Of a stretch of DNA of 64,000 nt, positions 1 to 64,000 are shown piece by piece. How positions within the stretch are numbered: position 1 is the stretch's first letter; every line of letters begins with the position of its first letter. The translations under genes were made by a program, and so were the position numbers. Source of the stretch: Candidatus Aenigmatarchaeota archaeon. Lineage in GTDB: Archaea > Aenigmatarchaeota > Aenigmatarchaeia > QMZP01. The notes below the pieces were generated by a model, which saw nothing but the letters and a program-made list of their open reading frames with translations, was not told the DNA's origin and ran no database searches. The stretch covers positions 269 through 64,268 of the forward strand of contig JACPNN010000021.1 in assembly GCA_016185435.1 (NCBI GenBank). The letters are read 5' to 3'.

Positions 1-860
1 TTATCTCCGGAATATTTCCTCGGGCAGGCGAAAAATTTTCCTCCCCTCTCTCTGCACATTATATCAAGCATTTCGCACAGTCTTCTGTTTGCGGCTACGC
101 CTCCTGTAACCACCAGTTCATCCTTTTCGGCATGGGCCATGGCCCTCTCAGCCACTTCCGTAACCATTGCAAAGGCAGTCTCCTGCAGGCTGAAGGAAAC
201 ATCTTCCAATTTTTGCTTTTTTTCCAGCAGCCTTGAGGCATGTGTTATAAGGCCGGAGAAACTGAGATCCATCCCCTTCACAGTATACGGCAGCTCCATA
301 TACTTCCCGTTTTTTGCCAATTCTTCGATTTTGGGCCCTGCAGGGAATCCAATTCCTGCGGACCTCCCGAACTTGTCAAGGGCGTTGCCGAGGCCTATGT
401 CCTGCGTCTCGCCCAGAATGCGGTATCTGCCCTCCATATAGCCTATTATCTGGGTGTTTGCACCTGACACAAAAACCACTATCGGATCCTTTGCTTTTGC
501 CAGAAGTTTTGCTATTTCTATATGGGCTAAACAGTGATTTACTCCTATTAATGGTTTTTTGTATTCTCTTGATACTGATTTTGCTATATTCATCCCGACA
601 GAAAGGCAGGGAGGCATGCCGGGGCCTGCGGCAACCGAAATTATATCTATTTCACCCATTTCTATTTCGGCTTCCGCCAAGGCATTTTTCACTATAGAAT
701 CAGCATGCAGCTTATGATGATTGGCCGCATCTGCCGGCTTTATGCCCCAGCCTTCAGGGGGCTTGAAAATCGCCCTCTTGTCTGCAAGAATCTTTCCCCT
801 GCCATCCGCAATGCCGATGCCAATTGTATGGGCTGTTGATTCTATTCCCAGGGATAGCAT
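1..860 (-). CDS. kae1: Kae1/TsaD-family t6A tRNA-modification protein, 3' part cut by window edge
   Basis: Reverse-strand translation from the ATG (complement of 858-860) gives MLSLGIESTAHTIGIGIADG...HHKLHADSIV...GPGMPPCLSVGMN, matching Kae1/TsaD N-terminal and His-motif signatures. It is absent from the ORF track because it runs off the edge; + strand ORFs 139-697 are antisense to it. Confidence 0.6.
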   Translation of the reverse strand, partial: MLSLGIESTAHTIGIGIADGRGKILADKRAIFKPPEGWGIKPADAANHHKLHADSIVKNALAEAEIEMGEIDIISVAAGPGMPPCLSVGMNIAKSVSREYKKPLIGVNHCLAHIEIAKLLAKAKDPIVVFVSGANTQIIGYMEGRYRILGETQDIGLGNALDKFGRSAGIGFPAGPKIEELAKNGKYMELPYTVKGMDLSFSGLITHASRLLEKKQKLEDVSFSLQETAFAMVTEVAERAMAHAEKDELVVTGGVAANRRLCEMLDIMCRERGGKFFACPRKYSGD

Positions 861-926
861 AGAAAATATGCTGCTTTAGGGCATAAGTATATAAATCTAT
901 TATACTAAGTATACTAAGTAGTAAAA

Positions 927-1181
927 GTGGTAATTATGCCTCTGAAGACGATCAAAATAGGGGAGAAAAGCTATAAGGAGCTGAACAGGTATGCTGGAAC
1001 CCTGAGAGTCATGGAGAACAGGCCAGTTTCCCTGAATGAGGCGCTGCTGAATCTCCTGAAGAAAAACAGGGATGCTGACATAGGAAGGTTTGCAGGAGGC
1101 TGGAAAATGACAGACAAAGAGCTTGAGAGGATAAAAGCGGATTTGGGGAATCTATGGAAGACATGGAAGACAGAATTGTAG
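927..1181 (+). CDS. small antitoxin-like protein (VapB-type partner of the downstream PIN toxin)
   Basis: 84-aa ORF immediately upstream of a PIN-domain gene and overlapping it; charged, helix-rich small protein typical of type II antitoxins. Confidence 0.45.
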   Translation: MVIMPLKTIKIGEKSYKELNRYAGTLRVMENRPVSLNEALLNLLKKNRDADIGRFAGGWKMTDKELERIKADLGNLWKTWKTEL

Positions 1182-1570
1182 TTGATTCCGATATCCTTGT
1201 GAACTTCCTCCGCAATAAAAAGGAGGAAGTTGAATTGTTGAAAAGGATGAGCCGGCAGGCCACACTTGCCACGACGGACATCAACGCATTCGAGCTGTAT
1301 TACGGGGCTTACAAAAGCAGCAAACAGGATGAAAACCTCGCTGCGACCAAAGGTCTTCTCAATTCTCTTTTGCTGCTAAGCACAAGTGAGGATAGCATGG
1401 AGATGGCAGGTAAGATCATCACAGACCTGGAAAAGAGGGGGAAGCCTATGGAAATAAGGGACCTTCTGATAGGCTCCATATGCCTTACAAATTCTATTGC
1501 TCTTTTAACCGGCAACAGGAGGCACTTCGAAAATATGGAAGGCCTCAAAATCATTGAGACGAAGCTTTAG
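1154..1570 (+). CDS. vapC: PIN-domain ribonuclease toxin (VapC-like)
   Basis: N-terminal IVVDSDILVNFL motif (first conserved Asp of PIN domains); ~135 aa; overlaps upstream small ORF. Confidence 0.65.
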   Translation: MEDMEDRIVVDSDILVNFLRNKKEEVELLKRMSRQATLATTDINAFELYYGAYKSSKQDENLAATKGLLNSLLLLSTSEDSMEMAGKIITDLEKRGKPMEIRDLLIGSICLTNSIALLTGNRRHFENMEGLKIIETKL

Positions 1571-1621
1571 CAAATCATGGCTGCATGAAGATTCAAATTA
1601 GGATGCGGATAATTATATTTC

Positions 1622-2407
1622 ATGAAATGGGTTGAGGATGCCTGGAAGCAGAAACAGATTTACATAATGATGGTTTTCTCCCTGCTTTTCCTCATCATAA
1701 TTTCCCTGCCCTCCAACCCCTCCTTCAAGACTTCACCCTTGGATATCCTTTTCCATTTCCTTTCCGCCACGATTCCTGCAGTAGCAATTGACCTTGCCAT
1801 GATGAAAAAAAGAAAGCAGGTGTCATTCCCATACTCTGCCATCATCACAGGCCTCATAGCAGGAAGCCTCCTGCCTGTAGCGAACCATCTCTCTGTTTTT
1901 GCTGCAGGTCTTTTTGCTGGATTGTCAAAGCGCATTATCAAGATAAATAACAGGCATATGTTCAACCCGGCGGCATTCGGGATAGGCCTTGCAATCCCGC
2001 TTTTTGTCCAGACAGACGCATGGTGGGCCGTCCCCTATTCAAATTTCCTTCCTGCATTTATTTTATTGATGGCTCTTGGGATTGTTGTTTCAAATAAGAT
2101 AAGAAAACTATATCTCTCTTTTTCATTCCTTCTGGCATATCTCATCCTTTCATTTTTCATATTCAAAGGGGATGCAGCCGCTCTCATTTCAGGCCTCCCC
2201 TTCTACATGGCCTTCTTCATGCTTACTGAGCCCAAGACGAGCGCTGCCCTGCCGCGGGACCAGCTCATATCAGGAGCATTCACAGGATTGGCATGCATCG
2301 GCCTTTCCTTCATCGCACCAACAGGATTCCTGATATACGGCCTGCTTCTCAATAACATTTTTGTATTTCTGATGCCGAAAATAAGAGCCTCTCTTGCCAA
2401 AAAATGA
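1622..2407 (+). CDS. polytopic membrane protein, possibly A24-family prepilin/preflagellin peptidase-like
   Basis: Multiple hydrophobic segments; candidate Asp-containing motifs (AIDLAMMKK, FKGDAAAL) reminiscent of the two catalytic Asp of A24 peptidases; weak. Confidence 0.3.
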   Translation: MKWVEDAWKQKQIYIMMVFSLLFLIIISLPSNPSFKTSPLDILFHFLSATIPAVAIDLAMMKKRKQVSFPYSAIITGLIAGSLLPVANHLSVFAAGLFAGLSKRIIKINNRHMFNPAAFGIGLAIPLFVQTDAWWAVPYSNFLPAFILLMALGIVVSNKIRKLYLSFSFLLAYLILSFFIFKGDAAALISGLPFYMAFFMLTEPKTSAALPRDQLISGAFTGLACIGLSFIAPTGFLIYGLLLNNIFVFLMPKIRASLAKK

Positions 2408-2432
2408 AGCGCTTCAGGCCCTTTTCAGGATG

Positions 2433-3080
2433 TTACCATGGAAGGTCTATCCTTGCTTCATCGCTGGCATACTTTTCTCCGGTCTCAGTGTCAAGTTTGT
2501 CTTCGTAATAAAACGGATCAATGAAAAAGGTTTCCGGAGAGCCGTCTGGGTTAGCTCTCATAACAAATTCGCGGTCCTCGTGAAATTTAGGAACAATTCT
2601 CAATGCTTTTCCTTGGCTGATATCCTCAGTGATTAGAATCGCAGACTGGCGGTGCAGTTTTCCGGGACCCTCATTATTCCACGCGACTATACCGGTGAAA
2701 TATGGCGGATTTTTGTGGGTATTGAAGGCCCTTTCAAAGGCCCCCAGCTCCCTTATGGCGTCAGGGCCTTCCAGCATGTATGGCCTTTTTTTTACGACCC
2801 GCAGCGCCACATGGATTTTCCGGCCATCTATTGAGTCGTCTATTGCCCCTACACTGTAAACTGAATGCATTTGTCCGTGCCCCAGCACCATGATGTCCTC
2901 AGGCAAAGCTTCACCCAGGTACTGATGCGTGAATGTGCCTTTTATCCTGGATATCATGGCCCTGTCTCCAAGAATGAAGGGCTTGAGCCTCAGCACTCTC
3001 CCGTAATATTCGCCAGCGCTGGCAACGTCGGACTGCGGTTTGGAGGCATAAATTGAATCCATCTGCAGAAATAATTGCAA
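2433..3080 (-). CDS. metallophosphoesterase-like protein (MJ0936/Vps29-like), N-terminal motif not evident
   Basis: Motifs FILGDRAMIS and VLGHGQMH resemble phosphoesterase motifs II and GHxH; assignment tentative. Confidence 0.3.
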   Translation of the reverse strand: MQLFLQMDSIYASKPQSDVASAGEYYGRVLRLKPFILGDRAMISRIKGTFTHQYLGEALPEDIMVLGHGQMHSVYSVGAIDDSIDGRKIHVALRVVKKRPYMLEGPDAIRELGAFERAFNTHKNPPYFTGIVAWNNEGPGKLHRQSAILITEDISQGKALRIVPKFHEDREFVMRANPDGSPETFFIDPFYYEDKLDTETGEKYASDEARIDLPW

Positions 3081-3092
3081 GCTATATAAAGG

Positions 3093-3353
3093 CTATATTA
3101 TCTTCTCTCCAGTCTCTTTGTTTATTATGTGTATCACATTGACAGGGCAGCCCTCCGCCGCCATCTTGGCATTGGCCAGCTGGCTCTCGTCCATCTCCTT
3201 CTCGAAAACCATGGTATTGCTGTCCTTCAGCTCGCTGCCCATAAGGTCTGCTTTCCCGTCCTTGTTCATCACAAAGTTGTCGGGATTGACAGCTGCGCAT
3301 ACGCCTGCCCCTATGCAGCCTTTCCTCTCGTACTGGATTATGTATGTGGCCAT
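3093..3353 (-). CDS. fdx: small 4Fe-4S ferredoxin
   Basis: MATYIIQYERKGCIGAGVCAAVNP...EGCPVNVIHI: CxxAxxC...CP cluster-binding pattern. ORF track start at 3392 is probably too far upstream. Confidence 0.55.
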   Translation of the reverse strand: MATYIIQYERKGCIGAGVCAAVNPDNFVMNKDGKADLMGSELKDSNTMVFEKEMDESQLANAKMAAEGCPVNVIHIINKETGEKII

Positions 3354-3425
3354 CCTTATCGCCTGAATGTGAATTAATTGTTTCGGTAGCAATATATATT
3401 TGTTTCAGAGGGCAGCCAGAAATTT

Positions 3426-4088
3426 ATGAAAAACAGGATTCAGCAAATATACGGCAGGCTTTTGAAGCATTACGGAAAGCAGGATTGGTGGCCTGTAAGA
3501 AGATCCTTTGAGCCTGAGTGGTTTGAGATTTGTGTCGGTGCCGTATTAGCCCAAAACACAAGCTGGAAAAATGTGGACAAAGCCCTTGACGGACTGATGA
3601 GAGAAGGCATGACAAGCCCGTCTGCTGTTCTGAAAGCTGATCCAGATAAGCTGAAAAAAGCAATCAGGCCGTCAGGATTTTACAACCAGAAGGCAGAGAG
3701 ATTAAAAATCCTTTCCACTCTCATCCTGGATTCAGGCATAGATAATTTCCAGCAAAAGATGACAAGGGAAAGTCTCCTTTCGGCCAGAGGGATAGGGAAG
3801 GAGACGGCAGACAGCATCCTGCTTTATGCGTGTGACAGGCCTGTTTTTGTAGTCGATGCATACACAAAAAGAATATTTTCCAGGATCGGGCTTATGGAAG
3901 AAAAACTGGAGTATGAAAAAATAAGGGAATTGTTTGAGAATGCCATTGAAAAGGATTCTGGTTTATTCAGGGAATACCATGCCCTGATAGTTGAGCATGC
4001 CAAACAGACATGCGGAAAAGAACCTCTCTGTAGAGAATGCTGCCTTCTTCAAGTGTGCAAATATGGAAAAGGGAAAGCAAATCAGTAA
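3426..4088 (+). CDS. nth: HhH-GPD family DNA glycosylase (endonuclease III-like) with C-terminal Fe-S cluster loop
   Basis: LLSARGIGKETADSILLYA...VVDAYTKRIFSRIG helix-hairpin-helix/GPD region; C-terminal CGKEPLCRECCLLQVC (Cx6Cx2Cx5C-like). Confidence 0.65.
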   Translation: MKNRIQQIYGRLLKHYGKQDWWPVRRSFEPEWFEICVGAVLAQNTSWKNVDKALDGLMREGMTSPSAVLKADPDKLKKAIRPSGFYNQKAERLKILSTLILDSGIDNFQQKMTRESLLSARGIGKETADSILLYACDRPVFVVDAYTKRIFSRIGLMEEKLEYEKIRELFENAIEKDSGLFREYHALIVEHAKQTCGKEPLCRECCLLQVCKYGKGKANQ

Positions 4089-5110
4089 TCCACCCTGAAC
4101 CTCAGCATCGCTGCTATTCCCCCGAGATGCAGCAGCTTTTCTCCGGACTCGTGATCCGAGGAGATGAAAATGATTTTCGAGGAAATTTTTTCTGCCGAAT
4201 CTATCATATCCCTGAAATCCATCATCTTCTCCTCTGATACCAGAAGAAGCTCAACTGCGCCATATTCTATCGCCTTTTTTGTCTCCTTTTCGCCATAAAC
4301 GGCCTTCCCTTCAGGCTTTGCAATTTCTTTCAGGAGGTTTTCCACAAGATCGGTTTCCATGGCAATTCTCGTAGTCCGCAGGATCCTGTTGGCAGATTTC
4401 TTGATAACCTCCTTTGCGCCTGATATTCCTATGTAGCTTGAATGTTCGAGCAAAGCTTTTGCAGCCAATGGATTCTTATTTTCTTTCAGGTATTCCAGGA
4501 AGTTCTCCCTCTCGAAGCCAGGCCCCGCGATTATCAGCATGCTGAAGCCTTCCTTCTGCTGGATGTATTCTGCAACCTGCCTGTAGAAGGCATTCTTGCC
4601 CTCTTCCTGCTCCTTTTCCCTCGAAACCTTCTTGAAGCTGATGCTTGCAAGCATCTCCAAGCCCTCATCGGAATAGACTGCAAAATCAGCCTCCTCCCTG
4701 TCTATCAGGCATATCAGTATCCTCTGGCCCTTCGTCTTTGCCTTTTCAAGCCTCTCAAGCTGGTGCCTCTTCCACTGCTTCCTGATCTGAAGGGCCACGC
4801 CTGCCTTAGCATCCATGGTATGGTGGCTGGCTAATTTAATGTCTTCAGGCCCTGAAACTATTTTCCCGGACAATCTAAGCCTTGAAGTGTCCTTGTGGTA
4901 TGAGAATTTCTCCAATTCAATTGAGAGTATGACGGGCTTCCTTTCACCATAATCTATTTCCTGCTGCCTCTTTATCGTGGTCTTCCTCCTCGTCTTCCCC
5001 GTTATTATGTCCCCGGCCTCCAGCATCTTCTGCAGGTGCCACAGGTCTTCAGGGCCCTCTATCTTCAGCTTTACGATGCCTTCCTTCAGCCTTCTCTTGA
5101 GGATTCTCAT
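4082..5110 (-). CDS. pelA: Pelota/Dom34 mRNA surveillance (no-go decay) factor
   Basis: 342 aa, eRF1-like domain architecture, length and composition typical of archaeal Pelota. Confidence 0.65.
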   Translation of the reverse strand: MRILKRRLKEGIVKLKIEGPEDLWHLQKMLEAGDIITGKTRRKTTIKRQQEIDYGERKPVILSIELEKFSYHKDTSRLRLSGKIVSGPEDIKLASHHTMDAKAGVALQIRKQWKRHQLERLEKAKTKGQRILICLIDREEADFAVYSDEGLEMLASISFKKVSREKEQEEGKNAFYRQVAEYIQQKEGFSMLIIAGPGFERENFLEYLKENKNPLAAKALLEHSSYIGISGAKEVIKKSANRILRTTRIAMETDLVENLLKEIAKPEGKAVYGEKETKKAIEYGAVELLLVSEEKMMDFRDMIDSAEKISSKIIFISSDHESGEKLLHLGGIAAMLRFRVDY

Positions 5111-5130
5111 AAGAAGAATTGGATTCCTTA

Positions 5131-6537
5131 TTAATCAAGCAGGCCGTGCTGCCTGGCCAAATTCCGCTTCGGATCGTATGGGTCCGAGAGGTCCACTATC
5201 AGCCACTTCTCGCCTACTCTGACATCCACCTTTTCCCAGCATCTCTCCGTGAAGCGTATCGTGCCCTTTCCGACGGCATTTCCCCTGTAAAAGGCTCTCG
5301 TGTCGTTTGGCGGAGCTGATACGGCTTCCTCAATCTGTCGGTCTGTCACGATTCTTTCGGTAGCGCCTCTGGCCTGCAGCATGTAGAAAAGTCCATCCTC
5401 CCCAAGAAGGTGGTAGTACAGATCGAAGGTTTCAGCCTGTTGGTCCCCAAGCGAAAAGCCTTCCTTGGCCATCAAATCCTCGAGCATGGCAAGCTTAAGC
5501 CAGCAGTCGTACCATCTGCCGAGCCTCCAAGGATTTTCCACTGGGTTTCTTGAAAGCTCGTCGAGAGTGTACTCCCACCTGTTGAGTATGTCCGCACTCT
5601 CTCTGTCTTTCTTCCACTCCCTGTTCTCCTTCTGCATCCGCCTGGCCTCGTCAAGAAACGCCCTCTGTATTTCGACGGCCGTGGCTTTGGCACCTCCGGG
5701 AGAGGACAGGGCTGCCTTATGTTGCAGAGACAGATCGCATGCTATGTCATAGAAGCTTTTTACTGCATCCTCGAGAACGTTGCCCGGATGCCTGCCTGCA
5801 TTCAGCAGGCTGAGCACTATTGCAGTGGTGCCGGCTTTCATGTATGTTGCCATCTCTGACATGTTCGCATCTCCGTCGCGCACCGAGAGCCTCCCTGACA
5901 CTTGAAGTTTGCTAATGTTGTTCGGAGACCTGAGTTTCTGGGAAAGTGTGTAGGAGCCTTCCCGGACAGATCCTGAGCCTGTGAATATCTGCCTTGTCGC
6001 GAGGAAAGATGCGAGATGCTTGGAGTCTGCAATCAGGACCAGCTTTTCCGGCACATAATAGTTCTCATGACAGCCGTAGACGCTGATCTTCCTGCGGGCA
6101 GACTTGGAATTTTCGGGGTGGCCAAAATCGGTTCCAGCATTGTTCTTGAATACGGCATGGCGTGGGAAGCGCTTTTCTATAATCCTTTCCCCTGCCTTGT
6201 CATCAATGACGAGATTTGCGGGGCCGGAGCATTCAGGTGTGCTATACTCCACATGGCAACCTACATCAATGTAAGTCAGGCCGCCGTTCGGCAGCCACTG
6301 ATAGAGGTATGGCACAGTACCGTCTCCGTTCATGCCTCCGAAATATATTGGTCTCGCAGCATGTCCCTCGTCCATCGGCAATGGATAGCCCTTGCTGCAT
6401 TTTTTGATTTGTCTGAGATCGACTTTCCTTCCTACAAATGTCCGAATTACCTCCCTCAGATGCGCCCTGAAATCGTTGTCGAGCGAGCCTGTCGTCATTA
6501 TGCTGTATTCAGTCTCCAGACCCATTATGGTTTTCAT
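5131..6537 (-). CDS. PafA/Dop-family (Pup ligase / depupylase-like) carboxylate-amine ligase
   Basis: From the internal Met, MKTIMGLETEYSIM matches the PafA N-terminal RIxGxEtEYG block. Further matches to M. tuberculosis PafA: YIDVGCHVEYSTPEC, FKNNAGTD...YGCHENYYV, LATRQIFTGSGSV, DANMSEMATYMKAGTTAIVLSLL, TDRQIEEAVSAPPNDTRAFYRGNAV. About 469 aa, PafA-like length with no Dop-loop insertion. Confidence 0.65.
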   Translation of the reverse strand: MKTIMGLETEYSIMTTGSLDNDFRAHLREVIRTFVGRKVDLRQIKKCSKGYPLPMDEGHAARPIYFGGMNGDGTVPYLYQWLPNGGLTYIDVGCHVEYSTPECSGPANLVIDDKAGERIIEKRFPRHAVFKNNAGTDFGHPENSKSARRKISVYGCHENYYVPEKLVLIADSKHLASFLATRQIFTGSGSVREGSYTLSQKLRSPNNISKLQVSGRLSVRDGDANMSEMATYMKAGTTAIVLSLLNAGRHPGNVLEDAVKSFYDIACDLSLQHKAALSSPGGAKATAVEIQRAFLDEARRMQKENREWKKDRESADILNRWEYTLDELSRNPVENPWRLGRWYDCWLKLAMLEDLMAKEGFSLGDQQAETFDLYYHLLGEDGLFYMLQARGATERIVTDRQIEEAVSAPPNDTRAFYRGNAVGKGTIRFTERCWEKVDVRVGEKWLIVDLSDPYDPKRNLARQHGLLD

Positions 6538-6671
6538 TGCCCTGCATCTCTTCCATCGAAACTGCATCTGAATTGGGAAGGAAGCAATTTAACCCTTCTC
6601 TAAAAACGGCATTTGAATATCAGTTTGTGAGGCAATCTCTTTTTATTACTTGAAAGGCCAAATATCAAATA

Positions 6672-7820
6672 ATGGGTTCCGGAAATCGTTCCAGAGAAAT
6701 GAAAGGAGAGGAGAAAGGCGACAATGGCTTCATTTATGTCCTGATAGCAGGAGTGGTTGTGCTGGCGGCGCTTTTCATTCTTGGCCCGATGATACAGCTC
6801 CCGGAAGACACAGGCAAAGTGAAGGCCGTCCACACATTCTCAGTGGGCAAGGTCGGCGTGTCCGCAGGCAGCTTCAAGAGCCAGACAATAGGCACTTTCC
6901 AGGTTGGTGAGACACAGAAAGAGGTGCTGAAGCTGCTTGGAAGAGTGGAGATAGAAAACGGCATCCCAGGCACAAAAACTCAGGAATATCCAATAGCAAT
7001 CCCTGACTATCTTCTTGAATCCCTTAAGGACATAAAAGTTTCCTTTGACATTGTGGAGACAAACCAGTATGGAGAGCTTATATTCGAATGGAACGGGAAG
7101 GAGGTGTTCAGAAGGAAGGCGGCCAGCAGGGAGTGGAGCTTCACCATACCAAGGGATAATGTGGGCAGGCTCAACACGCTTAAGGTGCATGCCTCTTCGC
7201 CAGGCCTCATATTCTGGGCATCGACCGTATACAAGCTCGAGCCATTCGAGGTGTCTGCAGAATACGGCCCGTCAAAGCTCTTCGGCTTCCAGCTGAGCCA
7301 AAAGGAGCTGGAGACGTTCAGCAGGGGGGAGATAGAGTTTTATTCGCTTTCAGGGGCCAAGCTTTCCGTAAGGATCAACGGCAGGCAGATATTCAGCAGG
7401 CCTCCTGAAGGCACAGAAAAGCTCATATTCGATTTCAGCACTGCTCCTGTCTTCTTCGGCCAGAATGTCCTGTCCTTCGAATCATCTTCGCCCGTCACTA
7501 TTGACGGCGCAAGGCTCAAGCTCTATGTGCAGGCCCCTGCAACGGCCTTCCTGGAAAGGTTCAACCTCACAAAGGCCAATATCAACAGCATGAAGAACAA
7601 CAAGGGGAGGGTGAAGGTGGCCGTATCCAGTGTTGACAGGCCGGGAAGCCTCGCAGTTATGCTCAATGGAAAAACGATAGGATCGGAAACTGTTCTGGAG
7701 GTCGCATCCCCCACTTACAAATTTGACGGGGCCGATGCGAGAGAAGGCATGAATGAGATACAGATAACAGGGACAGGGGAGTTCGAGATTGGCCAGGCGG
7801 TTGTGGGGGTTGAGGGGTGA
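6672..7820 (+). CDS. membrane-anchored extracellular protein of unknown function
   Basis: N-terminal TM helix (FIYVLIAGVVVLAALFILG) followed by ~340-aa hydrophilic domain; last 23 aa duplicated downstream at 8519-8590. Confidence 0.45.
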   Translation: MGSGNRSREMKGEEKGDNGFIYVLIAGVVVLAALFILGPMIQLPEDTGKVKAVHTFSVGKVGVSAGSFKSQTIGTFQVGETQKEVLKLLGRVEIENGIPGTKTQEYPIAIPDYLLESLKDIKVSFDIVETNQYGELIFEWNGKEVFRRKAASREWSFTIPRDNVGRLNTLKVHASSPGLIFWASTVYKLEPFEVSAEYGPSKLFGFQLSQKELETFSRGEIEFYSLSGAKLSVRINGRQIFSRPPEGTEKLIFDFSTAPVFFGQNVLSFESSSPVTIDGARLKLYVQAPATAFLERFNLTKANINSMKNNKGRVKVAVSSVDRPGSLAVMLNGKTIGSETVLEVASPTYKFDGADAREGMNEIQITGTGEFEIGQAVVGVEG

Positions 7821-7885
7821 TATTGCCGATATGACATTAATTGAGCCAACTGCTGCTGGTATTCTCAGCGATATTCTCTATATTT
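7749..7885 (+). repeat. copy A of ~137-bp direct repeat (spans 3' end of gene 6672-7820 and 5' end of gene 7831-8517)
   Basis: Aligns at ~80% identity with 8519-8655, including ATGAATGA(R)ATMCAGAT...GCCAGGCGGTTG(Y)GGGGGTTGAGGG and CCAACTGCTGCTGGTATTCT. Confidence 0.7.
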
Positions 7886-8517
7886 ATGTAAACCTGATAT
7901 TGCCTCTGTTATTTGTGTTTATGGTTTTTCGCACCCTTGACAAGAAGCGCAATATTTTCCTCAGGCTCGCGATTTCTTCGGCCGCATTTATCATAATGGT
8001 AGCATTTATGTCTTCAATACCACATTTTTTCCCTTCTTCTGCTTGGAGCTCATTATGGATCCCTTCTCTGGCAATCGCTTCCCTTTTTTATGCCACTTTC
8101 AAAGAGAAAAACAAAGCTGGCAAAAGGCTGACATTGTCCATAGGCGTTTTTGTTGCCCTGATAGCTGTGGGACTAGTCATTTCTGAGCTTTTAGGTGAAG
8201 AGGTGTTTAGGGGTCTTGGTGATAGTTTGATTATTCCTGAAGGTCCTGCAGTTTGCCAATACGGGATAATAGAGGCATTTGCTAGCACAACAGATGAGAC
8301 TTTGAATGCCGATTCCATAGTATTGAAAGAGCTTCGGGATTCAGAGGGAAACCCGGTAAAAGGTTTCGATGTGCTTCCTGACGCTTTCCCCCTCAGGAGG
8401 GGAGAGCCGGCCAAGAAAATCATAAGCTTCAACTGCGGAGGAACATGCACAGGTACCTATACGATGATTCTTGTAAAAAACATCAAGAGAATAACTCGCA
8501 CTGTGACATGCGAATAA
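7831..8517 (+). CDS. 4-TM membrane protein with Cys-containing C-terminal domain, unknown function
   Basis: MTLIEPTAAGILSDILYIYVNLILPLLF... hydrophobic N-terminal half; C-terminal FNCGGTCTGTYTMILV...VTCE; flanked by direct repeats. Confidence 0.4.
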   Translation: MTLIEPTAAGILSDILYIYVNLILPLLFVFMVFRTLDKKRNIFLRLAISSAAFIIMVAFMSSIPHFFPSSAWSSLWIPSLAIASLFYATFKEKNKAGKRLTLSIGVFVALIAVGLVISELLGEEVFRGLGDSLIIPEGPAVCQYGIIEAFASTTDETLNADSIVLKELRDSEGNPVKGFDVLPDAFPLRRGEPAKKIISFNCGGTCTGTYTMILVKNIKRITRTVTCE

Positions 8518-8518
8518 T

Positions 8519-8655
8519 ATGAATGAAATCCAGATTACGGGAATGGAAGAGTTTGAAGTGAGCCAGGCGGTTGCGGGGGTTGAGGGATGAGATGTTGTGA
8601 CAGTAATTGGGCCAACTGCTGCTGGTATTCTAGATTATATTCTCAATGTTTATAT
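8519..8655 (+). repeat. copy B of ~137-bp direct repeat (degenerate duplicate of upstream gene end and gene-X start)
   Basis: Encodes relic 23-aa ORF MNEIQITGMEEFEVSQAVAGVEG (compare C-terminus ...MNEIQITGTGEFEIGQAVVGVEG of gene 6672-7820) and a truncated VTVIGPTAAGILDYILNVYMYGKFPWLLCCS copy of the gene-X N-terminus. Confidence 0.7.
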
Positions 8656-8738
8656 GTATGGCAAATTTCCATGGTTACTCTGTTGCTCTTAAACAGCGAG
8701 CCACATACCTATTTATAAGCAGTTGGGCAAATAGTATC

Positions 8739-9383
8739 ATGAATTCTAATGTAAAACGCGCACTAATTGAGCTTAAGGAAGGCAAGATGATTGTACTGTA
8801 TGATGAAGACAAACGAGAAGGCGAAGCTGATTTAATTTTTCATGCGGCCTCTGTAAACCCTGAAAAGATTGAAACGCTAAGAAGACATGCGGGAGGGTTA
8901 ATTTGTCTGGCAATCGGTAAGAATATAGCAGAAAGACTTAACTTGCCTTTTATTAGCGATGTTCTTGCAAGCAATCAGACAGCTGCAAAAATGATAGTCA
9001 AGAAAACGGCTTATGGAGATAAACCTGCATTTTCTATTGCTATCAATCACAAAAGCGTGTATACCGGGATACCGGATAACGATCGTGCACTAACGATAAG
9101 GGAGTTTGCAAAAATAATAAATGAAAATAATAGAATAGAAGGAAAGTTTGTAAACAACTTCTATACGCCTGGGCACGTTTTTCTTTTGATCGATCGTGGA
9201 TTAGAGGTGCGAAGAGGGCACACCGAACTTTCGATAGAACTTGCGAAACGATCAGGATTAAGCGAAGCCATGGTACTTTGCGAAATGCTCGGGGAAGGCA
9301 AGGCGCTTAGCAAAAAAGCTGCGATGGAATATGCTAAAAGTCGCAACTTAGTTTTCTTAGAAGGGAGGGAGATATATGGTTAA
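8739..9383 (+). CDS. ribB: 3,4-dihydroxy-2-butanone 4-phosphate synthase (RibB)
   Basis: LYDEDKREGEADLIFHAA and TPGHVFLL motifs of DHBP synthase; AT-rich codon usage unlike the flanks. Confidence 0.7.
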   Translation: MNSNVKRALIELKEGKMIVLYDEDKREGEADLIFHAASVNPEKIETLRRHAGGLICLAIGKNIAERLNLPFISDVLASNQTAAKMIVKKTAYGDKPAFSIAINHKSVYTGIPDNDRALTIREFAKIINENNRIEGKFVNNFYTPGHVFLLIDRGLEVRRGHTELSIELAKRSGLSEAMVLCEMLGEGKALSKKAAMEYAKSRNLVFLEGREIYG

Positions 9384-10272
9384 AGAGAGAGAAAAGAAAA
9401 AGATTGGTATTGTCGACACGATGTTCTCAAGAATAGATATGGGTGCGATAGCTCTGGATGAACTTAAAAAAGCGAAAGGACTACAAATAAGTAGGAGAAC
9501 TGTTCCTGGGATAAAAGATATTGGAGTTGAATGCAAACGCTTAATCGAAGAAGATGACTGTGATGCGTGTTTGGCTTTAGGTTATGTTGGCGGTGCAGAA
9601 ATAGATAAACAATGCGCGCATGAGGCATCTCTAGCCATAATGCAAGCTAAGCTTTTAACCAACAAACATATTCTGGAGGCGTTTGTATTTGAGGACGAGG
9701 CATGGAACGAGACAGAGTTATTGGAAATTGCAGAAAATCGCGTTCGCAAGCATGCGCAAAATGCTGTTGCGATTGTAAAAAATCCAAAAGCACTTACTAA
9801 ATTTGCTGGAAGAGGAATAAGACAAGGAAAGGAAGATGAGGGAGAGATAGAAGAAACGAATAAGAAATTTGCTATGGGCGTTGTTGTTTCTGAATTTAAT
9901 AAGGATATTACTGGAAAAATGGAAAGTATCGCTAAGCAGTATGCAGAGAAAAGGGGGATTACAATAAATAGAATAATCAAAGTTCCAGGTGCATATGATA
10001 TTCCGTTAGCAGCTAAAAGATTGCTAAGCGAAAAGGATGTAGATGCAATAGTAACGCTAGGGGCAATTCTAAAAGGAGAAACAAAGCATGATGAGGTAAT
10101 TGCACAATCAACTGCTATGATGCTTTCCCAGCTAGCGTGTGAATTTAGGAAACCTGTGGCGTTAGGGATAATAGGTCCAAAAGTTACATGGGAACAGGCA
10201 AGCGAACGCGCAGAAGGCTATACAAAGCGCGCTATAGACGCTGCGATTAAATTATACGAGGCGATAAAATGA
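9376..10272 (+). CDS. ribC-ribH: archaeal-type riboflavin synthase (RibC) fused in frame to lumazine synthase (RibH)
   Basis: N-terminal half KKIGIVDTMFSRIDMG...RTVPGIKD...CAHEASLAIMQAKLLTNKHILEAFVFEDEA matches archaeal RibC (MJ1184-like). C-terminal half ...KVPGAYDIPLAAKRL...GAILKGETKHDEV... matches the RibH fold. Single continuous 298-aa ORF. Confidence 0.6.
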   Translation: MVKEREKKKIGIVDTMFSRIDMGAIALDELKKAKGLQISRRTVPGIKDIGVECKRLIEEDDCDACLALGYVGGAEIDKQCAHEASLAIMQAKLLTNKHILEAFVFEDEAWNETELLEIAENRVRKHAQNAVAIVKNPKALTKFAGRGIRQGKEDEGEIEETNKKFAMGVVVSEFNKDITGKMESIAKQYAEKRGITINRIIKVPGAYDIPLAAKRLLSEKDVDAIVTLGAILKGETKHDEVIAQSTAMMLSQLACEFRKPVALGIIGPKVTWEQASERAEGYTKRAIDAAIKLYEAIK

Positions 10273-10436
10273 GCGTCAAGCATATTGCAAACTCTCTATT
10301 CTTCCAACACAGTTTGGCAAATTTATGGTTCATGCGTTTGTTGATGATGACAAAAAAGAGCATATCGCATTAGTGAAAAAAGTAAGAGTGATATGACAGC
10401 AGTGCGCATCCATTCAAAATGTTTTACTGTCGCGCA

Positions 10437-10480
10437 AACCCCCTCAACTTGACCTCCTGTACAAGCGAATTCCAGTTGAT
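10437..10480 (+). repeat. intergenic ~38-bp conserved motif, copy 1 (GTCGC(G/A)CA...CCCTCAACTTGACCTCCTGT(A/G)CAAGC)
   Basis: ctgtcgcgcaaaccccctcaacttgacctcctgtacaagcgaat; related copies at 11784-11829 and 12661-12700, all same orientation, each at a cassette boundary. Confidence 0.6.
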
Positions 10481-10591
10481 TGGCAGGATACAGAGCACAA
10501 ATCCTGCAGTCTGCAATCCATTGGACGGCAGGAAATTTTTCGTGAAAAAGGCCGTATTGGCCATCCTTGCAAAGGCCGTTTTCGGCATGAT

Positions 10592-11158
10592 ATGAAATGG
10601 TACAAGAAATACCATGATTTTGGTAAAGTATTTAAATATCAGAAAGAATATACCATTAAAGTGGTAAAAATGGTCTCAGTGGAAACATTGATGAAGGAAG
10701 GCAAAGTAAGCAGGATAAGGGAGCTTGAAGTGGAAAGATACGTGAATTTCTTTGAGAATTCATACAGGGACAATCTGGGGCACTGCATGTTCAGCCTAAA
10801 GGAATTCCCGAGATGGAGCATCATTTCAGGGTATTACGCCATGCACGACATCACTAAGCTGCTTATTGCAAAGAAGTACAGGCTGAAAATAGAGCTGGAA
10901 GTTCATGCAACCACCATAAAAGTCCTGAAGGAATTATTGGGGGACAGGGTAATTCTGCGGCTGATCGAGAGGGGATACAGGGAATTCATTTCTTTGGCCA
11001 ACGATCTTGCCGAAGCAAAGAGGCAGCGAACTCGGGCGCAATATTACACAGGCACAGAATACATGAAAGAGCATTTCGGAAAGATGTCCGAAGAGTTCCT
11101 TGCTGCAACAGTCAATCCGTACGTGCAACGCATCAGAAAGCTCCTGGAGGCGGCGTGA
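10592..11158 (+). CDS. HEPN-domain protein (toxin component of HEPN/MNT module); internal start at 10670 possible
   Basis: GYYAMHDITKLLIAKKYRLK... HEPN-like helices; 4-bp overlap with downstream nucleotidyltransferase gene. Confidence 0.55.
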   Translation: MKWYKKYHDFGKVFKYQKEYTIKVVKMVSVETLMKEGKVSRIRELEVERYVNFFENSYRDNLGHCMFSLKEFPRWSIISGYYAMHDITKLLIAKKYRLKIELEVHATTIKVLKELLGDRVILRLIERGYREFISLANDLAEAKRQRTRAQYYTGTEYMKEHFGKMSEEFLAATVNPYVQRIRKLLEAA

Positions 11159-11724
11159 TTATGATAAGCCAGATATTCGACAGCGGGTCCTTCAAAGTGC
11201 TGGCGCTGTTTGCGCTGTCGCCGGGCTCGAGGTTCAGGAGAAAGGAGATAAAGGAAAGGATAAAGTTACACAATGTGCCGCTGGATAAATCTCTTTCCAA
11301 GCTTGCCAGTTCGGGCATGATAAAAAAAGAAGGCGCCTACTATTCCATAAACTTTGGAAACAGTCAAACGGAAAATGTCATAACCATTGTTGCACAACAG
11401 CATAAGCAGCTGAAAAACATCCCGCTGGATGTCCACTTGCTGCTTGCTGATATTGCTGCAGAGATCGCTGCCATCAAAGGGCTGGAGATCTGGCTTTTCG
11501 GCTCTTATTCAAAGCTGGTATACAGCGAAAAATCAGATGTGGATGTTGCGGTTCTCGGGCCGGAAAGCATCGATAAGCAGCGCATCAGAAGGCTTTTCAA
11601 AAGGCTGGAAAGGCATTACGGCAAAGAGATAGGGGAGCATTTTTTCGAGCTGCATGCCTTTTACAGGAATAAAAAGGACCCGCTCGTGAAGGAGATACTG
11701 CAACATGGGATACGTCTTCTATAG
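11155..11724 (+). CDS. minimal nucleotidyltransferase (MNT) of HEPN/MNT pair
   Basis: LEIWLFGSYSKLVYSEKSDVDVAVLG = GS...D.D nucleotidyltransferase-fold motif. Confidence 0.6.
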   Translation: MIMISQIFDSGSFKVLALFALSPGSRFRRKEIKERIKLHNVPLDKSLSKLASSGMIKKEGAYYSINFGNSQTENVITIVAQQHKQLKNIPLDVHLLLADIAAEIAAIKGLEIWLFGSYSKLVYSEKSDVDVAVLGPESIDKQRIRRLFKRLERHYGKEIGEHFFELHAFYRNKKDPLVKEILQHGIRLL

Positions 11725-11783
11725 CCTCAAAATTTGCTGACAATCATTGTCATCCGGCCACATTTTTGAAATCGTCCATTAGT

Positions 11784-11829
11784 TTGTCGCACACATCCCT
11801 TTCAACTTAACCTCCTGTGCAAGCACAAT
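11784..11829 (+). repeat. intergenic ~38-bp conserved motif, copy 2
   Basis: ttgtcgcacacatccctttcaacttaacctcctgtgcaagcacaat. Confidence 0.6.
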
Positions 11830-11870
11830 GGTAGGTTAAGCCAGCAGGCTGTTTATGTTTTATTGGATAA

Positions 11871-12635
11871 TTAAATTTTTGATTGTAAAGTTTTTTCCGA
11901 AGCGGAAATCAAATCGCAATACCAAAAGCCAGTTGTGGGATGTGTATTTGTTCCGCAAGCATAACCCGTATCATTTTCTTTCTTTGGTTGTGGAACATAT
12001 TTGCGATATACGGTTTCGCCTTTTGTGAATTGAAGTGATTTTTGGAAAATAGGACCATCATAAACGAAAGTATGAAACTCTCCGTATTCACCGCAAGGGT
12101 CAATTTTTTCGGGCAAGTCATTTAAAAAATGTTGGTCAAATTCTCTGCCGGCAAAGGATTGGTCCAGATGTTTTTCATCCACACAAATTATTATGGCTTT
12201 AAATGCTAAATCAATAAATTCCTTGGCTAATTGTTTGGTTGAAAGCTGCCAGAGAGGAAATACGCCTTTGAAATCAGCAAGGGCTAACTGTTCCTCCCTG
12301 TATTTTCGCAGGTCGGCTAAAAAAATATCTCCGAAAACAGCATGATGAATATTTTCTTGCTTGAAATTGTAAAGTGCGTCTGACATCATTTGATTGTATG
12401 TTTCCATTGTGGGCCAGTCGGGCATAACGAGTTTGTGCAAAGGAATTCCAATGCTGTGGGCTTGCTGTTCTAATAGTTCTGCACGAACGCCGTGCATTGA
12501 AATGCGATTATATTTCTCACTGATAGAAGTTACCAAATATGGAATTTCGTATTCTCCGTTTTGTAAAATTTTATGGAGTGCAAGAGAAGAATCTTTTCCA
12601 CCGCTCCAGTTGAATATGGCTTTTGGTTTTGTCAT
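11871..12635 (-). CDS. PP-loop ATPase of the MJ0570/Dph6 (diphthine-ammonia ligase-like) family
   Basis: N-terminal NWSGGKDSSLAL PP-loop; C-terminal CGEYGEFHTFVYDGPIF block typical of this family; very AT-rich relative to neighbours. Confidence 0.55.
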   Translation of the reverse strand: MTKPKAIFNWSGGKDSSLALHKILQNGEYEIPYLVTSISEKYNRISMHGVRAELLEQQAHSIGIPLHKLVMPDWPTMETYNQMMSDALYNFKQENIHHAVFGDIFLADLRKYREEQLALADFKGVFPLWQLSTKQLAKEFIDLAFKAIIICVDEKHLDQSFAGREFDQHFLNDLPEKIDPCGEYGEFHTFVYDGPIFQKSLQFTKGETVYRKYVPQPKKENDTGYACGTNTHPTTGFWYCDLISASEKTLQSKI

Positions 12636-12660
12636 AGATTATTTTATTTGCCCGTTTCAT

Positions 12661-12700
12661 CCATCCGAAAGGTCGCACACCCCCCCCTCAACTTGACCTC
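12661..12700 (+). repeat. intergenic ~38-bp conserved motif, copy 3
   Basis: ggtcgcacaccccccctcaacttgacctcctgtgcaaac. Confidence 0.6.
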
Positions 12701-12786
12701 CTGTGCAAACTAATGCGAAAAAATATCTTCTTAACCCCATAAAAACCAAAATTAAAATGGGGGCAAGCCAGCAAATGCCGGAAGAA

Positions 12787-12927
12787 TCAGCCGCCAATCC
12801 TGAACATCTTTGTGCCGCACTTCGGGCACGAACCCTTGATTGCAGCCTTCTTGTTCTTCAGTGTCACTTTCTGCGGATTGCTCATCTCTCTTTTTGCCTT
12901 GCACTTCACACAGTATGCCTGTGTCAT
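12787..12927 (-). CDS. 46-aa C4 zinc-ribbon protein (absent from ORF track, below size cutoff)
   Basis: Reverse translation MTQAYCVKCKAKREMSNPQKVTLKNKKAAIKGSCPKCGTKMFRIGG with CxxC...CxxC. Confidence 0.4.
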   Translation of the reverse strand: MTQAYCVKCKAKREMSNPQKVTLKNKKAAIKGSCPKCGTKMFRIGG

Positions 12928-13089
12928 CAAATCACCTCATGATTTAACCTGGCAAACATTTTCATGAATGCCGAAGATAGACTATTTTCAAAGGGCTACT
13001 TATAAAGATATGCAGGAATCTGTTCACATATTTTTACTATCTGGAAGTTGTCCTCTGGCCACAGTGTTAACGCCAAATGGGGCCAGACA

Positions 13090-13105
13090 CGCCTATTTAT
13101 CCTCT
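13090..13105 (+). promoter_or_regulatory. candidate TATA box for histone gene (leaderless transcript)
   Basis: gcctatttatcctc about 23-28 bp upstream of ATG 13124. Confidence 0.25.
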
Positions 13106-13123
13106 CAATAACAGAATTTAACC

Positions 13124-13345
13124 ATGTCAAATCTCCCACTGGCCACCTTCGAGAAGATCCTCAAAGCCAGCAAACAGGGAATAAGGGTCAGCGACAAGGC
13201 CACAAAGGAGTTCATCGGGGCCATAGACAGCATCGCAAAGGAGATAGCGTCAGAGGCCAGCACGCTTGCCGAGCACGCCAACAGGAAGACAATAATGGAC
13301 TCCGATGTCAAGCTGGCCGTCAGGAAGTTCATGGAGAAGAAGTGA
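13124..13345 (+). CDS. archaeal histone (HMf-like histone fold)
   Basis: MSNLPLATFEKILKAS...RVSDKATKEFIGAIDSIAKEIASEASTLAEHANRKTIMDSDVKLAVRKF aligns with HMfB-type archaeal histones across the whole length. Confidence 0.8.
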   Translation: MSNLPLATFEKILKASKQGIRVSDKATKEFIGAIDSIAKEIASEASTLAEHANRKTIMDSDVKLAVRKFMEKK

Positions 13346-13346
13346 T

Positions 13347-13643
13347 CTAAACCGATGAGGATGCGGCCACAAGGTTTTTGCGGAGTCTGCCGTCTTTGAA
13401 ATAAGCATAAGCTGCTTCTACCTGTTCTTGTATAGTATCTTTCCAGAAAGGATGCTCATCAGGCAGGGTGTTCACATAGCCGAATGCTTTTTCCATTTCT
13501 TCTATCTGCTGGCTGTCAAGAGGACCGTCATCCAGAACCAAGTCATAGGCACCCTTTTTCTGGAGCTCCCAAATTTCATACTGCCTTACAGCAGTCTGCA
13601 CACAAAATATATGTGCTCGATGAGATTTGGCATCCTCTTGCAT
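13347..13643 (-). CDS. hypothetical acidic small protein
   Basis: ORF only; no recognisable motif. Confidence 0.2.
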   Translation of the reverse strand: MQEDAKSHRAHIFCVQTAVRQYEIWELQKKGAYDLVLDDGPLDSQQIEEMEKAFGYVNTLPDEHPFWKDTIQEQVEAAYAYFKDGRLRKNLVAASSSV

Positions 13644-13679
13644 CGTCTATATTGAAATGAAGCATTAAAAACCTGAAAC

Positions 13680-14807
13680 TCATTCTCCTTCCAGAGCCTT
13701 CACAATCCTCTGGTGCGTCCTCTCTATGATTTCCCCTTCAGCGCCTGTGTTGATTATTATGCACCTTGCCCTTTCCATCTCCTTCCTGAAGAACCTCTCC
13801 TGCCTCCTGTCATCCCTCACGAGCAGATAGGGGTTGTACCAGGGCTCTTTTCCCATCTTCCCCCACATCTCCCTGGGGCCAGCCCCCGGCCTTATCATGT
13901 ATTCCCCTGATCTTAAAATCTCAATCGCCTTGTCAGGGTCGAGCTCCTCGTATGCCGGGCTTTTATTGTCCCTTCTCAGCAGGACTATGAGATCCAATGG
14001 CGCCTGCTCCGCAACCCTGCCCGAAGACAGGACATGCCTGTCAGCAATGGCCCTTGCATTCGCGAAGCCCCAGAAGCAGCATCCGTGCCCCATTTCAATT
14101 CCGCAAATATCCCCTTTTTCATGGCTGCACTCGCCCCTTTTTTCTATCACATTCTCGCATTTGCTTTTTTGCAGAATAGGAATGAGCCATTTCTGTTCCC
14201 TGGCATTCTCAGTCCTTATGTACAGCTTCCTTTCAGGCTGGACAGCTGAAAGATCTTTCCTCCTCTGGTCAATATGCACCCAGTCATCGCCTATCAGCCT
14301 GCCTTTCTCGGACATGAAAATCACGGATGTCTGCGTCGTCTTTCCTGTCCCTGTCGGAGCGACTATAATCACGCCCTTTCCATTATAGACTGCGCTTGCC
14401 GCATGTATGGAATGTATCCCATCAGCCTCCATTATCTTCGAGGCCATCCCCAGGGCCCAGCTCTTGCACTGGCCGTAGTATTCCGTGTTGACAAACACAG
14501 CAGTGTCTAGCTCTCCGCAATACTTTGCGGATGGCTTCTGGCCCCCTATCCCGTTCACTGAATAAATTACAGCGTCAGGCCTTGCCTTGGAAGATTTGTT
14601 CCAGTTTTCTGTCCAGAAGTCATGCTGATGCAGACTATTGGTTATCAGGCGCACGCATATCCCATTTATATCCGCATCAGAGGCAAAGGATTTTGATTTT
14701 CTGAGCTGCTCCTCGGCCATAAGGACAGATTCCTTCACAGATTCTTTGGCTGCACTTTTCTCCGACTCAACCCTGGCCTTCGAGGCCGTGGCGTAATTCG
14801 ACAGCAT
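13680..14807 (-). CDS. HprK-related P-loop kinase-fold protein
   Basis: GKGVIIVAPTGTGKTTQT P-loop followed ~19 residues later by RLIGDDWVHI, mirroring the HprK/P GxSGxGKSE...LVADD arrangement. Confidence 0.4.
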   Translation of the reverse strand: MLSNYATASKARVESEKSAAKESVKESVLMAEEQLRKSKSFASDADINGICVRLITNSLHQHDFWTENWNKSSKARPDAVIYSVNGIGGQKPSAKYCGELDTAVFVNTEYYGQCKSWALGMASKIMEADGIHSIHAASAVYNGKGVIIVAPTGTGKTTQTSVIFMSEKGRLIGDDWVHIDQRRKDLSAVQPERKLYIRTENAREQKWLIPILQKSKCENVIEKRGECSHEKGDICGIEMGHGCCFWGFANARAIADRHVLSSGRVAEQAPLDLIVLLRRDNKSPAYEELDPDKAIEILRSGEYMIRPGAGPREMWGKMGKEPWYNPYLLVRDDRRQERFFRKEMERARCIIINTGAEGEIIERTHQRIVKALEGE

Positions 14808-14937
14808 AAGACTATTTCATAATGCGAAATAGAAGTTAAAAAGGTATGCCGAAATCATGTACAACTAAGTGTGCTATATAAGCATGCTCAACCAATTATA
14901 TTAGAGAATTAGTTTTTTGCTAATTCTTGGTCGAAAC

Positions 14938-15228
14938 ATGAAAATAACAGACCTGAAGCCAGGGATGAACAGGGTCAACCTCGAGGCCAAGATCGACCAG
15001 CTTGATGAGACCCAGGAAGTGATGACAAAGTTCGGCATAGTGGCCAAGCTCACAAACATCATGATATCCGACGATTCAGGCAAGATAAAGCTTGTCATCT
15101 GGGGCGACACCCCTGTAGGGATAAAGAAGGGCAGCAAGCTGGACATAAAGAATGCGTTTGTCAAGGCCTTCAGGGGGGAGAAGCAGATCGGAGTCGCAAG
15201 GAGCGGGAAGATAGAAGTCGTCAAGTGA
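14938..15228 (+). CDS. OB-fold nucleic-acid-binding protein
   Basis: MKITDLKPGMNRVNLEAKI...KIKLVIWGD...IKNAFVKAFRGEKQI, typical anticodon-binding/SSB-like OB-fold pattern. Confidence 0.45.
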   Translation: MKITDLKPGMNRVNLEAKIDQLDETQEVMTKFGIVAKLTNIMISDDSGKIKLVIWGDTPVGIKKGSKLDIKNAFVKAFRGEKQIGVARSGKIEVVK

Positions 15229-15330
15229 AAGTTTCTCATCCTTGAATTTCCAGCCTTATCAGGGCGCTCTGCCTCAGCCTTCCCGGAAAACATGATCAGG
15301 CACTTGCCGATGCCCTGCCTCATGACTCTT

Positions 15331-16153
15331 TTAGGTGATTAGGTCATTTCCGGACCAAATTACCTCCTTTTGTTATATTGACCAACAACTTAAAAACATC
15401 TTCGTTCCGGTGGTTGAACCGGAACTCCATTTCCTTCAGATAGAACGGATAGTTGACCATGTTGATGCCGTGATATTTGTGGAATCGTTCCTTGGCATAT
15501 GACCAGAATCCTTCTATGCCATTGATGTGATTGTGGGACTTGCCAAAAGTGTATCCATGATTGATTTTGTTGTGCTTGCCGAACTGTTTCAGGGACTTGT
15601 ATGACTTGAAGTAGTCTGTGTAGAACACAGAACCCTTCACAGACTTCTTCTTTATCTCACCCATCAGCGTCTTGGCTTTGACATTGATCACGACTTTGGT
15701 GTAGACCTTGCCATTGCGTTCCAGTATGCCGAATACGATAGCCTTGTTGAATGCCCCACGACCTCTCTTGCCCTTCCTCTTGCCGCCGAAATATGTCTCG
15801 TCAAGCTCCAGTTGTCCGGCGAGCTTAACGAATTCCTGGTCTAGATGCGCCATTATGGACATTCTGAAATCCATGTATCGGGCATGAACGGTCCTATACG
15901 GCACTGAAAGCTCTTTGGCGGCTTTGAGCGCTGATACTTCGATATAGAAGTAGTACAGAATCTCCAGGTCTCTCCTTAACTTGTGCAGGCTGTATGCACG
16001 TCTGCAATGTCTGCATTTTTTCCTTCCGTCGGCAAGTTTGTACAGGCCGTACTTGCCGCAGTAGAAGCACTTTTTGCCGTTGAAAATGTTGTCTGGCACT
16101 CTTTTCGATAGCATTATACCCTTTTTTGGTACGGAACTTTATCAATCACCTAA
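15331..16153 (-). mobile_element. IS1595-family insertion sequence (~823 bp) with ~29-bp imperfect terminal inverted repeats
   Basis: Left end TTAGGTGATTAGGTCATTTCCGGACCAAA (15331-15359); right end reverse complement TTAGGTGATTGATAAAGTTCCGTACCAAA (16125-16153); single transposase ORF inside; no clean target-site duplication seen. Confidence 0.7.
15344..16114 (-). CDS. tnp: IS1595-family (ISH4-like) transposase
   Basis: N-terminal CxxC...CxxC zinc finger, DETYFGGKRKGKRGRGA...VFGILER...TDYFKSY...HNKINH conserved blocks. Confidence 0.7.
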   Translation of the reverse strand: MLSKRVPDNIFNGKKCFYCGKYGLYKLADGRKKCRHCRRAYSLHKLRRDLEILYYFYIEVSALKAAKELSVPYRTVHARYMDFRMSIMAHLDQEFVKLAGQLELDETYFGGKRKGKRGRGAFNKAIVFGILERNGKVYTKVVINVKAKTLMGEIKKKSVKGSVFYTDYFKSYKSLKQFGKHNKINHGYTFGKSHNHINGIEGFWSYAKERFHKYHGINMVNYPFYLKEMEFRFNHRNEDVFKLLVNITKGGNLVRK

Positions 16154-16195
16154 TTTTTTTTATATCTTCTTAATCCAGTTTCTTCATGATTACCA

Positions 16196-17407
16196 ATGGA
16201 AGCCTTTGCATACATGCTGGGCAAGAACCGCATACTTTCCATAGCGGAGCTTGCCAGCCATTTCCATTTCAATGGCATCGGGTTCAGGGTCCTTGAAAAC
16301 AGGCAGGATTTCTTCATAGCCGAGTCTGAGAGGCCCGCTGATGCTAATGCGCTTGGAGGGCTGATAAAGGCCGCTGAAATACGGAATGTGATAGGCAGAA
16401 AAGAATTGCCAGGGTTCCTTAAGCATGATTCTGATATGAATTTATTTTTCATAAAAACAGATGATAGCAGGCTTGTCTTTGGAGTGAGCATCTATCCATG
16501 GAGCAGGAAGAATATAGAGCTCCACAAGAGAATCAGCCTCATAATAAAGAAGAGGCTGAGGGAAGAGGGCCTCAAGGCCCATTATTTCAACCTGCCAAAG
16601 GACAGGTGCTCTCTGACGCATGTGGAGGTAATCAGGCAGGAAATCATTGAAAAATCATTCGAAATTGTTCTTCTTATTTGTGATAGCAGGATATACATAG
16701 GAAAAACAGTTGGCTGCCATAACCCCTTTGAATTCCAGAAAAGGGATGTGGAGAGGCCGGTTGTGAGAAGCGAATTGTCCACTTCCCCAAGGCTCTCAAG
16801 GATTCTTATCAATTTGACCGGCTACAGAAAAGGGGACAAACTTATAGACCCCTTCTGCGGAACAGGGACAATCCTTCAGGAGGCGGCTGTGATGGGACTT
16901 GATTTCTATGGCCTTGATCTGGACAAGAATATGGCTGATGCCGGCAGAAAGAACCTGTATTGGATTTCAGAAAAATATAAACTGAACCTTGAAAATCTGC
17001 ACGAAAAAATAAAGCAGGGCGATGCGAGAAATTCTTCAGATGTTTTCCCAAACAACGGATTCGATGCGATAGCGACCGAGCCTTATCTGGGGCCTTTGCT
17101 GAAGAGGAGGCCGGACTTGAATCATGCAAAAGGGATAATAAGGGAAATAGAGCCTTTATATGAGGCTTTCCTTAAGGAAGCACATAAGATTCTCAGGCCA
17201 GGAGGCAGGATTTCGATCGTCTCCCCCAGATTCATCACAGAAAAAGGCATAGTCAGGCTGGAGACAGAAAGGCTCGCAGGAAAATCCGGCCTGCAGCCCT
17301 TTGACATACTGCAGTTGTACAAAATAAATCATCCGCACCCCCTTACAGATTTCGAGGAGGGCCAGTTCCTTGGGAGGGAGATACATATTTTCGAGAAGGC
17401 TGAATGA
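16196..17407 (+). CDS. THUMP-domain RNA methyltransferase (Trm14/TrmN-like tRNA m2G methyltransferase)
   Basis: ~400 aa; DPFCGTGTILQEAAVMG SAM-binding motif I preceded by THUMP-like region. Confidence 0.55.
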   Translation: MEAFAYMLGKNRILSIAELASHFHFNGIGFRVLENRQDFFIAESERPADANALGGLIKAAEIRNVIGRKELPGFLKHDSDMNLFFIKTDDSRLVFGVSIYPWSRKNIELHKRISLIIKKRLREEGLKAHYFNLPKDRCSLTHVEVIRQEIIEKSFEIVLLICDSRIYIGKTVGCHNPFEFQKRDVERPVVRSELSTSPRLSRILINLTGYRKGDKLIDPFCGTGTILQEAAVMGLDFYGLDLDKNMADAGRKNLYWISEKYKLNLENLHEKIKQGDARNSSDVFPNNGFDAIATEPYLGPLLKRRPDLNHAKGIIREIEPLYEAFLKEAHKILRPGGRISIVSPRFITEKGIVRLETERLAGKSGLQPFDILQLYKINHPHPLTDFEEGQFLGREIHIFEKAE

Positions 17408-17495
17408 TGCGGTTTCAATTCTTATGCGAGGTGGAGACTCTTATTTCACAGAAGGCTGCTGAAACCCGGGAAAAATGACAGCCAAACATATCGGT

Positions 17496-18119
17496 TTACA
17501 AAGTATCTGACCACAATTCGTCAACAGTGTAGCTTATTTTGTTCTGTTTGAGAAAGCCCAGTATTTGTTCCCTGTTTTCCATTGGAATCAGGATGACGGC
17601 TTTCCCCAGTTTTTTGCCCTTGAACTTTTTAACCAGGCCCATTCCGGTATAAACCTTGTTTCCAACCTTCTGCTTATATCCATACAGCTTCCTCCATATC
17701 CTCATTTGCCTGGACGGCCCGATGCCTTTCAAACTCATCTTTATCAGCATATAATAACAGATTTTTTCCGGCATTTCATTATACTTCCCATACAGCAATA
17801 TTCCAGAGCTTATTACCTCCCTTCTTAAAGACCATTCTCTAAGATTTCCGACTTTGACCGTGATTTCATTGGCTACTCCTTTCAGCTTCCAGATTTCATA
17901 AATGCTGGACATTCTGAAGAGAGACAGCAGTTTATCAACCTCCTTTTCAATGTCCACATGCGTATCTACAAACAGATCCACATCACTTTCCTCATCAAAG
18001 TCACCTCTCGCGACAGAGCCAAAAAGGATTATTTTGTCTATTTTATCGGCTATTTTGCTGTCCAGCAAGAACGAGGCAAAACTCATGGCATAACCCATCA
18101 GACTATTTCTCTCCGCCAT
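17496..18119 (-). CDS. minimal nucleotidyltransferase (MNT) of HEPN/MNT pair 2
   Basis: ILFGSVARGDFDEESDVDLFV motif; paralog of 48162-48794 (LYGYKQKVGNKVYTGMGLV vs LYGYRQKTAYYKGMIEL). Confidence 0.6.
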   Translation of the reverse strand: MAERNSLMGYAMSFASFLLDSKIADKIDKIILFGSVARGDFDEESDVDLFVDTHVDIEKEVDKLLSLFRMSSIYEIWKLKGVANEITVKVGNLREWSLRREVISSGILLYGKYNEMPEKICYYMLIKMSLKGIGPSRQMRIWRKLYGYKQKVGNKVYTGMGLVKKFKGKKLGKAVILIPMENREQILGFLKQNKISYTVDELWSDTL

Positions 18120-18504
18120 ACATCACCTCCTTTATTATCCTTTCAAGCCCCTGAAATATTTCAACCGCTTTCCTTGCCATCTCAGCCTGCTTTGGGGCGC
18201 CATATGACAGTTTCTCGCAAATCTTTTCCAATTCAAGCATTTTGTTTATAATGGCGGCCCTGTTCCTGAATTCCGGCAATCTGCCAAAAACCTTTTCAGA
18301 TTTAAACCATGTATGGTTTATTTGAAACCCCTCTTCTATCTTCTTTTCTTTGTGCAAACATGCAGACAGCAGCTCTACAATCCCTTTGGAGGCATTATCG
18401 CCTATAATCCTCTGGGAATTCTCAAGACCCCTGACTTCGATTGCCCACTTGAATATCGTCTCCTTCCTTTCCTCAAATGCCTCTAAATGTTTTTCAGGCC
18501 TCAT
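18103..18504 (-). CDS. HEPN-like partner of MNT (pair 2)
   Basis: 133-aa helical protein overlapping the MNT gene by 17 bp; paralog of 47771-48169. Confidence 0.45.
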   Translation of the reverse strand: MRPEKHLEAFEERKETIFKWAIEVRGLENSQRIIGDNASKGIVELLSACLHKEKKIEEGFQINHTWFKSEKVFGRLPEFRNRAAIINKMLELEKICEKLSYGAPKQAEMARKAVEIFQGLERIIKEVMYGGEK

Positions 18505-18765
18505 ATACTATTTTAGTAAGTAACTATATAAGCTTTTCGTTAGTGTCTTACATATGTCAGTGACTATATAATTATTATGTAAGTTACTTAATTAAGAGAA
18601 TATGGCATAGGGCTCTGGAACTTGATATCTATGCCTACAGGCCTCCACATCATATCTGTCGTGTTTCAGCCGGACTCTTCTATCATAACCTCAGGAAAGC
18701 AAGTTCCAGATTTTGCCAGAGGTATGGATGGGCAAGAAGTGTTTGGCATCATTAAGCTGAACATT

Positions 18766-20046
18766 TCAATTTGTATATGCTTCCATTATCCAAATGTCTC
18801 TTCCTTCCATTACAACAAAATTCAGTTTCTTACCGTCTGGGGAGAATTGAGGATAAAAGTAGGTAGGGCCATAGTACCGGCTCCTTTTCTTGCCAATTTC
18901 TATGAATGAGCCTCTTAATGAGAACATTTCATACACAGCTTTCTTACCATCAGGACTAAAAACGGGCAATGCCAGACTATTAAATGACCTGCTTTCCTTA
19001 CCATCAATAACGACATAGTATTCGATACGATCCGGAACAATAGGACTCAGGACATTCTTTGGCTTTCTTGAGGCGGCAAAGTATATTTTGCCGTCTGGTG
19101 AAAAGTACACTTCTGAATTTAAATCATCATAAGTTAGTTCTGTCTCTTCGTATTCCCTGAGGCTGGTATCTGTAACAACAAGGTAATATTTTCCTTTATT
19201 TCTTGCATGAAAGGCTATTCTTCGGCCATCGGGAGAAAAAACAGGATCTGAAGCTATGCTATCATACTTTCTTCCTTCTTTTTCCCCCACCACAAGAAAA
19301 CCCTTCATATTTCCATATTCTCCCTCATTTATTACATATGCGACAAGTTTGCTGTCTGGGGAAAATACCGGACGAATATAGGGATTTCTTGATTTGTACA
19401 CTTTACCTTCCTTTCCGTTAACTACAACAAACAAATCATCCCAATGGCTTCCTGTTGCACCATAAGCGACATTTTTGCTATCAGGCGAGAAAACAATTTG
19501 TCCCACGCCCTCATACTGTTTGTGTTCGCTGTCGTCTACTGTTACAAACTTCTTTTCCCCTGCTTTCATAGCATATGCAATACGCTGGCTGTCAGGACTG
19601 AATGTGAAGTACATGACTCCGTCATGTTTCCTGATCTCTTTGCCGTCGAGCACAACAACCTCTTGTTCTCCGTCCCTCGCCTCATAAGCGACGTGTTTCC
19701 CATCCGAGCTGAATATGAACAACCAATCGATGTAGTCATAAGGCCTGCCTACCACCCCGTCTATGACAGCGATTGCTTTTTCTCCTTTATACATTACATA
19801 TCCCACTCTGGTGAGATTCGGGTCAAGAAAAATCAGAGAATGTGAAACATCTCCATATTCTTTCGGTATTGTCGCCACTTTTGTAACTTTGGTCTCATTC
19901 AGGGGCTTGAACTGGAAGTCCTCTGCAAAAGAAGATATTATCAAAGGCAGTATTATAATTGAAATCAAAATTACATATAGAACTATGACCAATGCAAGCA
20001 ATCCTACAGGGATGAGCAGAAGCTTCCTTTTGTCCACAATAATCAT
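18766..20046 (-). CDS. membrane-anchored beta-propeller protein with PD40/TolB-like repeats
   Basis: N-terminal TM helix; repeated ...FSPDGK/FSPDSK... units at regular spacing. Confidence 0.55.
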   Translation of the reverse strand: MIIVDKRKLLLIPVGLLALVIVLYVILISIIILPLIISSFAEDFQFKPLNETKVTKVATIPKEYGDVSHSLIFLDPNLTRVGYVMYKGEKAIAVIDGVVGRPYDYIDWLFIFSSDGKHVAYEARDGEQEVVVLDGKEIRKHDGVMYFTFSPDSQRIAYAMKAGEKKFVTVDDSEHKQYEGVGQIVFSPDSKNVAYGATGSHWDDLFVVVNGKEGKVYKSRNPYIRPVFSPDSKLVAYVINEGEYGNMKGFLVVGEKEGRKYDSIASDPVFSPDGRRIAFHARNKGKYYLVVTDTSLREYEETELTYDDLNSEVYFSPDGKIYFAASRKPKNVLSPIVPDRIEYYVVIDGKESRSFNSLALPVFSPDGKKAVYEMFSLRGSFIEIGKKRSRYYGPTYFYPQFSPDGKKLNFVVMEGRDIWIMEAYTN

Positions 20047-20067
20047 TCCTCCCCCTTCCTAATATTA

Positions 20068-20841
20068 TCAACTTGTCCTGAAGTATTCCAAAACTCGCCC
20101 ATGGAGCTTTCTGTTTGCAGCCAGGCAGGTTGATGTCTCCATTCCTATCGGTCTTCCATGAATGTCGGTCATTATCCCGCCAGCCTCGTCTATGGCCACC
20201 TTCAGGGCCGCTATGTCCCAGATTTTTACATATGGTTCAACCGTGATTTCAGCCCTTCCTGAAGCGAGAAGGTGGTACATCCAGAAGTCGCCGTATCCCC
20301 TGTCCTTGTAGCAATCCTTTATCAGCCTCAGCATGCCATTGAGAAGGCCCTTTTCCCCGAAGAATTTGAGGCCGCTGTAGCACACCATTGCTTTTGAGAT
20401 TTCTTTGGTAGAAGAAACATGGATTCGGTTTCCATCAAGAAACGTTCCTTTCCCCTTTTCAGCAAACATGAGCTCTTTCATGGCTGGCCCATTGGAAACG
20501 CCCAATATTACCTCGCCTTTCCTCATGAGGGCGATCTGGGTGCTGAATACGGGGATTTTCCTGATGAAGTTTTCTGTCCCGTCCAAGGGATCTATTATCC
20601 AGATGTATTCCGAACCGGCATTTTCGCTCCCTGACTCCTCTCCCAGGAAGCCGTGCTCAGGAAAGGCATTTTTTATTGTTTCTTTGATCATTCTTTCTGC
20701 TTCCCTGTCCGCTTCTGTCACAGGTGTGCTGTCAGGCTTGAAGCTCGGCCTGATTTCATCTGCTGAATAATAATCCATTATTACTTCTTCTGCTGCTTTT
20801 GCGGCCTTGAGGGCGGTTTTGAGGAACGGGCTTTGGGACAT
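20068..20841 (-). CDS. suhB: inositol monophosphatase / fructose-1,6-bisphosphatase family protein
   Basis: WIIDPLDGTENF and EESG motifs of the IMPase superfamily. Confidence 0.65.
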   Translation of the reverse strand: MSQSPFLKTALKAAKAAEEVIMDYYSADEIRPSFKPDSTPVTEADREAERMIKETIKNAFPEHGFLGEESGSENAGSEYIWIIDPLDGTENFIRKIPVFSTQIALMRKGEVILGVSNGPAMKELMFAEKGKGTFLDGNRIHVSSTKEISKAMVCYSGLKFFGEKGLLNGMLRLIKDCYKDRGYGDFWMYHLLASGRAEITVEPYVKIWDIAALKVAIDEAGGIMTDIHGRPIGMETSTCLAANRKLHGRVLEYFRTS

Positions 20842-20888
20842 CAGAATAATTGCACTTCAGGCTTAAAATCCGAATAAAAAGTGAGTTC

Positions 20889-21575
20889 TTATTTCCTCTT
20901 CTCCTGCTTCTCGGCTAGCCTCAGGAATTTCCTCAGGAAATCCTTTGCCTCGTCCCTTATCGCAAGGCCGAAGCCGATACCGAGAGCGAGGGCGGCAGCG
21001 AAGAGGGCTGCGGCCGTTATCAGGAGGATGATGTTCTCAGCAAGGGAGAATTTCAGGCCGAACTGCTCGATGGCCGTGAAGGCAAGAACAATGATAAGGA
21101 ATGCCCTGACAATCCTTATTGCGCCGCTGAACAGCTTGTCCCTTGAGATGATTCTGAGCGTGAAGAAATCGATAATCACAATGCCTACCGCTATCACTAT
21201 TGCGGCCAGCACGAGTTTTGTAAGCCAGAACATCAGCAGCTGGGCAAACGGGGATAAAAATCCTAGGTCAATGGCCTCAAAAAGTCTGCCTGCAAAGACT
21301 GCAAAAAGAGACCATTTTGCAGCGGAGCCAAAGATGGGCGCAAGGCTAGTGGCACCGAATGTGTCCTTCCTGTCCTCAGCCCTGAGCAGCCTGTCTATGC
21401 GGATCCTGTGGAGGACGTTCTTCACGGCAAGGCCGACAATATATGCGCCTATGTATATGAGGGCAAGGAATACCAGCACTATGAGCAGCTTTGGCAGAAG
21501 GGACACAGATTTGGAAAAGAACTCTGACAACGGGATAATGAAAATCTGCTGGAGCATCTCGCCAATATCAGCCAT
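20889..21575 (-). CDS. multi-pass membrane protein with repeated conserved TM-helix units (MscS N-terminal-like)
   Basis: Several ~20-aa hydrophobic helices separated by short charged loops; + strand ORF 20881-21603 is its antisense. Confidence 0.4.
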   Translation of the reverse strand: MADIGEMLQQIFIIPLSEFFSKSVSLLPKLLIVLVFLALIYIGAYIVGLAVKNVLHRIRIDRLLRAEDRKDTFGATSLAPIFGSAAKWSLFAVFAGRLFEAIDLGFLSPFAQLLMFWLTKLVLAAIVIAVGIVIIDFFTLRIISRDKLFSGAIRIVRAFLIIVLAFTAIEQFGLKFSLAENIILLITAAALFAAALALGIGFGLAIRDEAKDFLRKFLRLAEKQEKRK

Positions 21576-22878
21576 ATTGAATGTTGGAAAGCCTGCTTAT
21601 TAACTTTTCGGCCTTCTCTGTTTCCTTGGCCATGCCAGAAGCAAATTTCAGGGAAAGTTCAGCAGCCTGCTCATTTTCCAGACTTTCAGTTGCTCCCATT
21701 CCTCTGGCCTTCTTTATTATCCTGTCTGCAACCGTCTCCCTATCTTCTGTCATTTTCTCGAAAATCTGCAGCAATTTCCTATTTGCAGGGGATATAGAAC
21801 AAAAATCAAGCAGAGCCTTGCAATACCTCCTGACTTCTTTGCTTCCCATCCCTCTCTTTGCAGAGTGCAGCTGCAATCTGTCCACGAAATCGAAAGGAGG
21901 AATAAATAAAACCCCGTCTTCGGTTCTGAATGGCTCGTCAGCGGACTCACTGAAGGATACAGTCAGCCTTCCTTCCCCGATCTCCTTCAGCACATGCACT
22001 ATAATAACAGATGCTGAAAGCATATTGGAAAAGGTGCTCATGTCCATGCCCCTCATCTCGAATGTTCCTATGGAGTTCACCTTAATAGGCGACCAGTTCG
22101 TGTCAAGGGCTGCGCCATAGACTGAAAGCGCATTTGACCTAAGTCTCAGGATCCTCATTTTCCTTGACCATTCGCCGAACCTATCCTCGGCCTGGTAAAT
22201 CAGGGAAGTCACAGTGTGCCTGTAGGGAGGCAGCGCCCCGAATTCCTGGAATTCCGAATAAAGGCCTTCCACGCCGAAAAGCCTGTTTCCCCTGTAGAAC
22301 ATCATCCTTGCGTCCTTTCCGCAAAGCCTCCCCTGGTAGAAAGGGGATGACTGCAGGAATGCGCACAAGGCAGGATCCATGGCGACCATCATGTTGTAGC
22401 TGTCTATTGTCCGCTGGTTGAGGGATGGATTAAGAAGCAGACGCATGTTCCTGCTGAACCTGCTGAATATGCCCCTTGGAAGGGTATAGTGGAAATGGAA
22501 GCCTGTACACCTGCCAGCTATCTTCCATCTCTCCTTCCCGAATATCCTTTCCTTTATCCTGTATGCAGCCTCCTTCCTCATTTCAGGGTCGAAAGAGCCC
22601 GGATATGTGGAATAAGGATAAACATGCAGCATATGCTTTTCGGCAGCCGAAACAAGTAGCCTGATCTTTTCGAGCAGATCCCCCATTGAATCAGCCAGCA
22701 AAGCATACGGTTTCGAGGCGATTTCGATCATCCCTTTTGCGCACTCCTTTTTTGCTTGGCCAGTCATCTCCTTTATTATGACATCTGCCTTGTCTGAAAC
22801 TAACCCTTTCCCATCAATCAGATGAAATTCGGCCTCAAAGCCTGCAAGCCTCTGCTCCCTGAATCCGAACATATACAT
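21568..22878 (-). CDS. GCS2/YbdK-family carboxylate-amine ligase (gamma-glutamylcysteine ligase-like)
   Basis: N-terminal GFEAEFHLID block analogous to the GxExEF motif of GCS2 enzymes; ~430 aa. Confidence 0.45.
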   Translation of the reverse strand: MYMFGFREQRLAGFEAEFHLIDGKGLVSDKADVIIKEMTGQAKKECAKGMIEIASKPYALLADSMGDLLEKIRLLVSAAEKHMLHVYPYSTYPGSFDPEMRKEAAYRIKERIFGKERWKIAGRCTGFHFHYTLPRGIFSRFSRNMRLLLNPSLNQRTIDSYNMMVAMDPALCAFLQSSPFYQGRLCGKDARMMFYRGNRLFGVEGLYSEFQEFGALPPYRHTVTSLIYQAEDRFGEWSRKMRILRLRSNALSVYGAALDTNWSPIKVNSIGTFEMRGMDMSTFSNMLSASVIIVHVLKEIGEGRLTVSFSESADEPFRTEDGVLFIPPFDFVDRLQLHSAKRGMGSKEVRRYCKALLDFCSISPANRKLLQIFEKMTEDRETVADRIIKKARGMGATESLENEQAAELSLKFASGMAKETEKAEKLISRLSNIQYG

Positions 22879-22978
22879 AGTTACGTCTTAATTGTTAAAT
22901 ATAATGGCCTACATGAGGCGGAAGCGTGTCTGACCGGAAATTAAATGGATACGGCAGATGCCCAGGCAACGCAAATCA

Positions 22979-24040
22979 TTAACTGTGCACATATACAGTC
23001 TGTGTTGGGAAGGCCATCTCTATGTCTTCTTTCTCGAACCTCTCCTTGATTGTCAGGTTGATTTTTTGCTGCACATCCATGTAAACGTTGTAATCGCCGC
23101 TGTTCACAAAATACACCACCTCATAAATGAGGCTGAAGTCTCCGAAGTTTTTGAAGTGGACCCTGTCCAGATCAGTGTTCTCTATTTTCCCTATGATATC
23201 CTTCACGATTGAGTTAATCTTCCTCAGCTTTTTTACAGTGGTGCTGTATGTAACGCCAAAGGTGAACACTATCCTTCTCCTCTCCATTCTTTTGTAATTA
23301 TTTATCCTGCTTTCTGTCAGCTCTTTATTGGAAACAATAAGCTCTTGGCCCTGCAGGGTCTGTATCCTTGTCGACTTGATGCCTATTTTCTTCACTATGC
23401 CGCTGTCGTTTCCAATCACTATAAAATCGCCTACCCTGAAGGGCTTGTCAAAATAGATCGAGAAGGAAGCAAATATGTCGCTCAGCACATTCTGGAGGGC
23501 AAATGCAATAGCTATGCCTCCTACCCCGAGGCCTGCAATCATCGGGGTTATATCGTACCCGAGGTTGGTAAGTATGAAGAAGACCGCAAGGACCCATACA
23601 AAAATCTTCACCAGCTTTCCAAGAAGGTCAATTACTGAAGTGTCAGTCTGCTTCTCCTCCCTGAGCCTTTCTTTGATCATTTTCCCAACAGCATAGTCTG
23701 TCAGTTTCTGCAAACCTCTGACTACATAATATGTGACTGTGACAAGAATGGAAAGATACAGGACTGACGACAACATTTCCGGCATTTTCAGGGATTGGGA
23801 AGCAATGTACAGCGGCAGAATCATGTACAGCGGCCATCCAATGGAGTCTATGCTACGGATAATGACGTCATCGAGCTCTGTTTTTGTCTTTTTAGCTATT
23901 CTCATCAGATGCTGGACTATGATATGCTTGAACACCTTAAGGGCAACAGCGGCCGCAATAAAAACAAGGAATGCCACAATATACTCCCCGTAAGGGCTGC
24001 CTGCTATTTCTTTCAGCAGAAAGTCTATGTCAAAGGCCAT
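22979..24040 (-). CDS. mscS: MscS-family mechanosensitive channel
   Basis: GLGVGGIAIAFALQNVLSDIFASFSIYFDKPFRVGDFIVIG... pore-lining TM3 and beta-domain signature. Confidence 0.7.
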   Translation of the reverse strand: MAFDIDFLLKEIAGSPYGEYIVAFLVFIAAAVALKVFKHIIVQHLMRIAKKTKTELDDVIIRSIDSIGWPLYMILPLYIASQSLKMPEMLSSVLYLSILVTVTYYVVRGLQKLTDYAVGKMIKERLREEKQTDTSVIDLLGKLVKIFVWVLAVFFILTNLGYDITPMIAGLGVGGIAIAFALQNVLSDIFASFSIYFDKPFRVGDFIVIGNDSGIVKKIGIKSTRIQTLQGQELIVSNKELTESRINNYKRMERRRIVFTFGVTYSTTVKKLRKINSIVKDIIGKIENTDLDRVHFKNFGDFSLIYEVVYFVNSGDYNVYMDVQQKINLTIKERFEKEDIEMAFPTQTVYVHS

Positions 24041-24174
24041 GATATGGAATTGATTCGCTTATATAAAAAATTTCCATTTTGCATTAGCCACATTAGTCAG
24101 CTTCTGGAACAGTGCTATGACATCGCACAGGGAAATAGCGCAAGCTTTTATGTAACGGTTTGATAGGGGTTCAT

Positions 24175-26427
24175 ATGAGGCTCCTTATAGTGTCGAACAG
24201 ATTGCCGATCACAGTGCTTAAAAAGAACGGGGATCTGAAGTTTCAAAAAAGTGTTGGAGGGCTTGCATCAGGGCTGAAGGCATTTCTTGATGCCGGCATG
24301 CCCTCTTCAGGTGCCACAGGATACCTGTGGGTCGGCTGGCCAGGAGTATCGGTTGAAGGCAAAGCAAAAGAAAAACTGAAAGACATGCTGGCCAGGCATT
24401 ACGCCTATCCTGTTTTTCTTTCCCAAAAAGAGATGGACAAATTCTACAACGGCTTCTGCAACAAGACTATATGGCCCCTTTTCCACTATTTTCCTTCCTA
24501 TGCAGTGTATGAGGAAGAATATTGGAAACATTACAGGCGGGTGAATGAGGCCTTCTGCGATGCCGTTATGGAAGTCGCAAAGCCGGGCGACCTGATATGG
24601 GTGCATGACTACCATCTCATGCTGCTTCCGAAACTCCTGAGGAAAAGGCTCGATGGGGCCATGATAGGCTTCTTTCTCCATATACCTTTCCCCTCCTTCG
24701 AAATATTCAGGCAGCTCCCGAAAGAATGGAGAAACAGTATGCTAGAGGGCCTGTTAGGGGCAGACCTTATAGGCTTTCATACGCATGACTATACGCAGGA
24801 TTTTCTCAGATGTGTCCTGCGGCTATTGGGACATGAGAACAACATGGGACAGATTTTTACAGAGGAGCGCACCCTGAAAGCCGATACATTTCCGATGGGA
24901 ATAGATTTCCAGAAATTCCACACTATGGCGGCGGATCCCAAAGTACGGAGGCATATGGACAGCCTGAAGAAGAGATTGGAAGATTCAAGGACAATACTCT
25001 CCATCGATAGGCTGGATTACACAAAAGGCGTCATTAACCGCCTGCAGGGATATGAGATCTTTCTCGACAGAAATCCCCAGTGGCACAAAAAGGTTGCAAT
25101 GATACTGATTGTTGTTCCATCGCGTCCGGGGGTTGAGCATTACCAGCAGATGAAGAGGCAGATAGACGAGCTTGTGGGAAGGATCAACGGAAAATTCAGC
25201 AGCATTGGCTGGACGCCCATATTGTACCAGTCAAAGTTCCTGCCGTTCGCTTCTCTTGCGGCCCTCTACAGCATAAGCGACGTTGCCCTGGTAACGCCGC
25301 TGAGGGACGGGATGAACCTGATCGCAAAGGAGTACGTGGCATCCAGGCCAGACATGACAGGAACGCTTGTTCTCAGTTATATGACAGGCGCCGCAAAGGA
25401 ACTAGGTGAGGCTATCCGCGTCAATCCGAATCACAGGGAAGACATTGCCGATGCGATAAAGGAAGCCCTGGAAATGACGCATGAAGAACAGGTCAGAAGA
25501 AACCGGATCATGCAGGACAGGCTGAGGCGCTATGATGTTCACAGATGGGCCGGCGATTTCATTAAGGATCTGCATGCAGTAAAGAAAGTCCAGGAGAAGT
25601 TCAATGCGAGGCTCCTGAATCCCGCCATAAGGGAGCGGTTGATAACGGATTACAGCAAAGCACGCAGGAGGCTGATTCTTCTCGATTACGATGGCACCCT
25701 CGTCCCGTTTGCAGACCATTACCAGAACTCATTGCCAGGCGAGGATGTCAAAGGACTTCTCCGCTTGATTTCAGGGAATCCCAAAACTGATGTTGTTCTG
25801 ATAAGCGGCCGCGACAGGAACACGCTCAAAGAATGGTTCAGCGGCCTTGACATAGGATTTGTTGCAGAGCATGGGATATGGATCAGGGAAAGGGGCAGTG
25901 AATGGAACTTGGCAAAAGCGCTGGCGAATGACTGGAAATCCGGGGTTCTGCCGATACTGGAAACCTTTGTTGACAGGCTCCCGGGATCCTTTGTTGAGGA
26001 GAAGGAGTATTCCATAGTCTTCCATTATAGAAAGGCGGACCCTGAGCTTGGCTCTGTAAGGGCCAAGGATCTCATGGACACGCTGCTGAACTTCACAGCC
26101 AATATGGATGTCCAGACACTGCAGGGGAACAAAGTGATCGAGATCAGGAGTGCCGGGGTCAACAAGGGCACTGCTGCTGGTCATTTCCTTTCAAAAGGCA
26201 GCTATGATTTCATACTGGCGATAGGGGATGACATTACCGATGAAGATCTCTTCCGCATCCTCCCCGAAACGGCCTATTCGATAAGGGTGGGGATAGCGAA
26301 TACTCATGCAAGGTGCAGCCTTTACAGCCAGAAAGATGCCATAGAACTGCTGGATGAAATCGGACAGAAGAGTCAGAAAAACGGAAAACGCTTCCATGAG
26401 CGAGCAGATACATATATTACACCCTAA
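24175..26427 (+). CDS. otsAB: bifunctional trehalose-6-phosphate synthase / trehalose-6-phosphate phosphatase (OtsA-OtsB fusion)
   Basis: N-terminal GT20 region (LLIVSNRLPITV...WVHDYHLMLLP...); C-terminal HAD phosphatase LLDYDGTLVPF...GDDITDEDLF. Confidence 0.7.
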   Translation: MRLLIVSNRLPITVLKKNGDLKFQKSVGGLASGLKAFLDAGMPSSGATGYLWVGWPGVSVEGKAKEKLKDMLARHYAYPVFLSQKEMDKFYNGFCNKTIWPLFHYFPSYAVYEEEYWKHYRRVNEAFCDAVMEVAKPGDLIWVHDYHLMLLPKLLRKRLDGAMIGFFLHIPFPSFEIFRQLPKEWRNSMLEGLLGADLIGFHTHDYTQDFLRCVLRLLGHENNMGQIFTEERTLKADTFPMGIDFQKFHTMAADPKVRRHMDSLKKRLEDSRTILSIDRLDYTKGVINRLQGYEIFLDRNPQWHKKVAMILIVVPSRPGVEHYQQMKRQIDELVGRINGKFSSIGWTPILYQSKFLPFASLAALYSISDVALVTPLRDGMNLIAKEYVASRPDMTGTLVLSYMTGAAKELGEAIRVNPNHREDIADAIKEALEMTHEEQVRRNRIMQDRLRRYDVHRWAGDFIKDLHAVKKVQEKFNARLLNPAIRERLITDYSKARRRLILLDYDGTLVPFADHYQNSLPGEDVKGLLRLISGNPKTDVVLISGRDRNTLKEWFSGLDIGFVAEHGIWIRERGSEWNLAKALANDWKSGVLPILETFVDRLPGSFVEEKEYSIVFHYRKADPELGSVRAKDLMDTLLNFTANMDVQTLQGNKVIEIRSAGVNKGTAAGHFLSKGSYDFILAIGDDITDEDLFRILPETAYSIRVGIANTHARCSLYSQKDAIELLDEIGQKSQKNGKRFHERADTYITP

Positions 26428-26441
26428 ACCAATTAACAGTC

Positions 26442-27677
26442 ATGGTAGAGCCATCCTCGGTGTTCGCAGTCATCAGCGGCATCATAATATTCGGCTTCCT
26501 TGCTGAATTCCTCTTCAGGAAATACCATATACCTGACATACTGCTTCTCGTCATCATGGGCTTCGTCCTCGGCCCATATGTCCTGAAGATTGTCCTGCCT
26601 GAACAGGTTGTCTCCTTTGCCCCCTTCTTCACAACCTTCGCTCTGCTCTTCCTTATTTTCGACGGCGCTTTCAACATAAACCTAGTGTCTTTTGCCAATG
26701 GGCTCACAAGGAGCCTCTCGCTGTCTCTTTTCAACTATATCATATCATTCGCTGCGATAACCGGCATCCTTCTGGCCTTCGGCTTCGACATCCAGACTGC
26801 ATCTCTGCTCGGCCTCATCCTCGGAGGCATCTCCTCGGCCTTTGTGATACCGGTCATCAAGCAGGTGAAGATAACAAAAGATACCTACTCTATCCTGCTT
26901 TTTGAATCAGCCTTCACCGATGTCTTCAGCATAGTCTTCTCGATTGCGGCCATGACAATCATATCCCTGAAGATATTCGACCTGAAGGAAATAGCAAGCA
27001 CCATAGCCTCCCTGTTTGCTGTGGCAGGCTTCATAGGCATAATAGCGGGCATAGCATGGATCATAATCGTGACCAGAATACTGAAGCAGCACAAGTCCTA
27101 CATGCTCACTATAGCATACCTGCTGATAGTCTATACGATAACGGAATTCCTGGGAGGCAATGGGGCGATAGCGGCGCTTTTCCTTGGCCTCATGCTGAAA
27201 AACTCCAGGCAGCTTGCGGAACTGTTTGCGGGAATCAGGAAGCAGGAGGCCGCCGACGGCAACAATAAGGAAAAGAAGATATTCATCTCTGTCACCTCGC
27301 CTGAAGAGGAATTCTTCTACTCCCAGATATCCTTCTTCCTGAAGACCTTCTTTTTTGCATATATTGGGATCCTGTTCAACCCCACAGATATCAATTCCCT
27401 TCTTATAGGCGCAGCAATAGCCTTTTCCCTGCTGGTAGCCAGGAACGCATCATCCCTCCTCACCAAAAGTCTTCCTGCTTTCGACAGGAGAATGGTCAAC
27501 TCCATTTTCGCAAGGGGCCTGGCGGCAGCAGTCGTGGCCCAGCTTGCAATTCAATATAACATCCCTCAGGCTGACATGATACTCAGGATTGTCTACACTG
27601 CTATCATCTTTTCCATAATCCTCAGCTCTGCAAGGATATTCATGGTGATGAATAAGGAGAAAGGTGTTGCCTCATGA
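26442..27677 (+). CDS. cation:proton antiporter (CPA1/NhaP-type Na+/H+ exchanger)
   Basis: ~12 predicted TM segments with Na+/H+ exchanger-like composition. Confidence 0.55.
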   Translation: MVEPSSVFAVISGIIIFGFLAEFLFRKYHIPDILLLVIMGFVLGPYVLKIVLPEQVVSFAPFFTTFALLFLIFDGAFNINLVSFANGLTRSLSLSLFNYIISFAAITGILLAFGFDIQTASLLGLILGGISSAFVIPVIKQVKITKDTYSILLFESAFTDVFSIVFSIAAMTIISLKIFDLKEIASTIASLFAVAGFIGIIAGIAWIIIVTRILKQHKSYMLTIAYLLIVYTITEFLGGNGAIAALFLGLMLKNSRQLAELFAGIRKQEAADGNNKEKKIFISVTSPEEEFFYSQISFFLKTFFFAYIGILFNPTDINSLLIGAAIAFSLLVARNASSLLTKSLPAFDRRMVNSIFARGLAAAVVAQLAIQYNIPQADMILRIVYTAIIFSIILSSARIFMVMNKEKGVAS

Positions 27678-27809
27678 TAATGCCCTTGCTGATTGTTTTC
27701 TTCAGCAGTCCGTCAAAAGCGAGGTAGCATCTCTTGATTGCAGTGGATTTTTTCAAAAAGAACAACACAAAGCAATGAGGATATTGGAGGAGACATGACT
27801 GACAGTTCC

Positions 27810-27893
27810 TCACCAATATTAACACCCAACCACAATTTCTTTTATGGCTCCAATCCTTTATCAGTATTTCCTGAATTTCCCCCTAAGGTCAGA
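27810..27893 (+). repeat. ~80-bp direct repeat copy 1: duplicate of the BatA-like gene start region
   Basis: tcaccaatattaacacccaaccacaatttcttttatggctccaat...ttcctgaa aligns at ~85% with 29220-29297, which contains the real start (MASILDQYFLNPY) of gene 29254-31107; copy 1 would encode MAPILYQYFLNFP then stop. Confidence 0.65.
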
Positions 27894-27898
27894 AGTTT

Positions 27899-28264
27899 CT
27901 ATGTATGGCCTTTATTCTCCAGCACAACCCTGTTCTCATCCAGGTCCATAAAAAGCGTCAGCCCAAAGAGCATCTCAGTTCCCATCAGCCCATCCTCAGA
28001 TTCCGTTGCAACGGCCTGCACGATTCGCTCTCTCCCAAACCAGCTGATTTTCCCACTATAGATGGTGGTTTCCACGATGGAGCCGTCTGCAAGTTCCGCT
28101 TCTGACTTCATGCTGTATTTGAAGCCCAAACCCTCAAGCATGAGACGGGGCAGCATCAATTCCCCGTTGAATCCCGTATCAACCACGACGCTGATTTTCT
28201 TTCCTGATATGGGGATTTCTATGTGAGGGGAGAAGGATTCATCAAAGGAACCCTCGATTTTCAT
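27899..28264 (-). CDS. retropepsin-like (clan AA) aspartic protease
   Basis: VVDTGFNGELMLP contains the D-T/S-G catalytic triad in retropepsin context; ~120 aa, consistent with homodimeric retropepsin-like proteases. Confidence 0.55.
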   Translation of the reverse strand: MKIEGSFDESFSPHIEIPISGKKISVVVDTGFNGELMLPRLMLEGLGFKYSMKSEAELADGSIVETTIYSGKISWFGRERIVQAVATESEDGLMGTEMLFGLTLFMDLDENRVVLENKGHT

Positions 28265-28265
28265 A

Positions 28266-28538
28266 TTATAGTGATGTGCGGTGTTTGAAGCTCACAGCAG
28301 CTTTGTAGCCTACCTTTGCGAGGAAGAATCTTTTGCCTGGATGTTCAGCGGCTGCCCTTTCATAGGCCTCGGACATTGTGTGGCCCAAGTAGTAGGCGCC
28401 GGAGTCAGGTTCAATGGCTACGTATTCTCCTTTGTGCTCCTGCTCAAGGATGGCTTTGAGACTGGTCTCGTAAATCCTTTTGCCTCTGCTCACAAGCTCG
28501 CCATTCCCTGCATCCCCTGTTTTCTGCATTATGGTCAC
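28266..28538 (-). CDS. small conserved partner protein of retropepsin-like protease
   Basis: 90-aa ORF; stop 1 bp from the protease start codon; no catalytic motif. Confidence 0.35.
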   Translation of the reverse strand: MTIMQKTGDAGNGELVSRGKRIYETSLKAILEQEHKGEYVAIEPDSGAYYLGHTMSEAYERAAAEHPGKRFFLAKVGYKAAVSFKHRTSL

Positions 28539-28635
28539 CCATTATCATTTGCTGAAAGGCCTTAAAAAGGAAAAATTTATGCCAGCCGCACATCCCCTTC
28601 CAGTGAGATGCCATCTGCAAGACGCTAGTAGTATC

Positions 28636-29020
28636 CGTTCGGTAAGAAGCAAGGGGTACAATGTAAACCTTTTGTAGGCGCTATAAATCCAAAAGGTTTA
28701 ATCCAAAAACGTGGTTGCTGGGGGGGGGTATATTGGGGAAATTCGTATATGTTCGGCAAGAAGCGAGGGGTAGAATGTGAACCTTTTCGAGATGAATTCG
28801 TTAAAAGGTTCAATCCAAAACAAACATCTGTAATGTTGGTTGCTCAGGGGAATAATGGGGAAATTCGTATATGTTCGGCAAGAAGCGAGGGGTAGAATGT
28901 GAACCTTTTCGAGATGAATTCGTTAAAAGGTTCAATCCAAAACAAACATCTGTAATGTTGGTTGCTCAGGGGAATAATGGGGGAGTTCGTACATGTTCGG
29001 CAAGAAGCAAGGGGTATAAT
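28636..29020 (+). repeat. tandem repeat, ~122-bp unit x ~3.5 (diverged partial unit, two near-identical full units, one partial)
   Basis: Units start at 28711 (124 bp), 28835 (122 bp) and 28957 (partial). Unit = gttggttgctcaggggaataatggggaaattcgtatatgttcggcaagaagcgaggggtagaatgtgaaccttttcgagatgaattcgttaaaaggttcaatccaaaacaaacatctgtaat. Unit length is not a multiple of 3. Confidence 0.8.
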
Positions 29021-29219
29021 GGGGACGGCACGTCCCCATGCTGGAGGCCCCATGGGACAGCATGTCCCCATAAGTGCAGTTTTGTTTTGGAATCGATAGC
29101 GCCGAAGTTAATGGATATGGAACTTTCCTTCAAGCTCATGGATGCCAACCCTTGGAATCCGGGCATGTTTTGAGGAATAAGCGCCCGCATTTGCCGCACA
29201 GTAGGGATATGAGAAATAT

Positions 29220-29297
29220 TCACCAATATTAACACCCTTCCACAATTTCTTTTATGGCGTCAATACTCGATCAATACTTCCTGAACCCCTACGGCCT
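29220..29297 (+). repeat. ~80-bp direct repeat copy 2 (authentic BatA-like gene start)
   Basis: See 27810-27893. Confidence 0.65.
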
Positions 29298-31107
29298 TTT
29301 AGGCCTGCTGGCCCTCATCCCTCTCATAATAATCTATCTCAAGAGGCCCAGGCCGAGGAAGATTGCCTTCCCGTCCATAGAGTTCATCATGGGCGCCAGG
29401 AAGAGGAAGAGCCTCTTTAGCTTCCTGAGCTACTTCATACAGGATTACCTTTTCCTCCTTCAGGTGCTGATATTCATAATATTTGCCGCAGCAATGGCCT
29501 ACCCGTATGTGAGCATGAAGCAGAGCGAAGCAGTATCAAATGCAGTGATTATACTGGACGCCTCGGCAAGCATGCAGACAATCCATAAGGACAATACAGG
29601 AGTTGAAATCGATAAACGGACACGCTTTGAAAGGGCCAAGCAGACAGCCGTACAGAACCTTGCTGATATCAACACAGTCATACTTGCCGCTGATTTTCCT
29701 GAGGCCCTTGTAACTGAAGCTGACAAAGGAACTGCCACAAGGCTGATCCAGGAAGCCAGGCCAAAATCAACCCTGACGAACCTCTATGATGCAATGATAC
29801 TGGGCGATGATTACCTGGAAGGCAAGCAGGGCAAAGTTGTCGTTATAAGCGATTTCCTGCACAATGCCAATGACAGGAGCCTCCTGACAGCAAGGAGCAT
29901 CCTTGAATCCAAAGGCATTGCCGTGGAATTCAGGAGCCTGGCAGGCAACGCCAGCAACGCCGGTATAGTTGACGTGAAGGTTGAAGGAAAGAAAGTGAGA
30001 ATCAAGGTGAAAAATTTCAATCAGAAGCCTCTTGCATCCACAGTGGCATATGGGGAGACATCAAAAACATTCAATATCGACCCGTTAGGCCTGGAAAGCA
30101 TAGAGCTGGACGCCAGGGAAGGCGCATCAGAAATAAGCCTCCTGCCAGAAGATGACTTCATGCCTGACAACAGGGCCTACATAAGCATGCAGCAGAACGC
30201 TTCAGTCAGGCTCCTGCTGATAACAAACAACAGGAGCAGATTCCTTTACACAGCCCTGGAGCTCCTTCCGGGAGTGAAAGTGGATGTCGCTGAGCCGCCG
30301 GTGATACCAAGACTTGACTATGAAATCTTTATCCTGCATAACATAGAGCCAGGCAAGCTTCTGCCCGGCGCCGTGAAGGATATCGCTGAAAAGGTGGGCA
30401 AGGGAGCCGGCGTTGTCATCGCAGCGCACAGGGGAATGGAGAACATAGACTACAGGGAACTGGTGGATTTGCAGGCAAAAAGGGTGAAGAAGCCTCTGCA
30501 GGCAATAAGGAAAGAGTCCAGGCTCACGGAAGGGATGGATTTCGGCCGGGTCGGGGAATATTATGACGTCAGCTTCCCCAACACTACAGAGCTCGCTTAT
30601 GGCAATGACGGCAATCGCTCTGCGCCTCTGATAGCCTTTGCCGCAAAGGGCTCAGGCACAATACTATACTACGGCCTTGATGAGGCATCATCATCATTCC
30701 ATTATGAGCTCCTCTATCCTGTCTTCTGGAAGCGGATGATAGAGCAGATGGCAGGCAAGCTCGATGAGCGGCAGCTGAACATGAAGACAGGCAGCATACT
30801 GTCCCTTGACGGATTGAAGGAGGTTGAATATCCTGACGGTTCAAAAAGCGCCTCAAAAACCCTTGTGCTGGACCAGTCAGGGATATACACTATCAGGCCT
30901 GAGGGGAAAAAGATTGCGGCAAACCTGGCCCAGGAGATGGAGTCGGCAGTAAGCTCAGCCTTTGCTTCAGAAGAGTCAAAAAAGCTTCTGTCTCCAGCAG
31001 CCCAGGAAAGAGAGGCCAAGGTTGAAATGACACATCTTGCCGCTCTGCTCCTGCTCCTGCTCCTTTTCCTTGAATTGTTTATACTGAAATACAGGGGAGA
31101 CGTGTGA
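29254..31107 (+). CDS. BatA-like membrane protein with von Willebrand factor A domain
   Basis: N-terminal aerotolerance-regulator-type TM region (YFLNPYGLLGLLALIPLIIIYL); vWA start VIILDASASMQT; C-terminal TM. Confidence 0.55.
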   Translation: MASILDQYFLNPYGLLGLLALIPLIIIYLKRPRPRKIAFPSIEFIMGARKRKSLFSFLSYFIQDYLFLLQVLIFIIFAAAMAYPYVSMKQSEAVSNAVIILDASASMQTIHKDNTGVEIDKRTRFERAKQTAVQNLADINTVILAADFPEALVTEADKGTATRLIQEARPKSTLTNLYDAMILGDDYLEGKQGKVVVISDFLHNANDRSLLTARSILESKGIAVEFRSLAGNASNAGIVDVKVEGKKVRIKVKNFNQKPLASTVAYGETSKTFNIDPLGLESIELDAREGASEISLLPEDDFMPDNRAYISMQQNASVRLLLITNNRSRFLYTALELLPGVKVDVAEPPVIPRLDYEIFILHNIEPGKLLPGAVKDIAEKVGKGAGVVIAAHRGMENIDYRELVDLQAKRVKKPLQAIRKESRLTEGMDFGRVGEYYDVSFPNTTELAYGNDGNRSAPLIAFAAKGSGTILYYGLDEASSSFHYELLYPVFWKRMIEQMAGKLDERQLNMKTGSILSLDGLKEVEYPDGSKSASKTLVLDQSGIYTIRPEGKKIAANLAQEMESAVSSAFASEESKKLLSPAAQEREAKVEMTHLAALLLLLLLFLELFILKYRGDV

Positions 31108-31129
31108 TGAAAGAATATGGGGATAACAC

Positions 31130-33514
31130 ATGGCAGGCATAGAATTGGTCTCGCCTGAATGGCTTTTATTGGCAGTTCCTTTGCTGGCAATAATCATAGC
31201 CGTATCCAGAAAAAATATTTTCAAATTAAGCGAGAGGCAGGACAGCAGCCTCTTCACCATCATCTTCAGGAGCCTTGCGGTTTTGCTTATAATCGCATCC
31301 CTTTCCCATCCGGTCTATATATCAAAAGGCCTGGCTCAGGTCCCTCCGACAGCAAGGCTCCTGATCGACAGCTCTGATTCAATGAAAATATTTGACACGT
31401 CCTTCATCCCGAAGCTGGAGGAAAGCCTTGCGAAAGAGCTGCCCCTCGATGTCAAAGTGATAGCCAATGGAACAGAATCGAGGATAGGCGATGGCATCAT
31501 GTCCAGCCTTGCAGACCAGTCAGGCCTCCTCCTCATATCCGACGGCCAGGCAACTGATGGCTCAGGCCTTTCAGACGCCGGCCTTCTTGCCTCCAAGCTG
31601 AACGCTTCCATCAGCGCTATCAGGCTCATTCCGGCTGTCAGGGATGCGGGCGTCACTATTACCGCCCCTTCCAAGACAGCCAAAGGCGTGGAGACCCAGC
31701 TCCTGGTCGAGGTCAATGGAATAGAAGGCATCGATCGTCCAACAGGGAAAATAGACGTGGAAATAGACGGCCAGAATGTGAAAAGTTCTCCCTTGACAGA
31801 GAAATCCTTTGTGATTTCAAAGCGATTTGAGGCAGAAGGCAGCCATGTGATCAGGGCAAAGATAACGCCTGATGATGATTTTTTTGAAGCAAACAATGAG
31901 TTCTACAAGACCATCAAGGTTGTAGGGAAGCCAAAGGTGGCATACATAGGCGACAAAAGCAACCCATTGCTTGAGATCCTCGGCCAGCTCTACAGCACTG
32001 ACACATTTGACAATATCCCTTCCAAGGATGAGCTGGACAAGTACCATGCATTGATAATTAATGATATGCCTGCAAAGGGCATCAGGAATATAGACGCCCT
32101 CAAGGATTTCATAGCCGACGGCAACGGCCTCGCGGTTATCGGCGGCTTCAATTCCTATGATTTCGCTGATTACAGGAACTCGGCCTTTGAAGCCCTGCTT
32201 CCCGTCAGGATTGGACAAGGGGCAGAGAAAAGAGGGAGTGCGAATGTCATCCTGCTGGTGGACATATCGGGCAGCACCACAGAGTCGACAGCAAAAGGGG
32301 CAGTGATAGTTGATGTCGAAAAAGCCCTTGCTGTAAATATAGCAGACGTCCTCTCGTCCAGGAATTCTGTAGGATCTGTGGCATTCAATACTGAAAGCTA
32401 TATCGTCTCGGATCTGGAGATCCTGCGGGATTCAAAGGACAGGCTGATCTCAAGGATATCGAGGCTGAAGAATGGAGGAGGAACCTCAATAAGCACAGGG
32501 CTGGGAGGGGCGTACAGGATGCTGAAAGGAAGGCAGGGCAGCAACAATATTATATTGATTTCCGACGGGGTTTACAACTTCGATCTGGACAAGGAAAAGA
32601 GCCTGCAGATCGCCAGACTTCTGAAAGATGAAGGCATAAAGCTTTATACCATAGGCGTCGGTGCAAACCACAAGAAATCCTTTCTCTCAGAGCTGGCATC
32701 TCTGACTAATGGCATTTACCTCTCAGCGGACGAATCCAATAAGCTGTCTGTCGTTTTTGGAGAGAAAGGGGAGCTTCCAAGAGGCAGCACATTCGAGCTG
32801 CTTGTGATAGACTCTACCCATTTCATCACCCAGGGCCTTCACCCAAGGCCTTTGCTCGATGCCTACAATAAGGTCATCCCAAAGGAAGGGGCCAGGCTGC
32901 TCGTCACTACAGGCAATGGCGACCCGGCCCTTACCGTATGGAGGTACGGGCTTGGAAGAGTAGCCTCTCTTAATGCCTTCACCTCTGACAATAACCTGGG
33001 CCAGCTCCTGTCGAAGGATAACTCCAAGCTGATCGCAAGGATGCTGAACTGGAACATAGGGGATCCTGAAAGGAAGCTGGATGAATCGGTCGATGCAAGC
33101 GATGCCAGGATAGGCGAAACAGTCACAATAAAGGTCAGGACAAAGGGCTACCCAAAATCAAACCTGACCTTTTTCAAGGCAGGGGAGGACACATATCTGG
33201 CCAGAACCCGCCATTACCATGCAGGCATATACTCGGTAGAGTCGGCCAAATATGCTGTCAATTATGAGAAGGAATATGAAAACCTTGGCATGAGCAAACA
33301 GCTTGAGACCATAATTCAATTGAGCGGCGGAAGATTATTTAACCAGAGCGACACAAATAGCATACTTGAACTGCTGAGATCAGGGGCAAAAAAGGAGCAG
33401 ATAGTTGAGAATAACATAAGCTGGCTCTTCCTGCTCCTTGGGATGCTGGCATACCTCGCCGAGGTGGCCTTAAGGAGGCTTGACCTATGGAAAAATATTT
33501 TCAGAAAAGCCTGA
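31130..33514 (+). CDS. BatB-like large vWA-domain membrane protein
   Basis: N-terminal LVSPEWLLLAVPLLAIIIAV TM; MIDAS-type vWA motif VILLVDISGSTTEST; C-terminal TM. Confidence 0.55.
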   Translation: MAGIELVSPEWLLLAVPLLAIIIAVSRKNIFKLSERQDSSLFTIIFRSLAVLLIIASLSHPVYISKGLAQVPPTARLLIDSSDSMKIFDTSFIPKLEESLAKELPLDVKVIANGTESRIGDGIMSSLADQSGLLLISDGQATDGSGLSDAGLLASKLNASISAIRLIPAVRDAGVTITAPSKTAKGVETQLLVEVNGIEGIDRPTGKIDVEIDGQNVKSSPLTEKSFVISKRFEAEGSHVIRAKITPDDDFFEANNEFYKTIKVVGKPKVAYIGDKSNPLLEILGQLYSTDTFDNIPSKDELDKYHALIINDMPAKGIRNIDALKDFIADGNGLAVIGGFNSYDFADYRNSAFEALLPVRIGQGAEKRGSANVILLVDISGSTTESTAKGAVIVDVEKALAVNIADVLSSRNSVGSVAFNTESYIVSDLEILRDSKDRLISRISRLKNGGGTSISTGLGGAYRMLKGRQGSNNIILISDGVYNFDLDKEKSLQIARLLKDEGIKLYTIGVGANHKKSFLSELASLTNGIYLSADESNKLSVVFGEKGELPRGSTFELLVIDSTHFITQGLHPRPLLDAYNKVIPKEGARLLVTTGNGDPALTVWRYGLGRVASLNAFTSDNNLGQLLSKDNSKLIARMLNWNIGDPERKLDESVDASDARIGETVTIKVRTKGYPKSNLTFFKAGEDTYLARTRHYHAGIYSVESAKYAVNYEKEYENLGMSKQLETIIQLSGGRLFNQSDTNSILELLRSGAKKEQIVENNISWLFLLLGMLAYLAEVALRRLDLWKNIFRKA

Positions 33515-33996
33515 ACACATATCTTGCAGCCGCATTCGTCGCGGTGCTTATAGCGCTGAGCATATATGCCGTCTACTACCAGAACATTTTCGGGACCATA
33601 ACGCAGAATCTCAGCTCATGCACCTCCCAGTTCCAGTACTGCTCCTCGAAGCTGCAGGCAGCCCAGACAGAGCTTGACACCAAAGCCAAGGACCTTTCAA
33701 GGCTCCAGGGACTGTATGACAGCCTCCAGACCTCCTACACCGTCCAGACAGGCGAGCTTGAGGCTAAGAAGAAGGATCTTGAGAAGACTACTGCCGAGCT
33801 GACCAGCCTGAAGAACCTTTATGTGGAGAGGCAGATAGAACTTGAAAAGATGAAGAAACAGCTGTCAAGCATGGCGGAGGAGGCAAAGGCGCTCAATGCA
33901 AGGATAAGGGAACTCGAGCTGTCTATGGCAAGCTGCAAGAGCCAGCTTAGCACATGCCAGACTAACCTGGCCAACACGACGAATTCGACTGGGTAA
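33487..33996 (+). CDS. membrane-anchored coiled-coil protein
   Basis: N-terminal TM then heptad-rich Q/L/E/K region. Confidence 0.4.
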   Translation: MEKYFQKSLNTYLAAAFVAVLIALSIYAVYYQNIFGTITQNLSSCTSQFQYCSSKLQAAQTELDTKAKDLSRLQGLYDSLQTSYTVQTGELEAKKKDLEKTTAELTSLKNLYVERQIELEKMKKQLSSMAEEAKALNARIRELELSMASCKSQLSTCQTNLANTTNSTG

Positions 33997-34005
33997 CTGA
34001 TTTGC

Positions 34006-34692
34006 ATGAAAAAACTGATTCTGTTTGATATTGACAATACCTTATCTGTTGCCTCTAAAGCGCATATGGAGGCCTTTTCCCTTGCGATGAAGGATGTGTA
34101 TGGTATTGAAGGGAGCGTATGGGATGTCAAGTATTACGGAAAGACAGACTGGCAGATAATAATGGAGGCTCTGAAGGAGAAGGGGATACCTGGGAAAAGG
34201 ATAAGATCAGGGCTGAAGGAATGCATGAAGAGGATGGTTGAATATTACAGCAAAATGGCTGGCAATGACAAAATCGTCCTGATGGATGGCGTAAAAGAGC
34301 TGCTGAAAGGGCTCGAAGGGCATGGCATTCTTATGGGCCTCGTGACAGGGAATCTTGAAGAGATAGCATGGGCGAAAATGGAGAGGCTGGGGATAAGGCG
34401 CTACTTCAAGGCCGGCGGCTTCGGGAGCGATGACAAAAGCAGGGCAAAGCTTGTCAGAATTGCCATAAGAAGGATGGAAAAGCACTTTGGCCATATCCCA
34501 AGGGAAAACATTTTCGTGATAGGGGACACGCCGCTGGATGTGAAGGCCGGCAGGGAGGCCGGGATAAAAACGATAGCTGTGGCCACAGGGGTATATGCAA
34601 AGGATGAGCTTATGAGCGGAGAAGGAGGAGGGGCTGATTTTGCTCTGGAAAACTTAAAGGATACCGCTGCTGTGCTGGAAATAGTTCTATGA
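34006..34692 (+). CDS. HAD-superfamily hydrolase (subfamily IA, phosphoglycolate phosphatase-like)
   Basis: LILFDIDNTL motif I, GLVTGN motif II, GDTPLDVKAG motif IV. Confidence 0.6.
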   Translation: MKKLILFDIDNTLSVASKAHMEAFSLAMKDVYGIEGSVWDVKYYGKTDWQIIMEALKEKGIPGKRIRSGLKECMKRMVEYYSKMAGNDKIVLMDGVKELLKGLEGHGILMGLVTGNLEEIAWAKMERLGIRRYFKAGGFGSDDKSRAKLVRIAIRRMEKHFGHIPRENIFVIGDTPLDVKAGREAGIKTIAVATGVYAKDELMSGEGGGADFALENLKDTAAVLEIVL

Positions 34693-34745
34693 CTTGTTCG
34701 TTTATATGACATTGAAATAAGTACTCAACTTGCTAATTTACAATT

Positions 34746-35483
34746 ATGGACATCCAGGAAATGTTCAGGGCCATGGAGGGAGAGAGGCTTAAAATAGCGC
34801 TCTTTAAGTCTGCCCTCAACTCCATGCTTGTTTTCCTCGCATCCAATCTTATAGCCTCAGCTTTCAGCCTCCTTGCCCTGAGCCTGCTGCTGGCTTTTCT
34901 CACTTTTTTCGCCAGCCTCTATTTCTATGCTAAGCGCTACAGCATGGGCTATATTGAGGCCAGGAACCCGCAGCTGAAGGAGATGCTCACCACGGCCAGG
35001 GAAAACATTTCAAGAAAGGACGTGCTTACAGGCATACTTTTCAGGCAGGTTCTGGCCCGGGCCAGGACAATATCCTTCGAGGCCATGGCAAGCATCAACA
35101 CGGTCTATCTGCGTGTCTTTATCATAGTCATCCTTGCGTTTGCAACCACCCAGATATCCCCAGCCTATGTGGCCGGCCAGATAGAAAGCTTTGGCAAGTA
35201 TTTTTCAGGCAAGAAGGTTGTGATGGATGTGGAGCTCAAGAACAGCGAGGACATATTCGGGGAGGAGAGGCTGATAAGGCTGGGCAATGACACCCTCCAG
35301 CTGGCCCTTCAGGCCTCCAACAACGAGATAGACCTGAATTCAGCGGAGGAGCCTGACAAAAAGGCCTTCGAAAGAAGCGAGTTCATGTTTGACGTTGAAG
35401 GCTCAGCGGCAGAGACGAGCCAGGAGAAGCTGCCTGAGGACTTCGAGCTGGTGAAGGCGTACAGTTTGAAGATAAGGGAATGA
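34746..35483 (+). CDS. membrane protein of unknown function
   Basis: Two to three hydrophobic helices then acidic C-terminal tail; its last 35 nt are duplicated at 36409-36443. Confidence 0.4.
   Translation: MDIQEMFRAMEGERLKIALFKSALNSMLVFLASNLIASAFSLLALSLLLAFLTFFASLYFYAKRYSMGYIEARNPQLKEMLTTARENISRKDVLTGILFRQVLARARTISFEAMASINTVYLRVFIIVILAFATTQISPAYVAGQIESFGKYFSGKKVVMDVELKNSEDIFGEERLIRLGNDTLQLALQASNNEIDLNSAEEPDKKAFERSEFMFDVEGSAAETSQEKLPEDFELVKAYSLKIRE
35445..35479 (+). repeat. 35-bp perfect direct repeat copy 1 (3' end of gene 34746-35483)
   Basis: gagctggtgaaggcgtacagtttgaagataaggga identical at 36409-36443. Confidence 0.85.
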
Positions 35484-35796
35484 TATTGAAGCATAGATGG
35501 GGCGGCTTTGTGACAAAACTAGTTATGATCTCTATGAAAAAACTAATCATATCTCTCCTTCTATTTATCATTTGTTTGTCTACCAATAAATACCTCCAGG
35601 ACCAAATATATAGCAGAGCTGTTGTGCAAAAACACGATCCAGTACATGCTTTTCAGCATGGATATTCAATCGAAGAAATATTGCCGCAATAAAGGGAGTC
35701 TACTTTTCTTCTGGATGGGTATTTGAGTTTTGTCGCAAGCCCTAGATGGGGCAGAACCTTTAAATATCCAGAATATAATATTTCAATAGAGATATC

Positions 35797-36075
35797 ATGG
35801 AAGAGCCATCGGTCTATCCGCACTATCAGGACAGGCCGATAATCCCTTCTCACATGTCTCAGAGGGAGATGGACTCTTTGCGGATGGATCTGTGGAAGGT
35901 CAAAGAAATACTGGAAGGCGGTTATGACTGCTCTGTCAGCAGAAGAAAGCCAAACATCATTGAGAAGTGCATCAGGAAAAAGGGCAAGGAGATCAGGGTT
36001 GTTGTCGCCCTGATTGAGTGGGAGAATAAAAGCTTTTGGAGGTTAATCCATGTCGGCAAAACAGGTAAACATTGA
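35797..36075 (+). CDS. DUF4258-like putative toxin
   Basis: SHMSQREM...KGKEIRVVVALIEWENKSFWRLIHV resembles the DUF4258 pattern (N-terminal HxxxR(M), C-terminal HVVVA...(I)ITV). Confidence 0.4.
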   Translation: MEEPSVYPHYQDRPIIPSHMSQREMDSLRMDLWKVKEILEGGYDCSVSRRKPNIIEKCIRKKGKEIRVVVALIEWENKSFWRLIHVGKTGKH

Positions 36076-36385
36076 CAAATGGGAGAAAATACCCTGCGAG
36101 TGCGGGAAGATGGCAGATAAGGCCAGCTTAACCTACAGGAATTATCAGGTGAGAGGCTGGAAATGCCATAAATGCGGCAAAAGTTACATACATCCTGCCG
36201 ATTCGCTAAAGATAAGCAAGCTCGAGAAGCTTTCTGGCATGAAGGTCAAGATAGGCGTTGTCGGCCAGAGCCTCGTGCTTCGGATACCCAAGAGCATGGC
36301 AGAGTTATATGATCTGGAGAAGGGGGAACTTGTGGAGCTTGTGCCTGAGGACCTGAAGAGGCTGGAAATAAAAATCAAGGGCTGA
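36050..36385 (+). CDS. Zn-ribbon plus AbrB/SpoVT-like swapped-hairpin DNA-binding protein (putative antitoxin/regulator)
   Basis: CECGK...CHKCGK zinc ribbon, then KIGVVGQSLVLRIPKSMAEL AbrB/MazE-like motif; overlaps upstream ORF. Confidence 0.45.
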   Translation: MSAKQVNIDKWEKIPCECGKMADKASLTYRNYQVRGWKCHKCGKSYIHPADSLKISKLEKLSGMKVKIGVVGQSLVLRIPKSMAELYDLEKGELVELVPEDLKRLEIKIKG

Positions 36386-36408
36386 CTTGGCCAAACTAGC
36401 CAAATTCT

Positions 36409-36443
36409 GAGCTGGTGAAGGCGTACAGTTTGAAGATAAGGGA
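36409..36443 (+). repeat. 35-bp perfect direct repeat copy 2
   Basis: See 35445-35479. Confidence 0.85.
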
Positions 36444-36448
36444 GTAGT

Positions 36449-36616
36449 ATGAGTAAAAGAAGACGTCTGAATTTGTTTCATATTGCCGGCAAGTTAACCG
36501 AAGAGCAGGCGGCAGAACTCAGAAAGCATATCTTTGATAGAAGGAAAGAGATGAGGAAAAGATTGCAGAAAACACGAAAAGCATTGAGTTTCTTCAGTGC
36601 GAAAAAGCATTTATAG
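36449..36616 (+). CDS. 55-aa highly basic small ORF (not in track)
   Basis: MSKRRRLNLFHIAGKLTEEQAAELRKHIFDRRKEMRKRLQKTRKALSFFSAKKHL; starts 6 nt after repeat copy 2; may be a relic or a small nucleic-acid-binding protein. Confidence 0.25.
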   Translation: MSKRRRLNLFHIAGKLTEEQAAELRKHIFDRRKEMRKRLQKTRKALSFFSAKKHL

Positions 36617-36640
36617 CCTTACAGAACAATTACTTACATT

Positions 36641-39475
36641 ATGTCCCTGCTAGCAAAGAAGGATGACTTCAGCCTGCATTCGATTGACGAGTCTGAACTG
36701 AAGATGGCCCTGTCCAGGCTCCAGCATCTGAAAAAGGAGATCTCAAAGGTGGTCATAGGCCAGAATGAGGTCCTGGATCAGCTGCTTATTTCTTTCCTTG
36801 CCAATGGCCACGCCCTGATGGAAAGCTACCCAGGGATGGGGAAAACCCTGATGGTGAAGACCATGGCTGCAGTGACAAGCCTCAGGTTCAGTAGGGTGCA
36901 GTCAACGCCTGACCTTCTCCCTGCCGATATCATAGGAACTTACATAATACAGGACACAGACGGCAGGAAGACCTTCACATTCAAAAAGGGCCCCATATTC
37001 GCGAACATACTGCTTGCCGACGAAATCAACAGGGCGACTCCCAAAACCCAGTCAGCCTTCCTTGAGGCCATGCAGGAGAAGCAGGTGACTGTGGGAAATG
37101 AGACCATGAAGCTTGAGGAGCCTTTTTTTGTGCTTGCAACGCAGAATCCGATAGACATGGAGGGCAGCCTGAGTCCTGAGCAGAAGGTTTTCATCAATGG
37201 CGGGATAAAGACTGGAGAAGAACTTATAGAAGTCGCAAAGAAAATGCCTTTTATCGAATCGAAAAGTTGCAGGATTTACGGTCTCGGAGACTCATACACT
37301 TATTCCTTGGACAGTAAAGGCAGAATTGAAAAGAGAAAATGCGGCCTTTATGTTTTGCCTTATGAGGGCGAGGTGGTTTCGATAAGAACAAGGACAGGCA
37401 GATTGATAAAGGTAACAAAAAACCACCCATTCCTTGTTTCAGAAAATGGACACGTAAAGTGGAAAAGGGCGGAAGAGCTAACGCTTGGCGATTTCCTTAT
37501 TTCTCCTGCTAAACTGCCTCCAGGGGATGAAAGGGAAGAGCTGATGACGCATGGCGAGACCATCGAAGAGTTAAAATCGAGATATAATGTGATTACTCAT
37601 GAGGATTTGCTGGAATTGAGACATATTTCCAAAGGATTTAGCGATTTCTCTTCCCTTGATGGGGCAGGTTTTGACAAGCTCAGAATATCCCTCAGTTTGG
37701 GTGTCAAACAGTTGGCTGCAAATCTTCTGCTAGACAAAAAAGGATACTGGAAGCTTGTTAGGTATTTGAGGGGAAATAGGCGAAATGAAGAATTAAAGAG
37801 GCTGCTGGCAGGGTTCTTCTTGGAGAGCAAGCCTATGCTCAGCGAGGAAACGGATTTCATCGAAAGCTACAGGATAACAAAAATAAGGAGGTTCAGGGCT
37901 GATCCCGATATCGCATTTTTCATCGCATTTCTGCTTTCTGATGGGACTGTTTCCGATGATTATGTCGCTGCCTATCAGAAAAATTATTCCGCATCACTTG
38001 ACAGGTTTATCTCTATTGCAAAAAGGATAGGTCTGGCGGTCGGAATATGTGAGAAAAAGGGTGGGAGAACAGCCAAAATACTTTCCAAGCCTTTTGCAGA
38101 TTACATGAAATTGAGGTTCGGAATTGGGAGACCTTCTTGGCTTCTCTCATTTCCAGAAAAGTTGAGAAAGGAGTTCCTGAGGACATTCATTGCCATGGAA
38201 TCCCATCTTGATTTGAAAAGGAGGAGGATTCTGTTCTCACAAGCCTCAGAGGAAAAAGCGAATCTGATTTCCTATATGCTTCTGAAGGAAGGCATCATTT
38301 CTTGGGCGAGATTCGAGAAAAAAGGGAAGGGCATCTTTAGAATCAAAATACAAGGCAGCGATTTTGCAAGGTACTTGGAGAATATAGGCTGGCTGGAAAA
38401 AACATTCGATTTTCACAAAGAGGGGATTGTAGGAAGCATATCAACCCACAGGACCGTCCCTGTGAGCAAGAAGATGCTGACAGATGTAGTCAAGCTGCTT
38501 GGTTTGGATTCCTTCAGGTTTCCAGGAAGGAAAGAATTTGCCCAAAGAGGCTGGTACAATGCCTACAGAAATGTCAAGGGGGGGAGGGAATACATGTCTG
38601 AAGCTCTGTTCAGGCAGATGATCTCTGATCTGAAAGGGGAAATAGAATACAGAAAATCCATTGACATAAATTCCCTTGTGCGAAAAGAGCCGAGGAAGGC
38701 AGCCGCACTTTGCGGCCTGCCAATGACAGAGATAGCAAAAAATACGGTTTTCAAAAAGCATGAGGTATGGAATCTGTATTCTGGGCAGCAGCATGAGTCG
38801 CATGAGGCCATTTCAGAACATATAGAGATGGTATTTTCCCAAAGGCTCGTTTCTGCCGAAAAGCTCATATCGTATTTTGAAGGCCTCTCCACAGACTTCA
38901 TATTTTACGACAGGATAAGGAGCATGAGATTCGAAAATTATGAAGGCCCTGTCTTTGGCCTGATGGTGCCCGGGACGCACAACTACGTTGCAGGCTTCGG
39001 AGGCTGCGGTATAAACCACAACACATATCCTCTTCCTGAGGCCCAGGTGGACAGGTTTCTGGTCAAGATACTTCTTGACTACCCCAGCAGGGATGAGGAA
39101 AAAATAATAGCGGAGATGTATTCTGCTGTGGAGGGAATTGCAGCTTTGAACCGGGTGATGGACCGCAATGACGTAATGAAGCTGCAGAAGCTCACGAGGA
39201 TGGTTCCTATTTCCACTGAAGTGAGGGACTATGCCCTTGATATAGTCCAGAAAACAAGGAAGCACGAGCACATAGAGTTCGGGGCTTCTCCCAGGGCCTC
39301 GATAGGCCTCATAGTTGCTGCAAAGGCATACGCCTTGCTGAACCAAAGGACATTTGTCAGCAAGAAGGACATACAGTATGTGGCCCTGCCGGTATTGCGG
39401 CACAGGATTATTCTGAATTTCCAGGCCGAGAAAGAGGGTTTGAAGGCGGATGACGTGGTGAAGAAACTTTTGTAA
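36641..39475 (+). CDS. MoxR-family AAA+ ATPase interrupted by a large intein
   Basis: Exteins: Walker A SYPGMGKT, Walker B ILLADEINRA, sensor-1 VLATQNPIDMEG, then ...TYPLPEAQVDRF...; extein total ~325 aa, typical of MoxR; the 944-aa ORF is explained by a 619-aa insertion. Confidence 0.7.
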   Translation: MSLLAKKDDFSLHSIDESELKMALSRLQHLKKEISKVVIGQNEVLDQLLISFLANGHALMESYPGMGKTLMVKTMAAVTSLRFSRVQSTPDLLPADIIGTYIIQDTDGRKTFTFKKGPIFANILLADEINRATPKTQSAFLEAMQEKQVTVGNETMKLEEPFFVLATQNPIDMEGSLSPEQKVFINGGIKTGEELIEVAKKMPFIESKSCRIYGLGDSYTYSLDSKGRIEKRKCGLYVLPYEGEVVSIRTRTGRLIKVTKNHPFLVSENGHVKWKRAEELTLGDFLISPAKLPPGDEREELMTHGETIEELKSRYNVITHEDLLELRHISKGFSDFSSLDGAGFDKLRISLSLGVKQLAANLLLDKKGYWKLVRYLRGNRRNEELKRLLAGFFLESKPMLSEETDFIESYRITKIRRFRADPDIAFFIAFLLSDGTVSDDYVAAYQKNYSASLDRFISIAKRIGLAVGICEKKGGRTAKILSKPFADYMKLRFGIGRPSWLLSFPEKLRKEFLRTFIAMESHLDLKRRRILFSQASEEKANLISYMLLKEGIISWARFEKKGKGIFRIKIQGSDFARYLENIGWLEKTFDFHKEGIVGSISTHRTVPVSKKMLTDVVKLLGLDSFRFPGRKEFAQRGWYNAYRNVKGGREYMSEALFRQMISDLKGEIEYRKSIDINSLVRKEPRKAAALCGLPMTEIAKNTVFKKHEVWNLYSGQQHESHEAISEHIEMVFSQRLVSAEKLISYFEGLSTDFIFYDRIRSMRFENYEGPVFGLMVPGTHNYVAGFGGCGINHNTYPLPEAQVDRFLVKILLDYPSRDEEKIIAEMYSAVEGIAALNRVMDRNDVMKLQKLTRMVPISTEVRDYALDIVQKTRKHEHIEFGASPRASIGLIVAAKAYALLNQRTFVSKKDIQYVALPVLRHRIILNFQAEKEGLKADDVVKKLL
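37166..39022 (+). other. intein (619 aa) with LAGLIDADG-like homing endonuclease region, inserted after MEG of the MoxR sensor-1 region
   Basis: Begins SLSPEQKV (block A-like, Ser1) and ends GGCGINHN followed by Thr; internal FIAFLLSDGTVSD (LAGLIDADG-like) and FLRTFIAMESHLD. Confidence 0.6.
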
Positions 39476-39560
39476 TATTGGTTGCTCAGGGGAAGAATGG
39501 GGATGCGCAGCCTTTGGCTGGCATGCCTTCGCAAAGCGAAGAGCATCGCTGGAAACCCCA
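39471..39560 (+). repeat. single copy of the repeat family seen in the 28.7-kb tandem array, followed by short hairpins
   Basis: tgtaatattggttgctcaggggaagaatgggg matches tgtaatgttggttgctcaggggaataatgggg (30 of 32 nt); downstream ccccatgctg is also shared with 29033-29042; hairpins cagcc-ttt-ggctg and ttcgc-aaa-gcgaa. Confidence 0.55.
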
Positions 39561-39626
39561 TGCTGCTGTAATCAGCTCTTATTTTCGATATGCAGTTAAA
39601 TATATTACGGCACATAATTCAATTAT

Positions 39627-40481
39627 ATGCCGATTGATCCATCCTTCCTGAAAGAGCTTGACAAGTTCAGGATAGCCATAAAAAGGAGGGTGCACAGCAA
39701 CCTGAAGGGCTCGAGGGAATCGACTGCCACAGGGGAAGGCCTTGTCTTCGAGGACTATGTGCCCTACACGCCTGGCGATGACATCAGGCACATAGACTGG
39801 AACGTGTTCGCAAGGACTGAAAAGACCTTCATAAAGAGGATGGAAGAGGAGAAGAATTCCATTGTGCATATAGTTCTCGATGCAAGTTCGAGCATGAACT
39901 TCGGGAACAATATAAAAAAATTCGAGTATGGGGCCATGATAGGCCTGGGTTTTGCCTACATGGCTGCAAAGGCCAATGAGAAATTCGAATTCACAGTCTT
40001 TTCCAACAAGCTTGATTTCATCAGGGCCAAGGCAGGCTCAAGGGGCATCATGGGCCTTGTCGAGCAGCTGAACAAGGCTGATATCGGGGGAAAAAGCAAG
40101 CTCAAGGAAAGCCTGCTGGAATACAAGAAGAACATACACTCCAGGTCAATAGTCGTGATAATTTCAGACTTCCTTTATGACATAAATGATATCAGGGAAG
40201 TCTTGTTGAGATACAAGCGAAGCCAGGCATATCTGGTCCAAATTCTGGACCCGGTGGAAAAAAACCTGAAGCTTTCGGGAGACGTCATACTTAAGGATCT
40301 GGAAACAGACACAAGCATGCAGACCTACATCTCGGCCAGGACAAGAGAGCAGTACAGGCAGAGGCTGCAGGAGCATATAATGCGGATAGATGACATATGC
40401 TCGCATCTGGGGGCGAAATTCATTTCGATGACGACCGACCAGCCTGTGTTTGATTCTTTCTACAGGATACTGTTCAATTAG
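39627..40481 (+). CDS. DUF58-family protein (MoxR partner, vWA-like)
   Basis: VPYTPGDDIRHIDWNVFARTEK...IVLDASSSM, the DUF58 signature downstream of MoxR. Confidence 0.65.
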   Translation: MPIDPSFLKELDKFRIAIKRRVHSNLKGSRESTATGEGLVFEDYVPYTPGDDIRHIDWNVFARTEKTFIKRMEEEKNSIVHIVLDASSSMNFGNNIKKFEYGAMIGLGFAYMAAKANEKFEFTVFSNKLDFIRAKAGSRGIMGLVEQLNKADIGGKSKLKESLLEYKKNIHSRSIVVIISDFLYDINDIREVLLRYKRSQAYLVQILDPVEKNLKLSGDVILKDLETDTSMQTYISARTREQYRQRLQEHIMRIDDICSHLGAKFISMTTDQPVFDSFYRILFN

Positions 40482-41184
40482 GCGTTGCCATTCTCCAGAG
40501 AACATTGAACTGGCTCAGGTAGGATTTCGCTATGTCGCTGTTGTTAATGAGGATCTGGATGTAAGGCTCCTTCCAGATGAACAGGGCCACCTTGTCGCCA
40601 TAGATGAGCATGCTTGAAAGGAGAATGTACTTTTTAGGCAGGTATCTGTATTCGCCCCTTTCCGCTTCTATTATTTTTTCCCCATCGACCATTATATGTC
40701 TTTCTTTTAGGCCTTTTTTGTTCATTCTGCTGACGAATTGTTCTATATACAGGGGCATGATGTCCTCGAACCTCTTGATAGTTCCTATACCCACGAAATC
40801 ATGCCCTTGCTTAATGATATCACTCAAGATGGTCTTTATGCCTTCTTTTCCTTTGTACACTTCCACAGCCACATCTGTTTTGTACTTCTCTTTCAATTTG
40901 ATTAGCTCAGGCATTAGCTTTTCTACAGCATCAATTTTCTCAACAAGATATTCTTTGAGTCTCTCGGGATCAGCCGCCTGGAAATATTGCCTGTTCTCTT
41001 CTGCCATCTGGCTGACCAGGCCTTTTTCCCTCAGTTTTTCGATAAGATCGTATATGTAGGTTCTATGTATCCCTGTTTCCTTCGTCAAGGTTGTCACTGT
41101 GGCCTTTCCCAATCTCAACAAAGCAAGGTATATATCTGCCTCGCTCTTGCCCAGTCCGATATCAATTAGCTTTTCCTTGTCCAT
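40474..41184 (-). CDS. TrmB-family transcriptional regulator
   Basis: N-terminal winged HTH LGKSEADIYLALLRLGKATVTTLTKETGIHRTYIYDLIEKL plus C-terminal TrmB-like domain. Confidence 0.6.
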   Translation of the reverse strand: MDKEKLIDIGLGKSEADIYLALLRLGKATVTTLTKETGIHRTYIYDLIEKLREKGLVSQMAEENRQYFQAADPERLKEYLVEKIDAVEKLMPELIKLKEKYKTDVAVEVYKGKEGIKTILSDIIKQGHDFVGIGTIKRFEDIMPLYIEQFVSRMNKKGLKERHIMVDGEKIIEAERGEYRYLPKKYILLSSMLIYGDKVALFIWKEPYIQILINNSDIAKSYLSQFNVLWRMATPN

Positions 41185-41282
41185 TATTATTTGTTGTCTC
41201 TTTTACTATTTAATGTTTTCGTCTTTTTTAAGACAACAAAAGTATTAATAGTCTATAGATTACTATCAAATAGTGATAAAAT

Positions 41283-42107
41283 ATGATAACAAAAAAACGA
41301 GTAGGCTATCAGGAAGCAGTGGAGAAGCTGAAACATAACAGCCTCGATTCGCCTCTTGGTGAAGAGCTGTCAGATAAAATCTACCAGTTTACTGAAGGCC
41401 TGCTGCAATACATCGATGACAGCGGTTTAATGGATAGGGTATGGTTCAATTCTACTGATATTGATGAAAAAGAAGAAATCCGCTCAACTACTGACAATCT
41501 TAATGTGGTGGTATGGAGACCAGATGAAAGGGGCTATGCCAAGACAGGGGCAAGCATTTATGGGCGTACTGAAGTGCTTAAACCAGAGACAAGAGACGAG
41601 CTTCTTTATGCACTTGAAAAATTGTCCGAAGATTCTCGCTACCAGAATTTGGGCCATCTTAGGGATAGGGCAGAATCAATGAAACCGGGTGCTTATGTCA
41701 CCCTGGAGTCTCATATACCTGCAGAATGCGGGGAAAAGCTTACAATCAGTAATTGGATAACTTTATGCAAAGCAGGGCCTCTTAAAGAAACAGAATCATG
41801 GGAAAAAATCAGCGAAGCTGCCAGGAATATGGCCCAGTATGGTATATCGAAAGGCAATGTGAATATGAGAATCAATTACTACACTCCCAAAGAGTTTGAG
41901 CAAGAAAGAGAAGGCGAGAAAACACTAAAGTGGCAGATAGAGTATATCAAAACATTCGATGAAGTTAAGGAAGAGAGTATCACCCTCGAAGCAGAGATGG
42001 ATGGCCCAATCGTTTCTGAGAAAAAACTCATTGTGAGCGGTTACCCGCACAGCATAGGTGCTGAGAACATGCTTAGCCGACTTTTCCTGTTTTCAAGGAT
42101 TATTTGA
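41283..42107 (+). CDS. hypothetical protein (274 aa)
   Basis: ORF with good coding appearance, divergent from TrmB regulator; no recognisable motif. Confidence 0.35.
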   Translation: MITKKRVGYQEAVEKLKHNSLDSPLGEELSDKIYQFTEGLLQYIDDSGLMDRVWFNSTDIDEKEEIRSTTDNLNVVVWRPDERGYAKTGASIYGRTEVLKPETRDELLYALEKLSEDSRYQNLGHLRDRAESMKPGAYVTLESHIPAECGEKLTISNWITLCKAGPLKETESWEKISEAARNMAQYGISKGNVNMRINYYTPKEFEQEREGEKTLKWQIEYIKTFDEVKEESITLEAEMDGPIVSEKKLIVSGYPHSIGAENMLSRLFLFSRII

Positions 42108-42387
42108 GAGTTGAAAGAGATATTCTGTGGTTTCTGGCTGACGGGGTTTATTTTCTCGACAAATGGCCTCCAACTGCAAATGCTTTATTTGGGATCAGTT
42201 TGAGAAACCTAGAAAGCATTCCTTGAAAAGGAGCAAAGAGTTCTTCCACTTCAGGAACAAGACAATAAGGCTGCTTGGGGATTACAGGTGAAGACGCTGC
42301 TATTTGGGAGGGGAAATGTACAGCAAAGTCCACTCCTTGCGGCAAACTGCGAAGCCCTATTAATATAAGGGCCTAAAAAATCATATT

Positions 42388-43323
42388 ATGAGGTCCTATT
42401 TCCTTCTCATTTTCCTCCTCCTTCCGGCGATTTCCGGCGCTGAGGAAATCTCCCTTTATTCCGTAAAGTATTCGGTGCAGGAAGACCTCTCAGTCCATGA
42501 GACAATAAGAATCACTTATGCTTCGCCTTTTCAGTCCGGGGAGAGCACATACATAATATTGGGCGATTTTTCAGGGCTGGAAATAAAGGCCGATGGAAGG
42601 CAAATCGCATACAGCGTGAAGGACTACGGGGACTCAAAAAAGGTTGAATTTGCCGTTCCGAAAGGAGCCGAAAGCCTGCTGATAGGTTTCCAGACAAAGG
42701 AGCTTGTGTTCAGGAACGAGAATGCCTACAGCTTCCAGGCATACTTCAATCCACCTGACAATGTCGGCCTTCTTAAAATAGAGATCGAACTGCCCGAAGG
42801 ATATTCCCTGTACAGAAACTTTGTTTCCCCTGAAAATTCCAGCATTGTATCAGATGGAAAAAAGATTAAGTTTTTATGGAATTTTTCTAGAAAAACAGGG
42901 GAGATACCGGTTTCCCTTGCCTTCTATCCTTCAGGAAAGATTTATTATCCCCTTTTTTATATTATCATTCTCTTTGCCTTAATCGTGATTTTTCTCCTCA
43001 TTTTCTATTTCAGAAAGAGGGTGAAGGAAGAATTCCTTGCAGGATTCACAGAAGAGGAAAAGAAGGTTATAGAGCATCTGAAAGAAAACAAGACAGTATA
43101 CCAAGACAAAATCAGCAAGCAATTCGGCTTCACAAGGGCCAAGACAACAAGGATGATGAAGAGGTTCGAGGAGAAAGGCCTGATAGAGAAATTGCCTGTG
43201 GGGAGGAAGAATAAGGTAACATGGATTTTTGGAAAGAAAAGGGAGCAGAAAGCTGAAAAAAAAGGAAAAAATGAGCAGGAAGGCAGGGAAAAGGACGCCA
43301 CAGGATGGGGGAACTATTCATAA
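42388..43323 (+). CDS. membrane-anchored regulator: signal peptide, extracellular domain, one TM, cytoplasmic winged-helix domain
   Basis: MRSYFLLIFLLLPAISGAEE signal; TM YPLFYIIILFALIVIFLLIFYF; then EEEKKVIEHLKENKTVYQDKISKQFGFTRAKTTRMMKRFEEKGLIEK (HTH-like); Lys-rich tail. Confidence 0.45.
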   Translation: MRSYFLLIFLLLPAISGAEEISLYSVKYSVQEDLSVHETIRITYASPFQSGESTYIILGDFSGLEIKADGRQIAYSVKDYGDSKKVEFAVPKGAESLLIGFQTKELVFRNENAYSFQAYFNPPDNVGLLKIEIELPEGYSLYRNFVSPENSSIVSDGKKIKFLWNFSRKTGEIPVSLAFYPSGKIYYPLFYIIILFALIVIFLLIFYFRKRVKEEFLAGFTEEEKKVIEHLKENKTVYQDKISKQFGFTRAKTTRMMKRFEEKGLIEKLPVGRKNKVTWIFGKKREQKAEKKGKNEQEGREKDATGWGNYS

Positions 43324-43692
43324 TTCCCTGCTGCCAAATGAATATATAATTTACTTCTACATTGCAGCTATGGAGAAATACAGGGCAGTCATCCTCAGAT
43401 GGGACAAAACGGAAGGGCTGAAAAGGGAGCCTTTGCTGTATGAGGGGAAAGAGATTTATGCCGAGTCATTTGATCCTTTCAGGGCAAGGGATAGTTTCAG
43501 AAGATTCGTGAATGACTTCATAAAGGATACCAGAAGTATAGATGTATATGCACTTCCACTGGATGAGGTTGACGGCCAATACATAAAACTGGCTGTCCTG
43601 CCTGTTCTGGAGCAGTGAGCCGATGTTTCGCCATGTTTCAGCGAGTTTTTATCTGGGCGAAACAATATATCTTAATGAGGGTGATTTGAAAA

Positions 43693-44721
43693 ATGAAAAC
43701 TATGGCAATTGCTGTGCTTGCCATCCTGCTGATTTCGGCAGGTGCGTTTGCGCAGCTCGGTGAGCAGAGACAGCTTCCGAAACCGGTGATAAAGACTATC
43801 GGAGTGATGGGCCAGGGCCTGGCGGTATCGCAGCAAAGTGCCTCTGATTTCGAGAGGGTGCAGATTGCGATAGTGAGAGTGGCCGTAAGCCTTGCTGACG
43901 ACAGTAAGGCGGTTGAAACAGGGATACTGAAGATAGGTGGAGAGACATACAGGCTCAGGAATGTGAGCATATCCAACGCTTCAGCTACAGCGGACCTCTA
44001 CAGAAACGGCACGCAGGTCGGAACCCTGAGCGTGGCAGCTACTGTCAGGAGCGAGCATGAGGTGTGGTTCGGCAGCCTTGAGATAAGCGGCAAGCTCTAC
44101 AACCTTTACATCCTCGGCATAGAGAGGAAAGTGAAGCCGCTGGAGAAGGCAGAGAATATCAGGGAGGAATGCAAAGAGAACCCGGAGAAATGCAAGGAAA
44201 TAGCCAAAGGGATCGGGAACATCTGCGACAACGAAGGCAGCGAGAACTGCAGGGACAAGATAAAGGAGTACTGCGAGAAGAACCCTGAGGACAACAGATG
44301 CGTGGCTGTTTTCAGGGATTACTGCGTGACGCACACGGATGACGAGAGATGCAGGAACCATCTGAGAGACTTTTGCAAGGATAATCCCGGAGATGAGAAA
44401 TGCAAAGGATTCTGCAAGGAGCATCCGCTTGTCTGTGTGAAGGCCGAGACAAAAGAGGCGGCAGAGGCAGTGAAGGAAGCGAGACAGGAAGTGAAAGAGG
44501 CAGCCAAAATAAGGCAGGAAGTCATGAAGAAGCAGCGGGAAGAGATGCAGAAGAGGATGGAGAAAGTCAAGGAAAGGGCCAAGCAGCAGAGGAGAGTGGT
44601 GGGAGAAGGCATAAACCCTCCTGTTGTTGAACCCGCAGCAACCGTATCAGGAACAGTCCAGGGTGGTGCAGGAGCGAATGCGACAGTGATAGCCACTATA
44701 GATACAGGACTGGGAGGCTAG
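43693..44721 (+). CDS. secreted cysteine-repeat protein with coiled-coil C-terminus
   Basis: Signal peptide MKTMAIAVLAILLISAGAFAQ; six-fold C-x(5-9)-C repeats (CKENPEKC, CRDKIKEYC, CEKNPEDNRC, CRNHLRDFC, CKDNPGDEKC, CKEHPLVC); E/K-rich helical tail. Confidence 0.5.
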   Translation: MKTMAIAVLAILLISAGAFAQLGEQRQLPKPVIKTIGVMGQGLAVSQQSASDFERVQIAIVRVAVSLADDSKAVETGILKIGGETYRLRNVSISNASATADLYRNGTQVGTLSVAATVRSEHEVWFGSLEISGKLYNLYILGIERKVKPLEKAENIREECKENPEKCKEIAKGIGNICDNEGSENCRDKIKEYCEKNPEDNRCVAVFRDYCVTHTDDERCRNHLRDFCKDNPGDEKCKGFCKEHPLVCVKAETKEAAEAVKEARQEVKEAAKIRQEVMKKQREEMQKRMEKVKERAKQQRRVVGEGINPPVVEPAATVSGTVQGGAGANATVIATIDTGLGG

Positions 44722-44722
44722 C

Positions 44723-44965
44723 ATGGACAGCAAGCTTGTGGCTGTTGCGGCAGCACTCATCGTGGTAGTTGCAGCAGCCATTTTTGTCGCCATGCAGAGG
44801 CCACCAGAGGTAAATCAGGGACCTGCAGAGACGCCAGTGCAGCAAGCTCCCGTGACAGGCGAGATTACAGAGGACCAGGCAGCGCAGGCGGCCGAGCAGG
44901 AGCTTGACAGCTCCCTTCAGGAGATCAGCACAGGAGAGCTGGAACAAGCGTTGCTCTCTCAGTAG
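44723..44965 (+). CDS. small membrane-anchored acidic protein
   Basis: Start overlaps the upstream stop; TM VAVAAALIVVVAAAIFV then Q/E/A-rich tail. Confidence 0.4.
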   Translation: MDSKLVAVAAALIVVVAAAIFVAMQRPPEVNQGPAETPVQQAPVTGEITEDQAAQAAEQELDSSLQEISTGELEQALLSQ

Positions 44966-45029
44966 TTTGATCCAAAAACTTTTTTCTTTTTTCCTTTTGT
45001 TTTTATTCTGAACAGCGGAAATAGGGAAT

Positions 45030-45599
45030 ATGCCAAAACAAGATACAAGGCGATGCGAATGGGCCAGAAGCGGCCTGATGATAAGATACCATGACACCGA
45101 ATGGGGCGTGCCTGTCCACGATGACAGGATGCTTTTCGAGCCGCTCGTTCTTCAGGGATTCCAGGCCGGACTTTCCTGGGAGACCATACTGAAAAAAAGA
45201 AAGAATTTCAGAAAGACCTTTGGTAATTTCAATGCAGATAAAATTGCTTCCTACACTGAAAAAGATGTGAAGAGGCTGCTGGCAGATGAGGGCATAATAA
45301 GGAACAAGTTGAAGATAGAGGCTGCAGTAAACAATGCTCAAAGGTTTCTTGAGGTGCAGAAGGAATTCGGCTCCTTTGACAAATATATCTGGCAATTTGT
45401 GGGCTACAGAGCCATTAAAAATTCTTTCAGCTCTTTATCAGAGCTTCCGGCCCAAACAACAGAATCAGGTGTAATGAGCGAAGACCTCAGGAAGAGGGGC
45501 TTCAGGTTTGCGGGCCCGACAATCTGTTATGCCATGATGCAGGCTGTCGGGATGGCGAATGATCATCTTGTGCACTGTTTCAGGCATAATAAAATATGA
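45030..45599 (+). CDS. tag: DNA-3-methyladenine glycosylase I (Tag)
   Basis: RCEWA...YHDTEWGVPVHDDRMLFE...LSWETIL... canonical Tag motifs including zinc-binding Cys/His. Confidence 0.7.
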   Translation: MPKQDTRRCEWARSGLMIRYHDTEWGVPVHDDRMLFEPLVLQGFQAGLSWETILKKRKNFRKTFGNFNADKIASYTEKDVKRLLADEGIIRNKLKIEAAVNNAQRFLEVQKEFGSFDKYIWQFVGYRAIKNSFSSLSELPAQTTESGVMSEDLRKRGFRFAGPTICYAMMQAVGMANDHLVHCFRHNKI

Positions 45600-45601
45600 T
45601 A

Positions 45602-46285
45602 TCACAATCTTGCCAGCCCATAAATAGCAACCTTCTTCCCCAGCCTGTATGCCCAGCAGCTGTCGCCGTAGCTCCAGTGCCACCATTCGCCCGGATAATT
45701 GGTGAAGCCTGCGCCGGACATTGATTTTATCAGGATTTCCCTGTTTTGCCTTGCTTCCCCTGAAATTAATCTGGAATATGTGCCAGACACTTTCATGGCT
45801 TCAGGAGAGGGCCATTTGAAAGGGGAAGTCATGTCTATTGGCCTTCCTTCGGAAGTGCAGACTGTGAGATCAACCGCCCCGCCTGTGCAGTGGCCAGGAG
45901 GTGTTCTTGCATCAGGGGGATGGACATATTTGTTTGCTTCTCTTCTGAGAACGTGATATGGCCACTCTGGATGCTCTTTTTTGAGCATTTCCATTATCCT
46001 TTCATATGCTTTCTTCTGCTCTTCTATTGTCCTGTATGCGCTGAGAAGAAGAAAACTGTAATTTTTTGGAAGAAAAGAAGCAGCTTCTGAAAGCATAAGC
46101 GCAACTGTTTTTCTCAGATAGAACTTCCTGGCCTTCGGATCTTCTATCGGACATATGTCCCATTTTTCCCTGTCGTTCCTCACAAACAGATGTTTGCAGG
46201 CCTTCGAAATATCAGTAAGAAGCTCTCCATTGTCCCTGATTATTATTTTGTCCAACTCTGACAGGGGTTCGGAAAACCTGAACAT
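45602..46285 (-). CDS. VanX/DdpX-like D-Ala-D-Ala dipeptidase (peptidase M15D)
   Basis: HPPDARTPPGHCTGGAVDL (HxxGxAxD zinc site) and GEWWHWSYGD (EWWH motif). Confidence 0.6.
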   Translation of the reverse strand: MFRFSEPLSELDKIIIRDNGELLTDISKACKHLFVRNDREKWDICPIEDPKARKFYLRKTVALMLSEAASFLPKNYSFLLLSAYRTIEEQKKAYERIMEMLKKEHPEWPYHVLRREANKYVHPPDARTPPGHCTGGAVDLTVCTSEGRPIDMTSPFKWPSPEAMKVSGTYSRLISGEARQNREILIKSMSGAGFTNYPGEWWHWSYGDSCWAYRLGKKVAIYGLARL

Positions 46286-46342
46286 AAGAAAAATAAGGAA
46301 GCTGCAAATAAGTATTAATAGGGCCTAGGAAGAAATATCTAT

Positions 46343-46729
46343 ATGCACCCGAAGATGAGCAGGTTCGGGGACGCGAAGGCCGAGATAAAGAAGGCCTCAT
46401 CGCTTCCCGGAGCCGAGTTCCTGGATAAGGCCTACAGAATCCTGTATTCCAGATGCAAATACACAGGGTTCGGCCTTTTTGGAGAGAACGGCCAGAAGGC
46501 TGTTTTCGGGGCTATTGGAGCGGATTCTGAAAAAGCAATTGAAAAGGCAAAAGCATCCGGTAAAATATCGACCTCAGGGAAGGCCATTTCAGCTCCCATA
46601 GGAAACAATGGCAATGTACTGGCATATATGGCGATAGAGAGCTTCCTGCCTTTCTTTGATGACCTTGACAGGAATATTGTCGAGTTCTTGGCAAAGACGC
46701 TGGAGGAGAAGATGGGGGAGCTGCAATAA
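46343..46729 (+). CDS. GAF-like small protein, paralog 1
   Basis: 128 aa; KYTGFGLFGENGQKAVFG... resembles the GAF/fRMsr-like core; 85% identical paralog at 47266-47652. Confidence 0.35.
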   Translation: MHPKMSRFGDAKAEIKKASSLPGAEFLDKAYRILYSRCKYTGFGLFGENGQKAVFGAIGADSEKAIEKAKASGKISTSGKAISAPIGNNGNVLAYMAIESFLPFFDDLDRNIVEFLAKTLEEKMGELQ

Positions 46730-46863
46730 GCTGCTTTTCTGGATCATATACAATTGTACCTACTCGCATGCCTGATCTTATAATCAAAACAAAATCCAAA
46801 AGGAAAAAAATAATTGCGCCCTACTTCCGCTTTCCAGGCTTTATCCGCCTTTAGCGCGTCAGA

Positions 46864-47037
46864 TTAGAACCTTCTTTCAGGCTTGTGTTTCTGGAAGCAG
46901 TCCCTGCAGTAAACAGGCCTGCCTTCAGTGGGCTTGAAAGGCACTTTGCATGCCTGACCACAGTCCGCACATGTTGCATCGTGCTCTTCCCTGGGGCCGA
47001 AGCTTCTGCCTCCGAAGCCACCTTCTCTGAATGCCAT
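46864..47037 (-). CDS. 57-aa CxxC...CxxC zinc-ribbon protein, copy 1 (not in track)
   Basis: MAFREGGFGGRSFGPREEHDATCADCGQACKVPFKPTEGRPVYCRDCFQKHKPERRF; conserved second copy at 48907-49086. Confidence 0.5.
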   Translation of the reverse strand: MAFREGGFGGRSFGPREEHDATCADCGQACKVPFKPTEGRPVYCRDCFQKHKPERRF

Positions 47038-47265
47038 TTTTTCACTCCTCTTTTCTTATATGCCAAAACAGACTCAATTGAAGCTGCCTTGGAGATGCCG
47101 GCCAAAGAATCAACTTCCTTGCTAGGGCTGTATGCCGCCCAACATCCAGTTAAATAATGTACGACTGGTTTTTAAAGGCATACTCTCGGCAGGGGAGCCG
47201 CTATGGAGCGTCAAAAGAACTGCTTTCTTTATTTTTTGAAATAGGGCCTCGGAAGAAATATCTAT

Positions 47266-47652
47266 ATGCACCCCAAGATGAGCAGGTTCGGGGACGCGAA
47301 GGCCGAGATAAAGAAGGCCTCATCGCTTCCCGGAACCGAGTTCCTGGAGAAGGCCTACAGCATACTGTATTCGAGATGCAAGTACACAGGGTTTGGACTT
47401 TTCGGAGAAAACAACCAGAAAATTGCTTTTGGAAATATCGGCACTGACTCTGAAAAAGCAATTGAAAAGGCAAAGGCATCCGGTAAAATATCGACATCTG
47501 GAAAAGCTATTTCCTCATCCATCGGAAACAATGGAAACGTTACCGCTTATCTGGCCATCGAGAGCTTCCTGCCTTTCTTTGACGATCTGGACAGGAATAT
47601 GGCGGAGTTCCTGGCGAAAATATTGGAGGAGAAGGCCGGAGAGCTGCTATAG
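47266..47652 (+). CDS. GAF-like small protein, paralog 2
   Basis: Tandem paralog including duplicated upstream region. Confidence 0.35.
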   Translation: MHPKMSRFGDAKAEIKKASSLPGTEFLEKAYSILYSRCKYTGFGLFGENNQKIAFGNIGTDSEKAIEKAKASGKISTSGKAISSSIGNNGNVTAYLAIESFLPFFDDLDRNMAEFLAKILEEKAGELL

Positions 47653-47770
47653 ACCTTTTTGTGCGAATTCTTCTGACAGGTTCAGATATATACAATTGTA
47701 CCAACTGATAGCTACAAAAGTAGAAAATCTTTATATACAAGTGTAGCTAAAATTATATACAAGTGTAGCT

Positions 47771-48169
47771 ATGAACAGGGAGACGCATAAAAGGAACATT
47801 ATGGAAAGCGTGGAAGTAATCAGGGAATGCATAGACAAAGGCGTTGAAAAGAGGCAGAGAACGATAGGCTTTCACTGCTCTTCAGCAGCTACAGACATGC
47901 TTGAGCTGTTTCTTCACGAGAACAATCTCATAGATCCGGGCGCAAACATAAAGCATGACTACTTCTCCTCCATCAGGAAAGCAGAGGAAAAGCTGAATTT
48001 CGAGTTTCCGAACAAGCAAAAAATAATAAAGCTGCTGGTTGAAATCGAGAATAAAAGGAATCTCCTGTGCTATGGAAAGCCGCAGGAAAAAGAAGAAATA
48101 GAAAAATATATTGAGTTGTTCAATACTTCAAAGAGTGTTTTTGAAAAGGCGGGGATTAGATATGAATGA
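47771..48169 (+). CDS. HEPN-like partner of MNT (pair 3)
   Basis: Paralog of 18103-18504; overlaps downstream MNT gene. Confidence 0.45.
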   Translation: MNRETHKRNIMESVEVIRECIDKGVEKRQRTIGFHCSSAATDMLELFLHENNLIDPGANIKHDYFSSIRKAEEKLNFEFPNKQKIIKLLVEIENKRNLLCYGKPQEKEEIEKYIELFNTSKSVFEKAGIRYE

Positions 48170-48794
48170 TCTTAGCAAAATGCTGCTTGCTTATACTATG
48201 GACTTTGCTTCATTTCTTGCTTCCAGCCTGAGCAGGGAACAGTTTGCCAACATAAAATCTGTAGTTGTTTTTGGATCTGTTTCAAGGGGCGAGGCAGAAA
48301 AGGGCAGCGACATAGATGTTTTCATTGATGTGATAAGGCAGGACAGCATTGAAAAAAAGGTTGCCGGAATACTGAAGGATTTTTACGAAACAGAGATTTT
48401 CAGGAGATGGAAGCTGAAAGGCATTGAGAACAAGATAAACTGCATAACCGGCAATCTGGATTCCTGGAAAGAACTAAGAATTTCGGTGCTAGCCAATGGG
48501 ATTGCAATCTATTCGAAATACGCAGGACGGTCCAATGGAAAGCAGTATGTCATCATCTACTGGAATGCGATAAAATCGGCGTCGAAACGTGTGCAGCTGA
48601 GCAAGAAGCTGTACGGTTACAGGCAGAAGACTGCGTACTATAAAGGGATGATTGAGCTGACAGGCTCGATCAAGCTCGGCCCGAACTGCATGCTTTCGCC
48701 CCTTGAATCGGCAAAAGCTGTTATTGATGTTATTCGCAATTCTGGAACCGCTGCAAGAACAATATATGTGCAAAGGATAGATGATGTTGGCTGA
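48162..48794 (+). CDS. minimal nucleotidyltransferase (MNT) of pair 3
   Basis: VVFGSVSRGEAEKGSDIDVFIDV motif; paralog of 17496-18119. Confidence 0.6.
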   Translation: MNDLSKMLLAYTMDFASFLASSLSREQFANIKSVVVFGSVSRGEAEKGSDIDVFIDVIRQDSIEKKVAGILKDFYETEIFRRWKLKGIENKINCITGNLDSWKELRISVLANGIAIYSKYAGRSNGKQYVIIYWNAIKSASKRVQLSKKLYGYRQKTAYYKGMIELTGSIKLGPNCMLSPLESAKAVIDVIRNSGTAARTIYVQRIDDVG

Positions 48795-48906
48795 GGTGCA
48801 GAATGTTAGAAATTTCTGAAAAACTGCAAAACAAAATCCAAAAGGAAAAAAAATAATTGCGCCCTACTTCCGCTTTCCAGGCTTTATCTGCCTCTATCGC
48901 GTCAGA

Positions 48907-49086
48907 TTAGAACCTTCTTTCAGGCTTGTGCTTCTGGAAGCAGTCCCTGCAGTAAACAGGCCTGCCTTCAGTGGGCTTGAAAGGCACTTTGCATGGCTGT
49001 CCGCAGTCCGAACAGGTTGCATCGTGCTCTTCTCTCGGGCCGAAGCTTCTTCCGCCGAATCGGCCGCCGCCTTCTCTGAATGCCAT
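48907..49086 (-). CDS. 59-aa zinc-ribbon protein, copy 2 (not in track)
   Basis: MAFREGGGRFGGRSFGPREEHDATCSDCGQPCKVPFKPTEGRPVYCRDCFQKHKPERRF. Confidence 0.5.
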   Translation of the reverse strand: MAFREGGGRFGGRSFGPREEHDATCSDCGQPCKVPFKPTEGRPVYCRDCFQKHKPERRF

Positions 49087-49375
49087 TTTTTACACTCCTC
49101 TTGCTTTATATGCCAAAAACAGTCTCATTCCGAGAGCTGCCTTGGAGATGCTTGCCAAAGAAACAAGTTCCTGGCTATGGCCGAAAGCCACTCAACACCC
49201 AGTTAAATAATGTACAATTGCTTTTTAAAGGCATACCCCCTGTAGCGTGCCGCTATGACATCAGTTCTCAGGCGTGATCCAGGGGAAGAAACGGTGGCGC
49301 TCTCCAGCGGCCTTTTTAAAACGTATTTAAATGCATGCTACTATAGTATTAACATCAATTTTGAGCCCCTCCACT

Positions 49376-49600
49376 ATGGATATCCTGTCGCATGCGCTTG
49401 TGCCAAAGCACGAGCTCTTGAGTGAGAAGGACAAGCATGAAGTTCTTTCAAAATACGGTATCCCTGCCGGCAAGCTCCCAAAAATGCTTGCTTCTGACCC
49501 TGTCGCCCAGGTTATCCAGGCCAAAGCAGGCGATGTTGTCAGGATTCTCAGGAAAAGCGAGACAGGCGGAGAGGGCATATATTATCGGCTTGTAGTGTGA
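49376..49600 (+). CDS. rpoH: RNA polymerase subunit H (Rpb5-like)
   Basis: MDILSHALVPKHELLSEKDKHEVLSKYGIPAGKLPKM...GDVVRILRKSETGGEGIYYRLVV matches RpoH; track ORF start at 49331 is likely too far upstream. Confidence 0.75.
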   Translation: MDILSHALVPKHELLSEKDKHEVLSKYGIPAGKLPKMLASDPVAQVIQAKAGDVVRILRKSETGGEGIYYRLVV

Positions 49601-51057
49601 TCATGTATACGCAGCTTCTCAAAAAATTCGAGGAAGAGAGGGGATTTATCAGTTTTCAGATTAGGAGCTTCAACAAATTCATAGAGAATGATATCCAGAC
49701 AATAATGAGCGAGATAGGAGAGGTCAACCTCACCCCTGAAACCAATGCCATGAAGCTGCTTTTTGGGGAAGTCGAGCTCGGAAAGCCTGTCATCAAGGAA
49801 GCCGACGGCTCAACGAGGCAGATTTACCCCAACGAGGCCAGGATAAGGAACCTCACCTATTCCACGCCCATTTTCGTCTATATGATCCCTGTGGTGGAGG
49901 GTGTGAAGGAGAAGCCTGAGAAAGTCCATATTATCGACATGCCCATCATGGTGAAGAGCAAGCTCTGCTCCACCTCCGGCCTCTCGAAAGAGGAGCTGAC
50001 CGAAAAAGGCGAAGATCCTGAAGACCTGGGGGGCTATTTCATTGTTAACGGGACCGAAAGGGCCGTTGTGATGATAGAGGAGATAGCCAATAATATACCA
50101 ATCTTCGAGAACGACAATGGCCTGATAAAGGTCAGGATAAATTCAGAAAGGTCAGGCTTCAAGCAGAAGCATCTGGTGGAAATGAAGCCTGACGGAGAGA
50201 TAACAATCACTTTTGCAAACATCAGAAGGCTTCCTATAGTCACGCTTCTCAAGGCCCTTGGGATGGAGACAGACAAGCAGATATGCGACAATGTCTCCCA
50301 GGACGAGAAAGTTCTCAATGAGTTCTATATCAACCTCTACAAAGAGGAGGTAATCACAACAGAGGATTCGAAAGAGGCCATAGGCAAGAGGCTGAAAATC
50401 GCGAGAGAGTACAGGGATGAGAGGATAAACCAGATACTTGACAAGTATCTTCTGCCTCATATAGGCCAGACGCCCGAGGAAAGGTCCCTCAAAGCGATGG
50501 CCATAACCCGCATAATAAGGAAGTCAATATCCCTTTACCTCGGAGAGATATCAGCCGATGACATTGACCACTACTCGAACAAAAGGCTGCTGATGGCCGG
50601 GGACCTGCTGGGGCAGCTGTTCAGGAGCATCCTTCTGGGAAGGTGGGGGCTGATAGCCAAGATGAATTACAATTACCAGAAGCTCGTCAAGAGAGGAAGG
50701 ACGCCCTCCATACAGGGCATAGTGGAGGCTGATGCGGCCACAAAGCAGATACTCTCGAGCATCGCAACAGGCAACTGGATAGGCGGCAGGACAGGAGTGA
50801 GCCAGAGGCTTGACAGGAGCAGTTATGTGAGGACAATCAGCCACCTGAGGAGCATTGTCTCGCCGCTGACATCGACGCAGGAGCATTTCTCAGCAAGGGA
50901 GATACATCCGACAGAATGGGGCAAGATATGCCCTGCAGAAACGCCTGAAGGAAGCTCAATAGGGCTGAGGAAGCATCTGGCAATCCTTGCGGAAATTACA
51001 GCCGGGATGAGCCCTGAGGAGAGCGAGAAGGTTTCAAAGTTCATCCAGGCGCTTTGA
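49597..51057 (+). CDS. rpoB2: RNA polymerase subunit B'' (N-terminal part of split RpoB)
   Basis: Conserved RpoB N-terminal blocks; start overlaps rpoH stop. Confidence 0.8.
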   Translation: MIMYTQLLKKFEEERGFISFQIRSFNKFIENDIQTIMSEIGEVNLTPETNAMKLLFGEVELGKPVIKEADGSTRQIYPNEARIRNLTYSTPIFVYMIPVVEGVKEKPEKVHIIDMPIMVKSKLCSTSGLSKEELTEKGEDPEDLGGYFIVNGTERAVVMIEEIANNIPIFENDNGLIKVRINSERSGFKQKHLVEMKPDGEITITFANIRRLPIVTLLKALGMETDKQICDNVSQDEKVLNEFYINLYKEEVITTEDSKEAIGKRLKIAREYRDERINQILDKYLLPHIGQTPEERSLKAMAITRIIRKSISLYLGEISADDIDHYSNKRLLMAGDLLGQLFRSILLGRWGLIAKMNYNYQKLVKRGRTPSIQGIVEADAATKQILSSIATGNWIGGRTGVSQRLDRSSYVRTISHLRSIVSPLTSTQEHFSAREIHPTEWGKICPAETPEGSSIGLRKHLAILAEITAGMSPEESEKVSKFIQAL

Positions 51058-51065
51058 GGGATATT

Positions 51066-51320
51066 ATGGCAAAAGACATCATACTGTCGACAACACAGGA
51101 AATACCGGGAAGGGGGAGTGGCAAAGATCCTTGGGATAGTCAAAGGAAACTCCATACGCTCGAGAGGCGTCGGAGGGCATATAGCGCTTCCCTTGAAAGC
51201 CTTCTCGGAGGGGAGATAACAGCTTATCTGGAGAAGCGCATGAAGATAGAGTCTTCAGAAGTGATGCAGAACGCCGCTGAAATATTGGCATATGGGACAA
51301 CGATAAAATTGAGATCATAA
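51066..51320 (+). CDS. 84-aa ORF in the extra DNA between rpoB'' and rpoB'
   Basis: MAKDIILSTTQEIPGRGSGKDPWDSQ...; stop TAA overlaps the rpoB' ATG (TAATG); no recognisable homology. Confidence 0.3.
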   Translation: MAKDIILSTTQEIPGRGSGKDPWDSQRKLHTLERRRRAYSASLESLLGGEITAYLEKRMKIESSEVMQNAAEILAYGTTIKLRS

Positions 51321-53137
51321 TGGGGGATAAAGGAATGGCTGAACCGAAATTCGCTGATGTCTATCTGGACGGAAAATTCATCAAGACGATAAACAATCCT
51401 GAAAAATTCGTGAATGAGATTAGGGACAGACGAAGGAAGGGTTTGCTGCCATACCAGCTCAACGTAGGCTATTATCCCCAATCAAACGAGATCAAGGTGT
51501 TCACGGACAATGGCAGGGCGAGACGGCCCCTTATAATCGTCGATAACGGGAAGCCCAGGCTGACAGAGCAGCATCTCAAGGATCTGAAGACAGGCAAGAT
51601 AGACATTTCATATTTGCTGAGGAACGGAATAGTCGAGTTTCTGGATACTGCCGAAGAGGAAAACGCTTTCATAGCATTGAAGAATGAAGACCTGACGCCT
51701 GAGAACACGCATCTGGAAGTGGATCCAATCGCCGTCTTCGGGGTATCCGCAGCCCTCATACCATATGCCGAATACAACCGCGGGGACAGGGTGAACTATG
51801 GCGCCAAGATGGCGTGCCAGGCCATAGGAGTCTTCGCATCCAATTATATCCTGCGCACTGACACCAAATCAAATATCTTCACCTATCCCCAGGAGCCTCT
51901 TGTGGCCACAAAGATGGGCACTGTGCTGAAGAAATATCCCCAGGGGCAGAATGTGATAGTGGCCATAATGAGCTATGACGGCTACAACATGAACGACGCG
52001 GTGATACTTAACCGCGCTTCAGTCGACAGAGGCCTGTTCCGCACCTTCTATTTCCGCACTTATGAGGCAGAGAAAAGGAAATATTTCGGCGGCCAGGAGG
52101 ATGAAATCTCAATCCCTCAGCCTGGAACGAAAGGCCACAGGGGAGAAAAGGCGTACAAGGATCTGGCCGAGGACGGGATAGTAAGCACTGAAACGCCTGT
52201 TGAAAGCGATTCTGTCCTTGTCGGGAAGATATCGCCCCTGAGATTCCTGTTCGGCGAGGAGTTTGCCGCAGAGCTGGACAACAAGAGGGAGGCCAGCATA
52301 ACTGTGAGGCATGGCGAAAGAGGGATTGTAGATGCCGTGGTTCTCAGCGAGACCCTTGACGGTGCCCAGTTAATCAAGGTCAGGGTGAGGGATGAAAGGA
52401 TACCTGAAATAGGCGACAAATTCGCCTCAAGATACGGGCAGAAAGGCGTCTCAAGCCTTCTGATGAATAGCGAGGACATGCCTTTCACCTCTGAAGGCAT
52501 AGCGCCTGACATAATCTTCAACCCACACGCCATACCAAGCAGGATGACGATAGGCCAGCTTCTGGAGCTGCTGAGCGGCAAGTATGCGGCAATGGCAGGC
52601 AGGCAATTTGATGCCAGCCCTTTCAACCATATGAAAGAGCAGGATGTGAGAAATGCGATGAGGAAGATGGGCTTCAGGGATGACGGGAAGCAGACTTTGT
52701 ATGACGGAAGGACAGGGAGGAAGTTCGACGTTCTGATATTCGTGGGCCCATGCTATTACTTCAAGCTCGACCACATGGTCACAGACAAGATACATGCAAG
52801 GAGCAAGGGGCCTGTGACACTTTTGACAAAGCAGCCGACTGAAGGGCGGGCCAAGAGAGGCGGGCTCAGGCTTGGGGAAATGGAGCAGCAGTGCATCCTC
52901 GGCCATGGGGCTGCGCTCACGCTTAAGGAGAGATTCGATTCGGACAAGACATCCCTGCCCGTCTGCACCAAGTGCGGCATGCTTGCGATCCATGAGACGG
53001 CAAAGCACAAGATATACTGCAGCATGTGCAAGTCAAGCGAGATCAAATGGGTGGAGACAGGCTATGCATTCAAGCTCTTCCTGGATGAGCTCAAGGCCAT
53101 AGGCATATACCCCAAGCTGGAAGTGGAGGAAATCTGA
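51320..53137 (+). CDS. rpoB1: RNA polymerase subunit B' (C-terminal part of split RpoB)
   Basis: Conserved RpoB C-terminal blocks and C-terminal zinc ribbon CTKCG...CSMCK. Confidence 0.8.
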   Translation: MGDKGMAEPKFADVYLDGKFIKTINNPEKFVNEIRDRRRKGLLPYQLNVGYYPQSNEIKVFTDNGRARRPLIIVDNGKPRLTEQHLKDLKTGKIDISYLLRNGIVEFLDTAEEENAFIALKNEDLTPENTHLEVDPIAVFGVSAALIPYAEYNRGDRVNYGAKMACQAIGVFASNYILRTDTKSNIFTYPQEPLVATKMGTVLKKYPQGQNVIVAIMSYDGYNMNDAVILNRASVDRGLFRTFYFRTYEAEKRKYFGGQEDEISIPQPGTKGHRGEKAYKDLAEDGIVSTETPVESDSVLVGKISPLRFLFGEEFAAELDNKREASITVRHGERGIVDAVVLSETLDGAQLIKVRVRDERIPEIGDKFASRYGQKGVSSLLMNSEDMPFTSEGIAPDIIFNPHAIPSRMTIGQLLELLSGKYAAMAGRQFDASPFNHMKEQDVRNAMRKMGFRDDGKQTLYDGRTGRKFDVLIFVGPCYYFKLDHMVTDKIHARSKGPVTLLTKQPTEGRAKRGGLRLGEMEQQCILGHGAALTLKERFDSDKTSLPVCTKCGMLAIHETAKHKIYCSMCKSSEIKWVETGYAFKLFLDELKAIGIYPKLEVEEI

Positions 53138-53419
53138 TATGAGAGCCATGCTTGATTTTCTGGCCGCGGGGATTTCACAGGCAGCATGTGCAATCAGGCC
53201 CAAGCTTGCAGCTATCGCCAGCTCTATCAGCCCCTTTTCTTTCGCCTCTCCTTCATTTTTTTCTCCCCGCCTTTTTTCTGCAAGCCAGAAAGATACAGCC
53301 CATTCAAAATCAAGCTATATCTCCACTCTCGATCTCGTCTGTTCCATGCCTTTGGCTCCGCATATTTCTTCCATGTTCCCGTTCAGGCTGCACGAGCTGC
53401 CTAAGAAAGGAGGGACAAT

Positions 53420-55906
53420 ATGCCGGCACGGCTGAAATCGCTCGAATTCATCCTTCTTGATTCCGAAATAGTGAAGAATATTGCCAGAGTAAGAATTGTG
53501 AACAGCGAGCTTTACGATGCCGACGGCTACCCGATAGAAGGAGGGGTCATGGACCCAAGGCTCGGAGTCATTGATCCCGGCCTGTACTGCAGGACATGCA
53601 ACTGCGGCATAGGGGAATGCATGGGCCATTTCGGCTACCTGGAATTTGCAAGGCCTGTGATCAATGTGCTTTATGTGAAGATCATCCATGAGCTCATGAA
53701 GAAGATATGCTGGAAATGCAGCAGGCTGATCAACCCGGCAGACATAGTGGAAGAGACGAGCACCCAGCCTTCAAAATGCTCCTATTGCGATGCAGTCCAG
53801 AGGAAGGTTAAGTTTGTCAAGCCTTACACATTCTATGAGGACGGCAATGAGCTTGATGCGCTGACGATAAGGGAGAGGTTTGAAAAGATTCCTGCAGGAG
53901 ACACGAAGACGATGGGCTTCAATGGGGGAAGGCCTGAATGGCTGATAATGACCCTCTTCCCTATCCCGCCTGTCACAATGAGGCCTTCCATCACGCTTGA
54001 GACAGGGGAAAGGAGCGAGGATGACCTGACGCACAAGCTTGTCGACATCGTCCGCATCAACCAGTCCCTCAAGGAGAATATAGACATCGGCGCGCCGGAA
54101 TTCATCATAAGGGACTTATGGGAGCTTCTTCAGTACCATGTCTCGACATACTTTGACAATGAGCTGACTGGGGCTCCCCTGGCAAGGCACAGGTCCGGCA
54201 GGCCGCTGAAAGGGATAATACAAAGGCTGAAAGCCAAAGAAGGCAGGCTGAGAGGCAATCTCCTTGGAAAGAGGGTCAACTTTTCTGCCCGGACAGTGAT
54301 TGCGCCCGACCCGAGGCTGAGCATAAACGAGGTTGGCGTTCCAGAGCTTGTGGCAAAGGAAATCACCATCCCGGTGTCCGTCACCAGCCTTAACACAGGC
54401 CATGTCAAGCAGCTGATAAAGGAGGGGCTGGTCAATTATGTCACGAGGCCGGACGGCAGGAAGATAAAGGTCACGGAGGACAACAAGAAGGAAGTTGCGG
54501 AGAACATCAGCCTTGGATGGAGCATCGACAGGCAGCTCATGGATTCTGATGTTGTGATATTCAACAGGCAGCCAAGCCTGCACAGGCCCTCCATAATGGC
54601 CCACAGGGTCAGGGTTATGCCAGGCAAGGCCTTCAGGATCAATCCTTCTGTATGCTTCCCGTACAACGCTGACTTCGACGGCGATGAGATGAACCTCCAT
54701 GCACTGCAGAACGAGGAGGCGAGGACAGAGTCAACTGGCCTGATGCTTGTCGAGAACAATATCATAAGCCCCAAGTTCGGAGGGCCTATAATAGGCCTTG
54801 ACCTTGACCAGCTTTCAGGCTCTTATCTGCTGACAGCCAATGATGTGGAGATGACAAGGGAGGAGGCATGCCAGCTGCTGGCTTTTGCCGGGATAGACAT
54901 TGTGCTTCCGGAAAAGAAGACCTTCAGCGGCAAAGAGATATTCAGCTTCCTGCTCCCTGGAAAGTTCAGCATGGAGCATGATGCGCATTTCGCAAAAAGC
55001 CTCGACAGCAAAGAGAAGGAGAAGCAGGACGGGATAGTGACAATAAGGGACAGCATGCTTGCAAGAGGGAGGGTTGATGAGGCCTCTGTAGGCGCAGAGT
55101 CAGGCTATATAATAGGAAGGATAATAAGGCTTTTTGGCAATGCAGCTGCTGCGCAATTCATAGACAATGCCGCCAGGCTTGCGACAAGCTTCCTCCTCAG
55201 GAGAGGGTTCTCTGCGGGGCTCTCAGATCTTGACCTCCCTGAAAGGGTGAAGAAGGACATCAAGGGAAGGCTGCAGCAGGGAATGAAACATTCAGAGGAT
55301 CTGATCTCGCAGTACAAGGAAGAGGAGCTTGAGATACTTCCGGGCATGACGCCTGAGGAAAGCCTTGAAACCCATATACTCAATGCGCTCTCAAAGAGCA
55401 TAAGCGATGTCAGCACCACAGTTTCTCTTCACATCAAGGAGTCAGACATAGTGGCAATGGCAAAATCAGGGGCAAAGGGCAGCTTCATCAACATATCCCA
55501 GATGATCGCCGGAGTGGGCCAGGAAACCATACTTGGCGAGAGAATAAATTCAGGCTATATAGGCAGGACTTTGCCGCATTTCATGGCCAATGATTTGTCA
55601 GCCACAAGCAGGGGCTTTGTGGGCAGAGGGTTCAGGGAAGGCCTGATGCCATATGAGATATTCTGGGACATCATGAATGGAAGAGAAGGCCTGATGGACA
55701 AGTCCCTCAGGACAAGGAAATCAGGGTACATGCAGAGACGGCTGGTAAATGCCCTGCAGGACCTCAAGGTCAAGAATGATCTGACGGTAAGGAATTCAGT
55801 CAATGAGATTGTCCAGTTCAAGGCCGGGGAAGACGGGATGGATGTGAGCAAAACCGATTTCGGGACGCTGAACTGGAAGAGCATTATCGAGCAGGAAGGG
55901 CTATGA
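53420..55906 (+). CDS. rpoA1: RNA polymerase subunit A'
   Basis: Conserved A' N-terminal blocks (YDADGYPIEGGVMDPRLGVIDPGLYCRTCNC..GECMGHFGYLEFARPV) and the NADFDGDEMN active-site motif. Confidence 0.85.
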   Translation: MPARLKSLEFILLDSEIVKNIARVRIVNSELYDADGYPIEGGVMDPRLGVIDPGLYCRTCNCGIGECMGHFGYLEFARPVINVLYVKIIHELMKKICWKCSRLINPADIVEETSTQPSKCSYCDAVQRKVKFVKPYTFYEDGNELDALTIRERFEKIPAGDTKTMGFNGGRPEWLIMTLFPIPPVTMRPSITLETGERSEDDLTHKLVDIVRINQSLKENIDIGAPEFIIRDLWELLQYHVSTYFDNELTGAPLARHRSGRPLKGIIQRLKAKEGRLRGNLLGKRVNFSARTVIAPDPRLSINEVGVPELVAKEITIPVSVTSLNTGHVKQLIKEGLVNYVTRPDGRKIKVTEDNKKEVAENISLGWSIDRQLMDSDVVIFNRQPSLHRPSIMAHRVRVMPGKAFRINPSVCFPYNADFDGDEMNLHALQNEEARTESTGLMLVENNIISPKFGGPIIGLDLDQLSGSYLLTANDVEMTREEACQLLAFAGIDIVLPEKKTFSGKEIFSFLLPGKFSMEHDAHFAKSLDSKEKEKQDGIVTIRDSMLARGRVDEASVGAESGYIIGRIIRLFGNAAAAQFIDNAARLATSFLLRRGFSAGLSDLDLPERVKKDIKGRLQQGMKHSEDLISQYKEEELEILPGMTPEESLETHILNALSKSISDVSTTVSLHIKESDIVAMAKSGAKGSFINISQMIAGVGQETILGERINSGYIGRTLPHFMANDLSATSRGFVGRGFREGLMPYEIFWDIMNGREGLMDKSLRTRKSGYMQRRLVNALQDLKVKNDLTVRNSVNEIVQFKAGEDGMDVSKTDFGTLNWKSIIEQEGL

Positions 55907-55910
55907 TATG
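55893..55910 (+). repeat. 18-bp perfect direct repeat copy 1 at the rpoA'/rpoA'' junction
   Basis: aggaagggctatgatatg also at 56075-56092; contains rpoA' stop TGA and what would be the overlapping rpoA'' ATG. Confidence 0.85.
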
Positions 55911-56074
55911 GAATATCAACACCAGTATCTAGAGGGATGTAGTATAGGCTTTTCTTCCAAAGAAAAGCCCATCCGGCAAAAGAAGGATATACCAATGATA
56001 AGCATATCCTTCGGTTGCTGGGGGTTGATAAGGGCCCGCAGAGGCCCTTATTGGGATACTTCCCTTCTGCGCCA

Positions 56075-56092
56075 AGGAAGGGCTATGATATG
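56075..56092 (+). repeat. 18-bp perfect direct repeat copy 2 (contains actual rpoA'' start codon)
   Basis: See 55893-55910; 164 bp of unrelated sequence lies between the copies. Confidence 0.85.
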
Positions 56093-58714
56093 ACGAAGAA
56101 AATAGAAGACAATAGCTTAGAAGGAGTGATTGACAAAACAATGGATGAAATGCTTGAAACTTTCCCCCAGAAGCTGAGGGAAGATGTTCTCCAGTACATG
56201 GACGAAAAAGCCCTGCCTTTCGACAAGAGAGAGAGGATTGTGCAAAAGGTCTTCCAGCTCTACAGGCAAAGCCTGTACAACCCTGAGGAAGCCATAGGCA
56301 TTGTTACTGCCCAGAGCCTGTCCGAACCCGCCACCCAGATGTCACTGGACTGCTCTGAGAAGGTCATAGTGAAACGCAACAAGGCGATTAAAATAATCCC
56401 TATCGGCTCTTTCATAGATCTTATTATGGAGAATGAGGGGAGGAAAATGATTAATGGATGGGAGGTATGTGATGTGTTAGGTCTAGAGCTATATGTTCCG
56501 AGCATTACGCAGAATGAAAAAATAGAATGGAGACAGATAAAGGAGGTAAGCAGGCATCCTGCTCCTGAAACGCTGCTGGAAATAAGAACAAAGTCAGGCA
56601 GGAAAATTGTGGCCACAGATTCCCATTCTTTTTTCGTAAGGAAAAATAACAGGATAATTGCAGTTTCCGGGGCAGAGCTGGAGGCGGGTGAGAGGATACC
56701 TGCATTATCATTCCTCCCTGAAAACTGCATCCAGCACTTAGAGACAAAACAGATAGTCGGGGACGGGAAATATGCCAAAAAGCGTTTGGCAGAGACGCTT
56801 CAGCTGAATGGCAGGTTGGGGTGGCTTTTCGGGGCTTATCTGGCAGAAGGAAATGCGGCCAAATTCTATGTCTCCTTCTCGAACACAGACAAGAGGTTTT
56901 TGTCCCAGATAAGGGATATTGCGAAATCGTTTGGCTTCACGTTCAATGAGTATGACAACAACAGAGGATTTGCCTTGGGCCATGGCATCAGGATAAACTC
57001 GAAGCAGCTTTCCATGCTGATGGAAAGGGCATGCGGGGTAGGCGCAGCGAATAAGAAAGTGCCTGATTTTGCCTTCAGCGCAAACGCTGATTTTGTTTCA
57101 GGTATCCTGAGGGGATATTTCGATGGTGATGGAAGCGTGTCTGTTGAGAGAAAGGTAATAAGGGCGTCATCAAAATCATCGGAGCTTATTGATGGTATAG
57201 CTCTCCTCTTGACAAGGTTCGGGATATTTGCCAGAAAATCAAGGGACAAGCAATACACGCTTTCGATACCATACAAGCATGCAAAGGCATTCAGCAAGAT
57301 AGGCTTTTCAGTTGGTTACAAGGGTGAGCAGCTTGATATGCTGTGCAATCTTTTTGAAAAGGATAAAGACAGATATGAGGACTTCATTGACATGGTAGGC
57401 GGGTTTGACGATATAATGGTCAGTCTTTCTAGGAAGCTGAACCTGCCTGCAAGATATGTAAACAGCTGCACAAAAAGGCAGAAGATTGGAAGGACAGCGC
57501 TTTTGAGGCACATTGAAAGGTTCAAAAGGGCTTCCATGGAAAAATCCATAGATATTGAAAAGGAGCTGGCCGTATTAAAAAGAATGCACGAATCTGATGT
57601 TGTGTGGGATGAGATAGTTTCTATTGGCAGGATGAGGCCTTCCAGCAGCTATGTTTATGACTTCAGCGTGCCTGGAACAGAGAGCTTTACAACATTTGAC
57701 GGCATAGTCACGCACAATACCATGCGTACCTACCATTTCGCCGGCACAGCAGGCATACAGGTTACATTAGGTTTGCCCAGAATGATAGAGATATTCGACG
57801 CGAGAAGAGAGCCTACCACCCCGACAATGATTGTCTACGTGAACAGGGGATTGCAGGACAAGGAGAAGGTGAAGAAGATAGCCGAGAACATCAAGGAAGT
57901 GAAGGTGAAGAACATAACCATAAGCGTCTCAATGGACCTGACAGAATCCATAATACGGTGCAGGATGAACGCAAAGAAGCTCAAAGAGCTTGAAATCGAT
58001 CCCAAAAAACTCCCCAGCATGATGAAGATAAGGGGGAACAAGGTGGAGGTTGAGGGGGACGACCTTATCATAAGGACAAAGAAAAAGGATCTGAGGAATC
58101 TCCACAAGATCAAATTCGCTTTGCTTGACAGCAGGATAAAGGGAATAAAAGGCATAACACAGGCGATAGTCCTCAAGGAAAGGAACGAGTGGGTGATAAA
58201 CACACTCGGGAGCAATCTAAAGAAAGCCATACTGATAGAAGGCGTGGATACAGACAGGACGACAAGCAACAACATCTTTGAGGTCTGCGAGGTGCTGGGA
58301 ATAGAGGCTGCAAGGAATGCGATAATCCATCAGGCAGCCTATGTCATGGAGGAGCAGGGGCTGAACGCTGACATGAGATACCTGATGCTGCTTGCTGACA
58401 TGATGACGGTGACGGGCCAGATAAGATCCATAGGGAGGTACGGGATTTCAGGCGGGAAGAGCAGCGTGCTCGTAAGAGCCAGCTTCGAGGAGACAAAGAA
58501 GCATCTTGTAGGGGCGAGCGTTAAGGGAGAGAAGGATGAGTTCAGGGGAACCATAGAGAACGTGATGGTGAACCAGCTTGCTCCCATAGGCACGGGCGCC
58601 TTCAACCTTGTCGGGGAGATACCGTCTATTGGAGAAGAGAAGAAAGAGGGAGACAGGAAGAAAGAAAAGGAGATAAAGGTCAAGGAAGCCAAGAAAAAGG
58701 GGAAGGAAGAATAA
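56090..58714 (+). CDS. rpoA2: RNA polymerase subunit A'' interrupted by an intein
   Basis: Exteins ...AQSLSEPATQM | TMRTYHFAGTAGIQ... reconstitute the conserved EPxTQMTxRTFHxAG motif; extein total ~415 aa. Track ORF start (TTG 56015) is probably too far upstream; ATG at 56090 sits in the duplicated junction. Confidence 0.8.
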   Translation: MTKKIEDNSLEGVIDKTMDEMLETFPQKLREDVLQYMDEKALPFDKRERIVQKVFQLYRQSLYNPEEAIGIVTAQSLSEPATQMSLDCSEKVIVKRNKAIKIIPIGSFIDLIMENEGRKMINGWEVCDVLGLELYVPSITQNEKIEWRQIKEVSRHPAPETLLEIRTKSGRKIVATDSHSFFVRKNNRIIAVSGAELEAGERIPALSFLPENCIQHLETKQIVGDGKYAKKRLAETLQLNGRLGWLFGAYLAEGNAAKFYVSFSNTDKRFLSQIRDIAKSFGFTFNEYDNNRGFALGHGIRINSKQLSMLMERACGVGAANKKVPDFAFSANADFVSGILRGYFDGDGSVSVERKVIRASSKSSELIDGIALLLTRFGIFARKSRDKQYTLSIPYKHAKAFSKIGFSVGYKGEQLDMLCNLFEKDKDRYEDFIDMVGGFDDIMVSLSRKLNLPARYVNSCTKRQKIGRTALLRHIERFKRASMEKSIDIEKELAVLKRMHESDVVWDEIVSIGRMRPSSSYVYDFSVPGTESFTTFDGIVTHNTMRTYHFAGTAGIQVTLGLPRMIEIFDARREPTTPTMIVYVNRGLQDKEKVKKIAENIKEVKVKNITISVSMDLTESIIRCRMNAKKLKELEIDPKKLPSMMKIRGNKVEVEGDDLIIRTKKKDLRNLHKIKFALLDSRIKGIKGITQAIVLKERNEWVINTLGSNLKKAILIEGVDTDRTTSNNIFEVCEVLGIEAARNAIIHQAAYVMEEQGLNADMRYLMLLADMMTVTGQIRSIGRYGISGGKSSVLVRASFEETKKHLVGASVKGEKDEFRGTIENVMVNQLAPIGTGAFNLVGEIPSIGEEKKEGDRKKEKEIKVKEAKKKGKEE
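56342..57718 (+). other. intein (~459 aa) with LAGLIDADG homing endonuclease in RpoA''
   Basis: Begins SLDCSEKV (Ser1) directly after conserved QM; ends VTHN followed by Thr; LAGLIDADG motifs LFGAYLAEGNA and LRGYFDGDGSV. Confidence 0.7.
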
Positions 58715-58793
58715 ATCCGGTTAATTTCATATTTCAGAACGATTCACCAGCAAAAACTGCCTATCCATATATTATCCCTTCTCCAAATACTAA

Positions 58794-59753
58794 TTGATGA
58801 TAACTGCCACTACCTTCGATGGCAAGTTCCAGAAGGCGCAGATAGGCGCAAAGGATGTTAAAAGGCTCATAAACTCCCATAAGCTTGTCTGGATAAACTG
58901 TGCTTCGTTATCGCATGGCGAACTGAAATCCGTATTCGAGGGTGTGGAGAGCATACCTCATTTCCTCGTTGATTACTGCACAAGAAGGCAGAGGCCCAGG
59001 ATAGACCAGCACGGAGACACAGTCTTCCTTGTTTTCGATATGCTCAGCTATGAACACTCTTTAAGGAACGAGCAGCTGAACGCTATTGTAGGAGGGAATT
59101 TTGTTTTGACAATCACAGGCAAGAATCTACGGCAGATTGACAGGATTGAAGAGCTTGCAGGAACCAATTCTGCTCATATAAGGAAACTGGGAAAGGCATA
59201 TCTGCTTTACCTTATACTCGACAGCATAGTGGACGACTATGGTCTGATCCTCGACAAAATAGATGAGGACATGGAAAGGCTCGAGGCGTCGCTGCTAGAA
59301 GGGTCCAAGGAAAACATGCACCATAAGATCATCCAGATGGGAAAGATCATGGCCAAAATCTGGAGGAGCATAATGCCGGAGAAAGAGATTTTCCACAGTC
59401 TGGGGAGGAGCGAGTTCAATATGCTGGGAGGCCATGCAGCAGTATATTTCAGGGACACGGCCTCTGACTTGCTGACGATTTCCGAGAGGATTGAAATGCA
59501 AAGGGAGACGATTTCAAACCTGATGGAGGTCTATGCCTCTTCTATTTCAAACAGCCTGAGCACCATAATGAAGATGCTTACTGTCCTGACAGCGGTCCTT
59601 CTTGTTCCAACGCTTATATCAGGCATATATGGCATGAATCTTGCCTATCTTCCCATTGCAAACCATCCCAACGGCTTCCTGGTAATGATAATTATCATGA
59701 TCATTTCCATGCTGCTGCTTCTGCTCGCCTTCAGACTGAAGAAGTGGATATGA
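58794..59753 (+). CDS. corA: CorA-family Mg2+/Co2+ transporter
   Basis: C-terminal two TM helices with YGMNLAYLP (GMN motif). Confidence 0.7.
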   Translation: MMITATTFDGKFQKAQIGAKDVKRLINSHKLVWINCASLSHGELKSVFEGVESIPHFLVDYCTRRQRPRIDQHGDTVFLVFDMLSYEHSLRNEQLNAIVGGNFVLTITGKNLRQIDRIEELAGTNSAHIRKLGKAYLLYLILDSIVDDYGLILDKIDEDMERLEASLLEGSKENMHHKIIQMGKIMAKIWRSIMPEKEIFHSLGRSEFNMLGGHAAVYFRDTASDLLTISERIEMQRETISNLMEVYASSISNSLSTIMKMLTVLTAVLLVPTLISGIYGMNLAYLPIANHPNGFLVMIIIMIISMLLLLLAFRLKKWI

Positions 59754-59834
59754 CATGGGAAACTAGAATTTCTGGTAAATCTATTTTTCGCTATAGGAAA
59801 CAGAATTGATATGCTTAGAGTTGACTAGCAGAGA

Positions 59835-61475
59835 TCAGATCGGGCAGACAAGCTTGCCAAGCTTCTCTGTCAGCCTCGCATTCTCAGAATAATCCACGGG
59901 GACATCCATAATCACTATATTGTCCGTTTCCAGAGCCTTTTTCAGGGCAGGCATGAATTCCCCTGCCGAATTTATCCTTATCCCGATGCACCCAAAACTC
60001 TCCGCATACATGACAAAATCAGGATTGGTGAAAGACATTCCAAATTCTGATCCAAACTCTTTTACCTGCTTCCACTCAATCATTCCGTATTTGCTGTCAC
60101 TGAAGATTATCACCACAAACGCCAGGCCCAGCCTTTTTGCAGTCTCTATCTCCTGCGAATTCATCAGAAAGCCGCCATCGCCTGTAATCGCCACTATTTT
60201 TCTGTCAGGGTGGACAAGCTTTGCAGCCACGCAGCCCGGGAGAGCTATCCCCATCGTGGCAAACCCGTTTGATATTATCACTGTGTTGGGTGAGTAAGCC
60301 GGATACAGCCTTGCTATCCACAGCTTGTGCATCCCGACGTCGCTCAGAATTATGTCCTTATCCCCCAGAGCCTGCCTGACATCATAAAGTATCTTCTGCG
60401 GCTTCATGGGGAAATGGCTGCTGTTTCTGAACTCCTCGAACTCGCCTTTTGTCAGTTTTTTGAGAGAATTCATGTATTCAAAGCTCTTGTTGAAGCCTGT
60501 CAGCCTTGTCAGCTTGTAGAGAATAGTTTTCATTTCTCCGACAAGCTCCACGTCAGGATCATAGTGGGCATCCACTTCCGCCCTCACGCTGTCTATGTGT
60601 ATCAGTTTCTTGTCGCCCTCCGGATTCCAGAACGCGGGGGAATATTCGGCTATGTCATACCCCACAGTTATCACCAGATCTGCCTTCTCGAATCCGCACA
60701 TTATGTAGTCCTTTGCCTGCAGGCCTATGGTAGACACAAAAAGCTCATGCTTTGCAGAAATGGCTCCCTTGGCCATGAACGTGTTGGCCGCATAAATCCT
60801 GTTTTTCTCTGCGAAATCGGCCAGCTCCCTGCACGCTTCGGCCCTGATCACGCCATTGCCCGCAAGTATTATGGGGTTTTTCGAATTTTTTATGAGAGTT
60901 GCCGCAGCTTCAAAGGCATCTTTTGTCGGCCTGAAGGAAGGGTTACTTGCAACCTTCAGCGGCTTAAGATCCTTTTCCAGATCCAGGCATGCTATTGCCT
61001 CTGATATCTCGATATGCGCCGCGCCTTTCTTCTCGATCTGCGCTATCCTGAATGCCTTTCTTATCACTTCGGGTATCACATCGGCATGATGCACCCTCGC
61101 GTTCCATTTGGTGATGGGCCTGAATGCATTGACAATATCTATGTACTGGTGGCTCTCTTTATGGGCCCGCCTCAGGTCAGCCTGGCCTGTTATGGCAATC
61201 AATGGAGCACGGTCCATGTTTGCATCTGCGACCCCTGTAAACAGGTTGGTCGCTCCTGGCCCCAAAGTGGAGAGGCACACTCCGGCCTTGCCTGTCAGCC
61301 TGCCATAGACATCGGCCATGAAGGCAGCGCCCTGTTCATGCCTTGTCAGGACAAACTTTATCCTGGAATTCCTCAAGGCCTCAAGGATGTCCAGATTCTC
61401 TTCCCCCGGAAGGCCGAATATGTATTCTGTTCCCTCATTCTCGAGGCACTTCACAAACAGCTCTGCGGCTTTCAT
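59835..61475 (-). CDS. ilvB: thiamine-diphosphate-dependent enzyme of the acetolactate synthase large-subunit family
   Basis: 546 aa; ThDP-binding GDGGF...N fold (ITGDGGFLMNSQEIETAKR) and N-terminal Pyr-domain blocks. Confidence 0.6.
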   Translation of the reverse strand: MKAAELFVKCLENEGTEYIFGLPGEENLDILEALRNSRIKFVLTRHEQGAAFMADVYGRLTGKAGVCLSTLGPGATNLFTGVADANMDRAPLIAITGQADLRRAHKESHQYIDIVNAFRPITKWNARVHHADVIPEVIRKAFRIAQIEKKGAAHIEISEAIACLDLEKDLKPLKVASNPSFRPTKDAFEAAATLIKNSKNPIILAGNGVIRAEACRELADFAEKNRIYAANTFMAKGAISAKHELFVSTIGLQAKDYIMCGFEKADLVITVGYDIAEYSPAFWNPEGDKKLIHIDSVRAEVDAHYDPDVELVGEMKTILYKLTRLTGFNKSFEYMNSLKKLTKGEFEEFRNSSHFPMKPQKILYDVRQALGDKDIILSDVGMHKLWIARLYPAYSPNTVIISNGFATMGIALPGCVAAKLVHPDRKIVAITGDGGFLMNSQEIETAKRLGLAFVVIIFSDSKYGMIEWKQVKEFGSEFGMSFTNPDFVMYAESFGCIGIRINSAGEFMPALKKALETDNIVIMDVPVDYSENARLTEKLGKLVCPI

Positions 61476-61775
61476 GCCAAAGTTTTTTTGATCTATAATT
61501 TAAAAAGCAGTATCTGAGATGAATGCCTTTATTCATGACATGGAGGCCGACATAGCCCTCGGCGATACGATGAACAGGCCTGCTTTTCTAAACCCCGACG
61601 GCTCGCTGAGGAAGTTTGTTATGGTGACCGCAAATTCCATCTCCTCCGTTGCCTTCACGGTAGACGCATCTACCAAGCTTTTCTAGTGCAAGACAGAAAA
61701 GCTCTGCTTGAATTCTTAGGCACAATCCAACGGCAACCATCTCTTTAAAAAACTGTTCCCTTAATACTTAAGAGG

Positions 61776-62036
61776 ATGATTCCCATGGCCTACAATACTG
61801 ATGATGTTGCCAATGAAATCGAGAAAATGTGCTTAAATCTAGCTGGCAAACTGCGCGGAATTGTGGATGATTTGAAATCATACCCGCCTGAAGTGCTTCA
61901 GAACTATGTAAAGGGCAACGTCCACTATTTCAAACAGTTTAGGGAGATCGATCAAATACTGCAAGGAACGAATCTTCACGAAAGAGAGGAGTATATCAGC
62001 AGTGCTCTAAGAGAACTGAAAGAGGAACGCAAGTGA
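61776..62036 (+). CDS. hypothetical protein (86 aa)
   Basis: ORF only. Confidence 0.25.
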   Translation: MIPMAYNTDDVANEIEKMCLNLAGKLRGIVDDLKSYPPEVLQNYVKGNVHYFKQFREIDQILQGTNLHEREEYISSALRELKEERK

Positions 62037-62146
62037 TAAAGCAGTCCCTTTTAGGTTGTCAACACCCTTTTACTGTCAACCAGCCAGAGCAACAACACGT
62101 TTTGGCTCTTCAATGCTACGGCCGAAAAGAAAGCCTTCATCCCGGC

Positions 62147-63517
62147 TCATTGGCTGTTGACTACAACAGTCTTAATATTCACAAACTCCCTTATGCCGAA
62201 TTCCCCCAGCTCCCTCCCATATCCTGATTTCTTCACGCCGCCGAAAGGCAGCTTGGGATCGCTTTTGACTATCGTGTTCACAAAAACATTTCCTGCCTCT
62301 ATCTGCCTTGCAAGCCTTTCCGCCTTTTCAGTGTCTGAAGACCATATGCTTGCGCCAAGGCCATAAGGGGTGCCATTAGCTATTCTTACCGCTTCCCTTT
62401 CGTCTTCCGCTGTTATCATGGGCATGACAGGCCCGAAGACCTCTTCCCTGTAAACTTCCATATTATCCTTTATGCCTGAAAGGAGGGTCGGCTGGTAGAA
62501 GAATCCCCTGCCTCCAGGCCTACCCCCTCCAAACAATATCTTTGCTCCCTTCGTCCTTGCATCCTCAACTTTCCTTTCCACATCCTCAAGTATATCCCTT
62601 TTAGCCAGGGGGCCTATGTCTGTCGATTCCTCAAGAGGATTCCCGACTTTAAGCTTTTCAAGATTCCTGACAAGCGTGTCCTCAAATTCACTTTCAATCC
62701 CCTTTACCACAATGAACCTCTTTGCGGCTATGCAGCTCTGGCCCGCATTTTTCATCCTTGCATCCACAGCATTTGAAGCGGCTTTCCCAATGTCCGCATC
62801 CTCCAGGACTATGAAAGGGTCTGATCCCCCCAGCTCCAGCACGCATTTCTTGATGTTTTTTCCTGCAATTGAAGCGACCTGCATCCCCGCTGATGTGGAG
62901 CCTGTAAGGCTTACGGCATCCACATGGTCCGATTCCACCAGCCTCATCGCGGCAGAAGAATCGACCAATAAGCTTCTGAAAACAAACTCAGGAAAGCCGG
63001 AATCGGCAAAAATCTCCTGAATTTTCAGTGAACACCGGGGCACATTGCTCGCATGCTTCAGGACCACAAGATTTCCTGCAATCATAGCAGGGAGAGCAAA
63101 CCTCATCACCTGCCAGAAGGGGAAGTTCCATGGCATGATTCCCAGGACAAGGCCCAGCGGCTCAAAGGTTATATAGCTTTTTTTATTCTGCGTGTCTATT
63201 ACCTCCTTTTCCAGGAATCCTTTTGCTGATTTTGAGTAATAATCGCACAATAAGGCGCATTTCTCTATTTCAGCAATGGCCTCCCTTATCGGCTTTCCCA
63301 TCTCATCCGTCACTATCCTTGATAATTCATTTTTCCTCCCGAGCAGCCTTTCCCCAAGGGCTTCTGCCAGCCTCAGCTTTTCGCCTATATCCGTGTTTTT
63401 CCATTCATGGAACCTGCCCTTTGACTCTTTCAGGGCAGCAGATGCCTGTCTGTAATCCATTCCCTCAAATTCGGCCATCACCTCTTCTGTGGCAGGATTG
63501 ACTGAGAAGAATTTCAT
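62147..63517 (-). CDS. NAD(P)-dependent aldehyde dehydrogenase (succinate-semialdehyde dehydrogenase-like)
   Basis: LELGGSDPFIV (catalytic Glu motif), GQSCIAAKRFIV (catalytic Cys), GTPYGLGASIWS. Confidence 0.7.
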   Translation of the reverse strand: MKFFSVNPATEEVMAEFEGMDYRQASAALKESKGRFHEWKNTDIGEKLRLAEALGERLLGRKNELSRIVTDEMGKPIREAIAEIEKCALLCDYYSKSAKGFLEKEVIDTQNKKSYITFEPLGLVLGIMPWNFPFWQVMRFALPAMIAGNLVVLKHASNVPRCSLKIQEIFADSGFPEFVFRSLLVDSSAAMRLVESDHVDAVSLTGSTSAGMQVASIAGKNIKKCVLELGGSDPFIVLEDADIGKAASNAVDARMKNAGQSCIAAKRFIVVKGIESEFEDTLVRNLEKLKVGNPLEESTDIGPLAKRDILEDVERKVEDARTKGAKILFGGGRPGGRGFFYQPTLLSGIKDNMEVYREEVFGPVMPMITAEDEREAVRIANGTPYGLGASIWSSDTEKAERLARQIEAGNVFVNTIVKSDPKLPFGGVKKSGYGRELGEFGIREFVNIKTVVVNSQ

Positions 63518-63776
63518 AAATCTCTCCTTGAATTATAATGAAGGCAGGTTTAAATAAAAATTTCAGTTCGGAACAGATACCCTGCAAGAGGCAGTTATGG
63601 CTTTATTATATGGTAAGCACAAATACTTAAGTGATAGGAACATGGCAGCAAAAAAAAGAAAGGCGGCAAGGAAGAGATAAGGGATATTTCATTTTCATTT
63701 CAAATCCCGTTTCGATTTTTATTTTCAATTTCTCATTTGTTTTTCATCAGTAAGGGAGGCAGCTATCTATTTGAAT

Positions 63777-64000
63777 AAGGCGCTAATTTCCTTTTTTGAA
63801 AGAATCAGCTTGAATTTTCTGAATTCGATTTTCTTGTCATCAAAAAACTCTTCAACCTTTTTCTCATCCTTCTCTTCAACGGCCAGACAGCATCTGGCAA
63901 GCTTGGCATATGAAATCGAGCCGAGGAGGCCTTTCCTGTTGTATGTGTATTTCCCACTTTTCGACTTGTCCTTATAGCCGAAAAGGCCCCTGCTTATCTT
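63777..64000 (-). CDS. hypothetical protein, 5' end beyond window
   Basis: Reverse-strand ORF ending ...EEFFDDKKIEFRKFKLILSKKEISALFK with stop at 63777-63779; track lists only an antisense + ORF here. Confidence 0.3.

Follow-up and report, generated by a model that had tools for sequence, protein, structure and literature searches.

A highly unusual relative of the pupylation enzymes PafA and Dop encoded beside pelota in an archaeal genome

The locus and its genomic setting

The window, by which we mean the whole 64-kb stretch of Candidatus Aenigmatarchaeota DNA that was analysed, contains an intact Pup_ligase-family open reading frame on its minus strand, together with the gene for pelota and the genes for two membrane proteins, memb382 and TM242 (Table 1). 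The reading frame spans 5131..6567 and encodes 478 amino acids from the upstream in-frame ATG at 6567. An earlier note made from the sequence had given this extent for the gene; the frame stands but the start probably does not. The additional 10 N-terminal codons show no conservation in L007, a syntenic relative of the locus described below, and the identical NCBI protein has 468 amino acids (MKTIMGLETEY start), so that ATG 6537 is most likely the initiation codon. Residues of the window protein are numbered here according to the 468-amino acid form.

Table 1. Coordinates of the ligase gene, its motifs and its neighbours in the window
Feature	Position	Strand	Remarks and evidence
Pelota gene	4082..5110	-	Pfam eRF1_1/2/3; downstream of the ligase gene, same strand
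Pup_ligase-family CDS	5131..6537	-	468 aa from ATG 6537; ORF, PF03136, identical NCBI protein, comparison with L007 start, AlphaFold/Foldseek
C-terminal tail VDLSDPYDPKRNLARQHGLLD, residues 447-468	5134..5199	-	19 of 22 residues (86%) the same in the second allele; blastn
PPNDTRAFYRG, residues 409-419	5281..5313	-	C-terminal domain unique to pupylation enzymes
RLSVRDGDANMSE, residues 216-228	5854..5892	-	GDxNMSE kept; RLH His replaced; alignment
SQK and shortened linker, residues 199-216	5890..5943	-	Alignments; roles from PMC8599861
GCHENY, residues 155-160	6058..6075	-	His157 = Mg ligand His155 of Dop; alignment
YIDVGCHVEYSTPEC block, residues 89-103	6229..6273	-	Tyr89, Asp91 and Glu97 kept; alignment to Dop
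Clade-specific insertion, residues ~21-80	6298..6477	-	At Dop-loop position, without Dop-loop motif; alignments, pLDDT
ETEY motif, residues 8-11	6505..6516	-	= Mg ligands Glu8 and Glu10 of Acidothermus Dop; alignment to 4b0r, PMC8599861
memb382	6672..7820	+	Divergent from ligase; class III (type IV pilin-like) N-terminus ...EEKG|DNGFIYVLIAGVVVLAALFIL; possible partner
TM242	7789..8517	+	Multi-pass membrane protein; overlaps end of memb382; anciently diverged allele

The contig is that of an archaeon, as had been assumed from the start: it carries split RpoB, RpoA', RpoA'' and RpoH, an archaeal histone, pelota and a diphthamide-synthase-family gene. Archaeal genes flank the ligase gene on both sides, on contigs of up to 97 kb, and the identical protein is encoded on seven independently assembled contigs. 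GC content gave no sign of an anomaly (0.50 in the 2-kb bin of the ligase gene vs 0.41-0.52 across the window). The immediate neighbours are those first noticed, namely pelota at a distance of 20 bp and a membrane-anchored protein, memb382, encoded divergently 134 bp upstream. The pelota and ligase genes may be co-transcribed; at L007 a DUF2334 gene lies between them.

Pupylation has been treated as an invention of bacteria (Actinobacteria, Nitrospirae and a small number of further phyla) by which proteins are fed to an archaeal-type proteasome, and archaea generally encode 20S proteasomes together with PAN or Cdc48. The first reading of the window had remarked that Pup, Mpa and 20S genes were out of view, and our searches agree: the long ORFs scanned in the 64 kb include neither a Pup-like protein nor a 20S proteasome subunit or ARC/Mpa/PAN ATPase, and 140 intergenic small ORFs of the window gave no match to Pup or a partner with Pup HMM and Pfam profiles. 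A search of the window for small ORFs ending in G[EQ] likewise gave no credible candidate, and the sole AAA+ protein in the 64 kb is an intein-containing MoxR. Pup has been reported to be invariably adjacent to the PafA-family gene (PMC2588565); the 20 bp and 134 bp flanking the ligase gene here hold no Pup gene. Neither an Rfam nor a tRNA scan gave a hit in the window. A second ligase of the same superfamily, also pointed out previously, is indeed encoded at 21568-22878 and belongs to the GCS2 family (PF04107, 33.4 bits vs a cutoff of 21). This GCS2-like gene sits in an unrelated neighbourhood of osmolyte and ion-channel genes.

Family assignment and predicted fold

Assignment of the window protein to the PafA/Dop family, originally made from motifs, held up when profiles and structures were used. 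The Pup_ligase profile PF03136 matched with 255 bits (cutoff 25, E=1.9e-75), while the GCS2/YbdK-type profile PF04107 gave no match to the protein. The identical NCBI protein carries the automatic name ‘PafA2 family protein [Candidatus Aenigmarchaeota archaeon]’. In sequence searches of the PDB the best match was Dop (E=4e-48), followed by PafA (E=3e-31). The AlphaFold model (pLDDT 82.6, pTM 0.89), when used with Foldseek, gave TM scores of 0.77-0.79 to both Dop and PafA (including PafA structure 4BJR) over the full length of ~510 columns, vs ~0.4 to GCL/YbdK (YbdK 0.41-0.44), and the model thus shows the complete two-domain Dop/PafA fold. All of the motifs listed at first reading are present, namely GLETEYS, YIDVGCHVEYSTPEC, YGCHENY, ATRQ, GDANMSE and PPNDTRA. 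These matches go well past anything that chance would produce, and we conclude that the window protein is a genuine but highly unusual relative of PafA and Dop.

Two anciently diverged alleles under purifying selection

Among ~15 billion proteins there was one close relative of the window protein, P0002, with 37% identity. The two proteins were monophyletic in 94 of 100 bootstraps, lying among divergent and short forms of the family. The P0002 locus, L007, is a syntenic archaeal contig on which the neighbouring genes are 75-95% identical to those of the window. Synonymous sites of the ligase pair are saturated (dS ~3, vs 0.08-0.97 for the neighbouring genes) and dN/dS is 0.18. The two are thus ancient alleles under selection, and relaxed or neutral decay of the gene was rejected. 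These comparisons show a ligase under purifying selection, with two anciently diverged alleles swapped into a conserved chromosomal backbone. The suggestion in the earlier note that the gene might be a transferred orphan does not fit as a recent event, given its syntenic position in a second archaeal genome, this dN/dS ratio and the age of the alleles.

Divergence is uneven along the gene. Third-position identity is 0.59 in the C-terminal tail and 0.37 in mid-gene, vs 0.60-0.71 in neighbouring genes, and at both ends of the ligase gene synonymous identity is at backbone level, which suggests that the gene ends are recombination junctions. We considered the tail (DLSDPYDPK..LARQHGLLD) as a possible proteasome-docking or self-tag motif, and rejected this on the basis of the backbone-level ends and its alignment with the ordinary PafA-type DPF C-terminus.

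The active site compared with PafA and Dop

The reference enzymes used were Dop from Acidothermus cellulolyticus (4B0R, 5LRT, 7OXV-7OYH) and PafA from Corynebacterium glutamicum (4B0T/4BJR) and M. tuberculosis. [quoted passage not shown] By alignment, the window protein retains five of the six Mg ligands of Dop as well as the catalytic Asp (Asp91, equivalent to Dop D94); the sixth ligand, H241, is Ser in both alleles. Both alleles keep the acidic Mg ligands, His155, the catalytic Asp, GDxNMS, TRQ and a probable equivalent of R227, and the window protein keeps 73 of 100 family-conserved columns. It further shares with Dop the equivalent of W453 (Trp434), the identical aromatic residue of TRA[YF] and an insertion at the Dop-loop position, and with PafA the D-x-G-x-H spacing past the catalytic Asp and a DP[FY] C-terminal segment.

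Three residues conserved in at least 95% of the family are altered in both alleles. Leu87, two residues before Tyr89, replaces Dop R90, an alpha-phosphate contact; Ser218 replaces the RLH His corresponding to H241, a ligand of Mg and phosphate; and DEPH is replaced, with Asn in the position of Dop H231. R90 and H241 vary in other divergent family members too, the latter often being Glu. Further changes with respect to the family are GAGK to S and DW to C or V, and P0002 has in addition H97 to Q and NMSE to Q. The SQR arginine (Dop R205, PafA R201), which forms a salt bridge to the C-terminal carboxylate of Pup, is Lys in the window protein. The alpha-loop (Dop F208-K220, which includes the Pup-contacting T217) and the subsequent RPIIN are deleted from both alleles, a loss of ~20 residues; the H188-S200 region of PafA is correspondingly missing. 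We rejected deletion of the whole INTRDEPHA block, since the alignment places the loss in the alpha-loop and RPIIN with the R227 equivalent, probably Arg203 of the window protein, retained.

Neither of the more specific NCBIfam models was reached. The PafA equivalog TIGR03686 scored 191.9 bits against a cutoff of 551.3, and the Dop equivalog TIGR03688 scored 200.6 bits against 492.3. At the 13 columns used to tell Dop and PafA apart, the window protein has the Dop state once, the PafA state four times and neither in eight. The Dop-loop is a conserved stretch of 40-65 residues that precedes strand beta2 and carries W47 within the motif W-D-Y/F..NPL.DARG. The 60-residue N-terminal insertion of the window protein, which PafA does not have, lies at this position, but when we looked for the motif by alignment it was absent and there was no similarity; the check for a Dop-specific loop proposed earlier therefore finds an insertion without the W-D-Y..NPL.DARG motif that characterizes Dop. 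The insertion has an AlphaFold pLDDT of <50 at residues 46-61 and 66-75 and is the region of lowest identity between the two archaeal alleles, the P0002 version being shorter and unrelated. The previous description of the protein as matching PafA block by block thus has to be abandoned, in view of both equivalog scores, the deleted alpha-loop, the three replaced nucleotide/phosphate residues and the discriminating columns. On these comparisons the window enzyme is neither PafA nor Dop.

Homologs in other archaea and in bacteria

Among the matches listed in a scan of GTDB genomes, the Pup_ligase family is overwhelmingly bacterial: at least 600 stretches were matched, and all 80 loci listed were bacterial. 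Since the genome of the window was itself missing from the listing, the scan is uninformative on archaeal distribution. A literature search for archaeal members of the Pup-ligase family found no paper describing them. The window protein is not unique among archaea: contigs that look archaeal carry at least three more small clades of Pup_ligase homologs.

The nearest outsiders of the window pair (up to 232 bits in an exhaustive search) are short-form ‘PafA2 family’ homologs of 390-450 amino acids from DPANN-like archaea and Planctomycetota/Armatimonadota (P0121, P0130, P0270, P0330 and others). They share with the window protein KAGE.I, RW.YVLD.L..DP, LFY.LQ..G..ERLVTD and the DP[FY] C-terminus, but have only 31-38% identity to it, and P0270, P0330 and P0129 retain NGGR, the alpha-loop region, [RK][DG]EPH and RLH, which gives their active sites a canonical look. 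Several of the short forms come from contigs of archaeal appearance that lack proteasome genes, and one clade is beside pilin-like genes. In this separate archaeal clade, canonical short-form ligases lie within type IV pilus (PilB/TadBC/pilin) operons, each preceded by an ORF of 53-55 amino acids ending in GGE or TRE (...YKQEGGE / ...YKQSTRE); the window clade has no such adjacent ORF. Pup and UBact HMMs did not match these candidate tags, and no relatives of the tag were found in the window or L007. A metagenome scan with the tag alignment found nothing, and one with the clade signature returned only an identical locus, one very divergent homolog and a bacterial PafA. In another archaeal clade the ligase is beside aIF5A with no surface genes, and there is therefore no single context common to the archaeal clades. 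A 54-amino acid ORF following the ligase of locus L090 was considered as a tag and rejected, as its product is a basic protein with a Cys4 zinc ribbon and KKT at the C-terminus; its by-eye identification as L40e was not confirmed by Pfam.

Among bacteria, the Pup ligases of Plesiocystis and Rhodopirellula are linked to a membrane-protein gene rather than to proteasome genes (Iyer, Burroughs and Aravind 2008, PMC2588565), and a non-proteasomal role in membrane-protein modification was proposed for them (PMC2588565). The window locus likewise has a membrane-protein gene and no proteasome genes beside the ligase gene, but the bacterial ligases have an adjacent Pup gene and an inserted four-TM segment, neither of which is seen here.

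The pilin-like neighbour

memb382 is the only pilin-like ORF of the window (the sole one of the 64 window ORFs to pass the N-terminal class III filter, for which pilus-operon proteins served as positive controls). It adjoins the ligase gene in both genomes and is 84% identical to its L007 ortholog. Pfam, including its pilin HMMs, assigned memb382 to no family even at E<=5. We regard it as a probable cell-surface fibre protein, and a link between the ligase and this neighbour is our best contextual guess, drawn by analogy with the pilus-operon clade and its Pup-like 53-55 amino acid ORF; the adjacency was noted post hoc and in two genomes.

Possible functions

The interpretation that we put first, and hold with about equal measures of belief and doubt, is that the window encodes a functional, lineage-specific offshoot of the PafA/Dop family, a carboxylate-amine ligase of glutamine synthetase fold that is a stable resident of an uncultured DPANN-type archaeon. 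Such an enzyme would still depend on Mg and act on an amide bond of gamma-glutamyl type, either forming or cleaving an isopeptide or amide bond to the terminal Glu/Gln of a peptide or protein, and would work outside any Pup-proteasome operon. The more open pocket predicted from the alignments and the remodelled nucleotide/phosphate site suggest a substrate or phosphoryl donor unlike the canonical Pup and ATP; the original caution, that a different tag or mode of action might be involved, was well placed. We lean slightly to the ligase direction because the two elements that set Dop apart from PafA, the Dop-loop and the Dop-type alpha-loop, are both absent.

An extension that we consider speculative is that in some archaea a pupylation-like conjugation is wired to type IV pili or pilin-like surface structures and not to the proteasome. 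The canonical ligase and short tag ORF of the pilus operons would then be the full module, and the window enzyme beside memb382 a stripped-down derivative. With its alpha-loop gone and the nucleotide site partly lost, it would use a different tag or, alternatively, modify memb382 or its Lys-rich cytoplasmic leader directly, and both the ligase and the neighbouring membrane protein would persist as old alternative alleles.

The replacement of R90, H241 and H231 in both alleles, together with the alpha-loop deletion and the GAGK and DW changes, could also mean that catalysis was lost rather than the substrate changed. The protein would then be a pseudoenzyme, a dead PafA/Dop fold kept for binding, as a scaffold or for regulation, such as a subunit that binds a C-terminal peptide but leaves it unmodified; the extra substitutions of P0002 point the same way, and purifying selection is compatible with a non-catalytic role. 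We think this unlikely, though it deserves to be taken seriously. Most of the catalytic apparatus described above has been kept despite saturated divergence, and the variability of R90 and H241 in other divergent members suggests that the site is plastic rather than dead.

It is distinctly improbable that the protein is simply a canonical PafA- or Dop-like ortholog with its Pup or UBact tag, proteasome and unfoldase encoded beyond the window. The view covers 64 kb, part of the genome, so the tag, proteasome and ATPase may lie elsewhere, as 20S and PAN/Cdc48 genes generally do in archaea, and the GGE-ending Pup-like ORF beside the ligases of another archaeal clade makes archaeal tags plausible. 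[quoted passage not shown] We give slightly less credence still to a small-molecule carboxylate-amine ligase, forming a gamma-glutamyl amide or similar in the manner of GS, GCL or YbdK, in which specificity for a protein tag was lost. The GS-type catalytic core, the pocket apparently opened by the alpha-loop deletion and the lack of a nearby tag gene would agree with such an activity, but the structural similarity to GCL/YbdK is low and the neighbours, pelota and membrane proteins, provide no metabolic context. Contamination of the bin by bacterial DNA, or an orphan gene of no function that was acquired recently and is decaying, would suit a family so largely bacterial and a first homolog list in which all but P0002 had 30-38% identity and all source-labelled entries were bacterial, but is effectively refuted by the archaeal flanks, the occupation of the same position by an intact ORF in a second archaeal genome, the selection on both, the seven assemblies and the unremarkable GC content.

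From these data, several small archaeal lineages appear to keep PafA/Dop-fold enzymes stably and under selection, in every case without linkage to the proteasome. The window enzyme departs from both PafA and Dop at the elements that set the direction of the reaction and hold the last residue of the tag; should it be active, it extends both the reactions and the substrates of the family, and it could in addition provide a naturally minimal scaffold relevant to PafA-based proximity-labelling tools. If the GGE ORF of the pilus operons is truly a tag, this would be the first Pup-like system from archaea, and also the first to be connected with surface filaments, with a bearing on where pupylation originated.

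Allelic dimorphism of the neighbouring genes

The ancient allelic dimorphism within a conserved backbone is a second puzzle. Dimorphism of this kind is mostly encountered in genes of biological conflict or in surface-exposed proteins. We considered defence models on account of this hyper-divergence and rejected a defence-island role, since PADLOC-DB gave no match for the ligase, memb382, TM242, hyp215 or P0002 at E<=0.01; a viral origin was rejected since no relatives were found in IMG/VR. The ligase gene is not alone in its divergence, as TM242 and its L007 counterpart are 40% identical with saturated pS. Diverged direct repeats flank TM242, one pair of 75 nt (7749-7823/8519-8593) and one of 56 nt (7832-7887/8598-8653).

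Identity and family position of the archaeal ligase

The protein encoded by the ligase gene carries all of the PafA/Dop-type motifs that the earlier note had listed, and its membership of the Pup_ligase family (Pfam PF03136) was borne out by a match of 255 bits (E=1.9e-75; gathering score 25). Its only matches among solved structures were to Dop (E=4e-48) and PafA (E=3e-31). The AlphaFold2 model (mean pLDDT 82.6, pTM 0.89, from a 59-sequence alignment) superposes over its full length on both enzymes (TM 0.77-0.79); glutamate-cysteine ligases and YbdK, which come next, score only about 0.4. The narrower identification as PafA failed, since the NCBIfam equivalog models gave 192 bits for PafA (cutoff 551) and 201 bits for Dop (cutoff 492). 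Conservation with P0002, the sole close relative, does not extend to the first 10 codons of the ORF, and the NCBI protein is 468 aa long, so the true start is most likely ATG 6537, with the protein beginning MKTIMGLETEY. The identical NCBI entry, on a 97-kb contig, is named 'PafA2 family protein [Candidatus Aenigmarchaeota archaeon]'; this automatic annotation was already available, and we found no publications on archaeal family members in the literature searched.

Searched exhaustively with HMMER, 1.84 billion cluster representatives yielded 3,830 matching clusters at E<=0.001, with two archaeal proteins alone at the top (958 and 928 bits) and the third-best match at 232 bits. The clade of the window ligase has only two members, the window protein and P0002, which is encoded on a syntenic contig (L007) of a second archaeal genome and is the only closer homolog (37% identity by BLASTP, 44% in global alignment). 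Neighbour-joining recovered the pair as monophyletic in 94 of 100 bootstraps, among divergent forms and with an unstable sister group; outside the pair, the closest homologs are 'short-form' proteins 390-450 aa long. We also noted a very divergent homolog on a metagenome contig (L097) in which GLHESY replaces GCHENY and VEVEY replaces ETEY.

Features discussed in the text and their locations
Feature	Contig	Coordinates	Strand	Remarks
Pup_ligase-family ORF	window	5131-6567	minus	intact, 478 aa
memb382	window	6672-7820	+	divergent neighbour of ligase
TM242	window	7789-8517	+	multi-pass membrane protein
Diverged direct repeats flanking TM242	window	7749-7887, 8519-8653		75 nt at 77%, 56 nt at 84% identity
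hyp215	window	2433-3080	-	
GCS2-family carboxylate-amine ligase	window	21568-22878	minus	PF04107, 33 bits
MoxR-type AAA+ ATPase interrupted by an intein	window	36641-39475	+	LAGLIDADG homing-endonuclease domain
RNA polymerase subunit A'' interrupted by an intein	window	56015-58714	+	LAGLIDADG homing-endonuclease domain
Toxin-antitoxin-like pairs and IS1595-family transposase	window	927-1570, 10592-11724, 17496-18504, 47771-48794, 15344-16114		
DUF2334 gene	L007	9372-10907		inserted between ligase gene and pelota
Clade (b) short-form Pup_ligase genes	L090; L092	2465-3757; 6346-7659		directly downstream of aIF5A
Small ORF, 53-55 aa class	L093	8757-8924	+	immediately upstream of ligase; identical in L096 1974-2141
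Small ORF, 53-55 aa class	L094	5806-5967	+	immediately upstream of ligase; identical in L095 48-209
Very divergent Pup_ligase homolog	L097	5533-6897	+	PF03136 198 bits; 168-kb contig

Active site

Residue roles were taken from Dop-Pup structures (PMC8599861) and transferred to the window protein through alignments (Dop numbering unless stated). In these alignments the Mg ligands E8, E10, Y92, E99 and H155 and the catalytic D94 are kept, as are W453, GDxNMSE, TRQ and PPxxTRA, and the equivalent of R227 is probably retained. In both archaeal alleles R90, which contacts the alpha-phosphate, is replaced by Leu, H241, a ligand of Mg and phosphate, by Ser, H231 of the nucleotide pocket by Asn, and the SQR arginine (PafA R201), which binds the Pup C-terminal carboxylate, by Lys. 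A deletion of roughly 20 residues has removed the alpha-loop (Dop F208-K220) together with RPIIN; in Dop this loop touches the last residue of Pup via T217, and its exchange contributes to Dop-to-ligase conversion (PMC8599861). As for the Dop-specific loop that the earlier note had proposed to check, its position is filled by an insertion of about 60 residues that has no W47 motif, is not alike in the two alleles and has low confidence in the model.

Across 57 other family members, 100 columns show at least 90% conservation; the window protein kept 73 of these and P0002 67. At the 13 columns separating canonical Dop from canonical PafA, it has the Dop state once, the PafA state four times and neither state eight times. 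Judged by its residues, it is neither enzyme: with Dop it shares the fold, five of the six Mg ligands, the catalytic Asp and W453 but not the Dop-loop motif or alpha-loop, and with PafA it shares the fold and those four columns but not R201. R90 and H241 vary in other divergent family members too, H241 often being Glu there, and the nucleotide/phosphate site appears plastic, not simply broken. The nucleotide/phosphate contacts are altered and both direction-setting loops are absent; the Dop/PafA fold, acidic metal site and catalytic Asp are in place and the gene is under purifying selection. We consider it unlikely that the protein is a pseudoenzyme or scaffold instead of an active enzyme. The window ligase, from an archaeal host, fits best as a third structural type of the PafA/Dop family.

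Tag and proteasome partners

The earlier note had seen no Pup, Mpa or 20S partners, and our searches agree. The long ORFs scanned in the window included no gene for a 20S proteasome, ARC/Mpa/PAN or Cdc48, the sole AAA+ protein being an intein-containing MoxR encoded in a BatA/vWA/DUF58 operon. None of the 140 intergenic small ORFs of the window matched the Pup family, and no credible small ORF in the window ends in G[EQ]. Only 20 bp separate the ligase gene from pelota (same strand) and 134 bp from the divergently transcribed gene, therefore leaving no room for a tag gene beside it. Pup (50-90 aa, C-terminal G[EQ]) was reported to adjoin a PafA-family gene invariably (Iyer et al. 2008, PMC2588565). 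Canonical pupylation would require partners encoded elsewhere in the genome than this 64-kb window and, with that defining context missing at the window ligase, we regard it as improbable.

Other archaeal homologs and candidate tags

Further archaeal homologs lie outside the window. P0130, whose label is Aenigmarchaeota, is encoded next to Alba and Sua5. Clade (b) has four members (P0270, P0271, P0169, P0329), with the order FtsZ, FKBP, aIF5A, Pup_ligase, PurS, Peptidase_M50 conserved in L090 and L092; Spt5 and L11 also lie near the ligase gene in L092. No tag-like ORF was found at these two loci. A 54-aa ORF after the L090 ligase was rejected as a tag, being a basic Cys4 zinc-ribbon protein, and its identity as L40e was unconfirmed by Pfam. 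Clade (c) comprises P0330 and P0129, which share 47% identity, with P0123 placed by sequence signature alone. The genes for P0330 and P0129 lie inside a type IV pilus/Tad-like operon ordered T2SSE ATPase, two T2SSF genes, small ORF, Pup_ligase, and then a run of five or six small proteins of pilin-like type; among these, DUF7266 passes the Pfam cutoff, DUF7289 narrowly misses it, and the matches to DUF7287 and DUF7288 are very weak. In clades (b) and (c) the ligases retain the R90 and H241 equivalents and the [RK][DG]EPH motif, so their active sites look canonical.

The clade (c) small ORFs are MDYKEEGGVAVLDAPGSDYGTATKKKSSRFTPEVLRELGRGVKPEEIVYKQSTRE (L093 and L096) and MNEFESEGTVALLEPPVHGVKPARPAYGDLARELDVYVGTGPRGRQYKQEGGE (L094 and L095). 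They have in common the N-terminal motif E.G.VA.L..P, a YKQ...E at the C-terminus and Glu as the last residue; one ends in YKQEGGE, where GGE is the canonical Pup ending, and the other in YKQSTRE. Nine loci with 4,327 stop-to-stop ORFs were searched with a profile of the two ORFs and with a regex for a Pup-like C-terminus, and the only matches were these ORFs. The Pfam and NCBIfam Pup models did not match them, and they therefore stay candidate archaeal Pup-like tags by position, size, architecture and C-terminus. No relatives of them were found in the window or L007. UBact-bearing phyla include Armatimonadota and Planctomycetota.

A possible surface target

The divergently transcribed neighbour memb382 adjoins the ligase in both genomes and has an N-terminal sequence, ...EEKG|DNGFIYVLIAGVVVLAALFIL, similar to class III (type IV pilin) signal peptides. 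A simple N-terminal filter, which also selects DUF7289-type proteins of pilus operons, passed memb382 alone among 64 window ORFs and its ortholog alone among 18 L007 ORFs. No Pfam pilin family matched memb382 even at E<=5, so the resemblance, and with it a pilin-like protein linked to the ligase, is suggestive only. Ligases of Plesiocystis and Rhodopirellula are linked to membrane proteins, not proteasomes (Iyer 2008, PMC2588565). Taken with these ligases and with clade (c), the memb382 arrangement points to surface or membrane proteins as possible targets of the window ligase, rather than proteasomal targeting, although the context of clade (b) is at odds with such a pattern; the pilin and tag connections are drawn from gene context, and the analysis covered 64 kb of the window's genome.

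Our overall explanation, which we judge to have an even chance of being correct, is a Mg-dependent gamma-glutamyl-type amide enzyme with a remodelled site, leaning toward ligation. It would act on a peptide or protein, at a gamma-glutamyl-type amide bond of a terminal Glu/Gln, through a more open substrate pocket and an altered phosphoryl-donor site. The ligase direction would be favoured because the Dop-loop and Dop-type alpha-loop are missing and PafA-state residues are the more numerous; the target may be related to the pilin-like neighbour. A small-molecule ligase in place of such a protein-acting enzyme seems to us quite improbable.

Archaeal host and probable allele replacement

The window encodes split RpoB, RpoA', an intein-containing RpoA'', RpoH, an archaeal histone, pelota and a diphthamide-synthase-family protein. 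The same ligase occurs on seven independently assembled contigs, and L007 has the same neighbourhood (histone, DUF5679, two unannotated membrane proteins, Pup_ligase, HhH-GPD, ferredoxin, PIN, TsaD). The host is an archaeon, as the earlier note had supposed, and the gene a stable resident; bacterial contamination or a decaying, recently transferred orphan is therefore excluded as far as we can judge.

Neighbouring proteins are 75-95% identical between window and L007, and the ligases 37%. Flanking DNA is 79-87% identical, and inside the ligase gene DNA-level alignment is limited to the first ~75 nt and last ~65 nt. By Nei-Gojobori the ligase has pS 0.74 (dS about 3) and dN/dS 0.18, and its neighbours dS 0.08-0.97 and dN/dS 0.07-0.34. 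Third-position identity is 0.58-0.59 at both ends of the gene, similar to the backbone (0.60-0.71), but drops to 0.37 over the 370 aligned codons between them. The pattern is most simply read as recombination, with breakpoints just within the gene, that exchanged one allele for another of ancient divergence, both alleles being under purifying selection; the breakpoints account for the strikingly conserved C-terminal tail without a special function. Tests for a defence system and for viral origin, prompted by this allelic pattern, were negative. TM242 (40% identical to its L007 counterpart, synonymous sites saturated) and hyp215 (replaced outright, with no similarity to the L007 gene at the same position) are two more anciently diverged or replaced genes in this otherwise conserved region.

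In the second repeat flanking TM242, 23 codons from the memb382 C-terminus survive, together with the first part of a further TM gene that the ribB region cuts short; the repeats look like what is left of a cassette duplicated in tandem at a variable locus. The DUF2334 gene of L007 is flanked by a ~24 bp duplicate (about 9274-9297 and 10996-11019) of the sequence at window 5118-5141. The second ligase mentioned in the earlier note is indeed GCS2-family; its neighbours (two MscS-type channel genes, inositol monophosphatase, a Na+/H+ exchanger and a fused trehalose-6-phosphate synthase/phosphatase) suggest osmoadaptation, with no link to the Pup_ligase gene. Window regions 27678-29253, 35484-36640 and 46286-47770 (1.1-1.6 kb each) hold no long ORF, tRNA or Rfam match at gathering thresholds. 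The toxin-antitoxin-like pairs are VapB/PIN and three pairs of a nucleotidyltransferase gene with a small unannotated partner. Identity to L007 is 94-95% for the PIN pair, with dS of only 0.08-0.12, well below the 0.3-1.0 for other backbone genes, and this suggests recent exchange.

Follow-up and report, generated by a model that had tools for sequence, protein, structure and literature searches.

Duplicated gene boundaries flanking small modules in an Aenigmatarchaeota genome resemble insertion with long target duplication

Since 2000, the term insertion with long target duplication has served to describe a class of events that has no established mechanism and is tied to RM cargo and to bacteria (Nobusato et al. 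2000, Gene 259:99; Furuta, Abe & Kobayashi 2010, NAR 38:2428, PMC2853133). In the cases described by Furuta et al. (2010, PMC2853133), RM genes without mobility genes are flanked by repeats that are long, variable, sometimes imperfect, and often placed across a start or stop codon, and a related genome with the empty site has the repeat only once. That screen asked for repeats >30 bp, an insert <20 kb, and RM cargo; the hosts were bacteria, mostly naturally competent, no archaeal case passed the screen, and DNA cleavage by the RM cargo was proposed as the cause (PMC2853133). This is the closest known phenomenon to the one described here, and it went unnamed in the first-pass annotation of this DNA.

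The window analyzed here is a 64-kb stretch from a MAG of Aenigmatarchaeota (DPANN, tiny-celled archaea). It contains four pairs of direct repeats, at loci that we call L1 to L4, and a segmental duplication at 46-49 kb. The pairs are identical at 107/139 positions at L1 (7749-7887 vs 8519-8653; local score 114, shuffle maximum 26), 57/66 at L2 (27810-27875 vs 29220-29285; 87, maximum 29), 35/35 at L3 (35445-35479 vs 36409-36443, or 42 nt at 93%; 70, maximum 25), and 18/18 at L4 (55893-55910 vs 56075-56092; 36, maximum 24), and the neighboring genes are both intact at every one of these loci. Independent per-sample Logan assemblies match the window at 100% at L1 (one run), the left side of L2 (eight runs at the junction), the L3 cargo (one run), and the left side of L4 (four runs at the junction). 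Since they are identical in several independent per-sample assemblies, the repeats and the segmental duplication are not the assembly artefacts that the first-pass annotation had named as grounds for withdrawing its proposal, and its four repeat pairs and 46-49 kb duplication are real and far above chance. Its account of the cargo, as TA-like pairs, a retropepsin module, a membrane protein, and non-coding repeats, was likewise borne out by Pfam and NCBIfam scans.

L4 lies between two RNA polymerase genes, rpoA' and rpoA'', and its parts are as follows.

55893-55910 (+): left repeat, made up of the terminal 13 nt of rpoA' (with its TGA stop), one T, and a duplicate of the rpoA'' ATG
55911-56074 (+): insert of 164 nt, apparently non-coding and forming three strong hairpins
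56075-56092 (+): right repeat, which provides the ribosome-binding region and start codon of rpoA''

The repeat duplicates both the rpoA' stop codon and the rpoA'' start codon. In eight other DPANN loci (L010 and seven more) the distance from the rpoA' stop to the rpoA'' start is 0-7 nt, representing the empty site, and the window alone among these loci carries an additional 182 nt with a perfect 18-nt copy of exactly that junction. With its perfect repeat, L4 looks like a recent insertion. The insert folds at -70.5 kcal/mol (z = -3.2), and a 61-codon ORF (55908-56093) starts at the duplicated ATG and stops at a TGA overlapping the genuine rpoA'' ATG. A region of 43-49 nt around hairpin 1 recurs at 94-98% elsewhere in a related genome (L021, 95-143). 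The insert matched no Rfam family, hairpin matches at E<1 being chance only, and no Rfam match reached the gathering threshold anywhere in the window. Neither a comparison of the hairpin with JGI metagenomes nor an exact look-up of RpoA'' from ATG 56090 returned anything useful.

L3 follows the end of a DUF7502 gene.

35445-35479 (+): left repeat, the genuine DUF7502 gene end, reaching the second nucleotide of the final sense codon
35480-36408 (+): cargo, a 70-aa ORF, then a 92-aa protein, then a 111-aa zinc-ribbon plus MazE/AbrB-like protein
36409-36443 (+): right repeat, a displaced gene-end copy directly upstream of the ATG of a 55-aa gene (36449-36616)

The repeat copies the last ~12 codons of the gene (34746-35483; Pfam DUF7502), whose new TGA stop is overlapped by the ATG of the 70-aa ORF. 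The 92-aa and 111-aa proteins make up a TA-like pair. The cargo has a GC content of 43.8% against 47.4% in the flanks, and one independent Logan contig spans exactly 35450-36443. Given the perfect repeat, L3 too has the look of a recent insertion; the relatives' contigs end at this place. A search of IMG/VR with the antitoxin-like protein gave no useful match. A repeat-specific recombination signal was also considered, as 29 nt at L3 are 100% common with the relative locus L017, yet perfect conservation continues 35 nt upstream into the gene, and we rejected it.

At L2 the duplicated boundary is a gene start.

27810-27875 (+): left repeat, a pseudo-copy of the beginning of a BatA-like gene (5' leader and ~10 codons)
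27899-28538 (-): cargo, a clan-AA aspartic protease (121 aa) and a DUF5678 protein (90 aa), assigned by Pfam and NCBIfam
28611-29026 (+): tandem array, ~3.4 copies of a 114-122-nt unit
29220-29285 (+): right repeat, the genuine leader and start of the BatA-like gene (29254-31107)

The repeat spans 34 nt of the 5' leader and the first ~10 codons. L017 holds the same protease and DUF5678 pair in the same place, at 92-97% amino acid identity, without a 149-nt stretch (27745-27893) that contains the left repeat and with no 114-122-nt tandem array. L2 is an old event, as L017 shares its cargo without the left repeat, which was either deleted in L017 or gained later in the lineage of the window. The cargo is 92-95% identical to L017 on the nucleotide level and the flanks 65-90%, apart from part of the Na/H exchanger gene, at 93-95.5%. 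The 122-nt unit folds no better than shuffles, and the tandem repeats match no Rfam family. In the more distant relative L041 the contig begins at the BatA gene and shows no repeats.

L1 has a different history, and its features extend well beyond the repeats.

7749-7887 (+): copy 1, the genuine end of gene A and genuine start of membrane gene B (7831-8517)
8519-8653 (+): copy 2, a displaced A-end/B-start remnant, at the left edge of DNA missing in both related genomes
8519-12718 (+): 4.2-kb lineage-specific island with ribB, a DMRL-synthase-domain gene, and an NTase two-gene module (10592-11724)
11871-12635 (-): diphthamide-synthase-like gene in the island

The repeat takes in 23 codons from the end of gene A (6672-7820) and ~19 from the start of gene B. 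Relatives pass from gene B straight to the equivalent of window position 12720, and a 32-43-nt repeat occurs within the island at 10439, 11786, and 12672. Judged from these comparisons, gene B, which had been taken for the insert, is ancestral, and the actual gain is 8519-12718, starting with the junction copy. Copy 2 is an outgroup to the three orthologous A ends (78-79% vs 85-89%). L1 is not a simple insertion; it is a partial tandem copy of a junction-containing segment, associated with the gain of an adjacent cassette.

The same holds for the segmental duplication, where a whole unit has been copied.

46317-47239 (+): unit 1, with gene X (46343-46729) and zinc-finger gene Zn (46864-47037, minus)
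47240-49257 (+): unit 2, with X' (47266-47652) and Zn' (48907-49086, minus)
47771-48169 and 48111-48794: two-gene module between X' and Zn', a 132-aa partner and an NTase, respectively

The duplicated segments are 46317-46728 vs 47240-47651 (84%) and 46785-47205 vs 48827-49257 (88%). X' and Zn' are outgroup to X and Zn of the window together with their L010 orthologues, with mostly synonymous divergence; the copy either predates the divergence of the nearest relative or is xenologous. This region is a whole tandem copy of a junction-containing segment with an inserted NTase two-gene module, rather than a simple insertion. The loci do not form one uniform class, given the ancestral gene B at L1, the L2 cargo without the left repeat in a relative, and the old or xenologous copy at 46-49 kb.

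We observed the same anatomy in relatives. Three further small cassettes, in two other Aenigmatarchaeota genomes, are flanked by 71-79-nt copies of a neighboring gene end or start. In L007, a HEPN plus MNT pair is flanked by a 71-nt repeat (94%, with a 50-nt perfect core) of the 3' end of a convergent A24 peptidase gene. In L010, a second HEPN plus MNT pair is flanked by a 79-nt repeat (90%) of the 3' end of an M15 peptidase gene, with 271 extra nt between the repeat and the neighbor gene; the window has a 2-nt spacer at this place, an empty site. A DUF2283 gene, also in L010, is flanked by a 75-nt repeat (95%) of a gene 5' end. Two other repeat pairs were left uncounted, a low-complexity Lys/Glu-rich repeat in L005 and an ambiguous case in L015.

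Together with L1-L4, these cassettes make up seven events. A start or stop codon lies <=7 nt from each of the seven repeats, and the repeat identities form a graded series (100, 100, 95, 94, 90, 86, and 77%), suggestive of an ongoing process. In four of the seven events the repeat is 66-79 nt long. GC content is clearly lower in four of the seven cargos (L3 and all three cassettes of relatives), at 40-44% against 45-49% in the flanks, and differs by only 1-2 points at L1, L2, and L4. Repeats accompany 6 of ~17 tested lineage-specific indels, and their presence in only some indels fits a stochastic repair outcome and not an obligatory transposition signature. A single cassette moving between sites was rejected, as cargo proteins from different loci show either no relationship or no more than 31-37% identity. 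The empty site of L4 and the three further events in relatives uphold the central claim of the first-pass annotation, that gene junctions are recurrently duplicated around mostly small addiction-type modules without a recombinase of their own; its genome-wide scope would be an extrapolation from 64 kb. We found no donor copy of any cargo, a JGI metagenome search with a 794-aa neighbor gave no useful match, and our literature search found no direct precedent for archaeal TA modules flanked by target duplications.

Taken together, we consider the chances about balanced that these are genuine, independent events of the kind called insertion with long target duplication, brought about by host-mediated capture and selection. 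Small pieces of foreign DNA, mostly two-gene TA-like modules plus one hairpin-rich non-coding element, would be captured at gene boundaries, leaving 18 to ~80 nt of the boundary target sequence on either side of the insert. Since the cargos are mutually unrelated and one is non-coding, a cargo-encoded mechanism is unlikely; the cargo types are also not RM, which makes cargo-encoded DNA cutting unlikely. We infer a break- or fork-based mechanism combined with a selective filter, in which host break repair or replication, and no cargo-borne enzyme, would be responsible. Either a staggered break may be filled in once the foreign DNA is joined, or a fork may switch template to the foreign DNA and re-enter upstream of its exit point. 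Selection would then retain only events in which the duplication lies across a start or stop codon, as tight genome packing means that only such events would spare both neighbors and their translation signals. Addiction-type cargo would oppose later loss, while the displaced copy would decay, from 100% (L3, L4) through ~94-95% (two events in relatives) to ~77-90% (L1, L2, and one event in relatives).

Several observations count against host capture. The clustering of four of the seven repeats at 66-79 nt is not predicted by it, the L2 cargo occurs in L017 without the left repeat, and 271 extra nt are present at the M15 event of L010. In addition, X'/Zn' and the L1 remnant, as outgroups to the orthologues with largely synonymous divergence, may be xenologous DNA acquired via recombination and not duplications made in situ.

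A joint reading, which we offer tentatively and think unlikely, is that Aenigmatarchaeota have a host-encoded, cargo-independent boundary-capture pathway whose repeat-cargo-repeat products are minimal mobile elements. Such a pathway would make target duplications of 18-140 nt, often ~70-80 nt, and the resulting units would loop out and re-enter related genomes at a conserved gene end without a recombinase of their own, seeding addiction modules even within the RNA polymerase operon.

Campbell-type homologous recombination alone, in which a donor loop-out circle carrying cargo and a conserved gene end undergoes a single crossover in a related cell and leaves repeat-cargo-repeat, has perhaps a one-in-several prospect of being right. 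Repeats would then be diverged from birth wherever donor and recipient differ, which suits the long perfect cores within diverged repeats (18 and 19 nt at L2, 40 nt at L010, 50 nt at L007), and variable repeat length would be natural. The L2 cargo, conserved between genomes above most of its flanks, points the same way, as do X'/Zn' and the L1 remnant, which resemble another lineage's alleles, and the L3 cargo, which completes the upstream gene with a synonymous final codon and a new stop codon, as though derived from the region after an orthologue. However, the 18 nt of L4 are very short for homologous recombination, the origin of the first molecule joining cargo to gene end is left unexplained, no second genome with L3 or L4 was found, and the order at L1 (repeat, B, repeat, island) is unlike that predicted for a single crossover.

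Decayed plasmid or virus integrations at gene 3' or 5' ends, with att repeats and an addiction module left behind, or integrase-less units mobilized in trans, seem to us a doubtful source. An intact gene followed by cargo and a displaced gene-end copy is the attL/attR anatomy at a protein-gene target, perfect cores sit inside diverged repeats, and TA modules are plausible last survivors of such elements. However, no integrase was present among the window ORFs scanned against Pfam, and the genes called in four relative loci (~53 kb) have no integrase-family match among the Pfam hits listed. The absence of an integrase from the scanned ORFs, seven different targets with no tRNA gene among them, and repeats of 18-139 nt argue against a single integrase, and make the trans-acting recombinase at gene-end sites that had been suggested earlier less likely, though one may be encoded elsewhere in the genome, outside these 64 kb. 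The cargos, at 0.16-1.3 kb and one of them non-coding, also speak against decayed elements. If the displaced copy were the original host gene end, as expected of an integrative element, it should resemble the orthologues more than the in-gene copy does; this is not so at L1, and at the M15 event of L010 both copies are 87% identical to the window orthologue, with small numbers in both comparisons.

The cargo proteins include no mobility gene by Pfam and NCBIfam scans of inserts of 0.16-1.4 kb, and terminal inverted repeats at the cargo ends score no better than shuffles in all seven units. The statement that no recombinase or transposase accompanies the loci is accurate for the loci and their immediate surroundings, and less so for the span as a whole, which includes an IS1595-family transposase gene (15344-16114, minus) in an element at 15331-16153 with 29-nt terminal inverted repeats. 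This element adjoins none of the loci, and the transposase nearest to L1 is ~7 kb away.

Local tandem duplication by slippage or unequal crossing-over, followed by decay or replacement of one copy and with no foreign insertion, is improbable as an account of the whole set. The doubled 923-nt unit at 46.3-49.3 kb, the arrangement of L1, in which a 770-nt unit with an ancestral gene is present in 1.18 tandem copies, and the 122-nt array at L2, which shows slippage at work here, all favor it. Slippage alone cannot yield the cargo of L2-L4, because that cargo is unrelated to neighboring DNA. The cargo of the three events in relatives is likewise unrelated to adjacent sequence, the lower GC of L3 and these cassettes also argues against it, and L4 is missing in 8 relatives. 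Tandem duplication fails as a general explanation and stands for L1 and the X/Zn segment only. Finally, strain variants threaded in series by the assembler would suit a metagenome-assembled genome with several repeats diverged like co-occurring strains, but this is scarcely credible, as single-run unitig assemblies reproduce the regions at 100% and the critical joins (e.g., 8517|8519) have no common k-mer.

Several described systems share features with these units. Cis-mobilizable elements of streptococci are integrase-less remnants of site-specific integrative elements at gene 3' ends, and archaeal SSV- or pTN3-type integration targets tRNA genes. Such remnants resemble the present units in their direct repeats of the target gene end, the reconstituted gene, and the perfect core in a longer imperfect repeat, whereas here no integrase is seen, protein-gene starts as well as ends are used, the targets are many, and the inserts are far smaller. 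Ghaly and colleagues reportedly found, in 2022, that integron gene cassettes occur in archaeal MAGs too. Like integron cassettes, the units are small, promoter-poor, often TA modules, and serially inserted, and the 32-43-nt repeat between cassettes of the L1 island (10.4-12.7 kb) is an integron-like point. However, no IntI is seen, the repeats are local gene-end copies rather than an attC-type imperfect palindrome, and the cassettes are scattered; an integron cassette array was rejected, there being no integrase, no common sequence among the repeats at four loci, and no shared attC-like site. DNA transposons and MITEs, such as the IS1595-family element here, also duplicate their target directly. 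Their duplication is short and of fixed length, usually <10 bp although 19-26 bp for IS1630 (PMC2853133), and their ends carry terminal inverted repeats; membership of this class was rejected for the present units, which are without terminal inverted repeats and have duplications of 18-139 nt rather than one fixed short length.

Insertion with long target duplication matches most closely, in a small unit without transposase or integrase, long variable repeats, and an intact target gene. Repeats exceed 30 bp at L3 (35 nt), L2 (66), L1 (139), and the relatives' events (71, 75, and 79), with L4 below at 18 nt, and all inserts are free of mobility genes by cargo scans and well under 20 kb. A single repeat copy marks the empty site of L4 (in 8 loci) and of the M15 event (in the window; the 271 extra nt apply here); the relative of L2 has the cargo with one repeat copy, and L1 as first framed has no such site. 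The RM cargo is replaced by RNase-type and other TA-like modules, a DUF2283 gene, and a non-coding hairpin element, RM cargo having been a screening rule of Furuta et al. (2010) and not a mechanistic one. The host is a DPANN archaeon, whereas that class was described in bacteria, so host domain and cargo type both differ. The occurrence of this anatomy in three or more DPANN archaeal genomes with other cargo speaks for a process of the host and against one encoded by the cargo. It also shows a route by which a compact genome could take in new genes at junctions as tight as rpoA'/rpoA'' with translational coupling unbroken, and the lineage would be a natural data set for the mechanism, through junction sequences and the distribution of repeat lengths. 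If a host pathway is indeed responsible, this class of insertion would represent a general, cross-domain mode of gene gain and not a property of restriction enzymes.

All four repeat pairs reported in the first-pass annotation were found at the coordinates it gives, with local alignment scores of 36-114 against shuffle maxima of 24-29. Its descriptions of the cargo, meaning the DNA between two direct repeats, also hold for every kind named, including a membrane protein and non-coding repeats.

Repeats and gene cargo at the window loci
L1, 7749/8519: repeat copies the last 23 codons of gene A (6672-7820) and the first ~19 codons of membrane gene B (7831-8517)
L2, 27810/29220: repeat copies the 5' leader and first ~10 codons of a BatA-like gene; cargo, a clan-AA aspartic protease and a DUF5678 protein
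L3, 35445/36409: repeat copies the last ~12 codons of a DUF7502 gene; cargo pair, a zinc-ribbon/MazE-like protein and a 92-aa partner
L4, 55893/56075: repeat copies the rpoA' stop codon and the rpoA'' start codon

Assembly artefact was ruled out by unitig-based single-run assemblies that are 100% identical to the window across the loci. In these, L1 is reproduced at 100% in one run, within a 25-kb contig, the left junctions of L2 and L4 at 100% in eight and four runs, respectively, and the L3 cargo at 100% on one contig, extending from a point inside the left repeat through the whole of the right one. The statement that no transposase accompanies the units needs a correction; none adjoins the loci, but the window does encode one:

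15331-16153: IS1595-family insertion sequence; its DDE transposase gene (15344-16114, minus strand) encodes 256 aa, and its terminal inverted repeats are 29 nt long and imperfect

We looked for a clear 8-bp target duplication at this element and none was visible.

The RNA polymerase genes of the window run rpoH, B'', B', A', A'', the archaeal split arrangement, and the nearest public sequences come from Aenigmatarchaeota and other DPANN MAGs; NCBI labels proteins identical to those of the window 'Candidatus Aenigmarchaeota archaeon'. Two related genomes, at about 76-92% nucleotide identity to the window, were compared at the base level: GCA_964372825.1 (loci L010, L023 and L024) and GCA_053536595.1 (loci L017 and L021). 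Comparing every fetched locus with itself revealed three additional repeat-cargo-repeat units.

Units in other genomes
L007 (more distant Aenigmatarchaeota MAG): HEPN (E = 2e-30) and MNT pair; 71-nt repeat, 94%, with a 50-nt perfect core, copying the 3' end of a convergent A24 peptidase gene
L010, M15 unit: HEPN and MNT pair; 79-nt repeat, 90%, from the M15 peptidase 3' end; the window has 2 nt only at this position
L010, DUF2283 unit: DUF2283 gene; 75-nt repeat, 95%, from the 5' end of the adjoining gene

The MNT proteins of the two HEPN/MNT pairs are 49% identical, and their targets differ. Across the seven units the duplications measure 18, 35, 66, 71, 75, 79 and 139 nt, repeat identities are graded from 100% down to 77%, and each of the repeats extends to a start or stop codon. 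The cargo is foreign, unrelated in kind between units and in one case non-coding; it encodes no recombinase, and terminal inverted repeats are absent from all seven units. GC content lies 3-8 points below the flanks in L3 and the three relatives' cassettes and differs by only 1-2 points at L1, L2 and L4. The observation made in the first-pass annotation is confirmed, and its interpretation as a recurrent junction-duplicating process is supported in part. A significant flanking repeat was found in six of the ~17 regions tested (window/relative indels >100 nt plus the L1-L3 units), so events flanked by repeats form one part of a small-cassette turnover that is high in general. Two more two-gene modules occur without flanking repeats:

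17496-18504: NTase and 133-aa partner, minus strand
927-1570: VapB-like/PIN pair, common to both relatives at 86-95% identity

At L4, the rpoA' stop and rpoA'' start are separated by 2 nt in L010 (TGATTATG) and by 0-7 nt in seven further DPANN loci. Among the loci compared, the window alone is longer here, by 182 nt, and a perfect 18-nt duplication of precisely this junction bounds the insert. This 164-nt insert contains three strong hairpins (folding z = -3.2) and matched no Rfam family. About 45 nt of its first-hairpin region recur at 94-98% elsewhere in GCA_053536595.1, and the insert is therefore one of a family of hairpin elements dispersed among intergenic regions. A 61-codon frame running from the duplicated ATG to a TGA that overlaps the true rpoA'' ATG would keep translational coupling through the insert; we estimate a 5-7% chance that it is open by accident. 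Inteins with LAGLIDADG domains are present in RpoA'' (56090-58714) and in a MoxR-type ATPase (36641-39475), the former being absent from L010 (a clean 1,371-nt gap at window 56347/57719). The rpoB''/rpoB' interval (51058-51319, about 260 nt) holds a short YbjQ/DUF74-like ORF (51066-51320), a degraded-looking gene with no flanking repeat; in the relatives this interval is 92-174 nt, unrelated and hairpin-rich. In L021 1-420 (GCA_053536595.1), two fragments of about 60 nt and 16 nt are similar to the 5' portion of a tRNA gene; next to each is a perfect hairpin rich in T/A, and a hairpin related to the L4 insert lies close by. ARAGORN called no tRNA in this stretch, and the fragments may be what is left of an attachment site, or else a split tRNA gene.

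The 35-nt repeat of L3 has no mismatch. Its cargo starts inside the last sense codon of the DUF7502 gene, giving that gene a synonymous GAA for GAG and then a new TGA stop, which the ATG of the first cargo ORF overlaps. Of the relatives' contigs, one stops inside the repeat and the other begins past the MoxR gene, so neither provides an empty site for L3. The protease/DUF5678 pair of L2 occupies the same position in L017, at 92-97% amino-acid identity to the window pair, and L017 lacks both the 149-nt stretch holding the left repeat and the 122-nt tandem array. The left repeat, the right repeat and the orthologous L017 sequence are 85-88% identical pairwise, and the repeat therefore dates from roughly the time at which the two genomes diverged. 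A ~33-nt motif, TGTAAT.TTGGTTGCTCAGGGGAA.AATGGGGA, heads the L2 tandem units (28829-28861, 28951-28982) and occurs again at 94% across the MoxR stop codon (39471-39503), at a distance of 10.6 kb; the entire BatA-to-MoxR gene cluster thus lies between the two copies. Several assemblies break off at the MoxR copy, suggesting that the element is multi-copy.

At L1, gene B had been taken for the inserted unit, and this reading fails: in both relatives gene A is followed by a B orthologue (40-44% identity) and then directly by the equivalent of window 12720, and gene B is therefore ancestral. The DNA specific to the window lineage is the following:

8519-12718: island opening with the displaced A-end/B-start copy (the copy outside the intact genes) and containing riboflavin genes, an NTase two-gene module and a diphthamide-synthase-like gene

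Between the island genes lie three copies (78-91%) of a 32-43-nt repeat (10439-10470, 11786-11828 and 12672-12714), an order that resembles a cassette array, and the whole 4.2-kb island is absent from both relatives. Among the A ends compared, the displaced one falls outside the three orthologues (78-79% versus 85-89%). Upstream, the interval between the Pelota gene and gene A (window 5110-6670) has three different arrangements in three genomes, with a Pup-ligase-like gene alone in the window, a DUF2334 gene alone in L021 and both in L023.

At 46.3-49.3 kb, a 923-nt unit comprising gene X and a treble-clef zinc-finger gene (Zn) occurs twice, with an NTase two-gene module inside the second copy (X'/Zn'); L010 has one X and one zinc-finger gene. 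The second copy is farther from the first than the L010 orthologues are, both for X (83.2% versus 85.8%) and for Zn (90.6% versus 93.7%), and its divergence is largely synonymous. On these identities, it is either an old duplication, since lost from the L010 genome, or a xenologous copy. Both X and X' are followed downstream by a perfect 10-nt palindrome, TACAATTGTA (46746-46764, 47688-47706), and a related TTATATACAAGTGTAGCTA forms two tandem 22-nt copies (47731-47773) directly upstream of the NTase insertion; they resemble a promoter or operator that has been duplicated. Between X and the zinc-finger gene, an interval of 39 nt in the window, L010 carries a 5-kb insertion (2390-7459) with no flanking repeat, encoding an 873-aa protein with a faint M64-peptidase match and three other proteins.

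The explanation we favour, at what we consider an even call, combines host-mediated capture, selection, persistence by addiction and decay of the copies. DNA would be captured by host break repair or replication, through a staggered break that is filled in or a template switch with return to an upstream point. Selection acting on a very compact genome would retain only events that duplicate junction signals; addiction modules would then stay while the displaced repeat copy degenerates. A serious rival is Campbell-type integration, in which circular molecules carrying a cassette and a gene end integrate by homologous recombination. This accounts for the perfect cores within diverged repeats, for the L2 cargo being slightly more conserved than its flanks and for the foreign-looking copies in L1 and X'/Zn', but leaves unexplained both the 18-nt case and the origin of the first cassette and gene-end molecule. 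Decayed site-specific integrative elements are likewise a serious candidate whose anatomy agrees with the units, but the DNA examined contains no integrase, the targets are many and different with no tRNA among them, and the outgroup tests of the repeat copies speak against it. Simple tandem duplication accounts for L1 and the X/Zn segment only.

The closest precedent for these loci is insertion with long target duplication, put forward by Nobusato et al. (2000) after comparing Helicobacter pylori genomes and generalised by Furuta, Abe and Kobayashi in 2010 (PMC2853133). There, restriction-modification (RM) units that lack mobility genes lie between repeats that are long, variable and in some cases imperfect; the empty site has one copy of the repeat, which often lies across a start or stop codon (PMC2853133). 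The authors suggested that DNA breakage by the cargo may cause the insertion, and reported that no archaeal case passed their screen (PMC2853133). In the literature searched we found no report of toxin-antitoxin modules with the same pattern in archaea, which is absence of evidence only. The present loci share the anatomy of the precedent, but they are archaeal rather than bacterial and their cargo is non-RM, differences that argue against a cargo-encoded cause. They are best filed as an archaeal, non-RM-cargo form of a known, mechanistically unexplained insertion class.

Follow-up and report, generated by a model that had tools for sequence, protein, structure and literature searches.

A layered, probable recombination scar with a duplicated gene start upstream of a BatA-type gene in an Aenigmarchaeota genome

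The start of a BatA-type gene stands twice, on either side of a small protease module, in the 64 kb of a DPANN (Aenigmarchaeota) genome analysed here (the window). The site is built up in layers and is best seen as a recombination scar rather than as a single insertion. The upstream copy of the gene start (copy 1) is tentatively read, with a probability of about 45%, as the scar, at a promoter edge prone to recombination, of an illegitimate recombination event of the 'insertion with long target duplication' type that was later trimmed in sister lineages. Two further small modules in the window are also bracketed by repeats of a gene terminus; the BatA locus is referred to as site 1 and the other two as sites 2 and 3 (Table 1). 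Three relatives serve for comparison, namely L028 (GCA_053536595.1), L013 (a CAYJTA01 metagenome-assembled genome) and L029 (the SRR22388260 population).

Table 1. Features of the three repeat-flanked sites and their surroundings, in window positions.
Feature	Position	Strand	Basis or remarks
Site 1, copy 1: BatA core promoter, ATG (27844), ~11-15 codons; relic	27810..27888	+	BLAST, alignment
Site 1, copy 2: functional BatA core promoter, ATG (29254), first codons	29220..29294	+	conserved in L013, L028
BatA/VWA-type gene, 617 aa; heads Bat/MoxR-type cluster	29254..31107	+	Pfam BatA, DUF7406-7408; orthologues 77-78% identical
Spacer 5' of BatA; common to L028 (~83% identical), not L013 or copy-1 flank	29074..29219	+	
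'ins149', 149 nt: 65 nt without match, then BatA-start copy 1	27745..27893	+	absent from L028, L029; GC 38%
Clan AA retropepsin-like aspartic protease (DTGF), 121 aa	27899..28264	-	TIGR03698 clan_AA_DTGF, E 3.6e-16
DUF5678 partner protein, 87 aa, operon with protease	28266..28529	-	Pfam PF18929, 25.2 bits vs cut-off 23.2
Tandem array, ~3.5 units of 114-122 nt + G/C-rich hairpin tail	28630..29073	.	absent from L028
MoxR-like gene 3' end + the 28 nt that follow; each array unit has a stretch 88% identical to it	39461..39503	+	E 4.5e-6
Block absent from L013 (8.36 kb): mechanosensitive channels, GCS2, trehalose-P synthase/phosphatase, NhaP, protease module	20868..29223	.	
Site 2, copy 1: DUF7502 gene's last 12 codons + stop	35445..35486	+	
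Site 2, insert: 70-aa ORF, 92-aa ORF, 111-aa Zn-ribbon/AbrB-MazE protein; toxin-antitoxin-like pair	35487..36408	+	
Site 2, copy 2: relic of DUF7502 end, directly 5' of 55-aa ORF preceding MoxR	36409..36450	+	
Site 3, copy 1: 382-aa gene's last 24 codons + 67 nt downstream	7749..7887	+	
Site 3, insert: membrane-protein ORF body	7888..8518	+	
Site 3, copy 2: relic, upstream of ribB	8519..8653	+	

The direct repeat at site 1 aligns without gaps over 66 nt (27810-27875/29220-29285; 86% identity), and with one 4-nt gap it extends to 79 columns (27810-27888/29220-29294; 82.3%, E 6e-13) in a BLAST search of the window against itself, which gave just nine significant non-self matches over the 64 kb. 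A sequence-only reading had claimed repeats of about 80 bp carrying the BatA promoter region and first codons; these are real, with a measured identity of 82-86%. The longest identical runs are 18 and 21 nt. A 62-nt segment of the repeat also heads the BatA orthologues of L013 and L028, which identifies it as the native promoter-proximal region together with codons 1-11. In copy 1, which includes an A/T-rich box at 27815-27822, the frame shifts after codon 11 and reaches a stop after 35 codons.

The two copies differ at 9/66 positions, with 2/33 mismatches in the part from promoter to ATG and 7/29 after the ATG. Copy 1 might have been kept as a putative promoter, running antisense over the protease/DUF5678 operon and regulating the module. 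The better conservation of the promoter-to-ATG part and the orientation of copy 1 into the 3' end of the protease gene accord with such a role, which is nevertheless improbable, given that L028 and L029 retain the module without copy 1 and that the conservation contrast is non-significant once the hypervariability of BatA codons 2-8 is considered. Dating the duplication by the 62-nt site was rejected for the same hypervariability and because its four versions are equidistant (7-10 differences), so that the site offers no usable dating or polarity.

The window belongs to a metagenome-assembled genome (proteins MBI2676024-58), and its short-read contigs are interrupted at the array and at 35475, as might be seen if the assembler had concatenated two co-existing haplotypes. 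This origin is very improbable, because unitig-level Logan contigs cross the junctions with 100% identity and the breaks are those expected of exact repeats of at least 31 nt. Contigs from at least nine separate sequencing runs (L001-L009, L014-L016) cover NhaP, copy 1, protease and partner, and others (L010-L012) run from the array end through copy 2 into BatA. Both site-1 junctions are therefore matched by independent assemblies, and the repeats are not assembly artefacts. Furthermore, contigs L030 and L032 are 100% identical across both copies at 7749-8653, and L034 is so from copy 1 at 35445 into the insert. The Logan contigs end at 28763 and begin again at 28953, so that the apparent number of identical 122-nt array units is the one given by the assembly.

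Between the site-1 copies lie a DTG protease, a small partner ORF and the 122-nt tandem array, as had been claimed. The protease scores 59.4 bits against TIGR03698 (cut-off 57.35) and has its catalytic VVDTGF at residues 27-32; curated score and D-T-G motif together assign it to the clan AA DTGF subfamily. Its homologues are 57-83% identical in unrelated bacterial and archaeal contexts. Protease and partner always occur together, at 67-83% identity in loci, bacterial and other, whose neighbouring genes are unrelated, and at 24-35% on Nostoc conjugative plasmids, and a homologous partner of 83-96 aa stands ahead of the protease in every locus examined, the Nostoc plasmids included. In keeping with the earlier reading of an inserted protease module, the intervening genes look like a mobile two-gene module, a conserved, horizontally mobile cassette that recurs in unrelated contexts. 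With its conserved pair, variable contexts and presence on plasmids, the module would seem to behave like an addiction or toxin-antitoxin-type cassette. As in type II toxin-antitoxin cassettes, two small, co-directional, adjacent or overlapping genes are distributed patchily across bacteria, archaea and plasmids, a likeness of the protease/DUF5678 pair that is confined to genomic behaviour. Literature searches on DUF5678 and on links between retropepsins and toxin-antitoxin systems returned nothing relevant, and neither module nor array matched IMG/VR or phage records.

No signs of autonomous mobility were found at site 1. When every insert ORF was searched with Pfam, NCBIfam and PADLOC, no integrase or transposase was detected in the DNA between the copies; the insert ends carry no terminal inverted repeats, and no flanking repeats were found around the module in six other genomes. 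A DNA transposon or MITE was rejected on the lack of inverted repeats at the insert ends and on duplications of 42-139 nt, against the 2-15 bp expected.

The relatives show how the site is composed. The gene order in L028 is NhaP-protease-partner-BatA, as in the window, with a single nucleotide where the window has 27745-27893 (the 149 nt that hold copy 1), and with 2 nt at the place of the 444-nt array (28630-29073). In L029 the NhaP flank is joined straight to the protease, so that GCAGTG is directly followed by AGTTTC, where the window has 148 nt between them. Both genomes carry NhaP, protease and partner at the same place without the upstream repeat, and have just one copy of the site. It follows from these indels that module, upstream repeat and array are three separable layers, and that the module can precede BatA without a flanking duplication. 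The proposal that protease, partner and array formed one inserted unit that made the duplication is not supported in that form, since copy 1 is lacking in L028 and L029 and the array in L028.

As a relative without the insert, L013 serves in part: the site occurs once and the module is absent, but 8.36 kb is missing there and the left flank differs. An inositol monophosphatase gene lies ~90 nt from BatA in L013, and the match to the window starts again at 29224, 4 nt into copy 2. One position, 29220-29224, is bordered on its left by three different contexts. No genome was found with the exact empty site (NhaP-spacer-BatA); a genome-contig scan for closer relatives or empty sites gave L013 only, and two JGI metagenome scans, with a protein and with the conserved 34-nt promoter pattern, gave no match.

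Divergence between the window and L028 is uneven. The module has a dS of 0.22-0.23, far below that of its flanks (NhaP 0.46; MscS and TPS 0.69-0.77; BatA and VWA 1.49-1.65), which indicates that the protease pair has probably been exchanged between lineages. L013 and L028 are close relatives (dS 0.16-0.38). In three-way site patterns the window is a clear outlier for NhaP (59:13:8), whereas the protease is star-like (16:8:12; Fisher p = 0.003).

The 65-nt left part of ins149 has no match in the window or the fetched loci (word size 7; 12-mers at chance). Tandem Repeats Finder (TRF) reports the array at 28725-29021 (period 122, 2.4 copies, 96%), and four units are recognisable (28611-29026). 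The MoxR stop-region stretch copied in the array unit is 43 nt long and lies 10.5 kb away, and the unit also has a stretch like the reverse complement of native 29074-29094, as read from the sequence. Several identities for the array were rejected: (i) a known RNA, since Rfam gave no match at the gathering threshold and none credible to E = 5 (the chance-level matches are two mammalian lncRNA families, E 1.3 and 3.8), (ii) a structured RNA, since folding is no better than that of shuffled sequence (z-scores -0.4, -1.7 and -0.2), (iii) coding DNA, since the period of 122 cannot be divided by 3 and Pfam matched none of its ORFs, and (iv) a CRISPR, since the 'spacers' are identical between units.

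These segments bear on an alternative in which the L028-type order is ancestral and the window lineage gained two junk patches at break-repair sites flanking the module. One, of 149 nt, would include a copied BatA start, and the other would have been amplified to give the 122-nt array; short templated copies of gene boundaries (BatA start, MoxR end, inverted adjacent spacer) would have made up both. Compared with L028, both segments are clean indels, and the same is true of ins149 in comparison with L029; no coincidence of boundaries is required if the long window branch made two gains, the array unit combines the MoxR copy (88%) with the inverted stretch, and junction microhomology is of the CAG type only. 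Such later filling is still somewhat unlikely. It leaves unexplained why the source of a random patch should be the beginning of precisely the adjacent gene and where the 65-nt left part came from, and it gives no account of the other two repeat-flanked modules. In addition, the 9/66 differences between the copies fall at the upper edge of expectation for copying after the split of the window and L028 modules (a window-branch divergence of ~0.11 substitutions per neutral site, estimated from dS).

The other two modules had been proposed to be bracketed by gene-terminus repeats at 7749/8519 and 35445/36409, and both repeats proved real. The site-2 repeat (35445-35486/36409-36450) is 42 nt long and 93% identical, with the first 35 nt identical (E 2e-7), and encloses an insert of 44% GC against 52% in the flanking gene. 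The site-3 repeat (7749-7887/8519-8653) is 139 nt long and 77% identical (E 3e-23), with an insert of 43% GC against 52%. The repeats of the three sites have no common sequence and differ in length (42, 79 and 139 nt), and the inserts measure 0.63-1.33 kb. It is plausible that one mechanism acted repeatedly at the three sites. The search for comparators for sites 2 and 3 gave no close orthologue among MoxR homologues, and cluster look-ups returned the same population only; no genome free of these two inserts was found. The window is also rich in small two-gene pairs of the PIN, MNT and AbrB types.

Site-specific integration could produce a similar picture, with the ~66-nt BatA promoter and start as attachment site, copy 1 as attL and copy 2 as attR. 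The module or a larger parent element would have been moved by a recombinase encoded elsewhere, and the L013 junction would be the work of the same enzyme. Integrative elements commonly bring a replacement copy of the gene end they target. Elements of this kind that target tRNA genes are discussed in PMC2853133. As in attL/attR pairs, the insert lies between direct repeats of a gene terminus and leaves its target gene intact; no more than 4 nt separates the left edge of the duplication (29220) from the L013 island junction (29223/29224), and three unrelated left contexts abut 29220-29224. However, Pfam scans of the insert, neighbouring and larger window ORFs found no integrase or recombinase, the sole mobility gene being an IS1595-family transposase 12 kb off. 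The three repeats have no common core, the inserts are just 0.6-1.3 kb, identity at site 1 is unbroken for only 18 and 21 nt, and the module occurs in six other genomes without flanking repeats, all of which makes integration quite unlikely.

The reading preferred here is that an illegitimate (non-homologous or microhomology) event joined the 5' end of BatA to the 3' flank of an incoming protease/DUF5678 module, the target being the former NhaP-BatA spacer together with the BatA 5' end. The events would have been as follows. (i) The ancestor would have had NhaP followed by a spacer, of which the 65 nt at the left of copy 1 were part, and then the BatA promoter and gene. (ii) About 0.9 kb would have entered, comprising protease, partner, their promoter and the 146-nt spacer 29074-29219, and ~80 bp of target would have come to lie on both sides, giving the intact BatA start (copy 2) and the relic (copy 1). 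(iii) Homologous recombination would then have passed the module tract between related Aenigmarchaeota, its right-hand limit lying in the conserved BatA promoter and start. (iv) The relic would have been lost in the L028/L029 lineage by a 148-nt deletion. (v) The window lineage would have gained, or alone retained, the tandemly amplified filler between two divergent promoters. Duplication of the target at insertion would account, with no extra assumptions, for the derivation of the relic from the very next gene and for the difference between its 65-nt left flank and the spacer now 5' of BatA. In a gene-dense genome, only boundary-duplicating insertions may leave both neighbours functional, which would explain the same architecture at 35445/36409 and 7749/8519.

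In favour of this scar are a significant and BatA-derived repeat, independently confirmed junctions, the lack of an integrase or transposase, the joint travel of protease and partner, the low dS of the module and star-like pattern of the protease, a single-copy, module-free site in L013, the three left-hand contexts that meet at 29220-29224, and the precedent of restriction-modification systems (PMC2853133). Against it, the sole genomes that share the module (L028 and L029) are without the relic, and hence an extra deletion is needed, whose right end must fall within ~5 nt of the old junction (a chance estimated at 10-20%, the protease gene being off-limits). Neither is there an exact empty site, as L013 lacks 8.36 kb against a 1.3-kb insert and provides no clean 'empty' allele, and the array, possibly also ins149, could equally be later additions. 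Either order of events is compatible with the locus: duplication at insertion followed by loss in the sisters, or later filler in the window lineage.

Two known processes resemble the scar. Homology-facilitated illegitimate recombination, reportedly described by de Vries and Wackernagel in 2002 in naturally transformable bacteria, is said to delete recipient DNA in its classical outcome and is not known to have been demonstrated in archaea. As in that process, one side of the event would have short conserved homology (the BatA promoter and start) and the other a 3-nt microhomology, and a young module tract ending in a conserved site would fit; unlike it, recipient DNA would have been duplicated here. 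Insertion with long target duplication was described for bacterial restriction-modification systems (Nobusato et al. 2000, Gene 259:99; Furuta, Abe & Kobayashi 2010, NAR, PMC2853133). There, direct repeats of >30 bp flank a small selfish gene complex without mobility genes, and a genome lacking the insert has one copy to which both repeats align. They duplicate a single-copy target in the chromosome, often overlap a gene end, measure tens to hundreds of bp with a length that varies by site, and are presumed to arise from double-strand breaks or illegitimate recombination; no archaeal case passed that screen (PMC2853133). The sites of the window are alike in having repeats of >30 bp at all three (79 nt, 82%; 42 nt, 93%; 139 nt, 77%), no integrase, transposase or prophage genes, and inserts (0.63-1.33 kb) below 20 kb. 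They differ in cargo, which comprises the protease with its DUF5678 partner, a pair of AbrB type and an ORF for a membrane protein instead of restriction-modification genes, in host, a DPANN archaeon, and in that the sister genomes of site 1 have the cargo without the upstream repeat.

It is conceivable, though unlikely, that small addiction-type cassettes enter this genome by a dedicated insertion route that cuts at gene boundaries and duplicates 40-140 bp of target. The cut at site 1 would then coincide exactly with the upstream limit of the BatA core promoter, which would have served in at least three independent rearrangements. Array and gene-end copies would be by-products of what would amount, in archaea, to a recombinase-orphan equivalent of insertion with long target duplication.

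The movement of modules without mobility genes of their own is poorly understood, and long target duplication is one of its few documented footprints, so far essentially reported for bacterial restriction-modification genes only. For annotation, the lesson is that a short extra 'gene start' beside a small module is a relic and not a gene. With several such footprints in 64 kb, and evidence of a cargo that passes between lineages more quickly than its flanks, the phenomenon would come to include archaea and cargo other than restriction-modification genes, and a set of junctions in an ultra-compact DPANN genome would allow the mechanism to be studied concretely.

Ahead of the BatA/VWA-type gene (site 1) lies a genuine recombination scar, built in layers around a protease/DUF5678 cassette that is horizontally mobile. 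The sequence-only reading had proposed that the BatA gene start is duplicated on both sides of the protease, its partner and a tandem array, all as one composite insert. The duplication was confirmed by self-comparison of the window, which gave a total of nine significant non-self matches: 27810-27875 and 29220-29285 form a direct repeat (66 nt ungapped, 86% identity), extending with one 4-nt gap to 27810-27888 and 29220-29294 (82%, E 6e-13). Per-run independent assemblies proved 100% identical over every junction, covering all but the array interior. The downstream copy (copy 2) holds the ATG at 29254 of the 617-aa BatA gene, and the BatA orthologues of two relatives begin with the same segment. 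At 22-29 nt 5' of this ATG there is an A/T-rich box (AATATTAA), whose position would fit an archaeal TATA box for a leaderless mRNA. The upstream copy (copy 1) retains the box and an ATG (27844); it is a relic, given its frameshift after codon 11 and stop after 35 codons.

Features of the BatA region, with synonymous divergence (dS) between the window and its relative L028
Feature	Coordinates	Strand	dS	Remark
Clan-AA DTGF protease	27899-28264	-	0.23	TIGR03698 above cut-off
DUF5678 partner of protease	28266-28529	-	0.22	
Tandem array	28611-29026			114-122-nt units
NhaP			0.46	
MscS			0.69	
TPS			0.77	
BatA			1.49	
VWA			1.65	
Two genes after VWA			about 0.6	

The window belongs to a metagenome-assembled genome of Candidatus Aenigmarchaeota (DPANN), the name that NCBI gives to identical proteins. 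Three relatives were compared with it: L028 (GCA_053536595.1), L013, and L029, a third population from a separate sequencing run. L028 has the same gene order (MscS, TPS/TPP, NhaP, protease on the minus strand, partner on the minus strand, BatA), with two clean indels in BLAST and MAFFT alignments: the 149 nt at 27745-27893, including copy 1, correspond to 1 nt, and the 444 nt at 28630-29073, spanning the array, to 2 nt. The NhaP flank of L029 abuts the protease (GCAGTG directly followed by AGTTTC, versus 148 nt between them in the window). L013 is without the entire 20868-29223 (8.36 kb, osmoadaptation genes and module), leaving ~90 nt between its inositol-monophosphatase gene and BatA, and its homology to the window restarts at 29224, 4 nt within the left edge of copy 2. 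Upstream repeat, protease pair and array are therefore layers that can be separated, and no flanking duplication is needed for the pair to be placed ahead of BatA. The repeat does bracket the module, but the comparison with L028 does not support a single composite insert, and L029 also lacks the upstream repeat. Relatives without the insert, to which the earlier reading had looked, were found in part: L013 has neither the module nor the rest of the 8.36 kb, and L028 and L029 carry the module without copy 1.

The 8.36-kb block holds three mechanosensitive-channel-type genes, GCS2, a trehalose-phosphate synthase/phosphatase fusion and NhaP; the L028 contig begins at GCS2 and carries the block genes from there onward. 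L013, the close relative of L028, is without the block, and its junction (L013 6703-6735) is occupied by a hairpin-like filler of 33 nt. Another intergenic indel in this island is the TPS-NhaP spacer of L028, with 327 nt + 34 nt absent from the window (position 26412).

Synonymous divergence from L028 differs between module and flanks (see table). Across the BatA cluster, dS between L028 and L013 is small (0.16-0.38), with the window as outgroup. Three-way site patterns (window, L028, L029) place the window as outlier for NhaP (59:13:8) and are star-like for the protease (16:8:12; Fisher p = 0.003). On both sides of the array site, non-coding DNA matches L028 at about 80-83% identity, as expected for neutral DNA as old as the module. 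Together, these data place the inter-lineage common ancestor of the module tract more recently than that of its flanks. Synonymous sites are about half-saturated from BatA codon 2 on, and the right-hand limit of the younger tract lies within the conserved BatA promoter and start. Hypervariability marks BatA codons 2-8 (window 29257-29280 and orthologues), with 5-8 of 29 nt differing among the four versions, the pair L028 and L013, whose whole-BatA dS is 0.28, included.

The array was absent from L028, from every other locus compared and from the viral contigs scanned, with no credible Rfam match, no unusual fold and no evident function. Its 122-nt period means that it is not a protein repeat. 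Every unit holds a 43-nt copy (88%) of the stop region of the MoxR-like gene 10.5 kb downstream, and a short segment that looks like the reverse complement of native sequence at the right border of the array. It is best described as patchwork filler, tandemly amplified between two divergent promoters.

The leading account of the scar, at a probability of about 0.45, is that the module and a 146-nt spacer would have entered the NhaP-BatA junction with the duplication made simultaneously, the relic being later deleted in the L028/L029 stem. This accounts for a relic derived from the adjacent gene, and for its 65-nt left flank differing from the current BatA spacer; the flank had no match anywhere compared. 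Somewhat less probably, the L028-type arrangement is ancestral, and the 149-nt segment and the array were added afterwards in the window lineage. Such later filling is consistent with the patchwork array and needs no boundary coincidence, whereas the deletion in the first account must end no more than about 5 nt from the former junction; however, it provides no source or identity for the copied fragment. All four versions of the 62-nt site differ at 7-10 positions, L028 versus L013 included, an equal spread that does not separate the two histories. A site-specific, att-like mechanism at the BatA promoter edge is improbable: two independent boundaries lie at most 4 nt apart at TCAC|CAAT, where three unrelated left contexts converge, but a scan of the flanking and larger ORFs turned up no recombinase. 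The scar is closest to a known, mechanistically unsolved kind, insertion with long target duplication, reported for bacterial restriction-modification systems with no archaeal case in that screen (PMC2853133). Both duplicate a gene boundary around small cargo without mobility genes, with a repeat length that differs between sites.

Two further repeat-bracketed modules had been proposed, and their repeats are real, being verified in independent contigs. At 35445/36409 (site 2, a DUF7502 gene end), 42-nt repeats enclose a 70-aa ORF and a 92-aa/111-aa Zn-ribbon-AbrB pair; the second copy retains the stop codon and a purine-rich stretch ahead of the next gene's ATG. At 7749/8519 (site 3, the end of a 382-aa gene), 139-nt repeats enclose a membrane ORF. 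The inserts have a GC content of 43-44% versus 52% in the flanks, and we infer that both are insertions. In a compact genome, only insertions that duplicate the boundary spare both neighbouring genes, so such a selection filter may be enough to produce the recurring pattern. The L028 contig terminates inside the 42-nt repeat, and its final 65 nt (13427-13491) are 100% identical to window 35409-35473 (chance probability about 8e-9), against about 75% for the rest of the DUF7502 gene. This hints that the site-2 insert was exchanged very recently between lineages, as in the site-1 module tract.

Other elements were observed in the window. A 32-37-nt motif (GTCGCRCA..CCCYYTCAACTTRACCTCCTGTRCAA) has three intergenic copies (10439-10470, 11797-11828 and 12683-12714) flanking a 188-aa + 189-aa nucleotidyltransferase (MNT-like) pair and a diphthamide-synthase-like gene, and could represent a further toxin-antitoxin-like module flanked by repeats, or else a shared regulatory element. 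Nested duplications at 46317-49257 (A1-B1-A2-[132-aa + 227-aa MNT-type pair]-B2; A, a 128-aa ORF, 84% identical; B, a minus-strand 57-59-aa CxxC zinc-ribbon gene plus flanks, 88%) look like a tandemly duplicated unit whose second copy received a toxin-antitoxin-like pair. The Bat-cluster MoxR-like AAA ATPase (36641-39475; nearest homologue found only 56% identical) is split by an intein bearing a homing-endonuclease domain (Pfam). The sole mobility gene among the window ORFs scanned is an IS1595-family (ISXO2-like) DDE transposase (15344-16114, minus strand), 12 kb from site 1.

In every protease locus examined, a homologous partner of 83-96 aa lies directly upstream, usually overlapping by 4 nt; the flanking repeats and array are absent from all the others compared. 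Examples lie beside the bacterial-type genes rimP and nusA and in other unrelated contexts, and the pair also occurs on Nostoc/Trichormus conjugative plasmids, amid toxin-antitoxin genes. The window proteins (27899-28529) share 67-83% identity with loci L017, L019, L021-L023 and L026, some with bacterial-type neighbours (e.g., rimP/nusA) and others on unassigned metagenome contigs, and such identity of an archaeal pair to bacterial-type loci indicates recent transfer between domains. Nothing bearing on the role of the pair was found in the literature or solved structures. Its genomic behaviour suggests a mobile, addiction-like two-gene cassette, in which the partner probably regulates or inhibits the protease or serves as its substrate.
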